From contig CAVYIM010000006.1 of NCBI GenBank assembly GCA_963768655.1, positions 64,001 to 128,000 of the forward strand: 64,000 nucleotides of DNA. Reading direction: 5' to 3'. Source of the stretch: an uncultured Chloroflexia bacterium. Lineage in GTDB: Bacteria > Chloroflexota > Limnocylindria > Limnocylindrales > CSP1-4. The notes beneath the pieces are model-generated. The model worked only from the letters and a program-made list of their open reading frames with translations, did not search any database and was not told where the DNA came from. Both the position numbers and the translations under genes were made by a program. Every line of letters begins with the position of its first letter. Positions within the stretch are counted from its first letter, which is position 1. This document shows, piece after piece, positions 1-64,000 of the stretch.

Positions 1-2
1 AG

Positions 3-377
3 CCGTGCGAGTGCGGCCGCACCCTGCGCCGCATCCGCCGCATCGGCCGCCGCTCCGACGACATGCTGATCATCCGCGGCGTGAACGTCTTCCCGTCGCA
101 GGTCGAGACGGCCCTGCTCCGCGTCGAGGGCACGCTGCCCCACTACCAGATCGTCATCACGCGTGAGAAGGGCCTGGACCAGATGGAGGTCAAGGTCGAA
201 GTCACGCCCGAGGTCTTCTCCGACGAGATCCGCAAGCTCGAGGCCCTGCAGCATCAGCTGGAGTCGACCATCGAGAACATCCTGGGGTTGCGGGTGACCG
301 TGACCCTGGTCCAGCCGCGCTCTCTGCCCCGATCCGAGGGCAAGGCCAGGCGCGTTTCGGATCTTCGCAACGTCTGA
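3..377 (+). CDS. paaK: Phenylacetate-CoA ligase family protein, C-terminal part (5' end outside the window)
   Basis: Frame is open from the window edge: PCECGRT...GRRSDDMLIIRGVNVFPSQVE...LPRSEGKARRVSD, the typical PaaK C-terminus. Confidence 0.85.
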   Translation, partial: PCECGRTLRRIRRIGRRSDDMLIIRGVNVFPSQVETALLRVEGTLPHYQIVITREKGLDQMEVKVEVTPEVFSDEIRKLEALQHQLESTIENILGLRVTVTLVQPRSLPRSEGKARRVSDLRNV

Positions 378-428
378 CGAATCAACGGTCGAGCGGCGGG
401 CCGGCTCGCCCGCCGAAGGAGGCCTTAG

Positions 429-863
429 ATGAAGCTCCAACAGCTCTCGCTCTTCCTGGAGAACCGGCCCGGCCAGCTCCGCGCGCCATGTGACGCCCTG
501 GGCAACGCCGGGATCGACCTTTTGACGATGACGCTGGCCGACACGGCCCAGTTCGGCATCCTGAAATTCATCGTCGCCGATCCTGAGCGCGCCAGGAAAG
601 TGCTCGAGGCGGAGGGGATGATCGTCAGCGTGACCGAAGTGGTGCCGATCCAGGTCGACAACAAACCGGGCGGCCTGGCGTCCGTGCTCGGTGCTATCGA
701 GGCGGCCGGGCTGGGCGTCGAGTATATGTACGACTTCGCCGCCCGTGCCACGCCCGACAAGGCGGCGATCATCTTCCGCTTCGAGGACCCGGACCGTGCC
801 CTCGAAGCCCTCAAGGCGGCCGGGGTCCGCATCCTCACCAGCGAGGAACTGCTCGGCAAGTAG
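429..863 (+). CDS. Tandem ACT-domain protein
   Basis: QLSLFLENRPGQL and VDNKPGGLASVL ACT motifs; AGGAGG RBS; commonly found next to paaK. Confidence 0.85.
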   Translation: MKLQQLSLFLENRPGQLRAPCDALGNAGIDLLTMTLADTAQFGILKFIVADPERARKVLEAEGMIVSVTEVVPIQVDNKPGGLASVLGAIEAAGLGVEYMYDFAARATPDKAAIIFRFEDPDRALEALKAAGVRILTSEELLGK

Positions 864-1177
864 GCCACGAGGCGGCGGGCGGGGCGACAGCCACGACCTT
901 CTGGTCAGACTTGACTGGTGTGAGAGTTGGCCGTCCGATCGCGGCCGTGCGGCGGGTGGTGAGGCGCCGGGAGACAGACGGGCCGCGCGTGTCACGCTCG
1001 GGCGGCAATTCCATGAGCGGCCGGCGACCGGTCCGCCAGCGCTCGGAGCGGCCGGCGACCGGTCACGGGCGCTCGTAGCGGCTCGATCCGTCGCAACTCT
1101 CATGGAGGGCAAGTCTGACCAGATGCCGGGCATGTCCTGCACTGAATAGGGACTCATGGCCTCGGGCCGCGGTCTAT

Positions 1178-1477
1178 CTAGTCGCGGCCCCGCAGCAACG
1201 ACACCTGGAAGCCGCGCAACTCGCCCGTTGCGAAGCCGGCGGCGATGGCCGGGTCCTCGTCCATGATCCGCCGCGCCGCGGCCTCGTCCGGCGCCTCGAT
1301 CACGGCAATCCCGGTGTTGATGCGCCCGAGCGTCGGGCCGGCCATGATCAGCGTTCCCTCGGCCAGCAGCCGCTTCAGGCGTTCGAAATGGATGCCCCAG
1401 ACGCGCCGCTCCTCGGCCGTCATCGTGGCCGCGAAATCCTCCCGCGGGGCGTGCAAGAAGTAGATCCACTGGGCCAT
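1178..1477 (-). CDS. YCII-related protein
   Basis: H...L..L...G.L.MAGP and EAPDEAAARRIMDEDP pattern, 99 aa. Confidence 0.8.
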   Translation of the reverse strand: MAQWIYFLHAPREDFAATMTAEERRVWGIHFERLKRLLAEGTLIMAGPTLGRINTGIAVIEAPDEAAARRIMDEDPAIAAGFATGELRGFQVSLLRGRD

Positions 1478-1615
1478 CGTCGCCTCGCTCCAAGCCTGTC
1501 GGCCAGTGGGCGAGACAGGTCCTCGCCCGGTGCCAGGATGATCCTCTCAAGCTACGCCCGCCAGACGCCGGCTGTGGCGTCTCACCGGCAGGAGGATGCC
1601 TGCGCCTTTGGACGC

Positions 1616-1744
1616 ATGCGACATCGGACGTTCGGGCGTACAGGCTGGGAGGTCCGCGAGATCGGCTACGGAACCTGGGGAATGGGCGAGTGGTCCGGCT
1701 CGGACGACACGGAGTCGCCGGCCCACTGCCGCCCAAGCTCGTAA
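1616..1744 (+). pseudogene. Aldo/keto reductase N-terminal remnant
   Basis: MRHRTFGRTGWEVREIGYGTWGMG is an AKR N-terminus, but the frame stops after about 42 codons. Confidence 0.65.
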
Positions 1745-1849
1745 CCGAGCTTCGCCATCGCCGCTGGGACGGCGTCACGAAGATCTGATCCGCGATTGCG
1801 ACGGATTGGATACTTGACGACGGACGATCGCCGCAAGGGGAGCCTGCCG

Positions 1850-2584
1850 ATGGCAGACAAGCCGGTCTTGTACGGGCAAAGCGACGACTGGAACCTGCCC
1901 GAGGAACCGTCGCCGCTCCGGCATCCGGCCCGGCTGCTGGCGCTAGCCGGTGCGGCCACTGCGATCGTCGGAGTCATGTTGCCCTGGGTGAACTACGGCG
2001 TCGATACGTTCCACGCCTCCGCCAACGGATTCACCGGCGACACCTGGGGGATATTCGCCGTGGCGACCGTCGGCGCGCAAGTCGGCGTACTGGCCTCGCG
2101 GTTAGCCGCCAGGAGTCAGGCCAGGTCGATCCAGCTGCTGCCGGCCTTTCTCGGACTCCTCGGGCTGGCCATCTACTTCGATGCCTGGCTGGCGGCCCAG
2201 CAGCTCGCCGACTCCTACCGATCTTCCGGCTACACGGTGTCTTTCGCCGCCGGGCTCTGGGTCCTTCTCGTGGGCGTGGTCCTGTGCGCCATTGGCGGTC
2301 TGGCCTCCAGCGTGGTCGTCTGGCGAGCCGCCGCCGCAAGGCGATCGAATCCCGACATCAGCGCCGGGCAGGTGGCCGGCCAGGGCGCCGGCTTCTTCGC
2401 GGAGCTGGCAGTCGGCGCTCTGGTCAGCCTGGGCAGCGCCATCGGCGGGGGCGTCATCGCCCTGTATCTGATCCACGGCAATGGCGAGGAGTCCGGCTTG
2501 ATCGTGCTCTTCACCGTGCTGGGGGTGTTCGTCGGCGCAGTAGTGACGCACGCACTGTGGAGTCGCTTCATCTCGCACGAGTAG
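1850..2584 (+). CDS. Multi-pass membrane protein, unknown function
   Basis: About 6 hydrophobic segments, an LPW motif after TM1, and an AAGGGGAG RBS. Confidence 0.7.
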   Translation: MADKPVLYGQSDDWNLPEEPSPLRHPARLLALAGAATAIVGVMLPWVNYGVDTFHASANGFTGDTWGIFAVATVGAQVGVLASRLAARSQARSIQLLPAFLGLLGLAIYFDAWLAAQQLADSYRSSGYTVSFAAGLWVLLVGVVLCAIGGLASSVVVWRAAAARRSNPDISAGQVAGQGAGFFAELAVGALVSLGSAIGGGVIALYLIHGNGEESGLIVLFTVLGVFVGAVVTHALWSRFISHE

Positions 2585-2617
2585 CCGGGGCAGCCACGGC
2601 CGGAACAGCCAGCCGGC

Positions 2618-5458
<2,841 letters not shown>

Positions 5459-5790
5459 GACTTCTCCTCCGAAGTCCGAATCTCGCTCGGTCAGGCGGCC
5501 CATTTCGTTGCTGGCTCCTGCGCTCCTTGGTCACGCGCGTTCGGGTGCGCCTGCGCCGGTGTTGCTCGTCGCCCGGGACTGCGCGGTCGGCCCGAGCAAA
5601 CCGGGTTACTTTCAAGCGCGCTTGCCGCTCCAATGGGCCGGAACCTGCGCCTCGGCCGCCGGGGACGCGCTACACTCGGCCCGGCGGTCGCTGCCTGCCG
5701 CGCTTCTCACGCGGCATCGCCGCGACCCACCGCCGGGTCCAGATCGGGCGCAAGGATAGCGCGAGTCCGCGGGAAGGGGAGGAGTGTCGC

Positions 5791-6855
5791 GTGAAACTGT
5801 GGCGCGACGGTCGAGGCTGGGGCACGGGGCGAGACACCGACTGGGATAGCGGCGAGGGTGAGCGTGGGCCGGCGGGCGGGGGCCCGGCCGGCTCGCCGCA
5901 GCCGAAAGGGGATGTGGGCCGCCACCGCCATGGCGATCGGATCCACGCCCACACCGAGCCTCACCCTCACAACCGCGCCGCGGGCGGCGCGCCCAGCGTC
6001 GGCATCATCGGCGCCGGGGCAGTCGGCACGGCGCTGGGAGTCGCCATCGCTCGCGCCGGCTGGCCGGTGGTCGCGGTGGCCAGTCGCGACGCCGGGCGGC
6101 GCGAGCGGTTCCGCGGCCTGGTCCCGGGCGTCCGCGCGTTCGTCGAGCCGGTGGCCATCCTCGACGAGGTGGAGCTGGCCATCCTGGCAGTCCCCGATGA
6201 CGCCCTGCCTTCGGTCGTCGAGTCGATGCGTCTGTATAGCGGGCAGGCCCTGGTCCACACGAGCGGCCTGCTCGGGGCCGAGGTGCTCCAGCCGGCCGTG
6301 GCCGCGGGGAGCCAGATCGGAGCCTTCCATCCCCTCGTCTCGTTCACCTCGGACGTGGAGCGATCCGTCGGGGCGATCACCGGCGCGACGATCGCCCTGG
6401 AGGGCGACGATCGACTGATGGGGCTCCTGGCGGACCTCGCCGAAGCGCTGGGGGCGGTCCCTGTCCGCCTGCCGCGCGGCAGCAAGCCGGCATATCACGC
6501 GGCCGCCATGCTGGCCTCGGGCGGTCTCGTCGCCCTGCTCGATGCCATCGTGACGCTGGGCGCTGCGGCCGGCATGGACGAGCGCGGCTCGCTGGCCGTG
6601 TATGGCCGCCTGGTGGAGCAGACCCTTGCCAACGCGCGCACGATCGGCGTCAACGCCGCTCTCACCGGCCCCATCGCCAGGGGTGACGCCGGCACCGTCG
6701 AGGCCCATCTGGCCGCGCTCGAGCGCCTCGCTCCGGACGCCGTGGAGCTCTATCTGGCGGCCGCGCGGAGGGAGCTGGGGCTCGTCGAGGCCCGGCGCGC
6801 CCTGACACCGGAGCAGCTGGAACGTGTTCGGGCCGTGCTTGCAAAGCCTGCCTGA
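5791..6855 (+). CDS. Rossmann-like plus DUF2520 domain protein (PanG-like oxidoreductase)
   Basis: IIGAGAVG, LAVPDD, HTSG, FHPL, YHAAA and LTGPIARGDAGTV motifs. Confidence 0.85.
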   Translation: MKLWRDGRGWGTGRDTDWDSGEGERGPAGGGPAGSPQPKGDVGRHRHGDRIHAHTEPHPHNRAAGGAPSVGIIGAGAVGTALGVAIARAGWPVVAVASRDAGRRERFRGLVPGVRAFVEPVAILDEVELAILAVPDDALPSVVESMRLYSGQALVHTSGLLGAEVLQPAVAAGSQIGAFHPLVSFTSDVERSVGAITGATIALEGDDRLMGLLADLAEALGAVPVRLPRGSKPAYHAAAMLASGGLVALLDAIVTLGAAAGMDERGSLAVYGRLVEQTLANARTIGVNAALTGPIARGDAGTVEAHLAALERLAPDAVELYLAAARRELGLVEARRALTPEQLERVRAVLAKPA

Positions 6856-6873
6856 CCGGGTACGATTGGCGAC

Positions 6874-7188
6874 ATGCAGCACAGCATCGCGGCGAAGTAC
6901 GCGGCCAGGCAGGCTGCCTGCTTCGTCCGTCCGGCCGGTCGCGAGCGGGAGCGGCGGCTCGGGCTTCACGCCAGCCTCAGCTTCCAGCGTGCCGCCACGC
7001 GCGTGACGATCCTTCGCCCCTCGCACGGCGGCCTGCACATGAGCGGGTGGCGCCCCGCCGCCTCGGCTCAGTCGCGGGCCCACCGCAGCGGTGTCGTTCG
7101 TCCCGCGGTCACGATCTGCTGGGCCGGCCTCGGCCGGCCGCGTGCCGAACGTCGGTCGATCCTCGCGCCGGCACCGTGGCGAGGCTGA
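6874..7188 (+). CDS. Small Arg-rich hypothetical protein
   Basis: ATG-start ORF that fills the gap between the DUF2520 gene and the NUDIX gene; no recognisable motif. Confidence 0.35.
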   Translation: MQHSIAAKYAARQAACFVRPAGRERERRLGLHASLSFQRAATRVTILRPSHGGLHMSGWRPAASAQSRAHRSGVVRPAVTICWAGLGRPRAERRSILAPAPWRG

Positions 7189-7631
7189 CTGCCGCCACCG
7201 CGACGTCCGCCGGCGGCATCGTCATTCGTTTCGCGGACTCGACTCCTCAGTTCATAGCCGGGCGCCGCCGACGCGAGCGAGACGGCGCCACGTGGACCCT
7301 GCCCAAAGGGACGCCGATCGCGGGCGAGACGCTGGAGGAAACGGCCCTGCGCGAGGTCGGCGAGGAGACCGGTCTCCTCGTCCGTATCATCTCGCCCCTG
7401 GACGCGATCAGCTACACGTTCGTTCAGCGCGGGACGCGAATACACAAGACCGTTCACTACTTTCTGATGGAGCCGATCGGCGGCAGCCTGGAAGGTCACG
7501 ATCACGAGTTCGAGGAGGTTCGCTGGGTGGGTTTCGAAGAGGCTCAAGCGCTCCTCTCGTTCGAAACTGAACGGTCGCTGGTTGCCCTCGCGGCGGGACG
7601 GCTGCCTGAGCTACGGAGCGCTCCACGCTAG
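7176..7631 (+). CDS. NUDIX hydrolase
   Basis: Nudix box PKG...GETLEETALREVGEETGL. Confidence 0.9.
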   Translation: MARLTAATATSAGGIVIRFADSTPQFIAGRRRRERDGATWTLPKGTPIAGETLEETALREVGEETGLLVRIISPLDAISYTFVQRGTRIHKTVHYFLMEPIGGSLEGHDHEFEEVRWVGFEEAQALLSFETERSLVALAAGRLPELRSAPR

Positions 7632-7698
7632 AGGTGGCCTCGCCCGTGTGATTGTCCGGAGCGCTCGAAGACACTCAGCTGATTGGAGGTCGACCTCT

Positions 7699-8799
7699 AT
7701 GACGGGGCTGCTCGCGACACCGCTGGCTGATCGCCATCTGGCACTCGGCGCCCGGATGGTCGAGTTCGCCGGCTGGTCGATGCCGGTTCAGTACACCGGC
7801 ATTCTGGAGGAGCACCGCGCCGTTCGAAGTCGCGCCGGGCTCTTCGACCTGTCCCACATGGGCGAGATCTTCGTCGAGGGGCGGGAGGCGGCCGGGGCTC
7901 TGGGGTACGCCCTGGTCAGCGAGCCGGCCGCGCTGAAAGTCGGGCGTGCCCACTACTCGATGATCTGCCTCCCCGAAGGCGGCGTTCTCGACGACCTGAT
8001 CGTGTATCGCCTGGGCGAAGAGCGGTTCATGGTCGTCGCCAACGCGTCGAACGCGGCGGCCGTCAGCGACGCCCTGGCGGAACGCATCGCCGGCTACCGG
8101 GTCGTGCTCGACGACCGCTCGCTGACCACCGCTCTGGTCGCCATCCAGGGTCCTCTGTCGCTGCAGGTCATGGCGCCGTTGACTGATCTGGCGATCGCCG
8201 ACCTGCGCTACTACGCCGTGGGCGAGGGACACGTGGCCGGCGTGCCGGCGCTCGTCGCCCGGACCGGCTACACCGGCGAGGACGGCTTCGAGGTCTTCGT
8301 CGACGTGGCTTCGGCCGGCCGCGTCTGGGATGCCCTGATGGAGGCGGGCCGGTCGGCCGGCGTCATCCCGGTCGGTCTCGGCGCCCGCGACACATTGCGC
8401 CTGGAGGCGGGGATGCCGCTCTACGGCAACGAGCTCGGCTCCGACACGACACCCTACGAAGCGGGACTGGGTCGCGTGGTCAAGCTCGGCAAGGAGGGCG
8501 ATTTCGTCGGCCGGGCCGCGCTCGAGAAGGCCGACGCCGAAGGTCCGCGCAAGAAGCTGGTGGGCCTGGCCGTTCGGGGCCGGGGGATCGCCCGCCACGG
8601 CTACGAGCTCTTCGCCGGCGATCGCCGAACGGGGGTGGTCACGAGTGGAACGCTCTCGCCGACCCTGGGCGAGCCGATCGCGATGGCCTACGCAGCGCCG
8701 TCCGACGCGGAGCCCGGTACGATACTGGAGGTGAAGATCCGCGATCAGCGCGTCCCGGCGCAAGTCGTGGTTCTGCCGTTCTACCGCCGGGCCAGCTGA
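7699..8799 (+). CDS. gcvT: Glycine cleavage aminomethyltransferase T
   Basis: FAGWSMPVQY, GLFDLSHMG, RTGYTGEDGFE and GLGARDTLRLEAG motifs. Confidence 0.95.
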   Translation: MTGLLATPLADRHLALGARMVEFAGWSMPVQYTGILEEHRAVRSRAGLFDLSHMGEIFVEGREAAGALGYALVSEPAALKVGRAHYSMICLPEGGVLDDLIVYRLGEERFMVVANASNAAAVSDALAERIAGYRVVLDDRSLTTALVAIQGPLSLQVMAPLTDLAIADLRYYAVGEGHVAGVPALVARTGYTGEDGFEVFVDVASAGRVWDALMEAGRSAGVIPVGLGARDTLRLEAGMPLYGNELGSDTTPYEAGLGRVVKLGKEGDFVGRAALEKADAEGPRKKLVGLAVRGRGIARHGYELFAGDRRTGVVTSGTLSPTLGEPIAMAYAAPSDAEPGTILEVKIRDQRVPAQVVVLPFYRRAS

Positions 8800-8851
8800 C
8801 TGCGGCCCGGCATCCGTTCGGCGGGACTGACCAACAGGAGCGGAGGCGAAG

Positions 8852-9229
8852 GTGGCTCAGGATCTGCGCTACACCAAAGAGCACGAATGGGTTCGAGTGG
8901 AGGGGGATCTGGCTACCGTCGGCATCACCGACTATGCCGCCGAGCAGCTCGGCGACATAGTCTTCGTGGAGTTGCCGGAGATCGGCCGGTCGCTTACCCA
9001 GTTCGACGCCGTCGGCGTGATCGAGTCGGTCAAGGCCGTGAGCGATCTCTTCGCCCCCATCTCGGGCGAGGTCGTCGAGGCCAACGCGGAGCTCGCCGGC
9101 AGCCCCGAGCTCGTCAACGGCGATCCGTTCGGTAAGGGTTGGATGCTCCGAGTTCGGATCGCGGATAGCAGCCAGCTGGACGCCCTGCTCGACGGGGACG
9201 CCTATGCGGAGCTGACCCGCGAGGGCTGA
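8852..9229 (+). CDS. gcvH: Glycine cleavage H protein
   Basis: YTKEHEW, GITDYA and ESVKAVSD (lipoyl lysine). Confidence 0.95.
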
Positions 9230-9292
9230 CGAGATGGCAGGTTTCGCGCTTGAGCGGCTGAGCCGGCACGACGCGGCAGCGGAGCGGGGTTG

Positions 9293-10666
9293 ATGGCGTA
9301 CAGCCCGCATACCCCCGCCGATCGCGCCGCCATGCTCGAAGCGATCGGCGTTGCCTCCGTGGACGAGCTATTCGCCGACATCCCGGCGGCCCTGCGGGCC
9401 TCGGAGCTGAAGCTCCCGCCGCCGGAATCGGAAGTGGAGCTGACTGGCCGGCTCCAGGCCCTGGCGGGCCGCAATCGTGTCGACCTGGTGAGCTTCCTCG
9501 GCGCCGGGGCCTACCGCCACTTCGTGCCCGCGGTGCTCGACCAGCTGCTCCTGCGCGGCGAGTTCTACACCGCCTACACGCCCTACCAGCCGGAGATCAG
9601 CCAGGGCACGCTGCAGACCATCTACGAGTACCAGTCCATGATGGCCGAGCTGACCGGCATGGACGTGGTCTCGGCCTCGCACTACGACGGGGCGACGGCC
9701 ACCGCCGAAGGCGCCCTGATGGCCTGTCGCGCCACCCGCCGCGAGCGCGTGCTCGTGAGCCGCGGCGTCCACCCGCACTATCGGCAGACGCTGTGCACGT
9801 ACTTCGCCGGCGCCGATCTCGTGGCCGACGAGATCCCGCTGGTCGCGGACGGGCCGGACTCGGGCACGACGGACCTGGCCGCCCTGGAGCGAATGCTGGC
9901 CGATCCGGAACACCCGGTGGCAGGCGTGGTCGCGGCCAACCCCGACTTCCTGGGGTTGCTCGAGCCGATGGCGCAGATCGGACGCCTGGCCCACGCCGCC
10001 GGAGCCCTCTTCGTCGCCGTCGTCGAGCCGGTCTCGCTGGCCGTCCTGGCGCCGCCCGGTTCCTACGGCGCCGACATCGCCTGCGGCGAGGGGCAACCGC
10101 TCGGGATCCCGCTTTCGTACGGAGGTCCGTACCTGGGCATCCTGGCCTGCCGCGAGCCGCTCGTCCGGCAGATCCCCGGCCGCCTGGTCGGCATGACGAC
10201 CGACGTCGACGGCAGGCGAGCCTTCGTCATGACCCTGCGGGCCCGCGAGCAGGACATCAGACGGGAGAAGGCCTCGAGCAACATCTGCACGAACCAGGCC
10301 CTGTGCGCCCTGGCCGCGGCCATCTATCTGGGCGCCATCGGGCCGCATGGGCTGCGCGACGTGGCGGCCCTGGGCGCCGCCCGCGCCGCCGAACTGGAGC
10401 GAGCCCTGGCCGCGGCCGGCGCCCCGCGGCTCCATCCCGGGCCGTATCTCAACGAGTTCGCCGTCCGGGTGCCCGATGCACCCGACGTGCACCGCCGCCT
10501 CCTCGGCCGTGGCGTCCTGGCAGGCCTGGTCCTGGCGGCAGCCGAGCCGGAGGATCCGTCCCTCGCCGAGGGGCTGCTGGTCTGCGCCACGGAGGTCACG
10601 ACGCCGGGGGAGATCGCCGTCTTCGCGTCGGCTCTCGGCGAGGAGCTCGCGGGGGACGTTCGATGA
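9293..10666 (+). CDS. gcvPA: Glycine dehydrogenase subunit 1
   Basis: YTPYQPEISQG and REQDIRREKASSNICTNQ motifs. Confidence 0.95.
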   Translation: MAYSPHTPADRAAMLEAIGVASVDELFADIPAALRASELKLPPPESEVELTGRLQALAGRNRVDLVSFLGAGAYRHFVPAVLDQLLLRGEFYTAYTPYQPEISQGTLQTIYEYQSMMAELTGMDVVSASHYDGATATAEGALMACRATRRERVLVSRGVHPHYRQTLCTYFAGADLVADEIPLVADGPDSGTTDLAALERMLADPEHPVAGVVAANPDFLGLLEPMAQIGRLAHAAGALFVAVVEPVSLAVLAPPGSYGADIACGEGQPLGIPLSYGGPYLGILACREPLVRQIPGRLVGMTTDVDGRRAFVMTLRAREQDIRREKASSNICTNQALCALAAAIYLGAIGPHGLRDVAALGAARAAELERALAAAGAPRLHPGPYLNEFAVRVPDAPDVHRRLLGRGVLAGLVLAAAEPEDPSLAEGLLVCATEVTTPGEIAVFASALGEELAGDVR

Positions 10667-12162
10667 CCGCCGCCGGAGATCGCCTTGGACCCACGCTATT
10701 CGAGCGCTCGCGGCCCGGCCGGGGCGGCGGTCGGATCCCGCACCCGCCCAAGGACGCCCTGGCGCGGATCCCGCCCGACCAGCTTCGCGCCGACGGTCCG
10801 CACCTGCCCGAGGTCGCGGAGCCGGAGCTGACCCGCCACTACGTCAACCTGAGCCAGCTCAACTACGCCGTCGACACGGGCTTCTACCCGCTCGGCTCGT
10901 GCACCATGAAATGGAACCCCAAGCTCAACGAGTGGGCTGCCAGACTGCCCGGCTTCGCTTCGCTCCATCCCTTCGCTCCCGACGAGCTGGCCCAGGGGAC
11001 GCTGGCGCTGCTCTGGGAACTGGAGGGGGCGCTGGCCGAGATCGGCGGCATGCGCGCCGTCACCCTCCAGCCCGCGGCCGGCGCCCAGGGCGAGCTGACC
11101 GGCATCCTCATGGTCCGCGCTTATCACCGCAGCCGCGGCGACCTGGAGCGGAGCGAGGTGCTGGTCCCGGACTCGGCCCACGGTACCAATCCGGCCACGG
11201 CCTCGATGGCCGGTTTCAAGACGGTTTCGATTCCGTCCGCGCCGGATGGGGGCGTGGACCTGGCCGCCTTCCGCGCGGCGCTGGGTCCCAGGACCGCCGC
11301 GGTGATGATCACGAACCCTTCGACTCTGGGCCTCTTCGAGTCGCGCATCGGCGAGCTGCTCGAGGCGGTCCACTCCGTCGGCGCTCTGGCCTACATGGAC
11401 GGGGCCAATCTGAACGCGATCATGGGCCGGTTCAAGCCCGGCGAGGCGGGCTTCGACGTCATGCACATCAACGTCCACAAGACGTTCTCCACTCCTCATG
11501 GTGGGGGCGGGCCGGGCGCCGGGCCCGTCGGGGTGGGGGAGAAGCTGGTGCCGTTCCTGCCCTGGCCACGGGTGCTGCGCGAGCCCGACGGCAGCTTCCG
11601 GCTGGAGCGTCCGGGCGAGCGATCCACCAGCATCGGCCGGGTTCGATCCTTCACCGGCAACACCGGAGTCCTGGTCCGCGCCTGCGCCTACATCCGCGCT
11701 CACGGTGCCGCAGGCTTGTGCGAGGTCTCGAACGACGCCGTCCTCTCGGCCAACTACCTCAAGTCCCAGCTGGCCGGCATCCTCGACGTCCCGTTCTCGC
11801 GCCACTGCATGCACGAGTTCGTCGCCTCGGCCGCGACGCTCAAGGCCGAAACCGGAATCCGCACCCTGGACCTCGCGAAGCGGCTGATCGACTACGGCTT
11901 CCACCCGCCGACTATCTACTTCCCGCTGACGGTGGAAGAAGCGCTCCTGATCGAGCCGACGGAGACGGAGTCGCTCGAGACGCTCGACGCATTCGTCGAG
12001 GCAATCCGGTCGGTCGTGGATGAGGCTCGAGCCGATCCGGATCTCCTTCATTCGGCGCCACATGACTCTCCGGTGCGCCGGCTGGACGAGACTGCGGCGG
12101 CGCGGCAGCCAAACCTTCGCTGGCGGGCGATGACCGGCAGCCAGACGCCATGCCCGGATTAG
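10663..12162 (+). CDS. gcvPB: Glycine dehydrogenase subunit 2
   Basis: YPLGSCTMK and HINVHKTFSTPHGGGGPG; ATGA overlap with gcvPA. Confidence 0.95.
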   Translation: MTAAGDRLGPTLFERSRPGRGGGRIPHPPKDALARIPPDQLRADGPHLPEVAEPELTRHYVNLSQLNYAVDTGFYPLGSCTMKWNPKLNEWAARLPGFASLHPFAPDELAQGTLALLWELEGALAEIGGMRAVTLQPAAGAQGELTGILMVRAYHRSRGDLERSEVLVPDSAHGTNPATASMAGFKTVSIPSAPDGGVDLAAFRAALGPRTAAVMITNPSTLGLFESRIGELLEAVHSVGALAYMDGANLNAIMGRFKPGEAGFDVMHINVHKTFSTPHGGGGPGAGPVGVGEKLVPFLPWPRVLREPDGSFRLERPGERSTSIGRVRSFTGNTGVLVRACAYIRAHGAAGLCEVSNDAVLSANYLKSQLAGILDVPFSRHCMHEFVASAATLKAETGIRTLDLAKRLIDYGFHPPTIYFPLTVEEALLIEPTETESLETLDAFVEAIRSVVDEARADPDLLHSAPHDSPVRRLDETAAARQPNLRWRAMTGSQTPCPD

Positions 12163-12335
12163 GAGAATCGGAGAGCCCGAGCCAGTTGCTTGAGATTGTG
12201 AGCTGAAATCGTCTCATCGAGACTATTCGCGAGAGCTGCATATGCACAATTTGTAGGGGCGCGTACGCCCGAGCCGGCTTCCGCCGCCGTCTCGAGAGGC
12301 CGGGTCGAGCCTGCGACACTGTTGCGGCGAGCGCG

Positions 12336-12449
12336 GACCTGTTCAAGCTTCGAGCGGCCATGGACGCGATCCAGCAGATCTACGGCTCCGACAGGAACAC
12401 CTACGAGCTGCCGCTCGACTTCCACGAGGACGTTTGGCTGGTCGATCCA
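12336..12449 (+). pseudogene. Remnant of an ABC peptide substrate-binding protein C-terminus
   Basis: DLFKLRAAMDAIQQIYGSDRNTYELPLDFHEDVWLVDP aligns with DFSAVRAAMYTVQDIYTSDQNNYELPLYYRKNVWLVAP of the downstream SBP. Confidence 0.65.
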
Positions 12450-12766
12450 CTGCATCCGGACGAGTCACGAGAGCGCGCGGCGCCCATCTCCAGGGGGTCG
12501 GTGGGATCGGTCGAGGCCCTCCAGTGAGCAGGTCTCCCGCTCTCAGCGCGGTACCACCAGGTCTGACGCGAAGGGGGGACCGGCTTTGCCGCCTTTGGCG
12601 GTTTGACACTGGGACGGTGCCCCGGCATAGTAGCGACCAGTGACAGCCCGACATTGCCCCCGGCCCAGGTGCAAGTAAAGTCGTGTCCCGGCTTTTCTTG
12701 ACGGAGGGCAAGACGCCGCAGGCCCTAGCCTCGGCGGTTGGGTTGGACTCTTAGGGAGGCGCCTTG

Positions 12767-14614
12767 ATGCGTAAACGGCTGATCAGTGTTTTGACCGTTA
12801 TGGTACTGGTAGGTGCGTGCGGCTCATCGACCAGCACTCCCACTACGGCCCCGACTATGGCCCCGACTCCGGCCCCGACTACGGCCCAGACTACGGGCCC
12901 GACTGCGGTCCCGACTCCGGCCCCGACCCTAGGCCCGGTTGTGCTGACGGGCTCGACCTACGCGCCCACGACCGCCACTCACACCGGTGGCACCGTGGTC
13001 ATCGGCGAGTCCCAGTATCCGGACACGCTGAACCCCTACTACACGGACGCCGAGACCGACTCCGAAGTCGAAGACGGCCTCTTCGACGGTCTCATCACCC
13101 TCACCAACGACCTCAAGTACGCCCCTGACATCGCCTCGAACGTTCCGACCATCGACAACGGCGGCGTCGTGATGACCAGCGCGACCACCATGGACGTCCA
13201 CTGGAACCTCAAGGCGGGCGCCGAGTGGTCCGACGGCACGCCGATCACGTGCAACGACCTCGTCGAGACGTGGCAGTGGAACATGGATCCCAACAACACC
13301 GGCCTCGTCGGTGGCACGACCGGTTGGGCGAACATCGGCGGGATCGACGGTGGGACGGGCTCCAACTGCGTGGTCCACTTCAACAAGATCCCCGCCGGCC
13401 AGACCACGGCCGTCTACGAGGGCTACCTGACCCTCATCACCCCGCTGCCGGCCGCCTACCTGAAGTCGATCTCTGTGGCCGACGCCCCGACCAAGCTCTA
13501 CCCGATGGACAACCTGTCCTCCGGCGTCTACAGCGGCCCGTACATCCCGACCCAGGCCAAGTCCGACGCGCAGATCACTTTGGTCGCCAACCCGAAGTGG
13601 GCGACGATCAGCGGTCATGCTCCCTACCTTGACTCCGTGATCTGGAAGTACTACGGCGACCCGAACTCCGAGATCGCCGGCTACAAGGCGGGCGAGATCG
13701 ACGTCGCCGAAGACCTCAACAACGGCCAGATCCCGGCCCTCGCCGGCATCGACGCCTCGCAGGAGGTCATCCACGACTCATTGACCTACGAGCTGAACGC
13801 CTACAACAACCCGCGTCTCCAGTCCGAGTACGGCAGCGACTGGACCACCATCGTCAAGGCCGTCAAGATGGCGACCGACCGCCAGCAGATCGCGGCCGGG
13901 CCCCTCGGCGGCAACGTCACGGTCACCAACAATTACATCTCGCCCCTGACCTGGTACTACAAGCAGGAACCTGCCCCACAGCCGGCCAACCCGACTGGGG
14001 CCGAGGCCCTGCTCACCGCCGCCGGCTGGACCATGGGCGCTGACGGGTACCTGGCCAAGAACGGCAAGGAGCTCAGCCTCGAGTACTGCAGCACGACGGC
14101 GCAGACCCGCGTCGACACGCTGAAGATGATCGCCTCGCAGCTCAAGGCGATCGGCATCAAGGTCACCGCCAACAACGTCAGCTCGGCTGTCATCTTCGCG
14201 TCCTGGGACCAGGCGACGGACCAGACCGACTGCAACCTCGCCCACGGCACCTTCGACGTCGCCGAGTTCGCGTGGGTCGCCCCGCTCGATCCGATGAGCG
14301 GCTACGGCGTCTACGTCTCGACCATGACGCCCCAGAACAGCCCCGGCCATGCCGGCCAGAACGACTACGGCGTCAACATCCCGGCCCTGGACCAGGCTTT
14401 CAACACCATCATGACCACGGTCGATTTCTCCGCGGTCCGCGCAGCGATGTACACGGTCCAGGACATCTACACCTCCGATCAGAACAACTACGAGCTGCCG
14501 CTCTACTACCGCAAGAACGTGTGGCTCGTGGCCCCGAGGATGCAGAACTTCACCGGCAACCCGGGTACGGGCGCCGGAGAGTGGAACATCGGGGACTGGT
14601 GGGTCACTCAGTAG
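12767..14614 (+). CDS. Peptide ABC transporter substrate-binding lipoprotein (family 5)
   Basis: Lipobox VGAC, Pro/Thr linker, WSDGTPIT and SGPY motifs. Confidence 0.9.
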   Translation: MRKRLISVLTVMVLVGACGSSTSTPTTAPTMAPTPAPTTAQTTGPTAVPTPAPTLGPVVLTGSTYAPTTATHTGGTVVIGESQYPDTLNPYYTDAETDSEVEDGLFDGLITLTNDLKYAPDIASNVPTIDNGGVVMTSATTMDVHWNLKAGAEWSDGTPITCNDLVETWQWNMDPNNTGLVGGTTGWANIGGIDGGTGSNCVVHFNKIPAGQTTAVYEGYLTLITPLPAAYLKSISVADAPTKLYPMDNLSSGVYSGPYIPTQAKSDAQITLVANPKWATISGHAPYLDSVIWKYYGDPNSEIAGYKAGEIDVAEDLNNGQIPALAGIDASQEVIHDSLTYELNAYNNPRLQSEYGSDWTTIVKAVKMATDRQQIAAGPLGGNVTVTNNYISPLTWYYKQEPAPQPANPTGAEALLTAAGWTMGADGYLAKNGKELSLEYCSTTAQTRVDTLKMIASQLKAIGIKVTANNVSSAVIFASWDQATDQTDCNLAHGTFDVAEFAWVAPLDPMSGYGVYVSTMTPQNSPGHAGQNDYGVNIPALDQAFNTIMTTVDFSAVRAAMYTVQDIYTSDQNNYELPLYYRKNVWLVAPRMQNFTGNPGTGAGEWNIGDWWVTQ

Positions 14615-14661
14615 TCACCCGCCTGCTTTCCGAGATCGGTCGCACTGACTAGCAGTCCGTA

Positions 14662-14698
14662 GAGAGGGCGGCGAGCCCCTTTGGCACGTCGCCCTCTC
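14662..14698 (+). terminator. Stem-loop after the SBP gene (partial terminator or mRNA-stabilising hairpin)
   Basis: GAGAGGGCGGCG...CGTCGCCCTCTC inverted repeat. Confidence 0.6.
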
Positions 14699-14720
14699 GC
14701 TTATACGTAGGGATTGCCGG

Positions 14721-15821
14721 ATGCTCAAATACATCGTCAGACGGCTGATCCAGGCGATCCCGGTCCTGATCGGGATCACCCTGGTCACGTTCCTGCTCAT
14801 GCACCTCCAGCCGGGCAATCCGACCGACAAGTTCATGCAGAACCCGAAGGTCACCGCCGACCAGATAGCGGCCTTCGAGCATCGCTGGGGCCTTCTCGAC
14901 CCGCTCTGGCTCCAGTACCTCAAGTGGCTCGGCGTCTGGGGCGACAAGGGTTTCCTCAACTTCCTGCCCGGCGGCACCTGGCACATCTTCGGCCTTAGTC
15001 TGGCCATGCCAGGCGGTGACAACGGCGTCCTCCACGGTGACCTCGGCTACTCCATCACCGATGGACGTCCGGTGGTCGACGTGATCAGCGACCGGTTCTT
15101 CCCCACGATCATCCTGTGCTCCGTGGCCTACGCGATCTGGCTCGTGATCGCGTTCCTCGCCGGCGTCTACGCGGCCGTCCGCCGCTACGGTCTCTTCGAC
15201 TCGGGCCTCACGATCTTCAACTACGTCGGCTACTCGCTCCCCACTTTCTGGCTCGGCCTCATGCTGATCACGTTCCTCACCGGTGGGGATCCCTTCAAAT
15301 GGTTCCCCGCGAGCGGCATGTGGGACGCGCGCACGGTCCCGATCTTCGGCAGTAACGACTACTGGGCATTCGTGCTCAAGGATCCGCTGTTCGCGATGAC
15401 CGACCTGGCGCGTCATCTGGCGCTGCCCGTGCTGACCCTCGTGGTGGTCAACGTGGCCGGTGACTCCCGGTTCATCCGGTCGAGCATGCTCGACTCGCTC
15501 AACCAGGACTATGTGAAGACTGCCCGGGCCAAGGGCCTGAGCGAGCGCCGTGTCATCTTCCGCCACGTTCTGCGGAACGCTCTTCTGCCGGTGCTCACCA
15601 ACGTCGGTCTCGAGATTCCGTTCCTGTTCAGCGGCGCCATCGCCACCGAGACGGTCTTCTCCTGGCCCGGCATGGGCCGCGAGTTCGTGGAGGCCGTCGG
15701 TCACACGGATTACCCCGTCCTGATGGGCATCCTCCTCGTGACTTCGGTCATCGTGGTGGCCGGGAACCTGCTGGCCGACGTGCTGTACGCGGTCGTCGAT
15801 CCCCGCGTGAAATACGACTAG
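14721..15821 (+). CDS. Peptide ABC permease (OppB/DppB-like)
   Basis: DYVKTARAKGL EAA loop and ETVFSWPGMG. Confidence 0.9.
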   Translation: MLKYIVRRLIQAIPVLIGITLVTFLLMHLQPGNPTDKFMQNPKVTADQIAAFEHRWGLLDPLWLQYLKWLGVWGDKGFLNFLPGGTWHIFGLSLAMPGGDNGVLHGDLGYSITDGRPVVDVISDRFFPTIILCSVAYAIWLVIAFLAGVYAAVRRYGLFDSGLTIFNYVGYSLPTFWLGLMLITFLTGGDPFKWFPASGMWDARTVPIFGSNDYWAFVLKDPLFAMTDLARHLALPVLTLVVVNVAGDSRFIRSSMLDSLNQDYVKTARAKGLSERRVIFRHVLRNALLPVLTNVGLEIPFLFSGAIATETVFSWPGMGREFVEAVGHTDYPVLMGILLVTSVIVVAGNLLADVLYAVVDPRVKYD

Positions 15822-15829
15822 GACGGGAT

Positions 15830-16798
15830 ATGGATCCACGCATCGAAGACGTTCCCGAGGCCCCGGACGCCTCCTCGCCGGACTACGAAGTAGCGCTGGT
15901 TTCCCTGAACCAGTGGCAGCTGGCCTGGCGCCGCTTTCGAAAGCACCACCTGGCCTTGATCGGGGCAGGCATCTTCCTCACAATGGTGGCGATCGGCGTG
16001 TTCGGGCCCATCCTGTTGCCGTACGACCCCACGTACGTCCCGCCGGTCACTTCGCAGTACTGTCCGGGAAGCACGACCGCCCTGGCCTTCTCGGGCTGTC
16101 CGCCCCTCACCCCCGGCCACCCGCTCGGCACCACCGGTAGCCTGCGCCTCGACCTTCTCGTCCTGGTCGTCAACGGGGCCCGCATCTCTCTCCTCATCGG
16201 AATCGGCGCGTCCGTCTTCTCGGCTATCCTGGGCACGATCGTCGGCGGCCTCGCGGGCTACTTCGGCGGCTGGCTCGACAACCTCCTGATGCGCATCGTG
16301 GATGTCATGCTCAGCATCCCGATCCTGTTCGTGATCATCGTCTGCGCCCAGTGGTTAGGCAACGGCGACTGGCGGGTCATCCTGCTGGTATTCGCCATCT
16401 TCGGCTGGCAGGGGATCGCCCGGCTCGTGCGCAGCCTCTTCCTGACGCTCCGCACCGAGGTCTTCGTCGATGCCGCGCGGGCGGTGGGGGTCGGCGACAT
16501 CCGGATCATCTTCCGTCACATCCTGCCGAATGCCGTGAGCCCGATCATCGTCGCGACCACACTCTCGATCGCCGGCGTCATCATCGGCGAGGCCTTCGTG
16601 AGCTTCATCGGCTACGGCGTCAACCCTGCGAAGACGCCGACATGGGGCAACGAGCTGAGCCAGGCTCAGGACTTCATCGCCCAGGGCAACTGGTGGTGGC
16701 CCCTCTTCCCGGGCCTTTGCATCGTCTTTACCGTACTCGGCATCAACTTCATGGGCGACGGTCTCCGAGACGCCCTCGACCCCAGGAGCCGCGAGTGA
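15830..16798 (+). CDS. Peptide ABC permease (OppC/DppC-like)
   Basis: HPLGT, GARISL, RHILPN and GDGLRDALDP. Confidence 0.9.
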   Translation: MDPRIEDVPEAPDASSPDYEVALVSLNQWQLAWRRFRKHHLALIGAGIFLTMVAIGVFGPILLPYDPTYVPPVTSQYCPGSTTALAFSGCPPLTPGHPLGTTGSLRLDLLVLVVNGARISLLIGIGASVFSAILGTIVGGLAGYFGGWLDNLLMRIVDVMLSIPILFVIIVCAQWLGNGDWRVILLVFAIFGWQGIARLVRSLFLTLRTEVFVDAARAVGVGDIRIIFRHILPNAVSPIIVATTLSIAGVIIGEAFVSFIGYGVNPAKTPTWGNELSQAQDFIAQGNWWWPLFPGLCIVFTVLGINFMGDGLRDALDPRSRE

Positions 16799-17889
16799 GT
16801 GCCCAGCAGGCGACTGCCGCCGCGCAGTCCACGTCCACCCGGACGCCCCCGCCCGACAAGATCCTGCTCGACGTCCGCGGCCTGCGGACATATTTTCACG
16901 TCATGGACGGCACGGTGAAGGCCGTCGACGGCGTCGATTTCTCGATCGCTCGCGGCGGCACTGTCGGGCTGGTTGGGGAGTCCGGCTGCGGCAAGAGCGT
17001 CACCGCCCATTCGATCATGCGCCTGATCGACATCCCGCCCGGCGAGATCGCCAGCGGGGAGGTCTGGTTCGACGGCCGCGACCTTCTCAAGCTGTCCACG
17101 GACAAGATGCGGCACGTTCGCGGCGGGGAGATCGCGATGATCTTCCAGGAGCCGATGACCAGCCTCAACCCGGTCTTCACGATCGGCGACCAGATCTCGG
17201 AGGCGGTCCTCCTTCACAACCAGACCAACAAGAAGGAGGCGATGGAGCGGTCGATAGAGTCCCTACGCCTCGTGGGTGTCTCCGCGCCGGAGCGGCGCGT
17301 GAAGCAGTACCCCCACGAGCTGTCCGGCGGGATGCGTCAGCGCGCCATGATCGCCATGGCCCTCTCGTGCAACCCGAAGCTCCTCATCGCCGATGAGCCC
17401 ACGACGGCCCTGGATGTCACGATCCAGGCCCAGATACTCGAGCTGATCAAGGAGCTGCAGGCGCGAACGGGAACGGCCCTGCTGCTGATCACGCACGACC
17501 TGGCGGTCGTGGCCGAGACGGTTCAGACCATCTCCGTGATGTACGCCGGCCGGATTGTCGAGGCGGGCGCCGTGGACCAGGTGCTGCTCAATCCGCAGCA
17601 TCCCTATACGCAGGGGCTCCTCGGCGCGATCCCCGGGGTCAAGAAGCGCGGCGAGGCGCTCTCCGTCATCAAGGGTGTCGTCCCCAACCCGTTCCGCATG
17701 CCGCCGGGCTGTAAGTTCCAGCCGCGCTGCCCGTTTGCGTGGGAGCGCTGCACCCAGTCAGAGCCGGCTTTGCTGACGACCGCGAGCGGCGCGACCTCAC
17801 GTTGCTTCCTGCATGCGCCCGAGGGAGCCAGCCGGAGGGCGGCTTTCGAGAAGGCCTCAGTCAGGACAGTCGAAAGCGCGGCCGGCTGA
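16795..17889 (+). CDS. Peptide ABC ATPase (OppD/DppD-like)
   Basis: [16 protein letters not shown] and ADEPTTALD. Confidence 0.9.
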   Translation: MSAQQATAAAQSTSTRTPPPDKILLDVRGLRTYFHVMDGTVKAVDGVDFSIARGGTVGLVGESGCGKSVTAHSIMRLIDIPPGEIASGEVWFDGRDLLKLSTDKMRHVRGGEIAMIFQEPMTSLNPVFTIGDQISEAVLLHNQTNKKEAMERSIESLRLVGVSAPERRVKQYPHELSGGMRQRAMIAMALSCNPKLLIADEPTTALDVTIQAQILELIKELQARTGTALLLITHDLAVVAETVQTISVMYAGRIVEAGAVDQVLLNPQHPYTQGLLGAIPGVKKRGEALSVIKGVVPNPFRMPPGCKFQPRCPFAWERCTQSEPALLTTASGATSRCFLHAPEGASRRAAFEKASVRTVESAAG

Positions 17890-17890
17890 G

Positions 17891-19042
17891 ATGAGCGACG
17901 TCTTGAACCTAACGACGCAGCCGACCGTCAAGGCTACCGAAGCGGTGGCGACCACGGCATCGTCGACGCGGGCCGAAATCCTCCTCGACGCCACACACGT
18001 GAAGAAGCACTTCCCGATCATGGGCGGCGTCCTGCGGCACCAGATCGGTAAGGTCTACGCGGTCGATGACGTGAGCCTGCAGATCTACCGCGGCGAAAAG
18101 TTCGGCCTGGTGGGGGAGTCCGGCTGCGGCAAGACGACCTTCGGGCGGACCATCCTGCGGCTGGAGCGGGCCACCGCCGGCGCGGTCTCGATGGACGGTG
18201 CGGATGTCCTCGCCCTCCAGGGCAGAGCCCTGAAGAAGATGCGACGGCGAATGCAGATCATCTTCCAGGACCCCTACGGGTCGCTGAACCCGCGGATGCC
18301 GGTCAGCGACATCATCGGCGAGGGCCTCCTGGCCCAGGCCGACAAGGAGAACGGATGGGGCACGCGATCCATCCGTGATGCGCGCGTCGGGGATTACCTG
18401 GAGGCCGTCGGCCTCAGGCGCGACTATTCGCGGCGCTACCCGCACGAGTTCTCCGGCGGCCAGCGCCAGCGGATCGGCATCGCCCGCGCCCTCGCCCTGG
18501 CGCCGGAATTCGTCGTCTGCGACGAACCCGTCTCCGCGCTTGACGTTTCGATCCAGTCGCAGATCCTGAACCTCCTGTCGGACCTGAGAACGGAGTTCAA
18601 CCTCACTTATCTATTCATTGCCCACAACCTGTCGGTCGTGCAGTATTTCTGCGATCGGGTCGGTGTGATGTACCTGGGCAAGCTGGTCGAGGTTGCCGCA
18701 ACGGACGTGCTCTACCAGAGCCCCCAGCACCCATACTCGGTGGCTCTTCTTTCGGCCATCCCGGTGCCGGATCCGCGCGTGCGGAAGAAGCGGCTCGTCC
18801 TCAGGGGCGACGTTCCATCACCGGCCAACCCGCCGTCCGGGTGCCGTTTCCATACGCGCTGCTGGCTCCGCGAGAGACTCGGCAATCCGCCGGAGTGCTC
18901 CGAAACGGAGCCGATCCTGCGGTCGGTGGGTACCGGCCATGAAGTGGCCTGTCATTTCACGGAGCAGGTGACCGCCCAGGCGGCCCAGGAGGCCGCGCAA
19001 GCACAGTCGATCATCGACACTTCCGTGGCCTCGGAGGACTGA
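17891..19042 (+). CDS. Peptide ABC ATPase (OppF/DppF-like)
   Basis: [16 protein letters not shown] and CDEPVSALD. Confidence 0.9.
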
Positions 19043-19210
19043 TCGAGTCGCAATTATCCTATGCGGAGCGACCGGTCCGATGTACGGTGATGTCAGGCCC
19101 CGGGGCGACGAACCCAGGGTTTGAATTTCACCCGGCCAGGTAGGAGGAACCCATCGCGTCTCCGGTCGCGATCGCTGCCGGTTCGCCTGATGGCGACTAC
19201 GAGGAAGGGA

Positions 19211-19372
19211 GTGGAGATAAAGCGTCTAGGCTCCTTCTTGGCCGTTGCGGCCCTGATAGCCACGGCCTGCAGCAGCAGTAGCAGCAGCTCGCCGGCCGCC
19301 CAGTCCACGGCGGTCCAGGAAGCGGCTGCGATGCGTTCCGCCGTAGACCCCGCGGTCGCGCTGCCCGACTAG
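19211..19372 (+). pseudogene. Orphan lipoprotein signal-peptide fragment, paralogous to the next SBP
   Basis: KRLGSFLAVAALIATACSSS versus KKLGSLLVIAVFAAAACSSS at 19643; the frame ends after about 50 codons. Confidence 0.5.
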
Positions 19373-19642
19373 AAGCTGCCTGAGAAACGGAGGGCTGGCT
19401 CGGGCGAGCCCGATCCGCAATACTCACGCAGGTGCGCTGCCCGAGCCCGCGGTGCAGAGTTCGGGCAAGCGGTTAGGATGAACGGGCACGCATGCGCCGC
19501 GTACGGATGGCGACCCAAATTGGCCGGTAGCGTGCGCTCGAACCCATCGGGCGCGCCGGATGAACCGGATCGGGAAGGCCCAGCGATCGCGACTCGGAGT
19601 CGGGATCGTTTCCCACGTTGACGCACACTGGAAGGAGAGGAT

Positions 19643-21386
19643 ATGAGGAAGAAGCTAGGCTCGTTGCTGGTCATCGCCGTTTTCGCGGCGGCGGCCTGCA
19701 GCAGCAGCGCTACGCCGGTTCCGACACAGGCCCCGACGCAGGCGCCGACGACAGCCCCGACGACGGCGCCAACGACCGCGGTCACGCCTACGCCGGCCTC
19801 CACCGCCGTCGAAGGCGGCACCATGGTGTACGCGCTGAACGGCGACATGGTCTTCGCCGATCCGTCGCTCGTCAGCGACGGCAACTCCCTGTTCGTTGAG
19901 GCCCAGGTCGTACAGGGCCTGCTCGGGCTGCAGCCCGGCACGATCAACACGGTCATCCCGGTCCTGGCCGCCGCTCTGCCCACGGTCAGCTCTGACGGTC
20001 TGACCTACACGTTCAAGCTCCGGACCGGCATCCAGTTCCAGGACGGCACGCCCTTCAACGCCGATGCCGTCGTCTACAACTACACACGCTGGCAGAACTA
20101 CCCGAAGGGCGACCTTCAGGACAACGCCTACTACTACGGCGCCGTCTTCGGCGGTTTCGGGACGAACTCCAACGTCGCCTCATTGTCTGCCCCGGACGAG
20201 CAGACCTTCGTAATTACCCTCAAGACTCCGCAGTCCAACTTCGAGCTGGCCTCGACCCTTGCCGTCTTCGGGATCCAGAGCCCGACCGCGCTCAAGACGG
20301 GCAACGCCGATACGACACCGCTGGCGAACAACAAGTACGCCCAGGGACAGCTCCCCCAGGGCCAGGACATGGTCGGCACTGGCCCGTTCATCTTCAAGGA
20401 ATGGGTTCCGGGCGACCACATCACGCTCGTAAAGAACCCCAACTACTGGGATGCCCCCAACGCGGCTCACCTTGACCAGGTCACCTTCAAGCCCGTCGGC
20501 GACTCGACGGCCACTCTGCAGGACCTTCAGTCGGGCAGCGTCGACGCGGCCTTCTCGATCTCGCCGCTGGACGTTGGGACGGCGAAGAGCTCCGGGCTGA
20601 CGATCATCGACCGCGGCGCGTCCTGCAACCAGCTCAACCTCGACATGAACCAGAGCGTCGGCGGCAAGGCGACCATCTACGCCAACAAGAACGTCCGCCT
20701 GGCGGTCTCCGAGGCTGTCAACAAGCAGAGCTACGTGAGCGCGTTTTACTCGGGCCTGGGCTCGGTGCCGACCGGCTTCATGCCGCCGGCCACCATCGGC
20801 TTCAAGGCCGAGACGCTGCCTTCCTACAGCGTCAGCCAGGCCAAGTCCGACCTGACGGCGTCCGGCGTCACCGGCTCCGCCCTGAACATCGACCTCTACT
20901 ACCCCTCCAACGTGGTCCGGCCGTACATGCCCGATCCCAAGGGCATCGCCACTGCCATCGCCAATGACCTGACCGCCGTCGGGTTCACGGTCAATCTCAA
21001 GACCGAGGACTGGCACGGCGGCTACGTCGACGACGCCACCTGCTGGTAAGTTCCCGCTCTACCTCTTCGGCTGGACCTGCGACTGGGCCGGCGCGGACAA
21101 CTTCCTCTACACGGCGTGGTTCGGCTACCAGGATGGCCAGCCCAACCCGCAGTTCGGCTGGAAGAACGACCAGGCCAATCAGGACATGCTCCAGGCGCTT
21201 CAGGCGACCACCGTGGCCGCCGCGAACACGCTGTGGGGCCAGGTTCAGGATCTCCTCGCTCAGGACCTGCCGGTGGTTCCGATCGTCAACTCTCAGCCGC
21301 CGGGAGCATACACGTCCAGGGTTCACGGGTACGTCGGCGCCAGCAACGGCATCGAGTACCTGAACACCGTCTGGCTGTCCCAGTAG
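19643..21386 (+). CDS. Peptide ABC substrate-binding lipoprotein (DppA-like), one frameshift near 21040
   Basis: Lipobox AAAC, FQDGTPFNADAV and VGTGPF. Removing one base at about 21040 continues the frame as AGKFPLYLFGW...LNTVWLSQ to the stop at 21386. Confidence 0.85.
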
Positions 21387-21442
21387 CGCCTGCCGCTGAG
21401 CGGCAACGCCGCACGGCAGGGCTGTAGAATTCGGTGAAACGG

Positions 21443-21474
21443 GCCCCCCGGGGTCGGCCAAGACCCCGGGGGGC
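21443..21474 (+). terminator. Perfect 13-bp stem-loop after the SBP gene
   Basis: GCCCCCCGGGGTC-ggccaa-GACCCCGGGGGGC. Confidence 0.7.
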
Positions 21475-21503
21475 TGTTATCAGCGGAGGGATCTCCTCAC
21501 AGC

Positions 21504-22508
21504 GTGGCCAGGTTCATCATCCGGCGCCTGCTCGTGGCAATACCGGTCCTCTTCGGGCTGTCGGTGATCTTGTTTCTTTTCCTCCGGATGCTGCCGGGCG
21601 GAGGGCCGGCCGAGGCTATCCTCGGCCAACACGCCACGCCCCAGCTGGTGGCCCAGATCACGGCTTCCGAAGGCCTCGACAAGCCGCTATATGTGCAATA
21701 CGTCAACTACGTCAGTCGGTTGCTCCATGGCGACTTCGGCGCGAGCTTCATAGACGGCCGAGAGGTCGCGGCCACGTTCCTGACCCGCTTCCCGGCCACG
21801 GTGGAGTTGACGATGGGGGCCCTCATCTTCGCCATCGGTCTGGGCATCCCACTGGGCCGGCTGGCCGCCCGGCACCCCAACAGCTGGATCGACGGCCTCG
21901 TGACCGTCATCTCCCTGTTCGGCATCTCCATCCCGGTCTTCGTCCTGGGCTACACCCTTGCCTTCATCTTCGGAGTGGAGCTCCACTGGCTGCCCACGCT
22001 CGGCCAGATCGACCCACGCCTGGACGTCGAGCCGGTCACCCATTTCGCGATCATCGACGCCATCCTGGCCGGCCACTGGTACGTCATCGACGCCGTCGCG
22101 CATCTGATATTGCCGTCGATCGCGCTGGGCACGATTCCCCTGGCGGTGTTCACCCGGATCACTCGCGCCTCGGTCATCGAGGTCAGCAACGAGGACTATG
22201 TCCGGACCGCGCGGGCGAAGGGCCTGACCGACAGGCGCGTCAACAGCCGCCACATCATGCGCAACGCCTGGCTGCCGGTGACCACCGTCATCGGCCTGGA
22301 GACCGGAGCGCTGCTGGCCGGAGCCGTGCTGACCGAGACCGTCTTCAGCTGGAACGGAGTGGGCTCCTGGGTCGTCAGTTCCATCCAGAACCACGACTAC
22401 ATCGTCGTCCAGTCTCTGATCCTCATCTTCGCCGTGATCTTCCTCACAGTGAACCTGATCGTCGACGTGGGCTACGCCTTCCTCAACCCGCGCATCAGGT
22501 ACAGCTGA
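21504..22508 (+). CDS. Peptide ABC permease (DppB-like)
   Basis: RFPATVEL and DYVRTARAKGL. Confidence 0.9.
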   Translation: MARFIIRRLLVAIPVLFGLSVILFLFLRMLPGGGPAEAILGQHATPQLVAQITASEGLDKPLYVQYVNYVSRLLHGDFGASFIDGREVAATFLTRFPATVELTMGALIFAIGLGIPLGRLAARHPNSWIDGLVTVISLFGISIPVFVLGYTLAFIFGVELHWLPTLGQIDPRLDVEPVTHFAIIDAILAGHWYVIDAVAHLILPSIALGTIPLAVFTRITRASVIEVSNEDYVRTARAKGLTDRRVNSRHIMRNAWLPVTTVIGLETGALLAGAVLTETVFSWNGVGSWVVSSIQNHDYIVVQSLILIFAVIFLTVNLIVDVGYAFLNPRIRYS

Positions 22509-22509
22509 T

Positions 22510-23403
22510 ATGGCGACCTCCGCTGGGGTGACCATCGCGCCCACCGCCCGCGTCAGCCGTGGGTTGTGGCACGACGCCTTCCGGCGCCTGATGCGCAACG
22601 GGCCGGCGATCGTGGGCCTGGTCTGCATCGCGATCTTCGTGTTCGGCGCCATCCTGGCGCCGGTCATCGCTCCGTACCCGCCCAACATGCCCGGGCAGCT
22701 GGGCAATGCCCTGCATGGCCCGAGCCTGGCCCACATCATGGGTACCGACACCCAGGGTAACGATGAGTTCAGCCGCGTCCTCTACGGCGCCCGGATCAGC
22801 CTGACCGTCGGCGTGGTCGCCGTCATCTTCGGGCTGATCGGCGGGACGACCGTCGGCGCCATCGCCGGCGGCGCGGGCGGGCTCGTGGACGGCTTCCTCA
22901 TGCGCGTCATCGACGTGCTGCTGGCGGTCCCCGGCATCCTGCTGGCCATCGGCATCGTGGCCTGGCTCGGCCACGGCGAGATCCAGATCATGCTGGCAGT
23001 GGGGATCTCCTACTCGCCCATCTTCGCCCGGCTGCTCAGGGGCAGCCTGCTGGCCCTGCGTGAGTCGGACTATGTCATCGCCGCGCGTTCCATGGGGGCG
23101 TCGCCCATCCGGATACTGCTGCGGCACATGCTGCCCAACGCTCTGACGCCACTGATCGTGCAGGCAACGCTGGCCGCCGCGACGGCCATCATCGACGTGG
23201 CCGGACTGGGCTTCCTGGGACTGGGCCCGGGCGACCCCAGGATCGCCGAGTGGGGCGAGATGCTGACCGACTCGTCGCGCTTCCTCCAGTCCGCCCCGTA
23301 CCTGATCTTCTTCCCGGGCGCCGCGATCGTCATCAGCGCCATCGGGTTCAACCTGCTGGGCGACGGGCTGCGCGAGGCGCTCGACCCGCGCCTGAAGCGC
23401 TAG
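22510..23403 (+). CDS. Peptide ABC permease (DppC-like)
   Basis: MGTD, GARISL and GDGLREALDP. Confidence 0.9.
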   Translation: MATSAGVTIAPTARVSRGLWHDAFRRLMRNGPAIVGLVCIAIFVFGAILAPVIAPYPPNMPGQLGNALHGPSLAHIMGTDTQGNDEFSRVLYGARISLTVGVVAVIFGLIGGTTVGAIAGGAGGLVDGFLMRVIDVLLAVPGILLAIGIVAWLGHGEIQIMLAVGISYSPIFARLLRGSLLALRESDYVIAARSMGASPIRILLRHMLPNALTPLIVQATLAAATAIIDVAGLGFLGLGPGDPRIAEWGEMLTDSSRFLQSAPYLIFFPGAAIVISAIGFNLLGDGLREALDPRLKR

Positions 23404-23411
23404 GGCCGGCC

Positions 23412-24484
<1,073 letters not shown>

Positions 24485-24488
<4 letters not shown>

Positions 24489-25720
24489 GCGACATGAACC
24501 CGCACCCGGTCGTGCGAACCGCAGGCCTGCCGAGCCAGATGGCCGAGCCCGGGCCGGGCGCACGTCCGCTGGTCGAGATCTCCGACCTGCGGATGTACTT
24601 CCCCATTACGCAGGGGATCCTCATCAGCCGGCACGTCGGCGACGTTCGCGCCGTCGACGGCGTCTCGCTGTCGATTCAAAAGGGCGAGACCGTCGGCCTC
24701 GTAGGCGAGTCCGGCTGCGGCAAGAGCACAGTCGGCCGCACGATCCTGCGCCTCTACCGACCGACCGGCGGCCGCATCGTCTTCGACGGCCAGGACATCA
24801 CCACCGCCGGGGGCGCGTCGCTGCGGTCCGTCCGGCGCAGGATGCAGATGATCTTCCAGGATCCGTATGCCAGCCTGAACCCGCGCATGACGGCGGCCGG
24901 AATCGTGTCGGAGCCGCTCGAGATCCACGACGTCGGAGTCAAGAGCGAGCGCCATCAGAGGGTTCGGGATCTGCTCGCGACCGTCGGCCTGGACCCGTCG
25001 TACGGCGACCGCTTCCCACACGAGTTCAGCGGCGGACAGCGCCAGCGCATCGGCGTCGCTCGAGCGCTTGCCCTCCATCCGGATCTCATCGTCGCCGACG
25101 AGCCGATCAGCGCCCTGGACGTCTCGATCCAGGCCCAGATCATCAATCTGCTCGAGCGGCTTCAGGGCGAGTTCGGACTGACCTACCTGTTCATCGCCCA
25201 CGACCTGTCCGTTGTCCGCCACATCAGCGACAGGATCGCCGTGATGTACCTGGGTCGCATCGTGGAGCTGGCCGGCTCGCGAGAGCTGTACGAGCGGCCG
25301 CTTCATCCGTACGCCGTGGCCCTTCTCTCAGCGGTGCCGATCCCCGATCCGTCGGTCGAGGGCCGCCGCCGGCGGATCATTCTCATGGGCGACGTGCCGA
25401 GCCCCTCGAACCCGCCATCCGGCTGCCACTTCCACACCCGCTGCTGGCTGCGCGAGCGGCTCGGCAACCCGGACCGCTGCGTCGCCGAGGATCCGGTCCT
25501 GCGCTCGATGAGCGGCGGCCACGAGGTTGCGTGCCACTTCGCCGAAGAGGTGGACGGCTCTGCCGAGCAGGTGCAGGTCACGGGTCGGAGCCCCGGGACA
25601 GGCGGCGTCCCGGCCGCCGGCCCGGCCACCACCGTGCCGGCGCCGCCGACTGTGCCCGCTCTGCCGGTCGCGCCCACGGCCCCCGCGGAGCAGTCGTCGC
25701 GACCCCGCGACCGGGGCTAG
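24485..25720 (+). CDS. Peptide ABC ATPase (DppF-like)
   Basis: GESGCGKS and FSGGQRQR. Confidence 0.9.
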
Positions 25721-25729
25721 ACTCAACTG

Positions 25730-26701
25730 GTGCAGCCGCTCCGGATCGCTCTCGTTCAGCTCGCGCCGTGCCTCGGCGTGCTCGAGGACAACCTGGCTCG
25801 CCATAGTGAGCTGCTCGCCCAGGCACGCGCCGAGGGTGCCGGTCTGGTCGTGTTCCCCGAACTCGGCCTGACCGGGTATCAACTCCAGGATCTCGCGGCC
25901 GAAGTTGCGATGCGCAAGGACGACCCACGACTGCTGCGCCTCGCAGCGGAGACGCGCGGCCTCTCGGCCGTCGTCTCGTTCGTGGAGGAGGCGGACGACC
26001 ACCGGCTCTTCATCTCGGCCGCGCTGCTCGAGGACGGCGAGGTTCGGTTCGTCCACCGCAAGCTGTTCCTGCCCACCTACGGCCTCTTCGACGAGCGCCG
26101 CTTCTTCGCCGCAGGCGACCGGCTCCGGACCGTGGACTCGCGCCTGGGCGTGAAGCTCGGCATCGCCATCTGCGAGGACTTCTGGCACCTGGGCGTGGCC
26201 GAGACGCTGGCCCTCGACGGCGCGCAGTTGCTGATCAACGTGTCGTCCTCCCCGGGCCGCGACCTCGCCGCGATCCACGAGGTCGGCCTGGGAACCGCCG
26301 TTTCGTGGCGGACGCTGATGCGAACCTACGCCCAGCTGACGACGAGCTTCGCCGTCTTCTGCAACCGCGTCGGCATGGACGAGACGATCAGCTTCTGGGG
26401 CGGTTCGGAAGTGATCGCCCCGAGCGGCGAAGCGCTCTTCACGGCGCCACTCTTCGACGAGGGGCTGTACATGGTGGACGTCGAACTGGGCGACGTGCGG
26501 CGCGAGCGGATCGGCCTGCCGCTGTTGCGCGACGAGCGGCCGGAGCTCCACCTGCGCGAGCTGCGGCGGATCCTGGCCCACCGAACCGGCCTCGAAGTCG
26601 ATGAGGCCAGCGAGCCAGGCGGCGACGGTCCAGAGACGGGACGGCCGGGGGCGAGGCCGCGGCGGGCGAAGGCAGCTGGCGGGCGAGATCGGCGGCCATG
26701 A
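25730..26701 (+). CDS. Carbon-nitrogen hydrolase, probable glutaminase partner of NadE
   Basis: Nitrilase triad motifs VFPEL, RKLFLPTYGLFDE and ICEDFW; overlaps nadE by ATGA. Confidence 0.85.
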   Translation: MQPLRIALVQLAPCLGVLEDNLARHSELLAQARAEGAGLVVFPELGLTGYQLQDLAAEVAMRKDDPRLLRLAAETRGLSAVVSFVEEADDHRLFISAALLEDGEVRFVHRKLFLPTYGLFDERRFFAAGDRLRTVDSRLGVKLGIAICEDFWHLGVAETLALDGAQLLINVSSSPGRDLAAIHEVGLGTAVSWRTLMRTYAQLTTSFAVFCNRVGMDETISFWGGSEVIAPSGEALFTAPLFDEGLYMVDVELGDVRRERIGLPLLRDERPELHLRELRRILAHRTGLEVDEASEPGGDGPETGRPGARPRRAKAAGGRDRRP

Positions 26702-27681
26702 GCGCGGCACCCGGGGACCGGCAGGGGGAGCCGAACGGCGGCGCAAAGCCGAACGAGGGCGCAATGCCGAACGGCGGCGCAATGCCGAACGGCGGCGCGG
26801 GCCGGCTGTTCGAGCTCCCGCCCGAGCTTGCCATTGACGCGGAGATCGCCCGGCGGGTGATCGTCGACTTCATCCGCAATCAGCTGCGCCAGGCGGGCTT
26901 CTCGCGGGGATTGCTCGGGCTCTCCGGGGGCATCGACTCGGCGCTGGTCGCATTCCTCACGGCCGAGGCAATCGGGCCGGAGAATCTGCTGTGCGTCCTG
27001 ATGCCCTACCGGACATCCTCGCCCGAATCGGTCGAGCACGCCCGGCTGGTGGTCGAGAAGCTGGGTTGCGAAAGCGATCTGGTCGACATCAGCCCGATGG
27101 TCGACGGCTACTTCGGGCGGGACGGGGAGGCCGGCGCGGGGGGCGCGGCGGCCGGCGAGGCTGGCGCCCTGCGACGCGGCAACCTCATGGCCCGGGAGCG
27201 GATGTGCGTCCTGTACGACCGCTCTGTGGTGTGGGGCGGGCTAGTCGTCGGGACCGGCAACAAGACCGAATCGCTGATCGGCTACACGACGCTCTTCGGT
27301 GACTCGGCCTGCGCCTTCAATCCGATCGGCGACCTGTACAAGAGTCAGGTCCGGCAGGTGGCGGCCGCGGTGGGTGTGCCGGAGGCGATCATCCGCAAGG
27401 CTCCGTCGGCCGACCTCTGGCCCGGCCAGACGGACGAGGCCGAGGCCGGCTTCAGCTACCCGGAGCTCGATCGGCTCCTGTTCTGGATGATCGACAAGCG
27501 CCGCACGGACGAAGAGCTGCTGGCCATGGGCTTCCCCGGTCCGACGGTCGAACGGGTCAAGCGCCTGGTCGCCACGTCTGAGTTCAAGCGCCAGGTACCG
27601 CCGGTCGCCAAGCTGGGGCCGCGCACGACCGGCGTGGATTACCTGTATCCACGGCGGCGGCCGGGCTCGGCGCGCAGGTGA
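26698..27681 (+). CDS. nadE: NAD+ synthetase
   Basis: GLSGGIDS, GTGNKTE, NPIGDLYK and PSADLWPGQTDE. Confidence 0.93.
   Translation: MSAAPGDRQGEPNGGAKPNEGAMPNGGAMPNGGAGRLFELPPELAIDAEIARRVIVDFIRNQLRQAGFSRGLLGLSGGIDSALVAFLTAEAIGPENLLCVLMPYRTSSPESVEHARLVVEKLGCESDLVDISPMVDGYFGRDGEAGAGGAAAGEAGALRRGNLMARERMCVLYDRSVVWGGLVVGTGNKTESLIGYTTLFGDSACAFNPIGDLYKSQVRQVAAAVGVPEAIIRKAPSADLWPGQTDEAEAGFSYPELDRLLFWMIDKRRTDEELLAMGFPGPTVERVKRLVATSEFKRQVPPVAKLGPRTTGVDYLYPRRRPGSARR
26730..26798 (+). repeat. 18-bp in-frame tandem repeat, about 4 copies, at the nadE 5' end
   Basis: Unit GCCGAACGGCGGCGCAAT encodes PNGGAM-like hexapeptides. Confidence 0.85.
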
Positions 27682-28595
27682 GCGAGAGCGGCGGCGGGAG
27701 CGGGCGGAGCGGCACGGGCGGCCCCTGGGCCGCGGGTTCGGCCGGCGGCAGGCTCTTCGTGGTCGCAACGCCGATCGGCAATCTCGGCGATGTCACGTTC
27801 CGCGCCGTTGAGGTGCTGCGGACCGTGCCGCTGATCGCCGCCGAGGACACTCGCCTGACACGGCGGCTGTGCGTCCGATACGAGATCGCCACGCATCTGG
27901 TGAGCTACCACGCGCGAAGCGGCCGGGATCGCGAGCTGGAGCTGCTCGAGCACCTGCGATCGGGGCGCGACCTGGCGCTCGTCACCGACGCGGGCACTCC
28001 GCTGGTGAGCGACCCCGGCGGGGAGCTGGCCTCGGCCTGGGCGGCGGAGGGCGGCGCCGTGGTGCCGATCCCGGGAGCCTCCGCCGTGCTTGCGGCGCTG
28101 GTCGCGAGCGGCTTGTCGGCGGCCCGCTGGACCTTCGAGGGGTTCCTGCCCCGTTCCGGCCGCGAGCGACGAGATCGCCTTACCCGCATCGCCTCGGACG
28201 AACGCGCCTGCGTGATCTACGAAGCCCCTTCCCGTGTTCCCGCGACGCTCACCGACCTCGCAGAGGCCGCCGGCGCCGAGCGGCGCGCCGCGGTGTGCCG
28301 CGAGCTGACGAAGATCCACGAAGAAGTCGTGCGTGGGCCGCTGGGCGAGCTGGCGGCGCGAGCGGCCGCCAGCACTATCGTGCTGCGTGGCGAGTTCGCG
28401 ATCGTAGTTGAGGCAGCGACCGCGGCCGCCGTCCGCTCGGGCGCCGTTTCCGCCGTTTCCGCCGCGGTCACCGTAGCGGATGCCCGCGCAGAGGTTGCCC
28501 GCCTGATCGCCGCGGGTCACAAGCGCTCGGAAGCCGTCCGTCAGGTCGCCGCGCGGACGGGCCTCGATCGCCGCGAGCTGTACCGAGAGACTTGA
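27678..28595 (+). CDS. rsmI: 16S rRNA C1402 2'-O-methyltransferase
   Basis: LFVVATPIGNLGD, AEDTR, DAGTPLVSDPG and RELTKIHEE. Confidence 0.93.
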   Translation: MSESGGGSGRSGTGGPWAAGSAGGRLFVVATPIGNLGDVTFRAVEVLRTVPLIAAEDTRLTRRLCVRYEIATHLVSYHARSGRDRELELLEHLRSGRDLALVTDAGTPLVSDPGGELASAWAAEGGAVVPIPGASAVLAALVASGLSAARWTFEGFLPRSGRERRDRLTRIASDERACVIYEAPSRVPATLTDLAEAAGAERRAAVCRELTKIHEEVVRGPLGELAARAAASTIVLRGEFAIVVEAATAAAVRSGAVSAVSAAVTVADARAEVARLIAAGHKRSEAVRQVAARTGLDRRELYRET

Positions 28596-28780
28596 GGCTG
28601 GCCGTCACGCCTCAATCTGGTGTCGCTCCGCGAGACGGGGATCGGCCGGAGGTCGACCCTGGTCTCTTTGCCCTTGGGCCGACCGGCCTTCTCGCCACCG
28701 ATGGCGTCGACCGTTTCTGGATCGGGGTACCGACGGCCGGGTGACCGGTCGAGTGGTTGTCCCCGGCCAATGAGGGTTGG

Positions 28781-28821
28781 CCGGGGCGCGGCGGTGTGGG
28801 GGGCAGCCCGCCGCGCCCCGG
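28781..28821 (-). terminator. 14-bp GC stem-loop just downstream of the ssb stop codon
   Basis: CCGGGGCGCGGCGG-(13 nt)-CCGCCGCGCCCCGG. Confidence 0.6.
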
Positions 28822-28832
28822 GGGACGTGAAG

Positions 28833-29058
28833 CTACGCGAGGACGAGCACCTGGTCGTCTTCGGTGGCGGGAGCCTCGTCGGTCGGTGAGTCGGGCGCCG
28901 TCATGACGCCGACCTCGGCCGCTTCGTTCGGTGAGATGCCGGACGGTTCGGCCGCCGCCTGGGTGGCCAGCGATTCGGCTTCGTAGTCGCGCTTGCGCCG
29001 GCCGGAGAGCATCTCCACCGACGTGGCCACGACCTCGGTCTTCCAGTGGCGCGTGCCG
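28833..29058 (-). pseudogene. ssb: 3' half of an interrupted single-stranded DNA-binding protein gene
   Basis: GTRHWKTEVVATSVEMLS is the last OB-fold strand of SSB and joins in frame to the 5' pieces at 42254-42507 and 47430-48154. Confidence 0.9.
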
Positions 29059-29077
29059 TGATGGTAAGATACTCCCA
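29031..29077 (+). other. attL-type site (ssb arm - GT - element arm), site family A
   Basis: ssb similarity ends at CAGTGGCGCGTGCCG (29044-29058). The right arm GCCGTGATGGTAAGATACTCCCA is an imperfect inverted copy of the left arms of the six downstream sites. Confidence 0.85.
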
Positions 29078-29088
29078 CACGCAAGGAG
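29062..29088 (+). promoter_or_regulatory. Extended -10 element (TGgTAAGAT) and RBS (AAGGAG) of the recombinase gene; the -10 lies in the att arm
   Basis: TGG TAAGAT at 29062-29070, AAGGAG at 29083-29088, ATG at 29096. Confidence 0.5.
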
Positions 29089-29095
29089 CTTGCCG

Positions 29096-30326
29096 ATGCC
29101 CGCCTACGCCTACCTACGCAAGAGCGTCGTTCGCCAGGACGACCCCAAGAACAGCGCCGAAGCTCAAGAGGCCGCGGTGCGTGCCATGGCCGGCCGCTAC
29201 GGGGACGGTGACGGCCTGCGCATCCTCTCCGACTGGGACAAGTCCGGACGCCTCGGGCGGGCCGGCCGGCCGGGCTACGACGCGCTCTGGCGGGCGATCG
29301 AGGACGGCAGCTGCACGGCTCTCTACAGCTACAGCATGTCCCGCCTGGCCCGCTCGGTGGCGGAGCTGCTGCGCTTGTTCGAGGCCTGCACCGAGCGCCA
29401 TATCCCGATTCGGCTTGAGTCCGACGTGATAGACACCGCGACCGCGAGTGGGCGCATGGTGGCGGGCATCCTGGCCAACGTGGCGGCCTTCGAGGCCGAT
29501 GTTGCCGGCGAGCGGCTGCGGGCCGCCCTGTCTGCCAAGGCCGCGCGAGGCGAGCGCATCGGCACGGTGCTCTTCTACGGCGACCGGGCCGGCGAGGATC
29601 CCGCGGCGGTCCTGGCCGCGTTCCGGGAGGCCGGCAGCTACAGCGGCGCGGCCAAGCTGCTCAACGAGCGGGGCGTGAAGACGCGCAGCACCAACGGCCG
29701 GCGGACCGATGCGCGGCGGGTGTGGTGGCCGTCTTCGGTGCAGGTGATCATCCGCCGCCTCGACCCGTCCGTCCTGCCCCTGCGGCCCTCCAAGGGCGCG
29801 GCCGCCGGCGGTTCGGACTTCGTACTTGCCCGGCTGCTGCGCTGCCCTACGTGCGGCACGATGCTGACCGGGACGCGCGACCGCGACGGGCACCGGGTCC
29901 GCGACAGCTGCCGGCTCGGCACTGTCACGCCGCACCCGCGGATCAGCATTACCGAGTCCCACATCTTGCCGTCCATCCAGGCCGAGGCTGGCCGACCTGC
30001 GGACGCCCCGGCAGGTGGAGCATCAGTCGGGTGACGCGGCCAAGCGGGCCCAGCTCGAAGCCCGGCGGGCCAGGGTGCTCGACATGTACGAGGCTGGGCT
30101 CATCGACCGGGTCGACCGAGAACGCCGCCTACAAGCTGTCATGGACGGCGTGAGCCAGCTGGACGCGCAGCGCCTGGTGCTGGCCGTGCCCACGGTGGAC
30201 TGGTCGTGGACACCCAAGGCCCTAAACCCTGTGCTGCGGGCCCTGTTCGAGCGCATCGATCTCGACGCCGAGACCTTCGCTCCCGTCGGCTACAGATGGA
30301 CTGTCCCGGAGTGGCGCGCGGCGTAG
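29096..30326 (+). CDS. Large serine recombinase (resolvase, recombinase, zinc ribbon and coiled-coil domains), +1 frameshift near 29996
   Basis: YLRKS (catalytic Ser), SG...RPG, SRLARS, LLRCPTCG. The coiled coil (LEARRARVLDMYEAGLID) and LRALFERIDL continue in the 30015-30326 frame. Confidence 0.9.
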
Positions 30327-30366
30327 GGGCCAAGAAAAGCCAGCATCGACTTTCGGAGTACCCACG

Positions 30367-31472
30367 TCACTGCGGCCCTGGCTCGTGAGGGAGCGCCCCT
30401 CGTCTTCGGGCCCTGTAGTAGTCGGGGTTCCTGGCCCGCCACCGCGTCGCCGAGTCGAGCTGCGGGAGCGGGGTCTTCCGATCCGGACTGGGTGCTCTAC
30501 AAGCTGGGCAGTACGTCTTGCGGGTTGACCCGTAACTGCCTGACGGCGGTCTGCGCCGCGGTGTGTAGGGCAGTCCGCACCCGGAACACATAGCGAACCC
30601 AGGCTGTCCTGCAACAGCCAGCAGGAGTTCGAGGACCAGGCCACCGAATAGCGATCTGGTCCCCAGGTTGATCACGGGATCGCCTGACCCCGCGTCGCCC
30701 CAATCGATCACCGGACGGACCACTCCCATGGCGAGCCAAGTCCCTAGGATCGCCGCCAGTGCCTGACGCTGGCCTTCGAGCGTCGCGGGCCTGACCCAAA
30801 TCAGTGCCCCGGCATCTTCGACCAGCAACGGGGCGGGCTCGGGCCCGTCCTTGGGTTGGCCGGCCGGCATTGGCAGGATGACTATGCCAGTTAGCGGGTC
30901 CCATGCCGCCGGGCGGACGGTCTTGTCCTGACGCAGATGGCCGGCGAGCTTGTACACCGCGGCGACTTCTTCGATGATCCGGCGCCACAGACGCAGGGGC
31001 TCCCGCGTGACGGTCGGGGCGGGGCGATAACCGACCCATGGGGCGACCAGCTCACCGACCCACGGACTCGGATTAACCTCCGCCGTCCGGGCGGTCGCGC
31101 CGCGGTCGCCAGGCCGAGCAGACCGTATTGCCGCGCATAGGGGAGGATCGCGGCATCGCTCGGATCGGACGATAGTCGCAGGAAGTCGTCGAGGACGGCA
31201 CGGTGGGGAGCCATTGTCCGGCCGAACCGTGGCTCGCTAACCAGATAGTCGTCGTCAAGGACGACAGGTTCGCCCGCGACCTCCTGGTCGTTGACGATGA
31301 CCTGGACCTTCAGGCCAGGCGGCCCGCGGAAGACGGGTCCACCTGGGAAGGCGATCGTCCCGGAGGCCTCGGCCCTGACCAGCACAACTTTGGACGGGAC
31401 CAGCCACCCGGAACTGACCACGCGATCGCCGATCGGGTCGCCATTCACGTCGTGGCTGAGGCCGTCTGTCAT
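30367..31472 (-). CDS. Hypothetical protein with a C-terminal CxxC...CxxC zinc finger (CGNR-like), apparently frameshifted near 31080-31110
   Basis: YARQYGLLGL N-terminal part and CSGCG...YCPAC C-terminal part lie in different frames. Confidence 0.55.
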
Positions 31473-31481
31473 TAGATCCGC

Positions 31482-31487
31482 ATTATA
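31482..31487 (-). promoter_or_regulatory. -10 box TATAAT 9 nt upstream of the ATG at 31472 (near-leaderless mRNA)
   Basis: ATTATA on the + strand; no RBS in the gap. Confidence 0.5.
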
Positions 31488-31520
31488 TGTGAGCCGTTAC
31501 AGCGCCCGTAGTCTGAAGCC

Positions 31521-31736
31521 ATGACCAAGTCAGTTGACAGGGTGACAGTCGACGCAACGACCGGGTTCGGACTCAAGGTCCGGCGCCAATCCCTCGGCGT
31601 TCAGGCTCGGACCGTCGCGCAGCTCATGGGTGTGTCCCGGGCGCGAGTCGCTGCGATCGAGGCCTCGCGGTTTCCAACCCGGGCAGCTCGCGAACGCTAT
31701 CTCGAAGCCCTCGGTCGGGCGGCGGCTAGCCGATGA
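31521..31736 (+). CDS. XRE-family helix-turn-helix protein
   Basis: LKVRRQSLGVQARTVAQLMGVSRARVAAIE. Confidence 0.75.
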   Translation: MTKSVDRVTVDATTGFGLKVRRQSLGVQARTVAQLMGVSRARVAAIEASRFPTRAARERYLEALGRAAASR

Positions 31737-31957
31737 GCACCCCGATCGCGACGGACGTGTCGACGGCCAGGGCGGGCGACAAAGGCACACCGCTTGTTCA
31801 GACGCCCGGGCCGGTGCCTCTCGCCGCCCTCACGCCGACCCAGCGACAACTGGTGCTTGCCCTGATAAGGGCGTCGCGGGTTGGGGCAGATGGCGATCTC
31901 GTCCTGCTGGAGTCCGAGCAGCGTCCCGATGACATCGCACCGGAGGTTCACTCGTGA
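31733..31957 (+). CDS. Small hypothetical protein
   Basis: ATGA-coupled to the XRE gene; 74 aa. Confidence 0.5.
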   Translation: MSTPIATDVSTARAGDKGTPLVQTPGPVPLAALTPTQRQLVLALIRASRVGADGDLVLLESEQRPDDIAPEVHS

Positions 31958-31983
31958 CAGGTCGCTCCCGTTGCCGGCGAGCT

Positions 31984-32079
31984 TCGGGCAACCGCAGAAC
32001 CCACAACAAGCGTGGGAGGCCCCCGACGGCGGCAACGGCCAAGACGGCTCGGGCAACGTCCGAGGCGGGTTCGGGCAAT
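31984..32079 (+). repeat. Phased (TCG)GGCAA repeats, iteron- or operator-like
   Basis: GGCAA at 31987, 32031, 32052 and 32074 (spacings 44, 21, 22). Confidence 0.45.
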
Positions 32080-34123
32080 GTCTGAGCGGGCTGCGGCAAC
32101 GGCTGAGACCGCTTCAGCGGTTGATCGCGACGCGTCGCTCTCGGCCCTCTTGGCCGCTGGCGAGACGCGGAGCGAGGCGATCGCGGAAGCGCTGGGAGTC
32201 CCTGTCAGGACCGTTCGCTTCTGGCTCGGCGGGCTGCGTGATCAAGGTCTAGTCGAGATGCCGAGCCGGGGTACCTGGCGGATGACCGGAGCCGGAGCGA
32301 GGGCCGCCCTGGCCGCTGCGATCCCTGAACCGGTTGCCTCGCTTGACGCCATCGTCGGGCTGCCGCCCGAGCATCGCGCGATGCTCCGTCTCGTTGAAGA
32401 CGCGGTGGTCGCGCGGCGTGCCCTGGCCGAGTTCTATCCGGGGAACTGGCCCGGCTTCGTGCTCATGGGGCCCACCAAGACCGGCAAGACGTTGGTCGCG
32501 AGCCTCGCGGCGCGCCGGGTCGGCGAAGATCCAGGCGACGTCGTCAGGTTGCTGATGCTGGAGACACCCGGCAGCCTCCTGGGCCGCCGTATCCAGACCG
32601 GTGCCGAGACTTGGACGACGACGCCGAGTCCGCTTCTGCCGCTCTCGCTGGTCGTTCTCGACGAATATGACAAGTCATCGCCCGAGCTGCGTCAGGCCGC
32701 CTTCGGCTATCTGGCCGGCGCGTCGCGCTACCGATCCGAGGACGCCGTCCTGACGGTGAACGCGACGACGATCATCACTTTGAACGCCGAAGACGACCCG
32801 AGCCGGCTGCTCCCTGACTCATACCTGCGCCGTGCCGTCGTACTCGATACGACGCCTCTCGTTGGAGTCATGTTCGACATCGACGAGGTCGCGCGGGTGC
32901 TCTCCCGCGCCTCGCTGCCGACCATCGACCCCAACCTCGTCCCGCCTGCCTCGGAACTGTCGGAAGAAGCCCGGCGAGGCCTTCGTCTCCTCCTCCAGCG
33001 CTGCCTTACCGCCCGTGGCTGGGGCCTTGTGGATGTGGAGGCGATCAGTCGTCTTGCGCTTGGACGCTGGGCGGTTATGCCGGACGACCCCGAGGCCGCT
33101 GTTCTCGGGGTGGCGGCCGACTACCTCCTTGTCAGCTCAACAAGACCCGGACTCGTTCAGGCGGACTGGCCGGCGAGGCTGGAGGCCGTGCTCGGACGGG
33201 CAGCCTCCCCGATCGCGGAGACGCTCGCTGTGGCTCGGGCACGGCAGGCCTCGGTCGGGGAGCGTGCGGAGGAGGCGGATCGGGCGCAGCTCGACGCATC
33301 GCTCGCCCTGGCCGGCACCCGGGAGCGCATCATCGATGCTCTCGATCATGGCTTGCGCTCGGTCGCTCGTGGCCACGAGCTGACCGACGCGGATCGCGCG
33401 ACGATCGCCACTGCCCGCGGCAAGGCTCGGCTGTTGCGGGACGCGATCGGCGCTGCCAGAAGTCTCGGCGCCCTCGAAGATCTGGACCGCCGTCTCGACC
33501 AGGAGGTCTTGGTCCCGCTGATGACGGTCGCGAACATCGTCGACGCCCGACGTGGGGCCGCCGCCGAACAGCGGCGCGCCGAGCTGGATCGGCACCGCCG
33601 AGAGGTCGATCGCCGAGCGGCGGAGCGGGTCCAGGCACGTGCGGCGGAACAGGCCGCCAAGCGGCGCCACGCCGAACTGCAGGCCCTCTACAGGCGCACC
33701 ACCACTCGTCCCGGCGAGGATGTGCTCGCCGATCTGGTCGCCGCCGGTTGCATCGTCCAACGTCGCGAGCAGTATCAGGAGGAGACGATCGTCTCCATGG
33801 TCAACCGCTCATGGGTCGGCCGGAAGCTGCGAACACTCGGCGGCAATGGCGCGGTGGCGAGTCTGCCTCCGCCGCAGCCGTGGAACCCGCGGCAGCCCTG
33901 GACCCACTTGCAGCCGGCACCTGCCAGTTCGGAGCCGGAGCCGCGCTACGTGACCCGGACCCGAACCTGGCATGAGGACCGCGACGGCCGTCGCCGTGAT
34001 CCGAGCGACCTCGTCGCCTGGGGCAGCGAGCCGGTCTGTGCGGTGCTCCAAGCGGCGGCCGCCGCCGAAGAGCTGCCTCCGCTCACCCGGCTCGCGTCTG
34101 GCCGATGCGGCAGCAAGGTGTGA
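32078..34123 (+). CDS. wHTH plus AAA+ ATPase plus coiled-coil protein
   Basis: IAEALGVPVRTVRFWLGGLRDQGLV (wHTH), Walker A GPTKTGKT, Walker B LVVLDE. Confidence 0.75.
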   Translation: MSERAAATAETASAVDRDASLSALLAAGETRSEAIAEALGVPVRTVRFWLGGLRDQGLVEMPSRGTWRMTGAGARAALAAAIPEPVASLDAIVGLPPEHRAMLRLVEDAVVARRALAEFYPGNWPGFVLMGPTKTGKTLVASLAARRVGEDPGDVVRLLMLETPGSLLGRRIQTGAETWTTTPSPLLPLSLVVLDEYDKSSPELRQAAFGYLAGASRYRSEDAVLTVNATTIITLNAEDDPSRLLPDSYLRRAVVLDTTPLVGVMFDIDEVARVLSRASLPTIDPNLVPPASELSEEARRGLRLLLQRCLTARGWGLVDVEAISRLALGRWAVMPDDPEAAVLGVAADYLLVSSTRPGLVQADWPARLEAVLGRAASPIAETLAVARARQASVGERAEEADRAQLDASLALAGTRERIIDALDHGLRSVARGHELTDADRATIATARGKARLLRDAIGAARSLGALEDLDRRLDQEVLVPLMTVANIVDARRGAAAEQRRAELDRHRREVDRRAAERVQARAAEQAAKRRHAELQALYRRTTTRPGEDVLADLVAAGCIVQRREQYQEETIVSMVNRSWVGRKLRTLGGNGAVASLPPPQPWNPRQPWTHLQPAPASSEPEPRYVTRTRTWHEDRDGRRRDPSDLVAWGSEPVCAVLQAAAAAEELPPLTRLASGRCGSKV

Positions 34124-34258
34124 TGCGGGTTGATGGAGAAGGCTTCCGCCTATGGAGCTATGACCATCACAGGATGACACGACACCCCGTCAGAGACTCA
34201 CAATCGCCGAGGGCGAGAGGGTGGCTGGAGTTTGCATACTCAGCACGGATAGAGGCAT

Positions 34259-35584
34259 GTGAGCACCTACGAGCGAGGTCTACGTCCACTCAGGGCCGTC
34301 TTGAGCCTTGGCTTGGTCGCAGGTGCGCTGTGGGGCTGCAGCAATCTGGCTACACCGTCGTCATCGCCGGTGGCATCGAGCACAGCTGCGCCGACGGCAA
34401 CGGCCGGGTCGCGAGTTCCGACACCCGCGCCATCCACCTCTCCCTCGCCGACACCTGTTCCGACCCTGCCGAGCGGCAACTGGACCGGGCTCCACTGGAC
34501 CCGTGTTCAGACGACCGCTGCGGTCTGGATGACGCCTGCCATCTTGGGTGGGTCTTCGAAAGGGAACGTCACCGAGTCGGGTTGGTCTGTCTTTGGCTGG
34601 GACGACGGCTACGTCGCTTTCGACGTCGTCACCACGAAGTCGAAGAACGGTTCGAAGGTCACCGTCATCGACACGGAGCACTCGACCGACGGCATTTCAT
34701 GGTCCGCTGGAGGCTCTTTCACCCCTCCCTCGTTTACCCCTGACGTGCCGGATCAGCAGTCGCCAAGCGTCGACGGTATCGAAGAAGGACCAGTTGGTCT
34801 TCTCGTATACGACGACTACGACTGCGTCTGCGCGTGTCATTTCCCGACCATCCATCCGCTCGGGGCCTCGACGGACGGCGTCACCTGGCAGACGGTCCAG
34901 GGCGTCGTGGTGGGCGATTGGCTCGACGCCGGGTCGGCCGGCTACATCGTCACCGAGGGGGACCAAGTCGAAATCTCACAAGACGGCATCTCGTGGACCA
35001 GGACCAGACTGAGCGGCAAGGCGTTCGCAACGGTCGACTCCATCGACAGTGGAGCCTCATCTGCAGGCGGCTTCGTCATCACGAGCGAAACCTACGGGCC
35101 TCCGACCCAAGGGGCCATGTGCGTCCAGTTTCCGATTCCGATGAACCCCACGGTCTGGTTCTCGGCGGACGGGAAGAACTGGGTCCGGCAGATCCTGCCA
35201 GGCGGCATCGCCAAGGGTTACGGCAGCGCGACTGTGTGTCACATCAACGCGCATATCCTCCTCGCTCAGGAATGGGACGGTTCCGAACTGGATTGGACCT
35301 CGACCGATGGAGAGGCCTGGACAAGCGCGTCGACCGGCTTCTCCTGTGAGGGCATGCCGCTCGCGGGCCACTACCTCCTCGACTCGTTTGATCCCTACGG
35401 CAACTGGACAGTCGAAGTCCTTGGGCCCGATCTGCACTACGAAGCCCTCGCCGAGACCGGCGATGAGCCGAATTGGCACGACGTCTGGGCGGACCACGGC
35501 TGGGTCGATGCCCTGGGTCCGGCGGGACTGATCGTCTCTGATGGCCAGGGCGGTCTTTGGGTCGGTGTTCCCTTCGCGGGTTGA
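34259..35584 (+). CDS. Lipoprotein with BNR/Asp-box-like repeats
   Basis: Lipobox LWGC, Pro/Ser/Thr linker, repeated S-x-D-G-x-x-W (STDGISW, STDGVTW, SQDGISW, SADGKNW, STDGEAW). Confidence 0.75.
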   Translation: MSTYERGLRPLRAVLSLGLVAGALWGCSNLATPSSSPVASSTAAPTATAGSRVPTPAPSTSPSPTPVPTLPSGNWTGLHWTRVQTTAAVWMTPAILGGSSKGNVTESGWSVFGWDDGYVAFDVVTTKSKNGSKVTVIDTEHSTDGISWSAGGSFTPPSFTPDVPDQQSPSVDGIEEGPVGLLVYDDYDCVCACHFPTIHPLGASTDGVTWQTVQGVVVGDWLDAGSAGYIVTEGDQVEISQDGISWTRTRLSGKAFATVDSIDSGASSAGGFVITSETYGPPTQGAMCVQFPIPMNPTVWFSADGKNWVRQILPGGIAKGYGSATVCHINAHILLAQEWDGSELDWTSTDGEAWTSASTGFSCEGMPLAGHYLLDSFDPYGNWTVEVLGPDLHYEALAETGDEPNWHDVWADHGWVDALGPAGLIVSDGQGGLWVGVPFAG

Positions 35585-36188
35585 GGCGTGCAGGGCAATC
35601 GCGACGCGATTCAGGCGAACTACATCAGCCCTCCATCACACCTTGCTGCCGCGCCTGCCGTCTGGCTGTCGGGAACGGGCAAGTCCACGTCCCCAAGGTG
35701 CCCCGAAAGGGTGCCACCTCTGACTGCCAATTCCGTACTCAACTCCGGCCCGCCTGGGCGTGCACCGAAAAGGGGTCCTTGTGAGTGGGGGCGAGAAGAC
35801 TTGCGGCCGAGACAACAAGCTAGCCGGCGGAGGTCACGAGCGGCCGTCGCGAGACGAATGCCCAGCCGCTGATGGTGGTGCGCGAGACGAGGCGGGAGCT
35901 GATGGCAGAGCCGTCGCGGCCCGACCTAGTGAGTTGAGTTCAGGCACTGCCTATCAAGGGTTTGAACAGCTCGGCTGACGCGCTACTAGCTGTTCGAGCG
36001 ATCTCTTCCCAGTCAACGACGCGACTGACCGGCGGCTCACTCCCGAGAATGCGTCCTGCCTTGAGCACCCCCACTACAGAGCCTGCGGGCGGCGGTTGGC
36101 CCTGCGACCCTCCGGACGATGGGTGCAGCGTGGCCGGACCCCTTTCGCGGCATTCCAGGCTGGTTCAGGTCATCCCAATCACCCGTTC

Positions 36189-36232
36189 CGCTGCCTTCCA
36201 GCCTCTGTTAATCAAGAGGCTGGAAGGCAGCG
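36189..36232. repeat. Perfect 18-bp inverted repeat with an 8-bp spacer
   Basis: CGCTGCCTTCCAGCCTCT-gttaatca-AGAGGCTGGAAGGCAGCG. Confidence 0.9.
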
Positions 36233-36342
36233 TAGCATGTCGTCCTTGACCGTCCATCGTCTGACCATGTGGACCCGATCGACCACGGGCAATCGGTCAA
36301 TCTCTCGTCATCGGGGCGCGTAGCCCCTTACGCGAGGACTAG

Positions 36343-36870
36343 ATGAGGCCAACTATGCCGCAGGAGAGAGTACTCCTCGGCTCACCAGCCGAGCAGGTCC
36401 AATCCGATCTGGCGGCGACCATTGCTGCTGAGGCCCCTGTGCTACTCGCAGCTGCTCGACTGATCACGTCAAGCGAAGCCGAGGCGTGGGATGTCGTTCA
36501 GATTACGATTGAGATCGCCCTGCGCCGGAGAGGATCCCTTCGAGATCGTGGAGCTATTCGAGCCTGGCTGCTTACGATACTCACCCGTGAAGCCATGCGC
36601 TTCCGTCGGCGCGTCCGCGGGGTCATGTCAATTGAATTAGCCGAGGCACAAGCCCCCACCGTTCCGGGCCCAGGTGTCGAGCAGTTAGCGATCAGGCAGG
36701 CCTTGTCCCAGCTTCCACTCCGGACACGAACTGCTGTAGTCCTGCATCACATGGTAGGACTGTCAATAGCTGAGGTAGCCTCAGCTATGAACGTAAGTGA
36801 GAACACGGTGAAGTCTCAGATCAAGCAGGGGATATCTCGCCTGCGGGAGGCGCTTAGCGATGAATGGTGA
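36343..36870 (+). CDS. ECF sigma-70 factor
   Basis: EAWDVVQ, RAWLLTI, ALSQLPLRTRTAVVL and ENTVKSQI (regions 2 and 4). Confidence 0.85.
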   Translation: MRPTMPQERVLLGSPAEQVQSDLAATIAAEAPVLLAAARLITSSEAEAWDVVQITIEIALRRRGSLRDRGAIRAWLLTILTREAMRFRRRVRGVMSIELAEAQAPTVPGPGVEQLAIRQALSQLPLRTRTAVVLHHMVGLSIAEVASAMNVSENTVKSQIKQGISRLREALSDEW

Positions 36871-37459
36871 TGTGCGCAAGCAGGCTGAAGGCAGCCTTGA
36901 TCAGACGACCCTGGACCGCATTCTGCGGTACCTTGAACTCGTGTTTCAGTACGAGTTGTCTGCAGCGAAGACAGACATGGGTGGCGCTCAATGGATTGAT
37001 GGCGTCCCAAGGCTGCCATCGACTGCTCACCATAGGCGCGACTCCTGGCGATCCCGTAGGCACCTAGGTCTTCCAACCCCGGTTCTTCAAGCGGCAACAG
37101 CCGTTGTGATAGCCGGAGTCCTTCTCGCTGGGTTTGTCGCTCCCGCCATCTTGATCCCAGGAGCGTCCAACACGACGATGCCCAGCCCTCAATCGGGCGT
37201 GGTTGGGAGTGTTGTAGTCGCCGGCGGACCAATACCAGGCGCTTCAGACGGGAACCAAGCGGCGGAACTCATCGTCTCGAACGCTACTGGGACCGTGACC
37301 ACTCGCATCGTGGATTCCGGCACGCCCGTGCGCCTCGATCTTCCGCCTGGGCAATATCAGCTATCCGGCGTCTACGGAAATGCCGGCTGTACAGGCGTCA
37401 CCGTTCAGGTCGTTGCAGGTCAGTTCACCCCATTTGCCGTCACCTGCAGCATCCGCTAG
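36860..37459 (+). CDS. Single-pass membrane protein, candidate anti-sigma factor
   Basis: Overlaps the sigma gene; one TM segment followed by a beta-sandwich-like domain (LPPGQYQL). Confidence 0.6.
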   Translation: MNGDVRKQAEGSLDQTTLDRILRYLELVFQYELSAAKTDMGGAQWIDGVPRLPSTAHHRRDSWRSRRHLGLPTPVLQAATAVVIAGVLLAGFVAPAILIPGASNTTMPSPQSGVVGSVVVAGGPIPGASDGNQAAELIVSNATGTVTTRIVDSGTPVRLDLPPGQYQLSGVYGNAGCTGVTVQVVAGQFTPFAVTCSIR

Positions 37460-37461
37460 AC

Positions 37462-38640
37462 CTACTGCAGGGGCAACGCTGTGACGGGCCCCAGCGTAGA
37501 GAGATCGATCGAACTGTCAGAAAGACCCCAGTCGAGCACGAATCCCGTACCGGCATCGATGACGACTGTCAGGAATGTACCGGTGGGAGACGCTTTCCCT
37601 GCGGGCATACGCGCGTTGATGCCAGTGAACTTGCCTTGAATCTGAACTAGATAGACTCCTTGGTTCGAGTTCACACCAGCCCCCGATGCGACCGTGTTTG
37701 CATCCTGGCGCGTTGAAACGACCGCGTTGGCCGTCGTCGCCGAGCTGTCACTAGCGGCGGCTGCCATACTCCCTGCTACTGCCGTGAGAGAGCTGATTGC
37801 CGAGGCAGGAACCGAGGCCGTCGTCTTGGTTATCCCGGCAGTGGCCATTGTCCTACCTTGCGTTGGTAGTATGGGTGCAGCTGAGGCGATAGGGACTGAG
37901 CCTTGGGAAGCACCGGTGTTACATGCCGAGGAGTAAACTACGGCATTGTACTTGCTTATCCAAACCGCGTTGGCCGGTGGATACATCGGGTACAAGTATG
38001 AGTCGCTGCTGCCGTACTGCCAGTTGGTGTGCAAGCTTCCCGTCGTGTCAAACCAATCGAGGGGGCTGGACTGGCCGACTATGTTGTAGGAATTGCTGGT
38101 GGTCTCTATTCCGGTCTCCATGGAAAGCGAATATGGCGGGTTGGAAGTCGAGGTCCCAACGTGTGATGTCCCCTGCCAGACCCACCAGCTATTGCTCCCT
38201 GCATATATGATCTCGGTCTCGTACGATGTGTTAAGTGATCGCGTCCCGACGTAGTGCTCGTGATATCCGCCTCCTGGTCGGTTGTCGGCCCAGAACCAGT
38301 ACGGCCCGCCTCTTGCCTGACCGTTGAGCTCGCCGTAGGACAATCCCGTCTCAACCCAGTAGCCCAGGTTGGAGGAGTTGTCCGTAGCCTCCCACATTTC
38401 CTCGTCGGCGAAATTGACCGTGTCGTTAGGCCCATTGAGACAGCTGGAGTAGATGTTGGTGTAGATGCCTTCATTCGCCGCGGAATTGACCCAAATGGCG
38501 AGGGCATAGCAGTGAGATGAGGATGAGGTTGAACACGTGTAGGCCAGCGCTGTCTGCGGGAGCGCCGCGGAAGCGCCCACCAGCGCGAGAGCAGCTAGGA
38601 GGATTTGGATCTGTCGTCCGAGCGCTCGACTCAGGTTCAT
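37462..38640 (-). CDS. Secreted beta-rich protein (possibly neprosin/G1 peptidase-like)
   Basis: Signal peptide ending ALA; WVETG and METGIE motifs; family assignment is tentative. Confidence 0.6.
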   Translation of the reverse strand: MNLSRALGRQIQILLAALALVGASAALPQTALAYTCSTSSSSHCYALAIWVNSAANEGIYTNIYSSCLNGPNDTVNFADEEMWEATDNSSNLGYWVETGLSYGELNGQARGGPYWFWADNRPGGGYHEHYVGTRSLNTSYETEIIYAGSNSWWVWQGTSHVGTSTSNPPYSLSMETGIETTSNSYNIVGQSSPLDWFDTTGSLHTNWQYGSSDSYLYPMYPPANAVWISKYNAVVYSSACNTGASQGSVPIASAAPILPTQGRTMATAGITKTTASVPASAISSLTAVAGSMAAAASDSSATTANAVVSTRQDANTVASGAGVNSNQGVYLVQIQGKFTGINARMPAGKASPTGTFLTVVIDAGTGFVLDWGLSDSSIDLSTLGPVTALPLQ

Positions 38641-39066
38641 TTGGGTTCGTCCCCCAGCGATCCTGCACGTAGGGCCCATTCGGGCGAGGGTGGATCGCTT
38701 GACAGATACCGCAGCGAAGCCGGGGACGACAATCGGAATGCTTCCGTATGCCCGGAGCAGCAAGGTTCCCAGAGACGCCGCCGGCAGACGAGGCTAGCCG
38801 AAACCTATCTGGCTGTGATCCGGCTGGTGCTGTCGGCGTCGGACTACGCCGAACGGACGCACCCGATGGGTACGCTGGGCGCGCCACCGGAAGCGCCACA
38901 GTTCCCTAGCGACGACGAGCAGCGCCTTTCGTCAGCCTGCGATCACATGACCAAGCGTGACGGTTACTCCACGACCGAGGCTTGACCTAGAACAAAGGTT
39001 CTCTTAGTATTCCCACGTCGACTCTTCGGCCGCCTTTGCTGACGAGTAACGACGATACTCGAAGCT

Positions 39067-39924
39067 ATGACGATGGTTGAGACGAAACACAGGGCGGCCG
39101 CTGCTGCGCCCACGCCCTCGTCAGTCGCAGCGGCGCCTGCCGCTGAGGAGAAGAAGACCCGCACGCGACTGCTTCAAGAGGATGTGCCAGGTTACTCCCT
39201 GGATCAGGCATTGCGCGTCGCCAGGGCTATCGCTGAGAACTACGCTTACAAACCCACCCGCCCAATGAACGTCGCCCGAGCGATGGGTATGTCACCGACG
39301 TCGGGGCCGTTCCGGATGATCACGGGCGCTTCCGTCGCGTACGGTCTGACGGCCGGGGCCGCCCAGGCGCCTGAGATCGGGATTGCCCCGCTAGGCATGC
39401 GGATCGTTCACCCGCTCTCCGAAGGGGACGACTTAGTCGCGACGCGGGAGGCGCTCCTGAAGCCGAAGATCGTCGGCGACTTCCTCCGCGATTACGACGG
39501 GGCCGCGATCCCCGTTGACACCATCGCCAAGAACGTACTCCATCAGAAAGGCGTTCCGACCGAACGTGTTGATGACGTGCTCGATTTGATCGTGGAGGGC
39601 GGCAAGAGCGTCGGCTTCATCACTGAGTACGGCGGAAAGCGTTGGGTCGATCTGGCGGGGCCGGCGCCGACAGCCGCTCCAAACGGCTCAACTGCAGCGG
39701 AAGCATCGGGTCCAGCCGTACCCGCGTCGGTGATGCGTGCCGTCCAGACGCCGACGGCCGCGCCTGTCGCCGTATCGGTGGGGCCAGGAATTCACATCAA
39801 CATCGAGATCCATATCGCGGCGGACGCCTCCTCGGAGACCGTTGAGGAGATCTTCAAGAACATGCGCCGATACGTTCTGGGCGGTGAAGGTAAGGCCGAC
39901 GATGGCCGCGCCGAAGCGGAGTGA
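39067..39924 (+). CDS. DUF5343-like protein
   Basis: PGYSLDQAL N-terminus, YGL motif and C-terminal IHINIEIHI...IEEIFK-type motif (recalled from family patterns, not searched). Confidence 0.55.
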   Translation: MTMVETKHRAAAAAPTPSSVAAAPAAEEKKTRTRLLQEDVPGYSLDQALRVARAIAENYAYKPTRPMNVARAMGMSPTSGPFRMITGASVAYGLTAGAAQAPEIGIAPLGMRIVHPLSEGDDLVATREALLKPKIVGDFLRDYDGAAIPVDTIAKNVLHQKGVPTERVDDVLDLIVEGGKSVGFITEYGGKRWVDLAGPAPTAAPNGSTAAEASGPAVPASVMRAVQTPTAAPVAVSVGPGIHINIEIHIAADASSETVEEIFKNMRRYVLGGEGKADDGRAEAE

Positions 39925-40480
39925 TGGCGTAGATCCGGACCTGCTCCGCCGTCTTAGGGAGTTCCAGGTACGGGTACGCCAGCCATCACGGCGGGTCGAA
40001 GCTGTCGTGCCCGCTCGAGGACCACTCTCTGGGCGCGACGCCAATGTCCTCGCCAGATTACGGAAGCACTCCGTCTCGCTCGGGGACTCGATGGAGCAAG
40101 CCCTCACGGACTTGAACGACAACGGCCGCTTGAGTTACGTAGGACCCGCGGGTGAGATCCGCGAGGTCATGCGAGCCACGGTCCAGCTCCTCGCGCCCGA
40201 CGATGAGGTCAAGAAGCAAGCGTGGTACGTCGGCGTCGAGCAGGGCGGTAAACGCAACCCCTCGCAGGCGGAGAGAACCCGGTACGCGGTTCAACACCGG
40301 GCGGGCGACGGCGATCAGATCAAAGGAGTGGAGACGCTCATCGATGAGCTGGTCGGTCAGATCAGCCGACAAACCTACACAACCGGGAGCGCGGCTTTTC
40401 ACGTCGGGACGCAGCAGGCGAAGGTTAGGAAACTCACGGGGTGGGTCTTTGCGGTGTTGGATGAGGTTCTTCCCGAATAG
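39902..40480 (+). CDS. Predicted pPIWI-associating nuclease-like domain protein
   Basis: EQALTDLND..RLSY.G.A.EIREV....LAPDDEV...P resembles pP_pnuc_1 (recalled, not searched); overlaps the upstream gene. Confidence 0.55.
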   Translation: MAAPKRSDGVDPDLLRRLREFQVRVRQPSRRVEAVVPARGPLSGRDANVLARLRKHSVSLGDSMEQALTDLNDNGRLSYVGPAGEIREVMRATVQLLAPDDEVKKQAWYVGVEQGGKRNPSQAERTRYAVQHRAGDGDQIKGVETLIDELVGQISRQTYTTGSAAFHVGTQQAKVRKLTGWVFAVLDEVLPE

Positions 40481-40484
40481 CCAG

Positions 40485-40527
40485 TACGACTAATTGGCGC
40501 TTAGACCCAGACGACCACGTTGTGGTA
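40485..40527 (+). other. attR-type site, family B
   Basis: TACGACTAATTGGCGCTTAGA-CCCAG-ssb sequence; the arm is 20/21 identical to 47980-48000. Confidence 0.8.
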
Positions 40528-40659
40528 TTCCGCGCGCTCTTTGCCGTTGCCGCGGAACTCGTTGGTCGCCACGGCAAATGTGGCGACGGATGACCCGCTG
40601 GCCAGCGATCGCAGCTCCGGATCGCGGGTCAGGCGGCCGGTCAGAAGGACCTTGTTCAC
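40506..40659 (-). pseudogene. ssb: Captured ssb 5' fragment (codons 1-51), with upstream DNA extending to about 40769
   Basis: [34 protein letters not shown]...YHNVVVW. Confidence 0.9.
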
Positions 40660-40825
40660 GGTCCTGGTCTCCTCTCGCGGCGCCGCTGTGTCGCGACGCC
40701 CTCTCTTGCGGCGGTACTCGAACCGTATCCCAGCCCTCTCTACCGACGCTCATCCGCGGCTTATCCGGGGCCGACGAAGCCTTCCACAGGCCGGAGCGGT
40801 TCGATCCCCCGCGGGACGCCACTCC

Positions 40826-41380
40826 TCAGTCGGGTTTGTCCGTCTGATCGGACCATATCGGCGAAGAGTCGCCAGCCAATCCGTGATGGTCCGCAACCTG
40901 ACCACGCGGGTCGGACCATCGAGCCGGCGATGAGCCCGCAGTCTGATCCGAGGGACGGCGGCGATTCTCCAAAACGAACCGATAGAACCACCTGAGCCAG
41001 AGCGCCTCGCATGCGAAGAACGCGACCGTGAAGAGCCGTAGCAACAAACCAGGGGTGTAATACGGGTTGCTGAAAGGCAGGTTCATGACTAACGCAAACC
41101 CATTTGCCACCGCGAAGAGGATGACGTTCTCCGCCCCAGCGTATAGGTGGTTGGGGTGCGGACCACCCGAGTGCCGGTTCCTCGTCAACAGCCATCCAAG
41201 CACGGTTCCTGGATGGTCGGGGTTGTTCCTCTCGGCCCAGAAACCGACTACGTGCGGCAGATAGTGCTCGTCCAGCAGGTGGAAGGACAGGGCGAACCCG
41301 ACCGAGGACCATGGAATCGTGAAGGCCCCGAACAGGAGCATGAACCCGCCGACGGGTAGGTCGTCCGAACCTACGATCAC
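40826..41380 (-). CDS. Membrane protein (cassette gene)
   Basis: GAGGAG RBS; several hydrophobic segments. Confidence 0.6.
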   Translation of the reverse strand: MIVGSDDLPVGGFMLLFGAFTIPWSSVGFALSFHLLDEHYLPHVVGFWAERNNPDHPGTVLGWLLTRNRHSGGPHPNHLYAGAENVILFAVANGFALVMNLPFSNPYYTPGLLLRLFTVAFFACEALWLRWFYRFVLENRRRPSDQTAGSSPARWSDPRGQVADHHGLAGDSSPIWSDQTDKPD

Positions 41381-41457
41381 CGCTCCTCCTCAGTGCGAAT
41401 GGCCGGTCCATGATAGTCCCGCCGGTTCTCGCAGAACCGTCCCGGTCCCCGCTCCGC

Positions 41458-41484
41458 ACACTGGCGCGTGCCGCGGTCGTCGCC
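41458..41484 (+). other. attR-type site A1 (outer left arm decayed)
   Basis: ACACTGGCGC-GT-GCCGCGGTCGTCGCC. Confidence 0.8.
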
Positions 41485-41583
41485 GCCTGGGTCAACGTAC
41501 CTGTGGGGTATGGGGCGGTTCCAGGCACAGGGGGGCCCTTCCGGGTACTTGAAGCCGACGCGGCCGGGTCTCAAGATCCGGAT

Positions 41584-42084
41584 GTGGCACACGATCCGGC
41601 GACTCCATCCATCCCGCCCGAAGCCCGCGGTGCGCTGGTCCTCTTCGTCGATGACGAGCCCTTGCGTCGGGCCTTCGCCATGAAAGTGCTCGGACAGGCT
41701 GGGTTCGTCACGGAGACGTTAGGAGACGGCGCCCCAGCGGTCGAGCGCCGCTTCCAAGACCCCGTGCCCGCTGTCATCGTCATGAACTGGCAGATGTTCG
41801 GAATGCACGGAGACGTGCGAATGGACGGAGACGTGGCCATCAGGCTCATACGGGAGCGAGAGGCCGCCGAAGGGCTGCCGCGCATGCCCATTCTCTTCGA
41901 AAGCGGCGACATTCTGAGTTCCAAGGTCAGGTCGGCCGACGCAGACGGATTGCTGGCTATGCCCTGCAATGTCGATCAACTGGTCGAAGCCGTCCTCCAG
42001 GTGGGCTGGCCCTCGCGGGCTGAGTCGCCCTGTGAGGCGGAGGCGTCAGCCCCGTCGGAATTCCTTGGCGACAGCTCAGCCTGA
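41584..42084 (+). CDS. Stand-alone receiver (REC) domain protein, atypical (cassette gene)
   Basis: VLFVDDEP, VIVMNWQM, MDGDVAIRLIR and MPILF; start codon uncertain. Confidence 0.8.
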   Translation: MAHDPATPSIPPEARGALVLFVDDEPLRRAFAMKVLGQAGFVTETLGDGAPAVERRFQDPVPAVIVMNWQMFGMHGDVRMDGDVAIRLIREREAAEGLPRMPILFESGDILSSKVRSADADGLLAMPCNVDQLVEAVLQVGWPSRAESPCEAEASAPSEFLGDSSA

Positions 42085-42230
42085 CTCCTGAGGCGAGCGC
42101 CGAGCAGCAGTCTCGGAGGCGACACCTGGCCCGCCCCGTTGGTGGCCACCCGCGCGTACGTTGCCCGACGGGTGGCACGCGTTTCTGGGTACATTCGCCA
42201 TCGCTGGCGCACGACGGGATTACTTGCTGA

Positions 42231-42272
42231 TGGGTCTAACTTGACAGTGGCGCGTGCCGCGGTCGTCGTCCC
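42231..42272 (+). other. attR-type site A2
   Basis: TGGGTCTAACTTGACAGTGGCGC-GT-GCCGCGGTCGTCGTCCC. Confidence 0.85.
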
Positions 42273-42507
42273 ACTGGCGAGTCTGCAGGCGACCCTCGAT
42301 GGCGACCTGCTGACCCTTGCCCAGATACTGGCCGCAGACCTGCGCCAGGCGGTCCCAGACGACCACGTTGTGGTATTCCGCGCGCTCTTTGCCGTTGCCG
42401 CGGAACTCGTTGGTCGCCACAGCAAATGTGGCGACGGATGACCCGCTGGCCAGCGATCGCAGCTCCGGATCGCGGGTCAGTCGGCCGGTCAGAAGGACCT
42501 TGTTCAC
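42244..42507 (-). pseudogene. ssb: Captured ssb 5' half (codons 1-88), site B unoccupied, upstream DNA extending to about 42617
   Basis: [10 protein letters not shown]...[25 protein letters not shown]. Confidence 0.92.
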
Positions 42508-42847
42508 GGTCCTGGTCTCCTCTCGCGGCGCCGCTGTGTCGCGACGCCCTCTCTTGCGGCGGTACTCGAACCGTATCCCCGCTCTCTCTACCGGCGCTCA
42601 TCCGCGGCTTATCCGGGCGACGGCGAAACCCGACGCGGCCATTCGACCTAGCCCCTGCTCCGCTGGTCGCCGACGATGCCGGCCCCGCGCCAGCCAGTCG
42701 AGCGGCTGTGTCGGGGGCCATAGACCCCGGTGGCAAAATGTGCGCTGTGCACGGGGGGCTTGGACACGAGGCCCACACACTGGCCGCCGGGACCGCGCCG
42801 AGCTACTGGCGAGACCGACCCGCATGGTCAATCGCGGGAGGTTCCCG

Positions 42848-43213
42848 ATGCGCTTCATCGAGATCAACGGCTTCTGCATCCGGCCCGACAAGCAGACCGA
42901 GTTCCAGCAGTGGGTCATCGCCAACGAGGCGCGGCTCAAGCGTGCGTACCCGCAGGGGTCCGAGTTCGGTGGCATCTTCGGAGTGGTCTACAGCTCTGAC
43001 AAGAGCGGCGGCGGATGCTACTGGCTAGAAACTCACGACAGCTACGGGGCTATTGACCTGAGCGCCGCTGTCTCAAAGGATCCGACCAGCGAGATGGCCA
43101 ACGTGATGAAGGAGTTCGTGGCATTCCTCGATCCGGATCGGAACGCGGGCTGGAGCCACCACCTGCTCAAGTCCGTCGTTGACGCCACCGTGTTCGACAT
43201 GCCCGCGAGCTGA
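42848..43213 (+). CDS. Hypothetical protein, possibly dimeric alpha-beta barrel/NIPSNAP-like (cassette gene)
   Basis: GGGAGG RBS, 121 aa, host-like codon usage. Confidence 0.65.
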   Translation: MRFIEINGFCIRPDKQTEFQQWVIANEARLKRAYPQGSEFGGIFGVVYSSDKSGGGCYWLETHDSYGAIDLSAAVSKDPTSEMANVMKEFVAFLDPDRNAGWSHHLLKSVVDATVFDMPAS

Positions 43214-43451
43214 AGTCGTGCGTGTCTGAATGGTCGATTCTCTGAGGCGTGGAGGTCGGCCCTGAGTCGCGCACGCAGTGGTCGCGCCGACCAGTCCAGG
43301 CAATCCCACAGTCAGGCCGGGTGAGGATAAGCCGCGCCCGCTAAGCGGCCCTCGCTTCGCTCCTCCCGGCCCCGCTCCGCTGGTCGGCTGCGCCGTGGCA
43401 GCAAGACCGGCCACGTCGGGGGCCAGCTGGGCACGTGGGTCACTTCTAGCG

Positions 43452-43491
43452 GTGGTCAAACCTAACACTGGCGCGTGCCGCGGTCGTCGCC
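43452..43491 (+). other. attR-type site A3
   Basis: GTGGTCAAACCTAACACTGGCGC-GT-GCCGCGGTCGTCGCC. Confidence 0.85.
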
Positions 43492-43545
43492 GACGTTCCT
43501 GTCCGGCCGGTTCGAGCGGATACTTTGGAGGTTGAGCATCTCGGC

Positions 43546-44397
43546 CTAACCTCCCAGCAAACGCGGCTGCATCGGCACGGGGAACGGCCTGCTGAGCAGG
43601 TAGCCCTGCCCGAAGTCGACCTCTCGATCCTGCAGAGCCAGCAGGTCCTTGCGGTTCTCGATCCCCTCGGCGATGGTCTGGGCGCCGATTCGGCGGCTGA
43701 ACGAGACGAACGCCTCGACCAGGGCCTTCTTCGCCTCGGCGTCCTTGTTGCCGATGCCCTGGACGATCTCCTTGTCGATCTTGATGATCGAGGGCTCCAG
43801 CGCGGCGATGACGGTGAAGCTCGCGTAGCCGGCACCGGCGTTGTCGACGGCGAAACCGAAGCCCAGGTCACGAAGGGCGCGGACCTGCTTCTTCATGTGC
43901 GGGACATCGTGGATCGCCTGACGCTCGATGCACTCGATCACTATCTGATCCGGCGAGAGGCCGACTCCACGGACGCGCTCTGCCAGGGCGCTGGCCTCGA
44001 ACTGGGGCGCCAGGAGGCTCGCTGGCAGGACGTTGATGCCGAACCGCATTCGCTGTCCAGCCGAAGCCGGTTCCACGACCTGGGCAATCCGAGTCAGCGT
44101 GGCTTCGACGATGAAGGAGTCGAGATCCACCTCACGCTTGGCCGCGACGGCCGCCTCCACGACATCGGTGATGGACTGGGATCCCATGCCGTGGCTCAGG
44201 CGGAACAGGCACTCCCATTCATGCGCCTTCAGGGTCGCGAGGTCCACGATCGGCTGGAACTCCACGCGGTGCTCGTGCAAGGCGAAGAACTGCGAGAGCA
44301 AGTCGGAACCGGCCTCTTCTTGGGTCTCGCCTTGGCCGATGCGATCGCCCCCCGATGTCTGCTCCACCGCCCTGTGTGATGCCCTGAAGAAGCGCAC
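43546..44397 (-). CDS. Stand-alone EAL domain protein (cassette gene)
   Basis: FQPIVDL, ECLFR, IECIE, FAVDNAGAGYAS, IKID, IAEGIE and GQGYL. Confidence 0.9.
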   Translation of the reverse strand: MRFFRASHRAVEQTSGGDRIGQGETQEEAGSDLLSQFFALHEHRVEFQPIVDLATLKAHEWECLFRLSHGMGSQSITDVVEAAVAAKREVDLDSFIVEATLTRIAQVVEPASAGQRMRFGINVLPASLLAPQFEASALAERVRGVGLSPDQIVIECIERQAIHDVPHMKKQVRALRDLGFGFAVDNAGAGYASFTVIAALEPSIIKIDKEIVQGIGNKDAEAKKALVEAFVSFSRRIGAQTIAEGIENRKDLLALQDREVDFGQGYLLSRPFPVPMQPRLLGG

Positions 44398-44642
44398 GGT
44401 GCCTCCTCACCTACGACCCCCGCGGCGTGCACCCTCACCGGGAAGACGAGACCGGCCAATCTCAAGGGCCCGGAGGTCTCAGTTCGTGGCCGCCTCGTGC
44501 CGGTTCAGGCGTCTAGGGTACAAGATCGTCCGTGATGAGCCGACCCCGCCGGCACTGGAAGCGCCCAGTCTCGCCCCGGTCCGCTCCGCTGGTTGGCTAA
44601 GTCGTGACAGCTAGACCGGCTGCGTCGGGGGACTCCAAGCCA

Positions 44643-44682
44643 TGGGTGAAACCTAACACTGGCGCGTGCCGTGGTCGTCGTC
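44643..44682 (+). other. attR-type site A4
   Basis: TGGGTGAAACCTAACACTGGCGC-GT-GCCGTGGTCGTCGTC. Confidence 0.85.
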
Positions 44683-44837
44683 TCCATGGGCTCCAGCTCG
44701 GATGGAGGCGGCAAGGAGTAACGCAGTAGCCGCTGGGGTTCTGCCTCGCGTACGGCACGGGTGGGCGGGTGCCGCGCAAGGGCAGCAGACTATCCTCTAG
44801 AGTGGATCGGGTCAGGCGAAGCAACGGAGGAACAAGT

Positions 44838-45104
44838 GTGAGCGGCGACGCGGTGATCGCAGTCGTGGCCGGGGCCTTCTTCTTCGTCCTCCAGTCTCCC
44901 ATGAGGTGGCTCCGCAACGATCCGCACGCCTTTCGGAACTCGGCAGCGGCAGCTGCTGCATTTGCCACCGCGTGGTTCGTCGCGACCGACCTTCTGCCAG
45001 GCAGCAACGCGCGGATCGTCCTGATCCTGATCCTGATCATGGCCGCGGTGCTGGCCGCGACCAGTCGCTACTGGTTGCCCCGCGTTCGGCGACTACGGAG
45101 CTGA
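44838..45104 (+). CDS. Small three-TM membrane protein (cassette gene)
   Basis: GGAGG RBS, GTG start, three hydrophobic segments. Confidence 0.65.
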   Translation: MSGDAVIAVVAGAFFFVLQSPMRWLRNDPHAFRNSAAAAAAFATAWFVATDLLPGSNARIVLILILIMAAVLAATSRYWLPRVRRLRS

Positions 45105-45240
45105 GGCGGTCGTTCTCTCGCTGCCAGTCTGTCAGCCCTCACTCGCCCGCTGCCTCAGCACCCCCACCGAGACGAAACCCGTGGCAATCCCTCAGTCTGG
45201 CCACGTGGCAAGCCGAGCGGCTGCGCGGGGCCTGACGGCG

Positions 45241-45280
45241 TGCGTCTAGCCAAACACTGGCGCGTGCCGCACTCGTCGCC
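45241..45280 (+). other. attR-type site A5
   Basis: TGCGTCTAGCCAAACACTGGCGC-GT-GCCGCACTCGTCGCC. Confidence 0.8.
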
Positions 45281-45527
45281 CGCGATCCGGCGTGGTCCAG
45301 CAACTGCGTCGAGGCCTCGCGTTCAGCCGTTTGCAGGATGCGCGCGGGCACGGCGAGTGTCAGGTGGATGGCCGCATCGTTCGAGCGATGGAGCGTCGAG
45401 CCCGTTGAGGCGGCACCATTCGGCACTTTGAGGCTCGGCTTGGGTCCGGCACAGTACGGCCAGGATCCGACCTGGCGCGGCGACGTGCCGCTCGGACGGG
45501 GATGAAGCTTGCCAGAGGAGGCGTCCG

Positions 45528-47414
45528 GTGGCAGGTCAGGACATCGAGCCTACGTCGGCCTTCGAGACTCGTTGGACTGTCGTTCGCGTCGAGAGGGGGT
45601 TGCCCGGTGTCCGTGCGGGCGACACTCTATCGTTCGAGCGCTCGGACTCTGAGATCACCGTGCTGAAGGCCGGTGCAGGGGTAGTCACCCGGCTATCACC
45701 GCCTGCCTCATTCCAGGTGGCGAGGTCCGAGACTGACCCGGACCTCGGTGAATGGCAGGTCGTTCATGACGGCCAGCGACTTGCAGTTCTGAAGCCGCGC
45801 CCACGTCTCTCTGCACAGGTGCGAGGCCAGGCCCCCACCGGAGTGAGGAAGGATGCTGGCGCGCAGTGGGTTCGTGTGTGCCTGAACTGCCACTCGCTCA
45901 ACTACGCCTGGTCTACGTGGTGTTGGGGCTGCGGAGCTCCGTCCTCGTCGTTCGGACCCGCGTTTCAGGCTCGTGGGCACCCGACCCCACCCCCACCGGG
46001 AGCCTCCAAGACCGTCGCCCCGGGGTGGGATCTCCCGGCGAGTACGAAGCCGAACGCGCTGCGGGGGGCTGCGCGCCCCAACGAGCTGAGCACGGCCGCC
46101 GCTGCGCCTCTCTATGACCCCGAGCCCAGCCTGTTCGGTGTTGCTCCCCCCATTGTCACGCCTGCCAGCAGCGCAACGACCTGGGCCAAGTACCTCCGCG
46201 TGATCGTGGGCTTCGTGGTGCTGGCTGTTCTCGGGTTGTACCGGGTTGGGAGTAGCGCCCCTGAGCCCAGCTCCTTCCCCATAACCAGCCCCTTCCCCAT
46301 GAGCGCCATGTGGTCGTTTGGTGCCGACCATACCGCGACCCTGCTGTCCGACGGCCGCGTGCTCGTCGCCGGGGGATTGGACCAAGACGACAACACCCTC
46401 TACTCCGCCGATATCTACGACCCCGTGAGCGGCACATTCAGCCCGACCGGCTCGATGACCACGGCTCGGGACTACCACACTGCGACACTGCTGTCCGACG
46501 GTCGCGTGCTCATCACCGGGGGTTTGGACCAAGACGGCATCGCGCTCTCCACCGCCGATATCTACGACCCGACGAGCGGCACTTTCAGCCCGACCGGCTC
46601 CATGTCCACCGCGCGAACGTTCGACACCGCGACCCTGCTCCGCGATGGCCGCGTGCTCGTGGCCGGAGGTGAAGACCAGGACGGCAACCGTCTAGCCTCT
46701 GCCGAGATCTACGACCCCGTGAGCGGCACTTTCAGCCCGACCGGCTCGATGGCCACGGCTCTGGACGACCACACCGCGACGCTGCTCCGCGATGGCCGCG
46801 TGCTCATCGCCGGGGGTTTGGACCAAGACGGCGACGCGCTCTCCTCTGCCGAGATCTACGACCCGACGAGCGGCACTTTCAGCCTGACCGGCTCGATGAT
46901 CACGGCTCGGGACTGCCACACCGCGACCATGCTGTCCGACGGTCGCGTGCTCATTGCCGGAGGTTTCGACCAAGACCGCAACGCGCTCTCCTCTGCCGAG
47001 ATCTACGACCCGACGAGCGGCACTTTCAGCCCGACCGGCTCGATGGCCACGGCTCTGGACGACCACACCGCGACGCTGCTCCGCGATGGCCGCGTGCTCA
47101 TCGCCGGGGGTTTGGACCAAGACGGCGACGCGCTCTCCTCTGCCGAGATCTACGACCCGACGAGCGGCTTCTTCAGCCTGACCGGCTCGATGATCACGGC
47201 TCGGGACTGCCACGCCGCGACGCTGCTGTCCCACAGCATCGTGCTCATTACCGGGGGTTTGGACCAGGGCGGCAGCCCGCTCTCCTCTGCCGAGACCTAC
47301 GACCCGATTCCCGGCATGTTCAGCGCGACCGGCTCGATGACCTTCACTTACCACAGACACACTGCCACGGCGCTCTCCACGACTGCGTCAGGGGGCCCGT
47401 TGGGGCTGGGATGA
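45528..47414 (+). CDS. Zinc-ribbon, TM and Kelch-repeat protein (cassette gene)
   Basis: CLNC...CWGCG; one TM; seven HTATLLxDGRVLIAGG...AEIYDP repeats; the stop codon lies inside att site A6. Confidence 0.85.
   Translation: MAGQDIEPTSAFETRWTVVRVERGLPGVRAGDTLSFERSDSEITVLKAGAGVVTRLSPPASFQVARSETDPDLGEWQVVHDGQRLAVLKPRPRLSAQVRGQAPTGVRKDAGAQWVRVCLNCHSLNYAWSTWCWGCGAPSSSFGPAFQARGHPTPPPPGASKTVAPGWDLPASTKPNALRGAARPNELSTAAAAPLYDPEPSLFGVAPPIVTPASSATTWAKYLRVIVGFVVLAVLGLYRVGSSAPEPSSFPITSPFPMSAMWSFGADHTATLLSDGRVLVAGGLDQDDNTLYSADIYDPVSGTFSPTGSMTTARDYHTATLLSDGRVLITGGLDQDGIALSTADIYDPTSGTFSPTGSMSTARTFDTATLLRDGRVLVAGGEDQDGNRLASAEIYDPVSGTFSPTGSMATALDDHTATLLRDGRVLIAGGLDQDGDALSSAEIYDPTSGTFSLTGSMITARDCHTATMLSDGRVLIAGGFDQDRNALSSAEIYDPTSGTFSPTGSMATALDDHTATLLRDGRVLIAGGLDQDGDALSSAEIYDPTSGFFSLTGSMITARDCHAATLLSHSIVLITGGLDQGGSPLSSAETYDPIPGMFSATGSMTFTYHRHTATALSTTASGGPLGLG
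46329..47370 (+). repeat. Seven 150-bp intragenic Kelch repeats with high DNA identity
   Basis: 50-aa unit, with a near-exact 300-bp two-unit duplication. Confidence 0.85.
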
Positions 47415-47448
47415 ACCTAACACTGGCGCGTACCGCGGTCGTCGTCCC
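47407..47448 (+). other. attR-type site A6, the right end of the element
   Basis: TGGGATGAACCTAACACTGGCGC-GT-ACCGCGGTCGTCGTCCC, followed by continuous ssb sequence. Confidence 0.88.
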
Positions 47449-47534
47449 ACTGGCGAGTCTGCAGGCGACCCTCGATGGCGACCTGCTGACCCTTGCCCAG
47501 ATACTGGCCGCAGACCTGCGCCAGGCGGTCCCAG
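47424..47534 (-). pseudogene. ssb: Middle segment of the resident ssb, between sites A and B
   Basis: [36 protein letters not shown]. Confidence 0.9.
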
Positions 47535-48005
47535 GTGCCACGTTGTGGTACCCGCCCGGAGCGCTGGTGACAGAAAGACATATGCTCCGGCCGAGGCGCC
47601 AGCGCTAGACTCTGGTCAGAGAGCGGCCCCTCCCAAGGCTCGCTCCGCGACGAAAGGGGTTCGATCCGATGGCAGGTAAGTTCGTGCTGTCCAAGGCCAA
47701 GAACGGCAAGTTCCACTTCTCGCTCAAGGCTGGGAACGGCGATATCATCGCCACGTCCCAGATGTACGACAGCAAGGCCGGTGCCCTCAACGGCATCGAG
47801 TCTGTCAAGAAGAACGCGTCGGGGGCTACGGTCGACGATCAGAGCGACAAGCCTGCCGAGTAAGCCCCGAGGCCCCGACCGCAGCCAGTCACCATCCCGT
47901 AGTCCTCTCTCGCGTCCTGCAGGCCCTCGCTGTGTTCGGCGGGGGCCTCTCTTATCCCACCCACCCGAGTGTGGCGAAATACGACTAAGTGGCGCTTAGA
48001 CCCAG
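47530..48005. mobile_element. 471-bp non-autonomous mini-cassette inserted at ssb site B
   Basis: Flanked by a CCCAG direct repeat (47530-34 and 48001-05) with imperfect inverted arms; removal restores the ssb sequence exactly. Confidence 0.8.
47669..47863 (+). CDS. YegP/DUF1508 family protein
   Basis: [47 protein letters not shown]. Confidence 0.9.
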
Positions 48006-48154
48006 ACGACCACGTTGTGGTATTCCGCGCGCTCTTTGCCGTTGCCGCGGAACTCGTTGGTCGCCACAGCAAATGTGGCGACGGATGACCCGCTGGCCAG
48101 CGATCGCAGCTCCGGATCGCGGGTCAGTCGGCCGGTCAGAAGGACCTTGTTCAC
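48001..48154 (-). pseudogene. ssb: 5' segment of the resident ssb (codons 1-51)
   Basis: GTG start at 48154 after GAGAGGAG; [10 protein letters not shown]...YHNVVVW. Confidence 0.9.
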
Positions 48155-48360
48155 GGTCCTGGTCTCCTCTCGCGGCGCCGCTGTGTCGCGACGCCCTCTC
48201 TTGCGGCGGGTGAGAGAACGGCATCGAATGGGCATTCATCCCGGCTTACCGGCGGCTCATCCGAATGCGCTCTGGCCGCCTTTGACGCGATATGCTGGAC
48301 CCGGAACGGAGTTGCCCGGGAGCGATGACCGGACCGGGCCGAGGGAAGGAGAGGGTGTCG

Positions 48361-49987
48361 ATGTCGACTTCGCACCGGCTGGCGACGGGTCGTCGACCTG
48401 CCGTGCTGGGCCGCATCGGACGAGTTGGGGCCGCCGTCTTGCTGGGAACGGGTTTCGTGGCCTCGGCCTGGGCCGGGCCGCTGGCCGGGCCCCTCGCCGC
48501 GGCGCCGGTCGGGGGCCGGGTCGTGGCCTGGGGCTACGACCACTCCGACCAGACCGACGTCCCGGATTCCGCCCAGGCGGGCGTGATCATGGTCGCGGGG
48601 GGCTGCAACCACAGCCTCGCCCTCAAGTCGAACGGAAGCGTGATCGCCTGGGGTGACGACACGTACCACCAGACCGATGTCCCTGCGGCAGCCCAATCGG
48701 GAGTCATCGCCATCTCGGCCGGGTGCAACCACAGCCTGGCCCTGCGATCGAACGGCCAGATCGTGGCCTGGGGCGACAACTAGTACGGCCAGTTGAACGT
48801 GCCTTCTCTGCCCGCCGGTCGGAGGTGGATCGCGATCGGCGCCGGCGAGCGACATAGCACGGGCGTGGCCAACGGCGGTGTAGCCAACCAGGTCTATGCC
48901 TGGGGCGACGACACGTATCTCCAGACGGAAGCCCCGATCTCCGTATACAAAGGGCAGTCGATCACGCTCCCGAACAGCCATGACGTCGACGCGGGCGAGT
49001 ACGACAGCATCGCCCTGAACAAGAACGGAACCGTGGCGGTCTGGGGTGGCCCGCCCGCAAGCCTCGGAGCCGTCCCGGCAGGGCTCTCACACGTGATCGC
49101 CATCGCCATCGGCCGGGAACACGCTCTGGTGCTCGAGTCGAACGGCACGGTCGTGACCTGGGGCGAGAACGACTACTCCCAGCTGGACGTTCCGTCCGGC
49201 CTTTTGGGGGTCAAGGCGATCGCGGCGGGTGGCTATCACAGCCTGGCGCTGAAGTCGAACGGCCAGATCGTGGCCTGGGGTCGCGACGACTTCGGCCAGA
49301 CGGACGTGCCGGCTCTTCCACCCGGGTCGCGCTACTCGGCGATCGCCGCCGGGGCGCTCCACAGCCTGGCCATCGTCCCGCCGAAATCCGCCCGGCGCTC
49401 CGACGGGCGTGGCGGCCTCGGCCTGGGATGGCTCCGCCGCCGTCTCGTGGGCGGCTCCCGGGAGCGACGGGGGCGGCCCAATTTCGGGCTACACCGTCAC
49501 ATCGGCGCCGGGCGGCAAGACCTGCGCGACCACCGGCGCGTTGAGCTGCACTCTCGGCGGGCTCACCGACGGGACGTCGTACACGTTCACGGTCAGGGCC
49601 AGGAACGGGGCCGGGTTCGGAGCTACCTCGGCGAAATCGAACGCCGTGACGCCTATCGCTGGAACCACGCCGGAACCGAGCGCGAAGCCGACGCCGGCCG
49701 TCACGGCCGCACCGCCCGTCCCCACGCCCGTCCCTACCAGCAGCCCCTCGACCGGCCATCCCACCGCGAGCCCGACCGCCTCGCTCGCGGGCGCGGTCGC
49801 GGGCTCGAGATCGAGCGGAGGCGGCGGGTTGCTGTTGGTTCTAATGGCGGTGATCGCCGCGCTGGCCATCTGCCTGGCGGGCCTGGTCGGATACCAGATC
49901 GCCAGCATGAGGCGGGCGCCGGCGTTCGTCGGGGAACCGCCGGAGACTGACGAGACGGCGACGGACAGCGGTCGGCAGCCTTCGTGA
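48361..49987 (+). pseudogene. RCC1/BLIP-II repeat, FN3 and C-terminal TM protein, with an in-frame TAG (48781) and a frameshift (about 49385)
   Basis: Repeated AGxxHSLALKSNGxVVAWG units, then WAAPGSDGGGPISGYTV (FN3). The lesions may be sequencing errors. Confidence 0.7.
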
Positions 49988-50185
49988 GCTGCCGGCCCTG
50001 CGGCCCGGGACGGCCGCCGGGCGCACCGGCGGAGCGGCGCGAGCCCCCTGCGACCGCGGGCGCGCCGGCTCGGTGAACGAGCGGGAGGGTCCGACCGTCT
50101 GCCGCGAAATCGCGGCCCGGCTATGCTGCCGGAGGCGTCGCCGCGCAGCGACGCCTCTGCGTTCGGCTGCGGAGGAGGAATCTGG

Positions 50186-51283
50186 ATGATCGGGCACGGG
50201 GCGGTTCTTTCCAGGGTCATCAGGGCGGCTGTCGTCGGCGGGCTGGTGGCGTCAGTCGCGGCTTGCTCGTCGAGCGGCGGCACCACGCCGCCGACGACGC
50301 TACCGACGCCGGTGGGGAGCCAGACCGCGGCGCCGGTAGCGAGCCAGACCGCGACGCCGGTGGCGAGCTGCGCCTGCTCCACGCCCACCGCGGTCGCGCC
50401 GAGCGCAAGTGCGACCGCCAACCCGACGGCTGCGATTCGGAGCGGCACCGTCGTTGCCTGGGGCGACGACAGTCAGGGCCAGACGAAAGTCTCCGCGGGC
50501 CTCGCGGGCGTGGTGGCGATCGCGGCCGGTGACGAGTTCAGCCTGGCCTTGAAATCCGACGGCACCGTCGTTGCCTGGGGCGCGAACGACTCCGGCCAGG
50601 CCACTCCGCCGGCTGGACTGACGGGAGTGGTCGCGATTTCGGGCGGGAGCTCGCACGCTATCGCGCTGAAGTCCGACGGGACGGTCGTAGGTTGGGGCGA
50701 CAACTCCAGCGGCCAGGCCAAGCCTCCGGCCGGCCTCGCCTCGGTCGAGGCCATCTCGGCGGGCGGAGACCACAGCCTCGCCCTCAAGTCGGACGGAACC
50801 GTGGTCGCCTGGGGATCGGACGCGAACGGCGAAACCGATGTCCCAGCCGGCCTTCATGACGTCATCGCCATCTCGGCCGGTTACGACTACAGTCTGGCGC
50901 TGCTCAAGGGTGGGACCGTCGTCGCCTGGGGCGACAAGTATCCGACCGACTCGTCGATAAGCCTGGTCAAGGTGCCGAGCGGGCTCTCGGGCGTGACGGC
51001 CATCTCGGCCGGCTACTACCACAGCCTGGTTCTCAAGTCGGACGGAACCGTCACCGGCTGGGGCCAGGACGCGGACGGCGCGGTGACGGCCCCCAAGGGC
51101 CTCACGGGCGTCACGGCCGTGGCCGCCGGCGGCAACTTCAGCCTGGCGCTCAAGTCGGACGGGAGCGTTACAGGCTGGGGGTCGAACTCGGACGGCTGTC
51201 TGACGTTCCCGGCCACGCTCAAGAACGTCATTGCCATAGATGCCGGCGGAGCCTTTGCGCTGGCGATCGTTCAAACCTCGTGA
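50186..51283 (+). CDS. RCC1/BLIP-II repeat lipoprotein
   Basis: Lipobox VAAC; seven SLALKSDGTVVAWG-type repeats. Confidence 0.85.
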   Translation: MIGHGAVLSRVIRAAVVGGLVASVAACSSSGGTTPPTTLPTPVGSQTAAPVASQTATPVASCACSTPTAVAPSASATANPTAAIRSGTVVAWGDDSQGQTKVSAGLAGVVAIAAGDEFSLALKSDGTVVAWGANDSGQATPPAGLTGVVAISGGSSHAIALKSDGTVVGWGDNSSGQAKPPAGLASVEAISAGGDHSLALKSDGTVVAWGSDANGETDVPAGLHDVIAISAGYDYSLALLKGGTVVAWGDKYPTDSSISLVKVPSGLSGVTAISAGYYHSLVLKSDGTVTGWGQDADGAVTAPKGLTGVTAVAAGGNFSLALKSDGSVTGWGSNSDGCLTFPATLKNVIAIDAGGAFALAIVQTS

Positions 51284-51302
51284 CGACGGAAGAAGGGTGA
51301 CA

Positions 51303-52100
51303 ATGCGCCAGATCAAGGCCCGTCTCGCAAATCGCGCGCCGCTCGACCTGTCCACGCTCGATGAGCGGGCCCTGATGGGGTGCATCGACCACTCGCTGCT
51401 TCGACCGGAGCTGACCCGGGCCGAGGTCGAGGCCGGCGTCGACCTGGCGATCGAATGGGAGACGGCCACGGTCTGCTGCCGGCCGGCCGACCTGCCGCTG
51501 GTGGTGTCGCGGCTGCGGCGGACGGTCGTCGGCCCGACCACGGTGATCGGTTTCCCGCACGGCGCGCACATGCCCAACATCAAGGAGCGTGAGGCGCTCG
51601 TGGCGGTCGACCAGGGCGCCGTCGAGCTGGACGTGGTGATCAACATCGGAGCGCTCCGATCCGGCGATCTCGGGTACGTGCGTGACGAGCTGGCCGGCCT
51701 CGTCTACGCAGTGGCACCGACGCCGGTGAAGGTGATCCTCGAGACCGCGTATCTCACTCCCGATCAGGTCGAGGCCGGCTGTCGCGTGGCGATCGAGGCG
51801 CGCGCCGCGTTCGTCAAGAACGGGACGGGCTACTCGCCACGGGGCGCCGATGCCGGTGAGATCGCCCTCATGCGCCGCGTCGTCGGCGACCGCGTCGGAG
51901 TCAAGGCCGCGGGTGGCGTGCGGACGCTGGACGCGATGCTGCTGATGCTGGCCGCCGGCGCGTGCCGTGTCGGGGCCACCGCTACGGCCGCGATCGGAAC
52001 GGAGTGGCGCGCCCGCGGTCCTGAGGCGGTCAAGGCCATTCTCGCAGCCGGTCCCACCGCGAAGATTGCGGCTGGGCCGTCCGCGGGCGACGAGGAGTAG
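51303..52100 (+). CDS. deoC: Deoxyribose-phosphate aldolase
   Basis: IDHSLLRP, VIGFPHG, ELDVVIN, VKVILET and VKAAGGVR. Confidence 0.9.
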   Translation: MRQIKARLANRAPLDLSTLDERALMGCIDHSLLRPELTRAEVEAGVDLAIEWETATVCCRPADLPLVVSRLRRTVVGPTTVIGFPHGAHMPNIKEREALVAVDQGAVELDVVINIGALRSGDLGYVRDELAGLVYAVAPTPVKVILETAYLTPDQVEAGCRVAIEARAAFVKNGTGYSPRGADAGEIALMRRVVGDRVGVKAAGGVRTLDAMLLMLAAGACRVGATATAAIGTEWRARGPEAVKAILAAGPTAKIAAGPSAGDEE

Positions 52101-52308
52101 GAGTCGGGGCGACGACCCTGGACCCACGGGGCAGGTGCTCCGCCGGACTGTGCTCCTGAAGAAAGGTACTTTCGAGTGCGGGGAGGGAACCAAAGGACCT
52201 GCGGGGAGGGCACTCACATAGGCCCATGCGGCCAACTACACTGCAGCGGGCGTCCCGCCCAATAGAGTCGGGTTTCACTGTGCTCAAGCAGGGGTCGGGA
52301 GACGGCAA

Positions 52309-55300
52309 ATGCGTGACCGGATGTTGCGCCTCGGGTTCGCCGCGGCGTTTGTTGCTTCGCTGCTGATCGTGCAGGCGGGCCAGGCGCTGGCCACCGCCCC
52401 GAGCTCGGCGCCAACAATCAAGAGCCCGGCCAATGGCTCGAACGTAGGTAACGCCAACCCCACGCTGTCCTGGGGGGCCGTCGGCAACGCCGTCTACTAT
52501 CACGTCCAGATCTCGACGTCCGCCACCTACTCCTCGCCGATCTACGACGTGGAGACGTCCGCCCTGCAGGCCACGCCGCCGAGCCTCCTGCCGTTCTCGA
52601 CCCTGTACTGGCGCGTGGCCGGCGAGGACTCCTCCCACGCCCTCGGCCCCTACGCCACCGCCTCGTTCACCAAGAGCCTCTCATCGGCGCCGGTGACGCT
52701 GACTCCGACCAACGGCCAGACGCTCGTATTCCCGACGAACCCCATCCTCTTTTCGTGGCAACCCGTGCCTGGCGCTATTTCTTACACGCTCCAGATAGGC
52801 AACTCCTCCGACTTCACCAGCAACCCCGTTCAATACCAGACCTCCAACACCTCCTACACGCTGACCGACACGCAATCGTTCACGGAGAGTGACGGGGTCA
52901 CGCCCCAGTCGTGGTGGTGGGAAGTCCAGGCCAACTACGCGAACGCTTCGGTCACGCAGTGGTCCACTCCCCAGAGCTACCAGATCTCATGGCCGGCTAC
53001 GCCGCAGCTGGAGAGCCCGAGCAACGGGGCGGTGGGCGTCACGGATACGGTCTTCTCCTGGGATCCGGTCCTCGGGGCTGCCAGCTACGACATCCAGGTC
53101 AGCTCAAACGGCGACTGGCAAAACGGTCTGGTCATCTATCAGACGTCGGTGTTCGGCACGCGTTTCGCGCCGGACCAGACCCTGAACAACGCCTCGTATT
53201 ACTGGCGAGTCCGGGCCCGCGCAGCCGGTAGCGCCACGAACTACGGTCAGTGGTCCACGCCCTTCACCTTCACCCGATCGTGGTCATCGCGACCCGTCCC
53301 GCTCAGGCCTCTTTGGGCGGGCGGTTCGGCCGATCCGCCCATTGTCGGCACGCTGGAATTGAGCTGGACTCCCGCCGCGGCCGGCGGCCCCGGTTGGGTC
53401 GATCATGCCTCGCACTACGACGTGGAGATCGGCACCGATCTCAACTTCTCCCCCGGCACGTACACGTCGTGCATGACCGATCAGACGACCTTCACGCCCT
53501 ACAACCCCGTGATCGGAGGGAACGAACCGGGCTCGTGCAATGGAGGTCCATCGCTCACTATCGGTACCATCTACTACTGGCGCGTTCAGGGCATCGATGG
53601 TCCGGCCGGAGTCCTCGGCCTCTGGGACAGCACTGACTCGTCCAACACCCAGCGGTTCATCTACCAGCCATCTCTGCCCGACCTCTCATGCGGACCGGCG
53701 AATGGGTCGACCGTCCAGACACCTGTGCTCTGCTGGTCGGCGGTCTCCGGGGCAGAGACATACCGCGTCACCATCCTCAACCACAACGGCACGCAAGCAG
53801 ATGCGGCTACGACCTACGGCCTGACGTATACGCCGCTGCAGACTCTCAATCCCGCCAGCGGTCCGTTCACGTGGCACGTCGAGACGATCGACAGCCAGGG
53901 CGACGTGGGGTTGACTCAGGCGAGCTCGACCTGGCCATCCTTCAGTCTCACGACGCCGACGACCGACACTTCACTTTCGTTGCTGACCCCGGCCGACGGG
54001 GCGAGCGCCCTGCGTATGCCGTCGATGACCTGGACACCCTATACCGGAGCCTCCTACTACGAGGTCCTGGTCGGAGTGACCTCGGGGATCTTCGACGCAA
54101 CTCCCCTCAGCGGCGGCACCCATCTCCCGTATGCGGGCTTCACGTACACGCAGGTGCCAAAGGCGGCGGCGAAGTACTACTGGGAGGTCGAGGCATTCGA
54201 CGCCGGGAACAACCTCCTGGGGACCAGTTCGGAGCGTTCGTTCTACGTGGGCACGACGCCCTCCTACGGCGACTGGATAATCCCCTGGAACGACTACCTC
54301 ACGCCGGAATGCCAGGCCCAGACCGATCCCAGCATCGCCCGGTGCACACCACTGCTGGGCCAGACCCAAGAGATGACCTGGACACCCGAACCCAATGCCG
54401 GCGCGTACCTCGTGTACGTCGCCAAGGACGTCAACTTCACCAACATCTATCGGGAATACGAGACGGGGCAGACATCCCTGACGCCGCGGGAATCGTGGCT
54501 GGACAGCCAGGCCGGCGAGTCCTACTACTGGTTCGTCCGTCCGTGTGTGGATTGGCAGGCCCAGCACTGCGGACCGGGGCCGGACACGAACGCCGGCCTC
54601 GACGACTCCAGCGCCTACCGGAAGTCGTCGCCGGCGGAGAACGGCCTGACAACGACAACGGCGGCCAATCCTCCGGTCGCGGCCACCACGATCCCAAATC
54701 AGGTGACCTTCAACTGGGCCGACTACATGACCACCAGTCAGGCGTCGCCATACCCGGTCACGGGCATGAACTCGACGCGTGTCACCCAGGAGGCAAAGCA
54801 GTACACGATCCAGGTCTCCACCGCCTCTGACTTCAGCAACATCATCGACACGCGGACGGTGGATCAGACCCAGTACACGCCCTGGACGGAGACGTATCCG
54901 GAGGGTCCGCTCTACTGGCGAGTGCAGGCTCTGGACGGCAGCGGGAACCCGCTGACGATGAGTGCCACCGGGACGGTGGTCAAAGCCTCGCCGCCTATCG
55001 CATTGACTTCGCCGGCCAACGCGGCCACCGTGACTGGCGTGCCCTACTTCACCTGGGCGCCCCAGACCTGGGCCGCCAAGTACACCATTGAGGTTTACAA
55101 GAACGGCGACCTGAATTTCTCCGCCAGCAATCTCATCTTCAGCGTCACGACCTTCATCGCAGCATGGTCGCCCACGGCGAACATGCCGGCCGGCGTCTAT
55201 GCCTGGCGCGTTCAGCGACTCGACGCCAGCAATCGCCCGGGTCCCTGGTCGACCGGACGTACGTTCACGCTCAAGCCGTCTGCGCCGACTCTCAACACGC

Positions 55301-57052
55301 CAGCTGATCAGGCCTTTCTCGATGGGATCAACATGGACTTCACCTGGTTGGGCGTTCAAGGCGCCGTGGCCTACCAGTTCCAATCGAGCACGGCGGCCGA
55401 CTTCAGCACTGGCATCGTCGAGAACCAGACGACCGTCATGACGGCCTGGTCACCGACAAGGCAGTACAGCGCAGGCGTCTACTACTGGCGCGTCAATCTC
55501 CTTGACGCCTCCAACAACGTCCTCAGCACCTCGAGCTCGCGCAAGTTCACAGTGGGCACGTTGCCGGGCGCGCCGACTGGCCCGACGGCAATCGCAGGGA
55601 ACACCGCGGCCACAGTATCGTGGACCGCCCCGAGCTCGAGCGGCAGTTCCACGATCACCGGGTACATCGTGACCAGCACGCCCGGCGGCAAGACCTGCAC
55701 CACCACCGGCGCGACCCACTGCACGGTGAGCGGCCTCACCAACGGCACCGCCTACACGTTCCACGTGCAGGCGATCACCAGCGTCGGTACCGGGCCGGCG
55801 TCGGCAGAGTCGAATTCTGTTGTCCCTTCGGCAGTGCCCGCCTCCACGTACCACGCCACGAGCCCCGCGCGGGTCCTGGACTCCCGACCCACAGGCTCGG
55901 GTCACACCAACATCGGACTATCCGGTAAGTTCACCGCAGGTACGGTCCGGACCTTCGCCGTGGCCGGCGTCATCGGCGTAGGGGCGAGCAGCGCCGCCGT
56001 ACCGACCGACGCCACCGCGGTCACGGGCAACCTCACCATCGTGAACGAGACCGCCCCCGGAGTAGTCGCCCTGGGACCGACCATGACCGCCAGCGGTGCC
56101 ACTACCACGATCAACTTCGTCAAGGGCGACATCCGGGCCAACAACGTGACTCTCGCTCTTGGAGCCGGAGGCAAGCTCTCGGCGGTCTATCGCTCGGCTA
56201 CCGGCGGAGCCACGATCGATCTCATCTTCGATGTCACAGGCTTCTTCACCCCCGATACGAGCGGCGCCACCTATCACGTCCTGACACCGGGCCGGATCCT
56301 CGATACCAGACCGACCGGCTCGGGTCACACCAACATCGGTCTTGCGGGTAAGTTCGCCAACAAGAGTGTCCGGACCTTCGCGATCGCAGGCGTCAAGGCC
56401 CTGGGCTGGACGTCCGCCCTGGTACCGTCGGCTGCCACCGCTGTCACCGGCAACCTGACCGTGACCGATGCCAGCTCTATCGGCTATGTCTCGGTCGGTC
56501 CCACGATCGCGGCCGTACCCTCGACCTCGACTCTCAACGTCGCCGCCGGAGCCACCGTCGCCAACGGTGTCACCGTGGCCCTCAAGAGCGGCAAGCTAGA
56601 GGCCGTCTGGGATGGCACGGCCGGATCATCGGCCGATGTCATCTTCGATGTCACCGGCTACTTCACCGCAGGGACCGGTGGTCTGTCCTACTACCCGATC
56701 ACACCGGTCCGGGTTCTCGACTCCTCGGTCAGTCTCGGCCTGTCGGGTACCTTCGCGAGCCGGAGCGCGAGACTCTTCACCATCGGCGGTACTGGCGGTG
56801 TCCCAACTGGCGCCGCCGGCATCAGCGGCAACCTGACCGTGCTCAACCCATCATCGGCGGGCTGGGCTCTGGTATCACCCGAGATCGTCGCCACTCCGAC
56901 CACCTCTACCCTCAACGTCGCGTCCGGACACAGTGAGGCCAACGGCTTCGATGTCGCTCTGGGGCTCATCGGGTCACGTCGCTCTCGAATGGGCCGGCAC
57001 CACCGGCTCCAGCGCCAACATCGCTCTCGACGTCACCGGGTATTGGAAGTAG
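52309..57052 (+). CDS. Large secreted protein with about 9 FN3/Ig-like domains and a triple C-terminal module; extra G near 56961, corrected stop at 57052
   Basis: Signal peptide and repeated YYWRV motifs; the corrected end ...DVTGYWK matches the paralog ending at 60837. Confidence 0.85.
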
Positions 57053-57477
57053 GGCAGGGGGCGGCGGCCGTTTGGAGGCTCGTCCACTCTCCGGCGCCGG
57101 AGCTGGTTTCACGCGCGGCAAACAGAAGTCTCCTGAGCCTGCCTGACACGTGGGGCCTCGCGGACCGCGATGGCCGCGGCGTGGCGGCCCGGCCGACGGC
57201 GATCGGCCGCCAGATCGGGCCGTTTCCTCTCAGAACGGTGGCGCCATCGCGTACCAAGGCCCAACCCCGGGAGTCGGCGTCCCGGCTGCCTGGGCCGGGA
57301 CCGGTCGGGGTATGGTTGAGTCGAGTGGTACTATCCGATGGTCGTGCCTGTGTCGCGACAGCGAGGTGTTTCCGCGGCAGGCTCGATGTGTCGGGCCACG
57401 ATGGGGCCAGCTGGGGTTTGTTGTCCGGGCCGTGGCGTGCGCGAGCGCTTCTGCACACCCGGAGGAGGGAGAGGTAA

Positions 57478-60400
57478 ATGCGAGCGTCGCGCGTGGCGCG
57501 TTTGTGCGCGTCTGTCGTGCTCGGCCTGGTCGTCACAGCTTGTCTTGGCACCGCGGCGATGGGGGCTTCGTCGACCGCTGCAGGTCCTGGCCGCAGCCCT
57601 GCCCCCGCCGTAGCCGTAGCCCAGACTCCGACGATGACTCCGACGTTGTCCGCGACTCCGGGCCCCACGATCGCGCCCCCGTCGCGGGTGCCGGCCGCGA
57701 ACCCAAAATCGACGTCCGCTCGGCGGGCCGTTTGTCTTCCGCCCGGATGGAACCCGCCCCCGGCGTGGCCCGGTTGCCGGTCGAAAGCCAGGTCAGCAGC
57801 GACCGCTCCGTCGACCGTGACGAGTCCAGTCGCCGCGACCGTGGGCACCGCGATCCAGGGCACGGTCACCGGGACCGGCGGGACGCCGCTCGCGGACATC
57901 GAAGTCGACGTGACGGGAGCCGGCGACTGGGGCTACGAGGGCGCAACGGGTACCGCCGCTGACGGAACCTACCTGGTGCATGTCCCTCCCGGCTCCTACA
58001 CGCTGTACTTCTTCGACGGGAGCAGCGCGTACCTCAGCGGCTACTACTACAGCAGCGGCAGCGGCCATTTCTCCGTCAATGAGGCGTCGCCTGTAAAGGT
58101 GACAACCACGGATGTGACCGGGATCAACGTACAGCTCGGGATCGGCCATTTCGTCAAGGGCACGGTCACCGGGACTGGCGGAACGCCGCTCGCGGACGTC
58201 GAAGTCGATGTGAGCTCGGTGAGCGACTCCGGCTACGACGGCTCGACGTGGACCGCCTCGGACGGAACCTACTCGGTGGACGTCCCTCGCGGCTCCTACA
58301 CCGTGTACTTCTATGACTGGATGGACACGTACCTCAATGGGTACTACAGCAGCGGCGGGTTCACCCTCGACGAGGACTCGGCCACGCCCGTAAAGGTGAC
58401 AACCTCGGATGTTACCGGCATCGACGTGCAGCTCGAGACCGGCCAGTTCATCACGGGCACGGTCACAGGGACCGGTGGAACGCCCCTCGAGGACGTTGAC
58501 GTCGAAGCGGACTCGATGAGCTACCTCGCCTCGGGCGAGACTGACTCGGACGGCTCCTACTGGCTCCTCGTCCCTCCCGACACCTACGAGCTCTACTTCT
58601 CCGACGGGAGCGGCCTGTACCTCAGCGGGTACTACAGCAGCAGCGCCAGCGGCCACTTCACCGTCGATGAAGGGTCGGCCACGCCGGTGACCGTGACAAC
58701 CTCAGACGTGACCGGGATCAACGTCCGGCTTGGGACAGCCCACTTCATCATGGGCACGGTCACTGGGACCGACGGGACGCCGCTGTCGGACTTCGAAGTC
58801 GATGCGTACACGGCCGGTTACGCCTACGACGGCTCGACGACGACGGCCTCGGATGGGACCTACTCGATCGACGTCCCTGCCGGCTCCTACACCGTGTACT
58901 TCTACGACGGGAGCGGCACGTATTTCAGCGGCTACTACAGTAGCAGCGGATTTACCCTCGACGAGGACTCGGCCACGCCGGTGAAAGTGACAACCTCGGA
59001 TGTGAGCGGGATCGACGTCCAAATAGGCGAGCAGTACGGCCTCGCGCAACTGATTCTCACCCCCGTGAACGCGACCATGACCGCCAGTGGGAGCCAGAGC
59101 TACACGGCTGAAGGCTACGACGTGTATGGGGACGACCTGGGCGACATGACCCCGGACACGACCTTCAGCATCAGCGGTGATGGCTCCTGCACCGGTGCCT
59201 ACAAAGAGACTGCGGTTTGGGTAGTCTCATGCACGTCGACAGTGGCAGGCGTCCACACGATCACCGGCACTGATGGCGCTGCCCAGGGAAAGGCCACGCT
59301 GCACGTCAGCTCGGCCCCGGCGACGAACCTCGTGGTCGCCGGTCTTCCGAGTCCGTGCTCGGGCGGTGTCGCCCGCAGCCTGACGGTCACCGCGAAAGAC
59401 CCATACGGAAACTCAGCCACCTCCTATCGCGGCACGGTCCACCTCTCCAGCACCGACCCGGCAGCCGTCCTGCCCGCGGACTACACCTTCACCGCCGCCG
59501 ACAAGGGAGTCCACACCTTCGGCGTCACTCTCAAGACCAATGGCCCGCAGTCGGTGACCGCGACCGACATTGCAGTGACCAGCATCACAGGCTCCCAGAC
59601 GAATGTCCTCGTGACGGGGTCGGCCTCCTCATATACCCCCATCAGCCCGCGTCGGGTTCTCGACTCCCGGCCCACCGGGTCGGGTCACACCAACATCGGC
59701 CTGGCGGGTAAGTTCACCGCCGGCACGGTCCGTAAGTTCACCGTCGCCGGAGCGGAGTATGTCGGGGGTGGGAGCGCTGCAGCCATCCCGACCAATGCCG
59801 TGGCGGTGACAGGCAACCTCACGGTCGTGGGTGAGACCGCGCCAGGCGTCATCGATCTGGGACCGACCGTGACCGCGACCGGGTCCACTGCCACTCTGGA
59901 CTTTGCCAAGGGCGACATCCGGGCCAACAACGTGACGATCGGTCTGGCCCCCGATGGCTCACTGGAGGCCGTCTATCGCAGCAGCACCGCCGCTGCGACG
60001 AGCGATCTCATCTTCGATGTCACAGGCTACTTTGTCCCCGGCAGCGGTGGTGCTACCTATCACTCCCTGGCTCCGGGTCGAGTCCTCGATACCAGACCGT
60101 CCGGTGGTGGAGTGACCCACATCGGCGGCCTGTCCAAGCTGTCCAACCGGACCGTCAAGAGCTTCCCGGTGGCCGGCGTAAAGGCCCTGGGCTGGTCATC
60201 CGCCCTCGTACCCTCGAGCGCCACCGGCGTGACCGGCAACCTGACCGTGACCGGGGCCACGAGTGCCGGCTTTGTCTCACTTGGTCCGACCATGACCGCC
60301 TCACCCTCGACCTCCAGCGTCAACGTCACGGCCGGCTCGACCGTTGCCAATGGCGTGACCGTAGCCCTGAAGTGCGGGAAGCTAGCGGTGGTCTGGTGCG

Positions 60401-60837
60401 GCACCGCAGGCTCATCGGCCAATGTCATCTTCGATGTCACGGGCTACTTCACGGCTGGCTCGGGTGGTCTGTCCTACTACGCGATCGCACCGGTCCGCAT
60501 CCTCGATTCCTCCAAGTCCATCGGTCTGTCCGGTACCTTCGCCAGCGGCACGGCAAGACTCTTCACCATCGGTGGTACTGCGGGTGTCCCAACTGGCGCC
60601 GCCGGTATCAGCGGCAACCTGACCGTGCTATCTCCCTCCTCCGCTGGCTGGGCTCTGGTATCACCTGAGATCGTCGCCACTCCGACCACCTCGACCCTCA
60701 ACGTCGCCTCCGGACACAGTGAGGCCAACGGCTTCGACGTCGCTCTGGGAGCCTCCGGTCACGTCGCTCTCGAGTGGGCCGGCACCACCGGCTCCAGCGC
60801 CAACATCGCTCTCGACGTCACCGGGTATTGGAAGTAG
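57478..60837 (+). CDS. Secreted protein with four carboxypeptidase-regulatory-like beta-sandwich repeats and the triple C-terminal module
   Basis: GTVTGTGGTPL...DGTY...PGSYT repeated four times; PRRVLDSR...DVTGY repeated three times. Confidence 0.85.
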   Translation: MRASRVARLCASVVLGLVVTACLGTAAMGASSTAAGPGRSPAPAVAVAQTPTMTPTLSATPGPTIAPPSRVPAANPKSTSARRAVCLPPGWNPPPAWPGCRSKARSAATAPSTVTSPVAATVGTAIQGTVTGTGGTPLADIEVDVTGAGDWGYEGATGTAADGTYLVHVPPGSYTLYFFDGSSAYLSGYYYSSGSGHFSVNEASPVKVTTTDVTGINVQLGIGHFVKGTVTGTGGTPLADVEVDVSSVSDSGYDGSTWTASDGTYSVDVPRGSYTVYFYDWMDTYLNGYYSSGGFTLDEDSATPVKVTTSDVTGIDVQLETGQFITGTVTGTGGTPLEDVDVEADSMSYLASGETDSDGSYWLLVPPDTYELYFSDGSGLYLSGYYSSSASGHFTVDEGSATPVTVTTSDVTGINVRLGTAHFIMGTVTGTDGTPLSDFEVDAYTAGYAYDGSTTTASDGTYSIDVPAGSYTVYFYDGSGTYFSGYYSSSGFTLDEDSATPVKVTTSDVSGIDVQIGEQYGLAQLILTPVNATMTASGSQSYTAEGYDVYGDDLGDMTPDTTFSISGDGSCTGAYKETAVWVVSCTSTVAGVHTITGTDGAAQGKATLHVSSAPATNLVVAGLPSPCSGGVARSLTVTAKDPYGNSATSYRGTVHLSSTDPAAVLPADYTFTAADKGVHTFGVTLKTNGPQSVTATDIAVTSITGSQTNVLVTGSASSYTPISPRRVLDSRPTGSGHTNIGLAGKFTAGTVRKFTVAGAEYVGGGSAAAIPTNAVAVTGNLTVVGETAPGVIDLGPTVTATGSTATLDFAKGDIRANNVTIGLAPDGSLEAVYRSSTAAATSDLIFDVTGYFVPGSGGATYHSLAPGRVLDTRPSGGGVTHIGGLSKLSNRTVKSFPVAGVKALGWSSALVPSSATGVTGNLTVTGATSAGFVSLGPTMTASPSTSSVNVTAGSTVANGVTVALKCGKLAVVWCGTAGSSANVIFDVTGYFTAGSGGLSYYAIAPVRILDSSKSIGLSGTFASGTARLFTIGGTAGVPTGAAGISGNLTVLSPSSAGWALVSPEIVATPTTSTLNVASGHSEANGFDVALGASGHVALEWAGTTGSSANIALDVTGYWK
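59424..60756 (+). repeat. Near-identical direct repeat (at least 1.33 kb) of 62668-64000
   Basis: Constant offset of 3244 bp with few substitutions; a more diverged copy lies at about 55850-57063. Confidence 0.92.
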
Positions 60838-60964
60838 GGCAGGGGGCGGGGGAGAAGCAAACATGAGTGCCGGCACAAGGGGCGCAGGAGAAGCAGCAGC
60901 ACGCCGTGCGAAATCGCACGCAGTGGCGGGCGCCGACTGGGGCCGGTCCGAGGGAGCGAGTTCA

Positions 60965-63900
60965 ATGAAGACATGGCTTCGCGGGGAGATGTTCCACCGC
61001 CTGCTTCTGGTAACGGCCGTCGCCGTCCTTGCTGGTCTGACGGCCCCGGCGCAGGCCCACGCCTCCACCGGCAGCGGTGGTAGAGCGAGGACAGCTCTCA
61101 CCGCTGCAACCGGGGATACCGAGCCAATATGTGGCCCAGCCCCGGCAGGGAGCGTGCGCTGTTTGGCGATCCGCCGGACTGATGTAACCGAGCTATCTGC
61201 CGGCCAGGTCACACCTTCGGTGGCGGTTGAGGGATACGGACCATCAGATCTGCGGAGCGCCTATGCGCTGCCGAGCACGGGTGGCGTGGGAGTCACGGTT
61301 GCCCTGGTCGAAGCGTACGGCGCTCCGAATGCGGAATCGGATCTGGCGGTGTATCGCAGTCACTTTGGACTTCCACCGTGCACCACGGCCAACGGCTGTT
61401 TCCGGAGGGTCGACCAGACCGGCGGAGTGTCCTATCCGGCGTACGACGAGGGCTGGGCCGGAGAGACAGACCTCGACATCGAGATGGTCTCGGCGATCTG
61501 CCCTGGTTGCAAGATCCTCCTGGTCGAGGCCAACACCGGCCGGCTCTCGGATCTGATGACGGCGGTGGATACTGCCGTAGCGCTCGGCGCCAACGTGGTG
61601 TCGCAGAGCTACGGTGGCGAGGAAACTTCCGGCGACATTGTCGACGCAGATCCACATCTTGATCATCCCGGAGTGGCGATCGTTGCCGGTACAGGAGACT
61701 TTGGCACGGGCGACTGGGCGACGCCGGGCTACATGACCTTCTTCCCGGCCTCCTCTCCGTACGTGACGGCCGTTGGGGGAACGAGTCTCGTACCGGCCTC
61801 GAATGCTCGCGGCTGGACCGAAACCGTGTGGAACCACCCCGACGGCAGCGGCTACTACGCGCCGAACGCTGGATGCTCCGAGTATGAGCCGAAGCCGGCG
61901 TGGCAGACGGACCGGGGGTGTCTCAAACGAACCACTGCCGACGTCTCGGCCGTCGCGGATCCGTACACGGGCGTCGCTGGGTTCGATCCGGACTGGGGCG
62001 GTTGGGGAGTCATCGGGGGGACGAGCGTTTCCGCGCCGGTCATCGCCGGGGTCTTTGCCCTGGCAGGAGTGCCGCTGGCGGGCACCTATCCAACTCAGTA
62101 TCTCTATGCTCGCGCCTCCGACCTGAACGACGTGACAAGTGGCGATATCGGCGGCGAGAACGGAAGCTGCAACGGCTCGTACCTGTGCGCGGCGAAGGTT
62201 GGCTATGACGGGCCCACGGGTCTCGGCACGCCGGACGGCCTGAACGCCTTCAGGGCGGCGCCCAGCCTCGAGGTGACAGGTCTCCCGAGCCCCACAGTCG
62301 CGGGTACCGCCCACGACCTTACGGTTACCGCGAGAGACGCCTACGGCAATGTCGCGACCGGCTACACCGGGACCGTCCACTTCAGCAGCTCCGATCCCGC
62401 AGCCACCCTGCCAACGGACTACGCCTTCACCGCCCGTGACGCCGGGGTGCACGTGTTCAGCGTGACGCTCAAGACAGCCGGTACCTGCTCGGTGACAGCC
62501 ACCGATACAGTCACGCCATTGAACTCCGGCTGGCAGGACGGCATCGTGGTGAACCCGGGACCGGTCACGAACCTCGCGGTCTCCGGTCTTTCGACGCCGC
62601 GGACGGCCGGCACGGCCGGCACCGTCACCGTCAAGGCCGTCGACACCTCCGGCAACGGTGAGACCAGCTATCGCGGCACGGTCCGCTTCACCAGCACCGA
62701 CCCGGCAGCCGTCCTGCCCGCGGACTACACCTTCACCGCCGCCGACAAGGGAGTCCACACCTTCAGCGTCACTCTCAAGACCAATGGCCCGCAGTCGGTG
62801 ACCGCGACCGACATTGCAGTGACCAGCATCACAGGCTCCCAGACGAATGTCCTCGTGACGGGGTCGGCCTCCTCATATACCCCCATCAGCCCGCGTCGGG
62901 TTCTCGACTCCCGGCCCACCGGGTCGGGTCACACCAACATCGGCCTGGCGGGTAAGTTCACCGCCGGCACGGTCCGTAAGTTCACCGTCGCCGGAGCGGA
63001 GTATGTCGGGGGCGGGAGCGCTGCAGCCATCCCGACCAATGCCGTGGCGGTGACAGGCAACCTCACGGTCGTGGGTGAGACCGCGCCAGGCGTCATCGAT
63101 CTGGGACCGACCGTGACCGCGACCGGGTCCACTGCCACTCTGGACTTCGCCAAGGGCGACATCCGGGCCAACAACGTGACGATCGGTCTGGCCCCCGATG
63201 GCTCACTGGAGGCCGTCTATCGCAGCAGCACCGCCGCTGCGACGAGCGATCTCATCTTCGATGTCACAGGCTACTTTGTCCCCGGCAGCGGTGGTGCTAC
63301 CTATCACTCCCTGGCTCCGGGTCGAGTCCTCGATACCAGACCGTCCGGTGGTGGAGTGACCCACATCGGCGGCCTGTCCAAGCTGTCCAACCGGACCGTC
63401 AAGAGCTTCCCGGTGGCCGGTGTCAAGGCCCTGGGCTGGTCATCCGCTCTCGTACCCTCGAGCGCCACCGGCGTGACCGGCAACCTGACCGTGACCGGGG
63501 CCACGAGTGCCGGCTTTGTCTCTCTAGGTCCGACCATGACCGCCTCACCCTCCACCTCCAGCGTCAACGTCACGGCCGGCACCACCGTCGCCAACGGCGT
63601 GACCGTGGCCCTAAAGAGCGGCAAGCTAGCGGTGGTCTGGTGCGGCACCGCAGGATCATCGGCCAATGTCATCTTCGATGTCACGGGCTACTTCACGGCT
63701 GGCTCGGGTGGTCTGTCCTACTACGCGATCGCACCGGTCCGGGTCCTCGATTCCTCCAAGTCCATCGGTCTGTCCGGTACCTTCGCCAGCGGCACGGCAA
63801 GACTCTTCACCATCGGCGGTACTGCGGGTGTCCCAACTGGCGCTGCCGGTATCAGCGGCAACCTGACGGTGCTATCTCCCTCATCGGCGGGCTGGGCCCT

Positions 63901-64000
63901 GGTATCCCCTGAGATCGTCGCCACTCCGACCACCTCTACCCTCAACGTCGCCTCCGGCCACAGTGAGGCCAACGGCTTCGATGTCGCTCTGGGAGCCTCG
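60965..64000 (+). CDS. Secreted S53 (sedolisin-like) serine peptidase with Ig-like and triple C-terminal modules; runs off the window
   Basis: Absent from the ORF track because there is no stop in the window. Manual translation gives GYGPSDLRSAY, CTTANGCF, ETDLDIE, GTGD, FPASSPYVTAVGGTSL and GGTSVSAP. Confidence 0.88.
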   Translation, partial: MKTWLRGEMFHRLLLVTAVAVLAGLTAPAQAHASTGSGGRARTALTAATGDTEPICGPAPAGSVRCLAIRRTDVTELSAGQVTPSVAVEGYGPSDLRSAYALPSTGGVGVTVALVEAYGAPNAESDLAVYRSHFGLPPCTTANGCFRRVDQTGGVSYPAYDEGWAGETDLDIEMVSAICPGCKILLVEANTGRLSDLMTAVDTAVALGANVVSQSYGGEETSGDIVDADPHLDHPGVAIVAGTGDFGTGDWATPGYMTFFPASSPYVTAVGGTSLVPASNARGWTETVWNHPDGSGYYAPNAGCSEYEPKPAWQTDRGCLKRTTADVSAVADPYTGVAGFDPDWGGWGVIGGTSVSAPVIAGVFALAGVPLAGTYPTQYLYARASDLNDVTSGDIGGENGSCNGSYLCAAKVGYDGPTGLGTPDGLNAFRAAPSLEVTGLPSPTVAGTAHDLTVTARDAYGNVATGYTGTVHFSSSDPAATLPTDYAFTARDAGVHVFSVTLKTAGTCSVTATDTVTPLNSGWQDGIVVNPGPVTNLAVSGLSTPRTAGTAGTVTVKAVDTSGNGETSYRGTVRFTSTDPAAVLPADYTFTAADKGVHTFSVTLKTNGPQSVTATDIAVTSITGSQTNVLVTGSASSYTPISPRRVLDSRPTGSGHTNIGLAGKFTAGTVRKFTVAGAEYVGGGSAAAIPTNAVAVTGNLTVVGETAPGVIDLGPTVTATGSTATLDFAKGDIRANNVTIGLAPDGSLEAVYRSSTAAATSDLIFDVTGYFVPGSGGATYHSLAPGRVLDTRPSGGGVTHIGGLSKLSNRTVKSFPVAGVKALGWSSALVPSSATGVTGNLTVTGATSAGFVSLGPTMTASPSTSSVNVTAGTTVANGVTVALKSGKLAVVWCGTAGSSANVIFDVTGYFTAGSGGLSYYAIAPVRVLDSSKSIGLSGTFASGTARLFTIGGTAGVPTGAAGISGNLTVLSPSSAGWALVSPEIVATPTTSTLNVASGHSEANGFDVALGAS

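Follow-up and report, generated by a model that had tools for sequence, protein, structure and literature searches.

A candidate composite island at serine-recombinase attachment sites within an accessory ssb paralogue

Canonical serine-integrase elements such as A118, Bxb1 and phiC31 are described with the gene of the large serine recombinase (LSR) beside attL, a 2-nt crossover, intact attB in relatives and a pseudo-palindromic attP. The locus analysed here has these features, yet it shows five or six attR-type sites for its single attL, as well as integrase-less modules whose left junction mimics a B' arm. How can such a stack of sites arise in one gene? The answer we favour, at a probability of roughly 0.55, is a composite island in an accessory, syntenic ssb paralogue, where a small LSR has its attachment site: integrase-less modules and one integrase element would have accreted in tandem at an att junction that regenerates itself. 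The window is the whole stretch analysed, 64,000 nt long and from an uncultured member of the Chloroflexota, and all coordinates are positions in it on the forward strand.

Site anatomy and the split ssb target

Six direct sites (A1–A6) lie on the + strand with the G of a central GT at 41468, 42254, 43475, 44666, 45264 and 47430; the 21-nt cores, starting at 41462, 42248, 43469, 44660, 45258 and 47424, reproduce exactly the positions and spacings given in the initial annotation. Five of them, A2 (42231–42270), A3 (43452–43491), A4 (44643–44682), A5 (45241–45280, with two core mismatches) and A6 (47407–47446), consist of a 23-nt element-type P arm, the GT and a 15-nt ssb-type arm, written B' in A2 and A6 and b' in A3 to A5. 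A1 (41445–41484) has the core and a 15-nt b' arm; its degenerate left arm retains 10 nt of the P arm and scores −14.8, against +21 to +29 in the other five.

The single attL (+, 29031–29077) joins the ssb B arm through a GT at 29053–29054 to the only P'-type arm of the window (29055–29077). Its core, also that of attB, is the same as in the array sites, and the proposed mirroring of the P arm by P' is borne out at 13 of 23 positions (for random 23-mers the mean is 5.8 with sd 2.1, and 13 is reached by 0.14%), so that P and P' together reconstruct the pseudo-palindromic attP. The right arms are ssb sequence: the match ends 15 nt past the GT in A1, A3, A4 and A5, extends into codons 50–84 in A6, the attR adjoining the resident ssb, and in A2 continues through a complete ssb 5' half (codons 1–84) and ∼110 bp of upstream DNA. 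Conservation across 18 distinct non-ssb sites, drawn from the window and from relatives, spans −23 to +16 around the GT and falls sharply beyond; of these positions, −23 to −17 and +15 to +16 played no part in selecting the sites. The long P and shorter B half-sites here agree with those described for serine integrases, whose attP half-site measures 25 bp and whose attB is about 10 bp shorter (PMC3783163). The first reading of the sites as attR-type hybrids of an LSR element integrated in ssb is supported.

The recurrence of the motif exceeds chance: a 16-nt arm-plus-core probe allowing up to three mismatches found 5 matches where 0.36 were expected, and 0 of 100 shuffles reached 5. A position-weight scan of both strands of the 3.37-Mb genome returned six matches of at least 20 bits, five of them array sites and the sixth at C7:81972; A1 scored 19.8 bits because its left-arm match is limited to 10 nt. 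Apart from the array, the full site occurs in this genome only in that one copy.

attL and all six A sites fall within one split accessory ssb gene. Relatives have this paralogue unbroken at the syntenic position, with an intact attB in at least 12 genomes of the same genus. Its 3' part (28836–29051, − strand; C-terminal 72 aa, by tblastn) is the fixed anchor with the B arm. The resident middle part (codons 50–84) lies at 47432–47536 (−), and the resident 5' end (codons 1–51) with its upstream region at 48002–48264 (−), followed by syntenic RCC1-like genes. Two further 5' pieces represent foreign alleles. One, at 42256–42617 (−; codons 1–84 with upstream region, SSB domain 106 bits), is 95% identical across 318 bp to contig C11 of the relative G012. 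The other, at 40480–40769 (−), comprises an attR-type junction of a second site, codons 1–51 and upstream DNA, and is 98% identical to 42354–42617 and 84% to 48001–48264.

The integrase, the modules and a second attachment site

Adjoining attL is a small LSR gene (29096–30323, +; ∼400 aa, Resolvase domain) with one frameshift near 29985–30000, whose two frames align to intact homologues of 398 and 407 aa; a homologue carries Resolvase and Zn_ribbon_recom domains. The genome has no other close copy, and its five further Resolvase-domain genes are unrelated in the search; the array in this genome is probably frozen because the local LSR is frameshifted. The body of the integrase element or elements (30324–40479) holds mostly unknown ORFs, an ECF sigma factor (36343–36870) and, at its end, a pPIWI-associated-nuclease-like ORF (39737–40480). 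From 34 to 41.5 kb the G+C content is 57–64%, compared with 70–74% in the flanks.

Modules measure 0.5–2.2 kb and mostly carry one gene each. A membrane-protein ORF (40826–41380, −), with a weak DUF2339-like match below cut-off, precedes A1. The next ORF as listed (41410–42084) overlaps A1 and contains a receiver (REC) domain at 41638–41994 (+; PF00072, 31.2 bits against a cut-off of 30.2). An EAL-domain gene (43546–44397, −) has a paralogue at C4:807208, a gene present genus-wide, with 84% nucleotide identity. A 111-aa ORF (44769–45104, +) follows; neither it nor the membrane protein has a significant family. The Kelch-repeat protein gene (45528–47414, +), with six 147-bp tandem units, has its stop within the P arm of A6. 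The initial account of the cargo holds for these five ORFs. The A2–A3 interval contains more than a hypothetical gene: the ssb 5' copy, a c-di-GMP-II-GAG riboswitch aptamer (RF03169; 42745–42827, +; 63.8 bits, E 8e-11) and, following it, a 121-aa ORF (42848–43213). The intervals yielded no integrase remnants (the best tblastn match had E 0.011, and there is one Resolvase-domain match in the region). Among the matches listed (58 weaker ones lay outside), the REC, membrane and 111-aa modules had none in 50 same-genus genomes.

A second kind of att junction occurs in the same ssb at 40480–40506, 47535–47560 and 47985–48012. Between B2-b2' and P2-B2' junctions lies an integrase-less module (47546–48009, +) with a DUF1508 gene (47669–47863); the corresponding module of the relative G005 carries a small membrane ORF. 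Here b2' mimics B2', and P2' is absent. Site 2 is the att site of another LSR lineage and repeats the module pattern of the A-site array. In all, three LSR lineages use three sites of this one gene, two of them at sites other than that of the A array.

Proposed accretion and its alternatives

The relatives, Ca. Limnocylindrales MAGs, contain the simpler forms. Ordinary elements with one attL and one attR carry LSRs 76–77% identical to the local one, in ssb in G049 and in an attB-like riboswitch-leader site in G019, with empty counterparts in G037 and G009; G001 also has the one-attL/one-attR form. A single module between B-b' and P-B' junctions occurs without any LSR on contig C112 of G048 and, contiguously, in an 8.6-kb metagenome contig (module of 1.44 kb, one 390-aa ORF). 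Four metagenome contigs read ssbC-B-b', 494 bp, P-b', 506 bp, P-b', and neither of these two modules has a convincing ORF. As the initial annotation anticipated, cargo between the sites differs among genomes (Imm5-like, GYD, Kelch, NYN, DUF2339); a family was found for 5 of 10 array ORFs in other genomes and none for the other 5. Arrays can persist as fossils, to judge from G006, which has them without an LSR match at E ≤ 0.001.

The site anatomy, the junction types, the variable cargo and the neighbouring LSR gene are observed; from them we infer each recombination step, the order of the steps and a mobilisation in trans. A module would consist of a 15-nt B'-type half-site, cargo and a 23-nt P-type half-site, and closing it to a circle would create a P-GT-b' site. 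An LSR acting in trans would recombine this site with the B arm of the anchoring ssb 3' part, so that the module enters next to the anchor and leaves a B-b' junction behind. Because b' copies B', this junction would again be attB-like, and the next module or element could therefore enter there. Older modules would be displaced in the direction of the ssb 5' end, each of them behind a P-GT-b' site, and the last arrival here would be the LSR-carrying element with a normal pseudo-palindromic attP, creating attL. Recombination of attL with any P-type site downstream would excise composite circles and, if it occurs, would explain the foreign ssb 5' copies inside the array. The variable-endpoint excision proposed earlier fits both the foreign allele on A2 and G006, which resembles the window after attL × A2 recombination.

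Accretion is supported by the site specificity (five strong sites and A1 within 6 kb), the half-site anatomy, the intact attB and ordinary elements in relatives, the predicted B-b'/P-B' junctions found without an LSR, the variable cargo, the absence of integrase remnants between sites, the same pattern at the second att site, the low G+C content and the Dehalococcoides and SCCmec/ACME precedents discussed below. Against it count the frameshifted LSR, the G006 arrays without one, A1 without a proper P arm, the modules of 494 and 506 bp without a convincing ORF, the failure to find a module shared at GT breakpoints or to see junctions, and the two foreign ssb pieces (98% alike), for which a further duplication or capture, itself unexplained, must be assumed. 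As described in PMC3783163, canonical serine integrases act only on attP × attB or, given a directionality factor, on attL × attR, and site pairs of other kinds do not react; the P-b' × B-B' step, and the B'-mimicking modules and multiple attR-type sites in general, thus imply reactions outside demonstrated enzymology.

An integron-like platform, in which an LSR routinely captures, excises and reorders single-gene P-GT-b' circles one by one, pairing attR-type with attB-type or identical sites and using the ssb 3' anchor as attI, seems unlikely. The small, mostly single-gene modules, the sharp boundaries conserved in 18 sites, the LSR-free single-gene insertions, the same logic at the second att site and the cargo that varies between genomes all speak for it. 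Its reaction, however, falls outside the selectivity described for LSRs (PMC3783163), no common promoter reads into the array, and the ORFs lie in both orientations. Some units are also more than single-gene cassettes: the A2 interval combines ssb, riboswitch and gene, and many genes lie in 29–40 kb. A search for modules that recur with GT breakpoints, at a second position or in a second genome, brought none to light; homologies on the right flank of the sites extended 73 bp or less. Nor were excision or circle junctions seen in the one run containing this DNA, which is present there at very low depth, as contigs. With the local integrase frameshifted as well, the active capture or shuffling of single cassettes first proposed stays a hypothesis. 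Somewhat less probable still are fossil scars: full-size LSR elements would have integrated repeatedly, both in ssb and in attB-like sites of riboswitch-gene units nearby, and later lost their bodies by deletion, leaving the sites as inert relics. The G019 element in a riboswitch-leader site, the decayed site-like motifs CCCCGCTCCGCTGGTCG and GCTGCGTCGGGGGCC flanking the riboswitch unit, the degenerate A1 and the G006 arrays without a close LSR would suit this history. Simple deletion, though, should produce left junctions with P' and ssb remnants that vary randomly in length, whereas every non-ssb site ends at +16, the left junctions of integrase-less modules are B-b' rather than B-P', and integrase remnants were not found.

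Two remaining explanations are far less probable. The repeat might be a regulatory or leader element of a riboswitch-controlled gene family, att-like by chance and unrelated to recombination: at least 8 sites in relatives lie 53–104 nt upstream of a c-di-GMP-II-GAG aptamer, the b' arm abutting a promoter-like region. Yet the aptamer directly follows none of the six window sites, the core is that of attL and attB, the P arm mirrors P', and occupied and empty pairs exist; this explanation is highly improbable. Least probable of all is collapse or chimeric joining of repeats during assembly. The genome is a MAG, 88.6% complete in 9 contigs, with 264-bp repeats at 98% identity, but the repeats are short (40–264 bp), Logan contigs of one run match several pieces exactly, and comparable structures occur in the independent assemblies G005, G006, G001 and G048 and in 12 metagenome stretches.

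Comparison with known systems

Integrons rely on the tyrosine recombinase IntI, an attI site and folded attC sites. The array shares with them small, mostly single-gene modules of variable content, one conserved site between modules and one adjoining recombinase gene. It differs in its serine recombinase, in its 40-bp duplex-type half-site hybrids, which do not fold significantly as single strands (z between −1.2 and +1.5), and in the promoter arrangement and ORF orientation noted above.

The initial annotation recognised no described system, but similar stacks are already known as tandem serine-recombinase islands at Dehalococcoides ssrA (PMC3146451) and as SCCmec/ACME modules of staphylococci (PMC7029739), which together are the closest parallels. 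The staphylococcal SCCmec, ACME and COMER modules are described as bounded by 15-bp direct repeats at one anchor, rlmH (orfX), and served by CcrAB; an ACME element without ccr is mobilised by ccrAB, and excision of SCCmec alone or together with ACME has been measured, indicating alternative endpoints (PMC7029739). The resemblance lies in the serine recombinase, the repeat-bounded modules at one chromosomal anchor and the members without recombinase genes. Phylum and target differ, as probably does the recombinase family, and SCC modules are large. Ccr recombinases tolerate non-canonical site pairs. In ICE/CIME accretion of the Streptococcus thermophilus ICESt1 family (cited in PMC3146451), integrase-less att-flanked elements likewise stack with an integrase-bearing one and are mobilised in cis; unlike the present array, that family uses tyrosine-recombinase chemistry and a long identity segment common to all att sites.

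The Dehalococcoides islands, also in Chloroflexota, are tandem units of variable cargo at one single-copy gene with the integrase beside attL. Their recombinase DsiB is a CcrB-like serine recombinase, each boundary has a 20-bp target repeat preceded by a 15-bp conserved non-target motif, and 15 islands without an integration module are read as cis-mobilisable through accretion (PMC3146451). As described there, the islands are multi-gene, with a six-gene integration module and two serine recombinases, and the target, the ssrA 3' end, stays intact; here one ∼400-aa LSR accompanies 0.5–2.2-kb, mostly single-gene modules, and the interior of an accessory ssb is split. The present locus also differs in that three LSR lineages use three sites of one gene, and in the link of its sites to a riboswitch leader.

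Target gene, attL and integrase

The target of insertion is an accessory ssb gene, 40% identical to a housekeeping-like ssb elsewhere on the contig. Its codons 1-51 lie at 48002-48154, codons 50-84 at 47432-47536 and the C-terminal 72 codons, the anchor, at 28836-29051. In the junctions described here, B and B' are the ssb-type arms of attB, P and P' the element-type arms, and b and b' copies of an ssb arm outside ssb. The attL site spans 29031-29077, with the GT core at 29053-54 and the P' arm at 29055-77. Joined to A6 (47407-47446), the last of the six attR-type sites A1-A6, attL gives an ssb sequence that is intact in at least 12 relatives; hybrid attL and attR sites are therefore accompanied by an intact attB in genomes without the element, as in elements of large serine recombinases (LSRs). 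The P arm agrees with the reverse complement of P' at 13 of 23 positions (against a mean of 5.8 for random 23-mers, 0.14% of which reach 13), giving a pseudo-palindromic attP with GT as its central, non-palindromic dinucleotide. From the end of identity we infer that crossover takes place at the GT.

The integrase gene starts at 29096, and the window ORF carries a Resolvase domain (PF00239, 91.6 bits). Alignment to intact homologues of 398 and 407 aa places one frameshift near 29990. The intact 398-aa homologue combines the resolvase-type catalytic domain (97.4 bits) with a recombinase/zinc-ribbon C-terminal part, which matches PF13408 at 25.5 bits against a cut-off of 25.3; PF07508 gave no match in the domain search, and PDB sequence matches span the catalytic domain only.

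Two extra copies of the ssb 5' end occur within the island, one of codons 1-84 (42256-42507) and one of codons 1-51 (40507-40659). They share 98% identity with one another but only 84% with the resident copy (48001-48264), and have their best match (95%) in another genome of the same genus, so that they were imported or captured and are not local duplicates of the resident gene. Beyond the ssb 5' end lie two adjoining RCC1-repeat ORFs (48292-48783 and 48793-49950) with a stop between them, syntenic in the relatives G006 and G039 and probably one gene split by TAG.

Six attR-type sites and the genes between them

The six sites listed in the initial annotation were recovered at exactly its coordinates, all on the + strand: the G of GT lies at 41468, 42254, 43475, 44666, 45264 and 47430, and the 21-nt core starts at 41462, 42248, 43469, 44660, 45258 and 47424. 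A 16-nt probe of arm plus core has five copies against 0.36 expected, a number reached in none of 100 shuffles. Genome-wide dispersal of the motif independently of the recombinase, which the initial annotation had named as evidence against its reading, is not what was found. Across the whole 3.37-Mb genome the 24-nt core with up to five mismatches has 17 matches, comprising the six array sites (0-2 mismatches), one at C7:81969 (1 mismatch) and ten with 4-5 mismatches; a weight matrix built from 18 P-type sites finds only six matches of at least 20 bits, five in the array and the C7 site, confining the full site to the array and this one copy. A1 scores 19.8 because its left arm matches at only 10 nt. 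The second full site, at ~9973 of the locus L001 (G000:C7:72000-91999, in the window's own genome), is flanked by two identical copies of a 441-aa ORF in inverted orientation, 7417-8742 (+) and 10166-11491 (-), probably an IS pair; neither ssb nor an integrase was found near it. A 441-aa ORF in the island (34259-35584), considered as a further copy, is a different ORF, occurs only once in the genome and resembles a secreted protein.

The window therefore holds one attL against five strong and one weak attR-type sites, a departure from the single attL and attR of an LSR element. A 15-nt ssb-type arm is present at all six, in direct orientation and on the same side of the anchor, so that tandem modules at one anchor gene are each bounded by a direct target repeat, as in islands of the ssrA-GI/SCC type. 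Around the G of GT, 18 non-ssb sites are conserved from -23 to +16 and fall to background level outside; since positions -16 to +14 served to select them, the independent evidence consists of the outer positions (-23 to -17, +15 and +16) and the sharp drop. Serine integrases are described as having an attP half-site of 25 bp and an attB ~10 bp shorter (PMC3783163), and by analogy the long P arm and shorter B-type arm fit these sizes. A weakly conserved extra block, GCTGCGYSGGGGCC, lies ~10 nt left of the P arm and recurs in the riboswitch leader alongside decayed site-like motifs. Folded as single-stranded DNA, the six 60-nt sites do no better than shuffles (z = 1.49, -0.67, 0.25, -1.20, 0.05 and -1.00). 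The TTGACA in some P arms resembles a -35 box, but with no -10 following it a promoter reading was abandoned.

One unrelated gene had been assigned to each interval in the initial annotation. The genes for REC, EAL and Kelch proteins, the 111-aa ORF and the membrane protein were all found; the A2 interval is an exception, combining a c-di-GMP-II-GAG riboswitch (42745-42827, 63.8 bits) and a 121-aa ORF with an ssb 5' half and the DNA upstream of it. Interval ORFs occur on both strands, and one module has its own riboswitch leader. G+C content is 57-64% at 34-41.5 kb, 65-68% across the array and 70-74% in the flanks. The EAL gene (43546-44397) matches a gene present in each of the other 50 genomes of the genus and has an 84% nucleotide paralogue at G000:C4:807208-807936; this suggests a core gene that was captured or duplicated, not foreign cargo. 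Among the matches listed in a DNA search of the genus, which left out 58 weaker ones, the REC, membrane-protein and 111-aa modules had none outside the window's genome. Six 147-bp units, 78-85% alike, are repeated in tandem within the Kelch gene (46328-47362), and Kelch paralogues recur in arrays of G001, G006, G009 and G010. In the low-G+C part of the island, the ORF at 39737-40480 has a pPIWI-associated nuclease domain (PF18165, 42 bits) and may have been left over from a defence locus of the Argonaute type; its neighbour, a 433-aa ORF on the minus strand (37462-38763), matches no family.

An integrase remnant in each interval would have pointed to tandem decayed islands. None was found between 30.4 and 48.3 kb with three integrase queries (best tblastn E 0.011), and the gene at 29096 is the sole Resolvase-domain match in the region. 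The weak tblastn matches, at ~38.7 kb (E 0.011) and within the Kelch gene (E 0.038), were judged spurious.

Junctions, riboswitches and further att points in relatives

Among 151 genomes searched, the 21-nt core (up to two mismatches) is present in 54 and an integrase match at E <=0.001 in 37. The core occurs in 33 of 50 genomes of the genus, the window's own excluded, and in none of 42 in the small-genome sister family. Integrase identity reaches 60% only in G019 (two copies), G049, G047 and G011, and a related-locus search with the LSR over the genome contigs returned 162 pattern matches, none of which was confirmed. Genus-wide, the ssb paralogue lies between conserved flanks, which in the window are at 27.6 and 50.4 kb, and its distance from them varies from 0.6 to ~8 kb.

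Every junction type expected of site-specific recombination is found in the window or its relatives. Intact attB (B-B') occurs in at least 12 genomes, and B-P' with an integrase in the window and in G049, whose 8.6-kb element has one attL and one attR. The b-P' and P-b' junctions flank the 3.7-kb integrase element of G019, which sits in an attB-like site upstream of a riboswitch; G037 and G009 have similar empty counterparts. P-B' with ssb was seen at 11 distinct sites and P-b' without ssb at 18. The B-b' junctions, which retain 15-17 nt identical to B', are found in G048:C112, G009:C1 and metagenome contigs. One metagenome contig of 8.6 kb has its ssb interrupted by 1.44 kb with one 390-aa ORF between B-b' and P-B', an arrangement found in the loci L014 and L106; with the A1-A6 intervals, these are recombinase-less members that keep both att junctions, as in ssrA-GI/SCC-type islands. 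Four other metagenome contigs have the order ssbC, B-b', 494 bp, P-b', 506 bp, P-b', riboswitch.

Arrays occur in G006:C39 (three sites in 1.6 kb), G001:C9, G048:C75 and G005:C68. In G006 an intact ssb is followed by a riboswitch unit and then a P-B' ssb fragment, the layout that would be expected of the window after recombination between attL and A2. The initial annotation had proposed scanning related genomes for the site and looking for different genes between copies, and this expectation was borne out: cargo elsewhere includes Imm5-like, GYD, Kelch, NYN and DUF2339 genes, and five of ten ORFs tested belong to no family. No module was found at two array positions; L001 and L076 share only 67 bp, at the site, and L014 and L083 only 73 bp, on the right flank. 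A single public sequencing run contained this DNA, with 0.06 of the sampled words. Aligned to 28800-48400, its Logan contigs yielded 20 short pieces, of which 14 were at least 99% alike; no joint fell at an att site, and letters between joint sides occurred only inside Kelch repeats, which bears neither way on excision.

At least eight sites in relatives lie 53-104 nt upstream of a c-di-GMP-II-GAG aptamer, and the window and 21 loci together give 14 aptamer matches above threshold. RF03169 aptamers are common around the att sites, usually 53-104 nt past a site; they were seen in the window (42745-42827) and in L062, L063, L067, L072, L076, L077, L079, L080, L082, L101 and L111, and precede unrelated genes (GYD, Kelch, DUF2339 and an ACT-like ORF). 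Together with the EAL and REC genes of the array, the aptamers suggest a second-messenger theme. The repeats CCCCGCTCCGCTGGTCG and GCTGCGTCGGGGGCC at 42655-42720, 43365-43425 and 44574-44634 resemble decayed core+b' sites and bound a riboswitch unit common to G005:C35 at 93%; they may be fossil or accessory sites.

A further interruption of the resident ssb, at codon 51, consists of a 464-bp piece with a DUF1508 gene (47546-48009), and the ssb copy at 40506 begins at the same point with the same left junction. This second att point is used at 47535-48012 and 40480-40506 in the window, in G001:C8 (L066) and in G005:C68 (L083). In G001 a second integrase lineage (48% identical) uses it as its att site, on an 11-kb element bearing one attL and one attR; in G016:C10 (L071) a third lineage (~40% identical) has its att site ~20 bp further on. 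No integrase is present in the DUF1508 piece or in a 344-bp piece of G005 with a small membrane ORF, and the left junction of each is a mimic of the ssb arm, not the element's P2' arm. Recurrence of the same pattern at a second att site, with another integrase lineage, argues for a general mechanism.

Proposed accretion, alternatives and significance

The anatomy of the locus is that of a serine-recombinase tandem accretion island, and we put the probability that such a recombinase drove the accretion, with mobilisation in cis or trans, at about 55%. The left junction of the integrase-less modules copies the B' half-site for 15-17 nt, so that the anchor junction would stay attB-like after each insertion and P-GT-b' sites would pile up on the ssb 5' side. 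Against accretion, the reaction needed, between an attR-type and an attB-type site, reportedly lies outside the canonical repertoire; canonical serine integrases are described as not performing it (PMC3783163). The local integrase is broken, A1 is degenerate, the G006 arrays have no close integrase, and neither circles nor a module at two array positions were found. A doubtful alternative is an active cassette platform in Ca. Limnocylindrales, a serine-recombinase counterpart of the integron, in which one-gene circles with a 40-bp P-GT-b' site are captured by a ~400-aa LSR beside the ssb anchor and into attB-like sites of c-di-GMP-II-GAG leaders. The LSR would join attR-type to attB-type sites without a directionality factor; since products would be of the same type as substrates, the reaction could run freely in either direction and allow cassettes to be shuffled. 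Cassette sets of this kind would be operated by at least two LSR lineages within the one ssb gene. That the sites are inert scars is rather less probable still: simple decay of full elements should have left behind P' arms as well as ssb remnants that vary randomly in length, but none of these was observed. A purely regulatory repeat is improbable, and misassembly even more so.

The closest description to the accretion island proposed here is, by analogy, that of the Dehalococcoides ssrA islands. These are reported to lie in tandem downstream of one gene, with a 20-bp target repeat preceded by a 15-bp conserved non-target motif and a CcrB-like serine recombinase gene adjoining attL, and fifteen islands without an integration module are read as cis-mobilisable by accretion (PMC3146451). 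Modules of SCCmec/ACME composites are likewise described as lying between 15-bp repeats at orfX; ccrAB mobilised an ACME element that lacks ccr, and excision of SCCmec alone or jointly with ACME was measured (PMC7029739). Compared with both, the present locus has its target inside an accessory ssb and a single, small integrase; modules are near integron size, several integrase lineages use one gene and sites are tied to a riboswitch leader. The locus is not an integron: its recombinase is of the serine type and not an IntI-type tyrosine enzyme, its sites do not fold like attC hairpins (z -1.20 to 1.49), and in place of promoterless cassettes in one orientation behind a common promoter (Pc), there is no Pc and ORFs point in both directions. 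Literature on integron-like LSRs, tandem serine recombinases in ssb and mobile elements of Limnocylindrales yielded no description of such a system. The initial interpretation of a capture platform or variable-endpoint element unlike any described system holds in part: att-site anatomy, variable cargo and the lack of integrase remnants agree with it, while the resemblance to described Dehalococcoides and SCCmec/ACME islands does not.

If the modules are mobilised in this way, the locus would be a compact natural case of a serine integrase acting on hybrid (attR-type) sites. Such a reaction, if real, would be new enzymology, since textbook serine integrases do not perform it, and would bear on directionality control and the engineering of reversible or iterative 'landing pad' systems. 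Should the sites prove to be fossils only, the locus would still document clearly how three integrase lineages competed for a single accessory ssb gene. The finding adds another class of Chloroflexota to the groups, Dehalococcoides and staphylococci, in which serine-recombinase accretion islands are known, with units almost the size of integron cassettes, and ties mobile modules to the orphan riboswitch class c-di-GMP-II-GAG and to genes of c-di-GMP type (EAL, REC), providing a handle on what this riboswitch controls.
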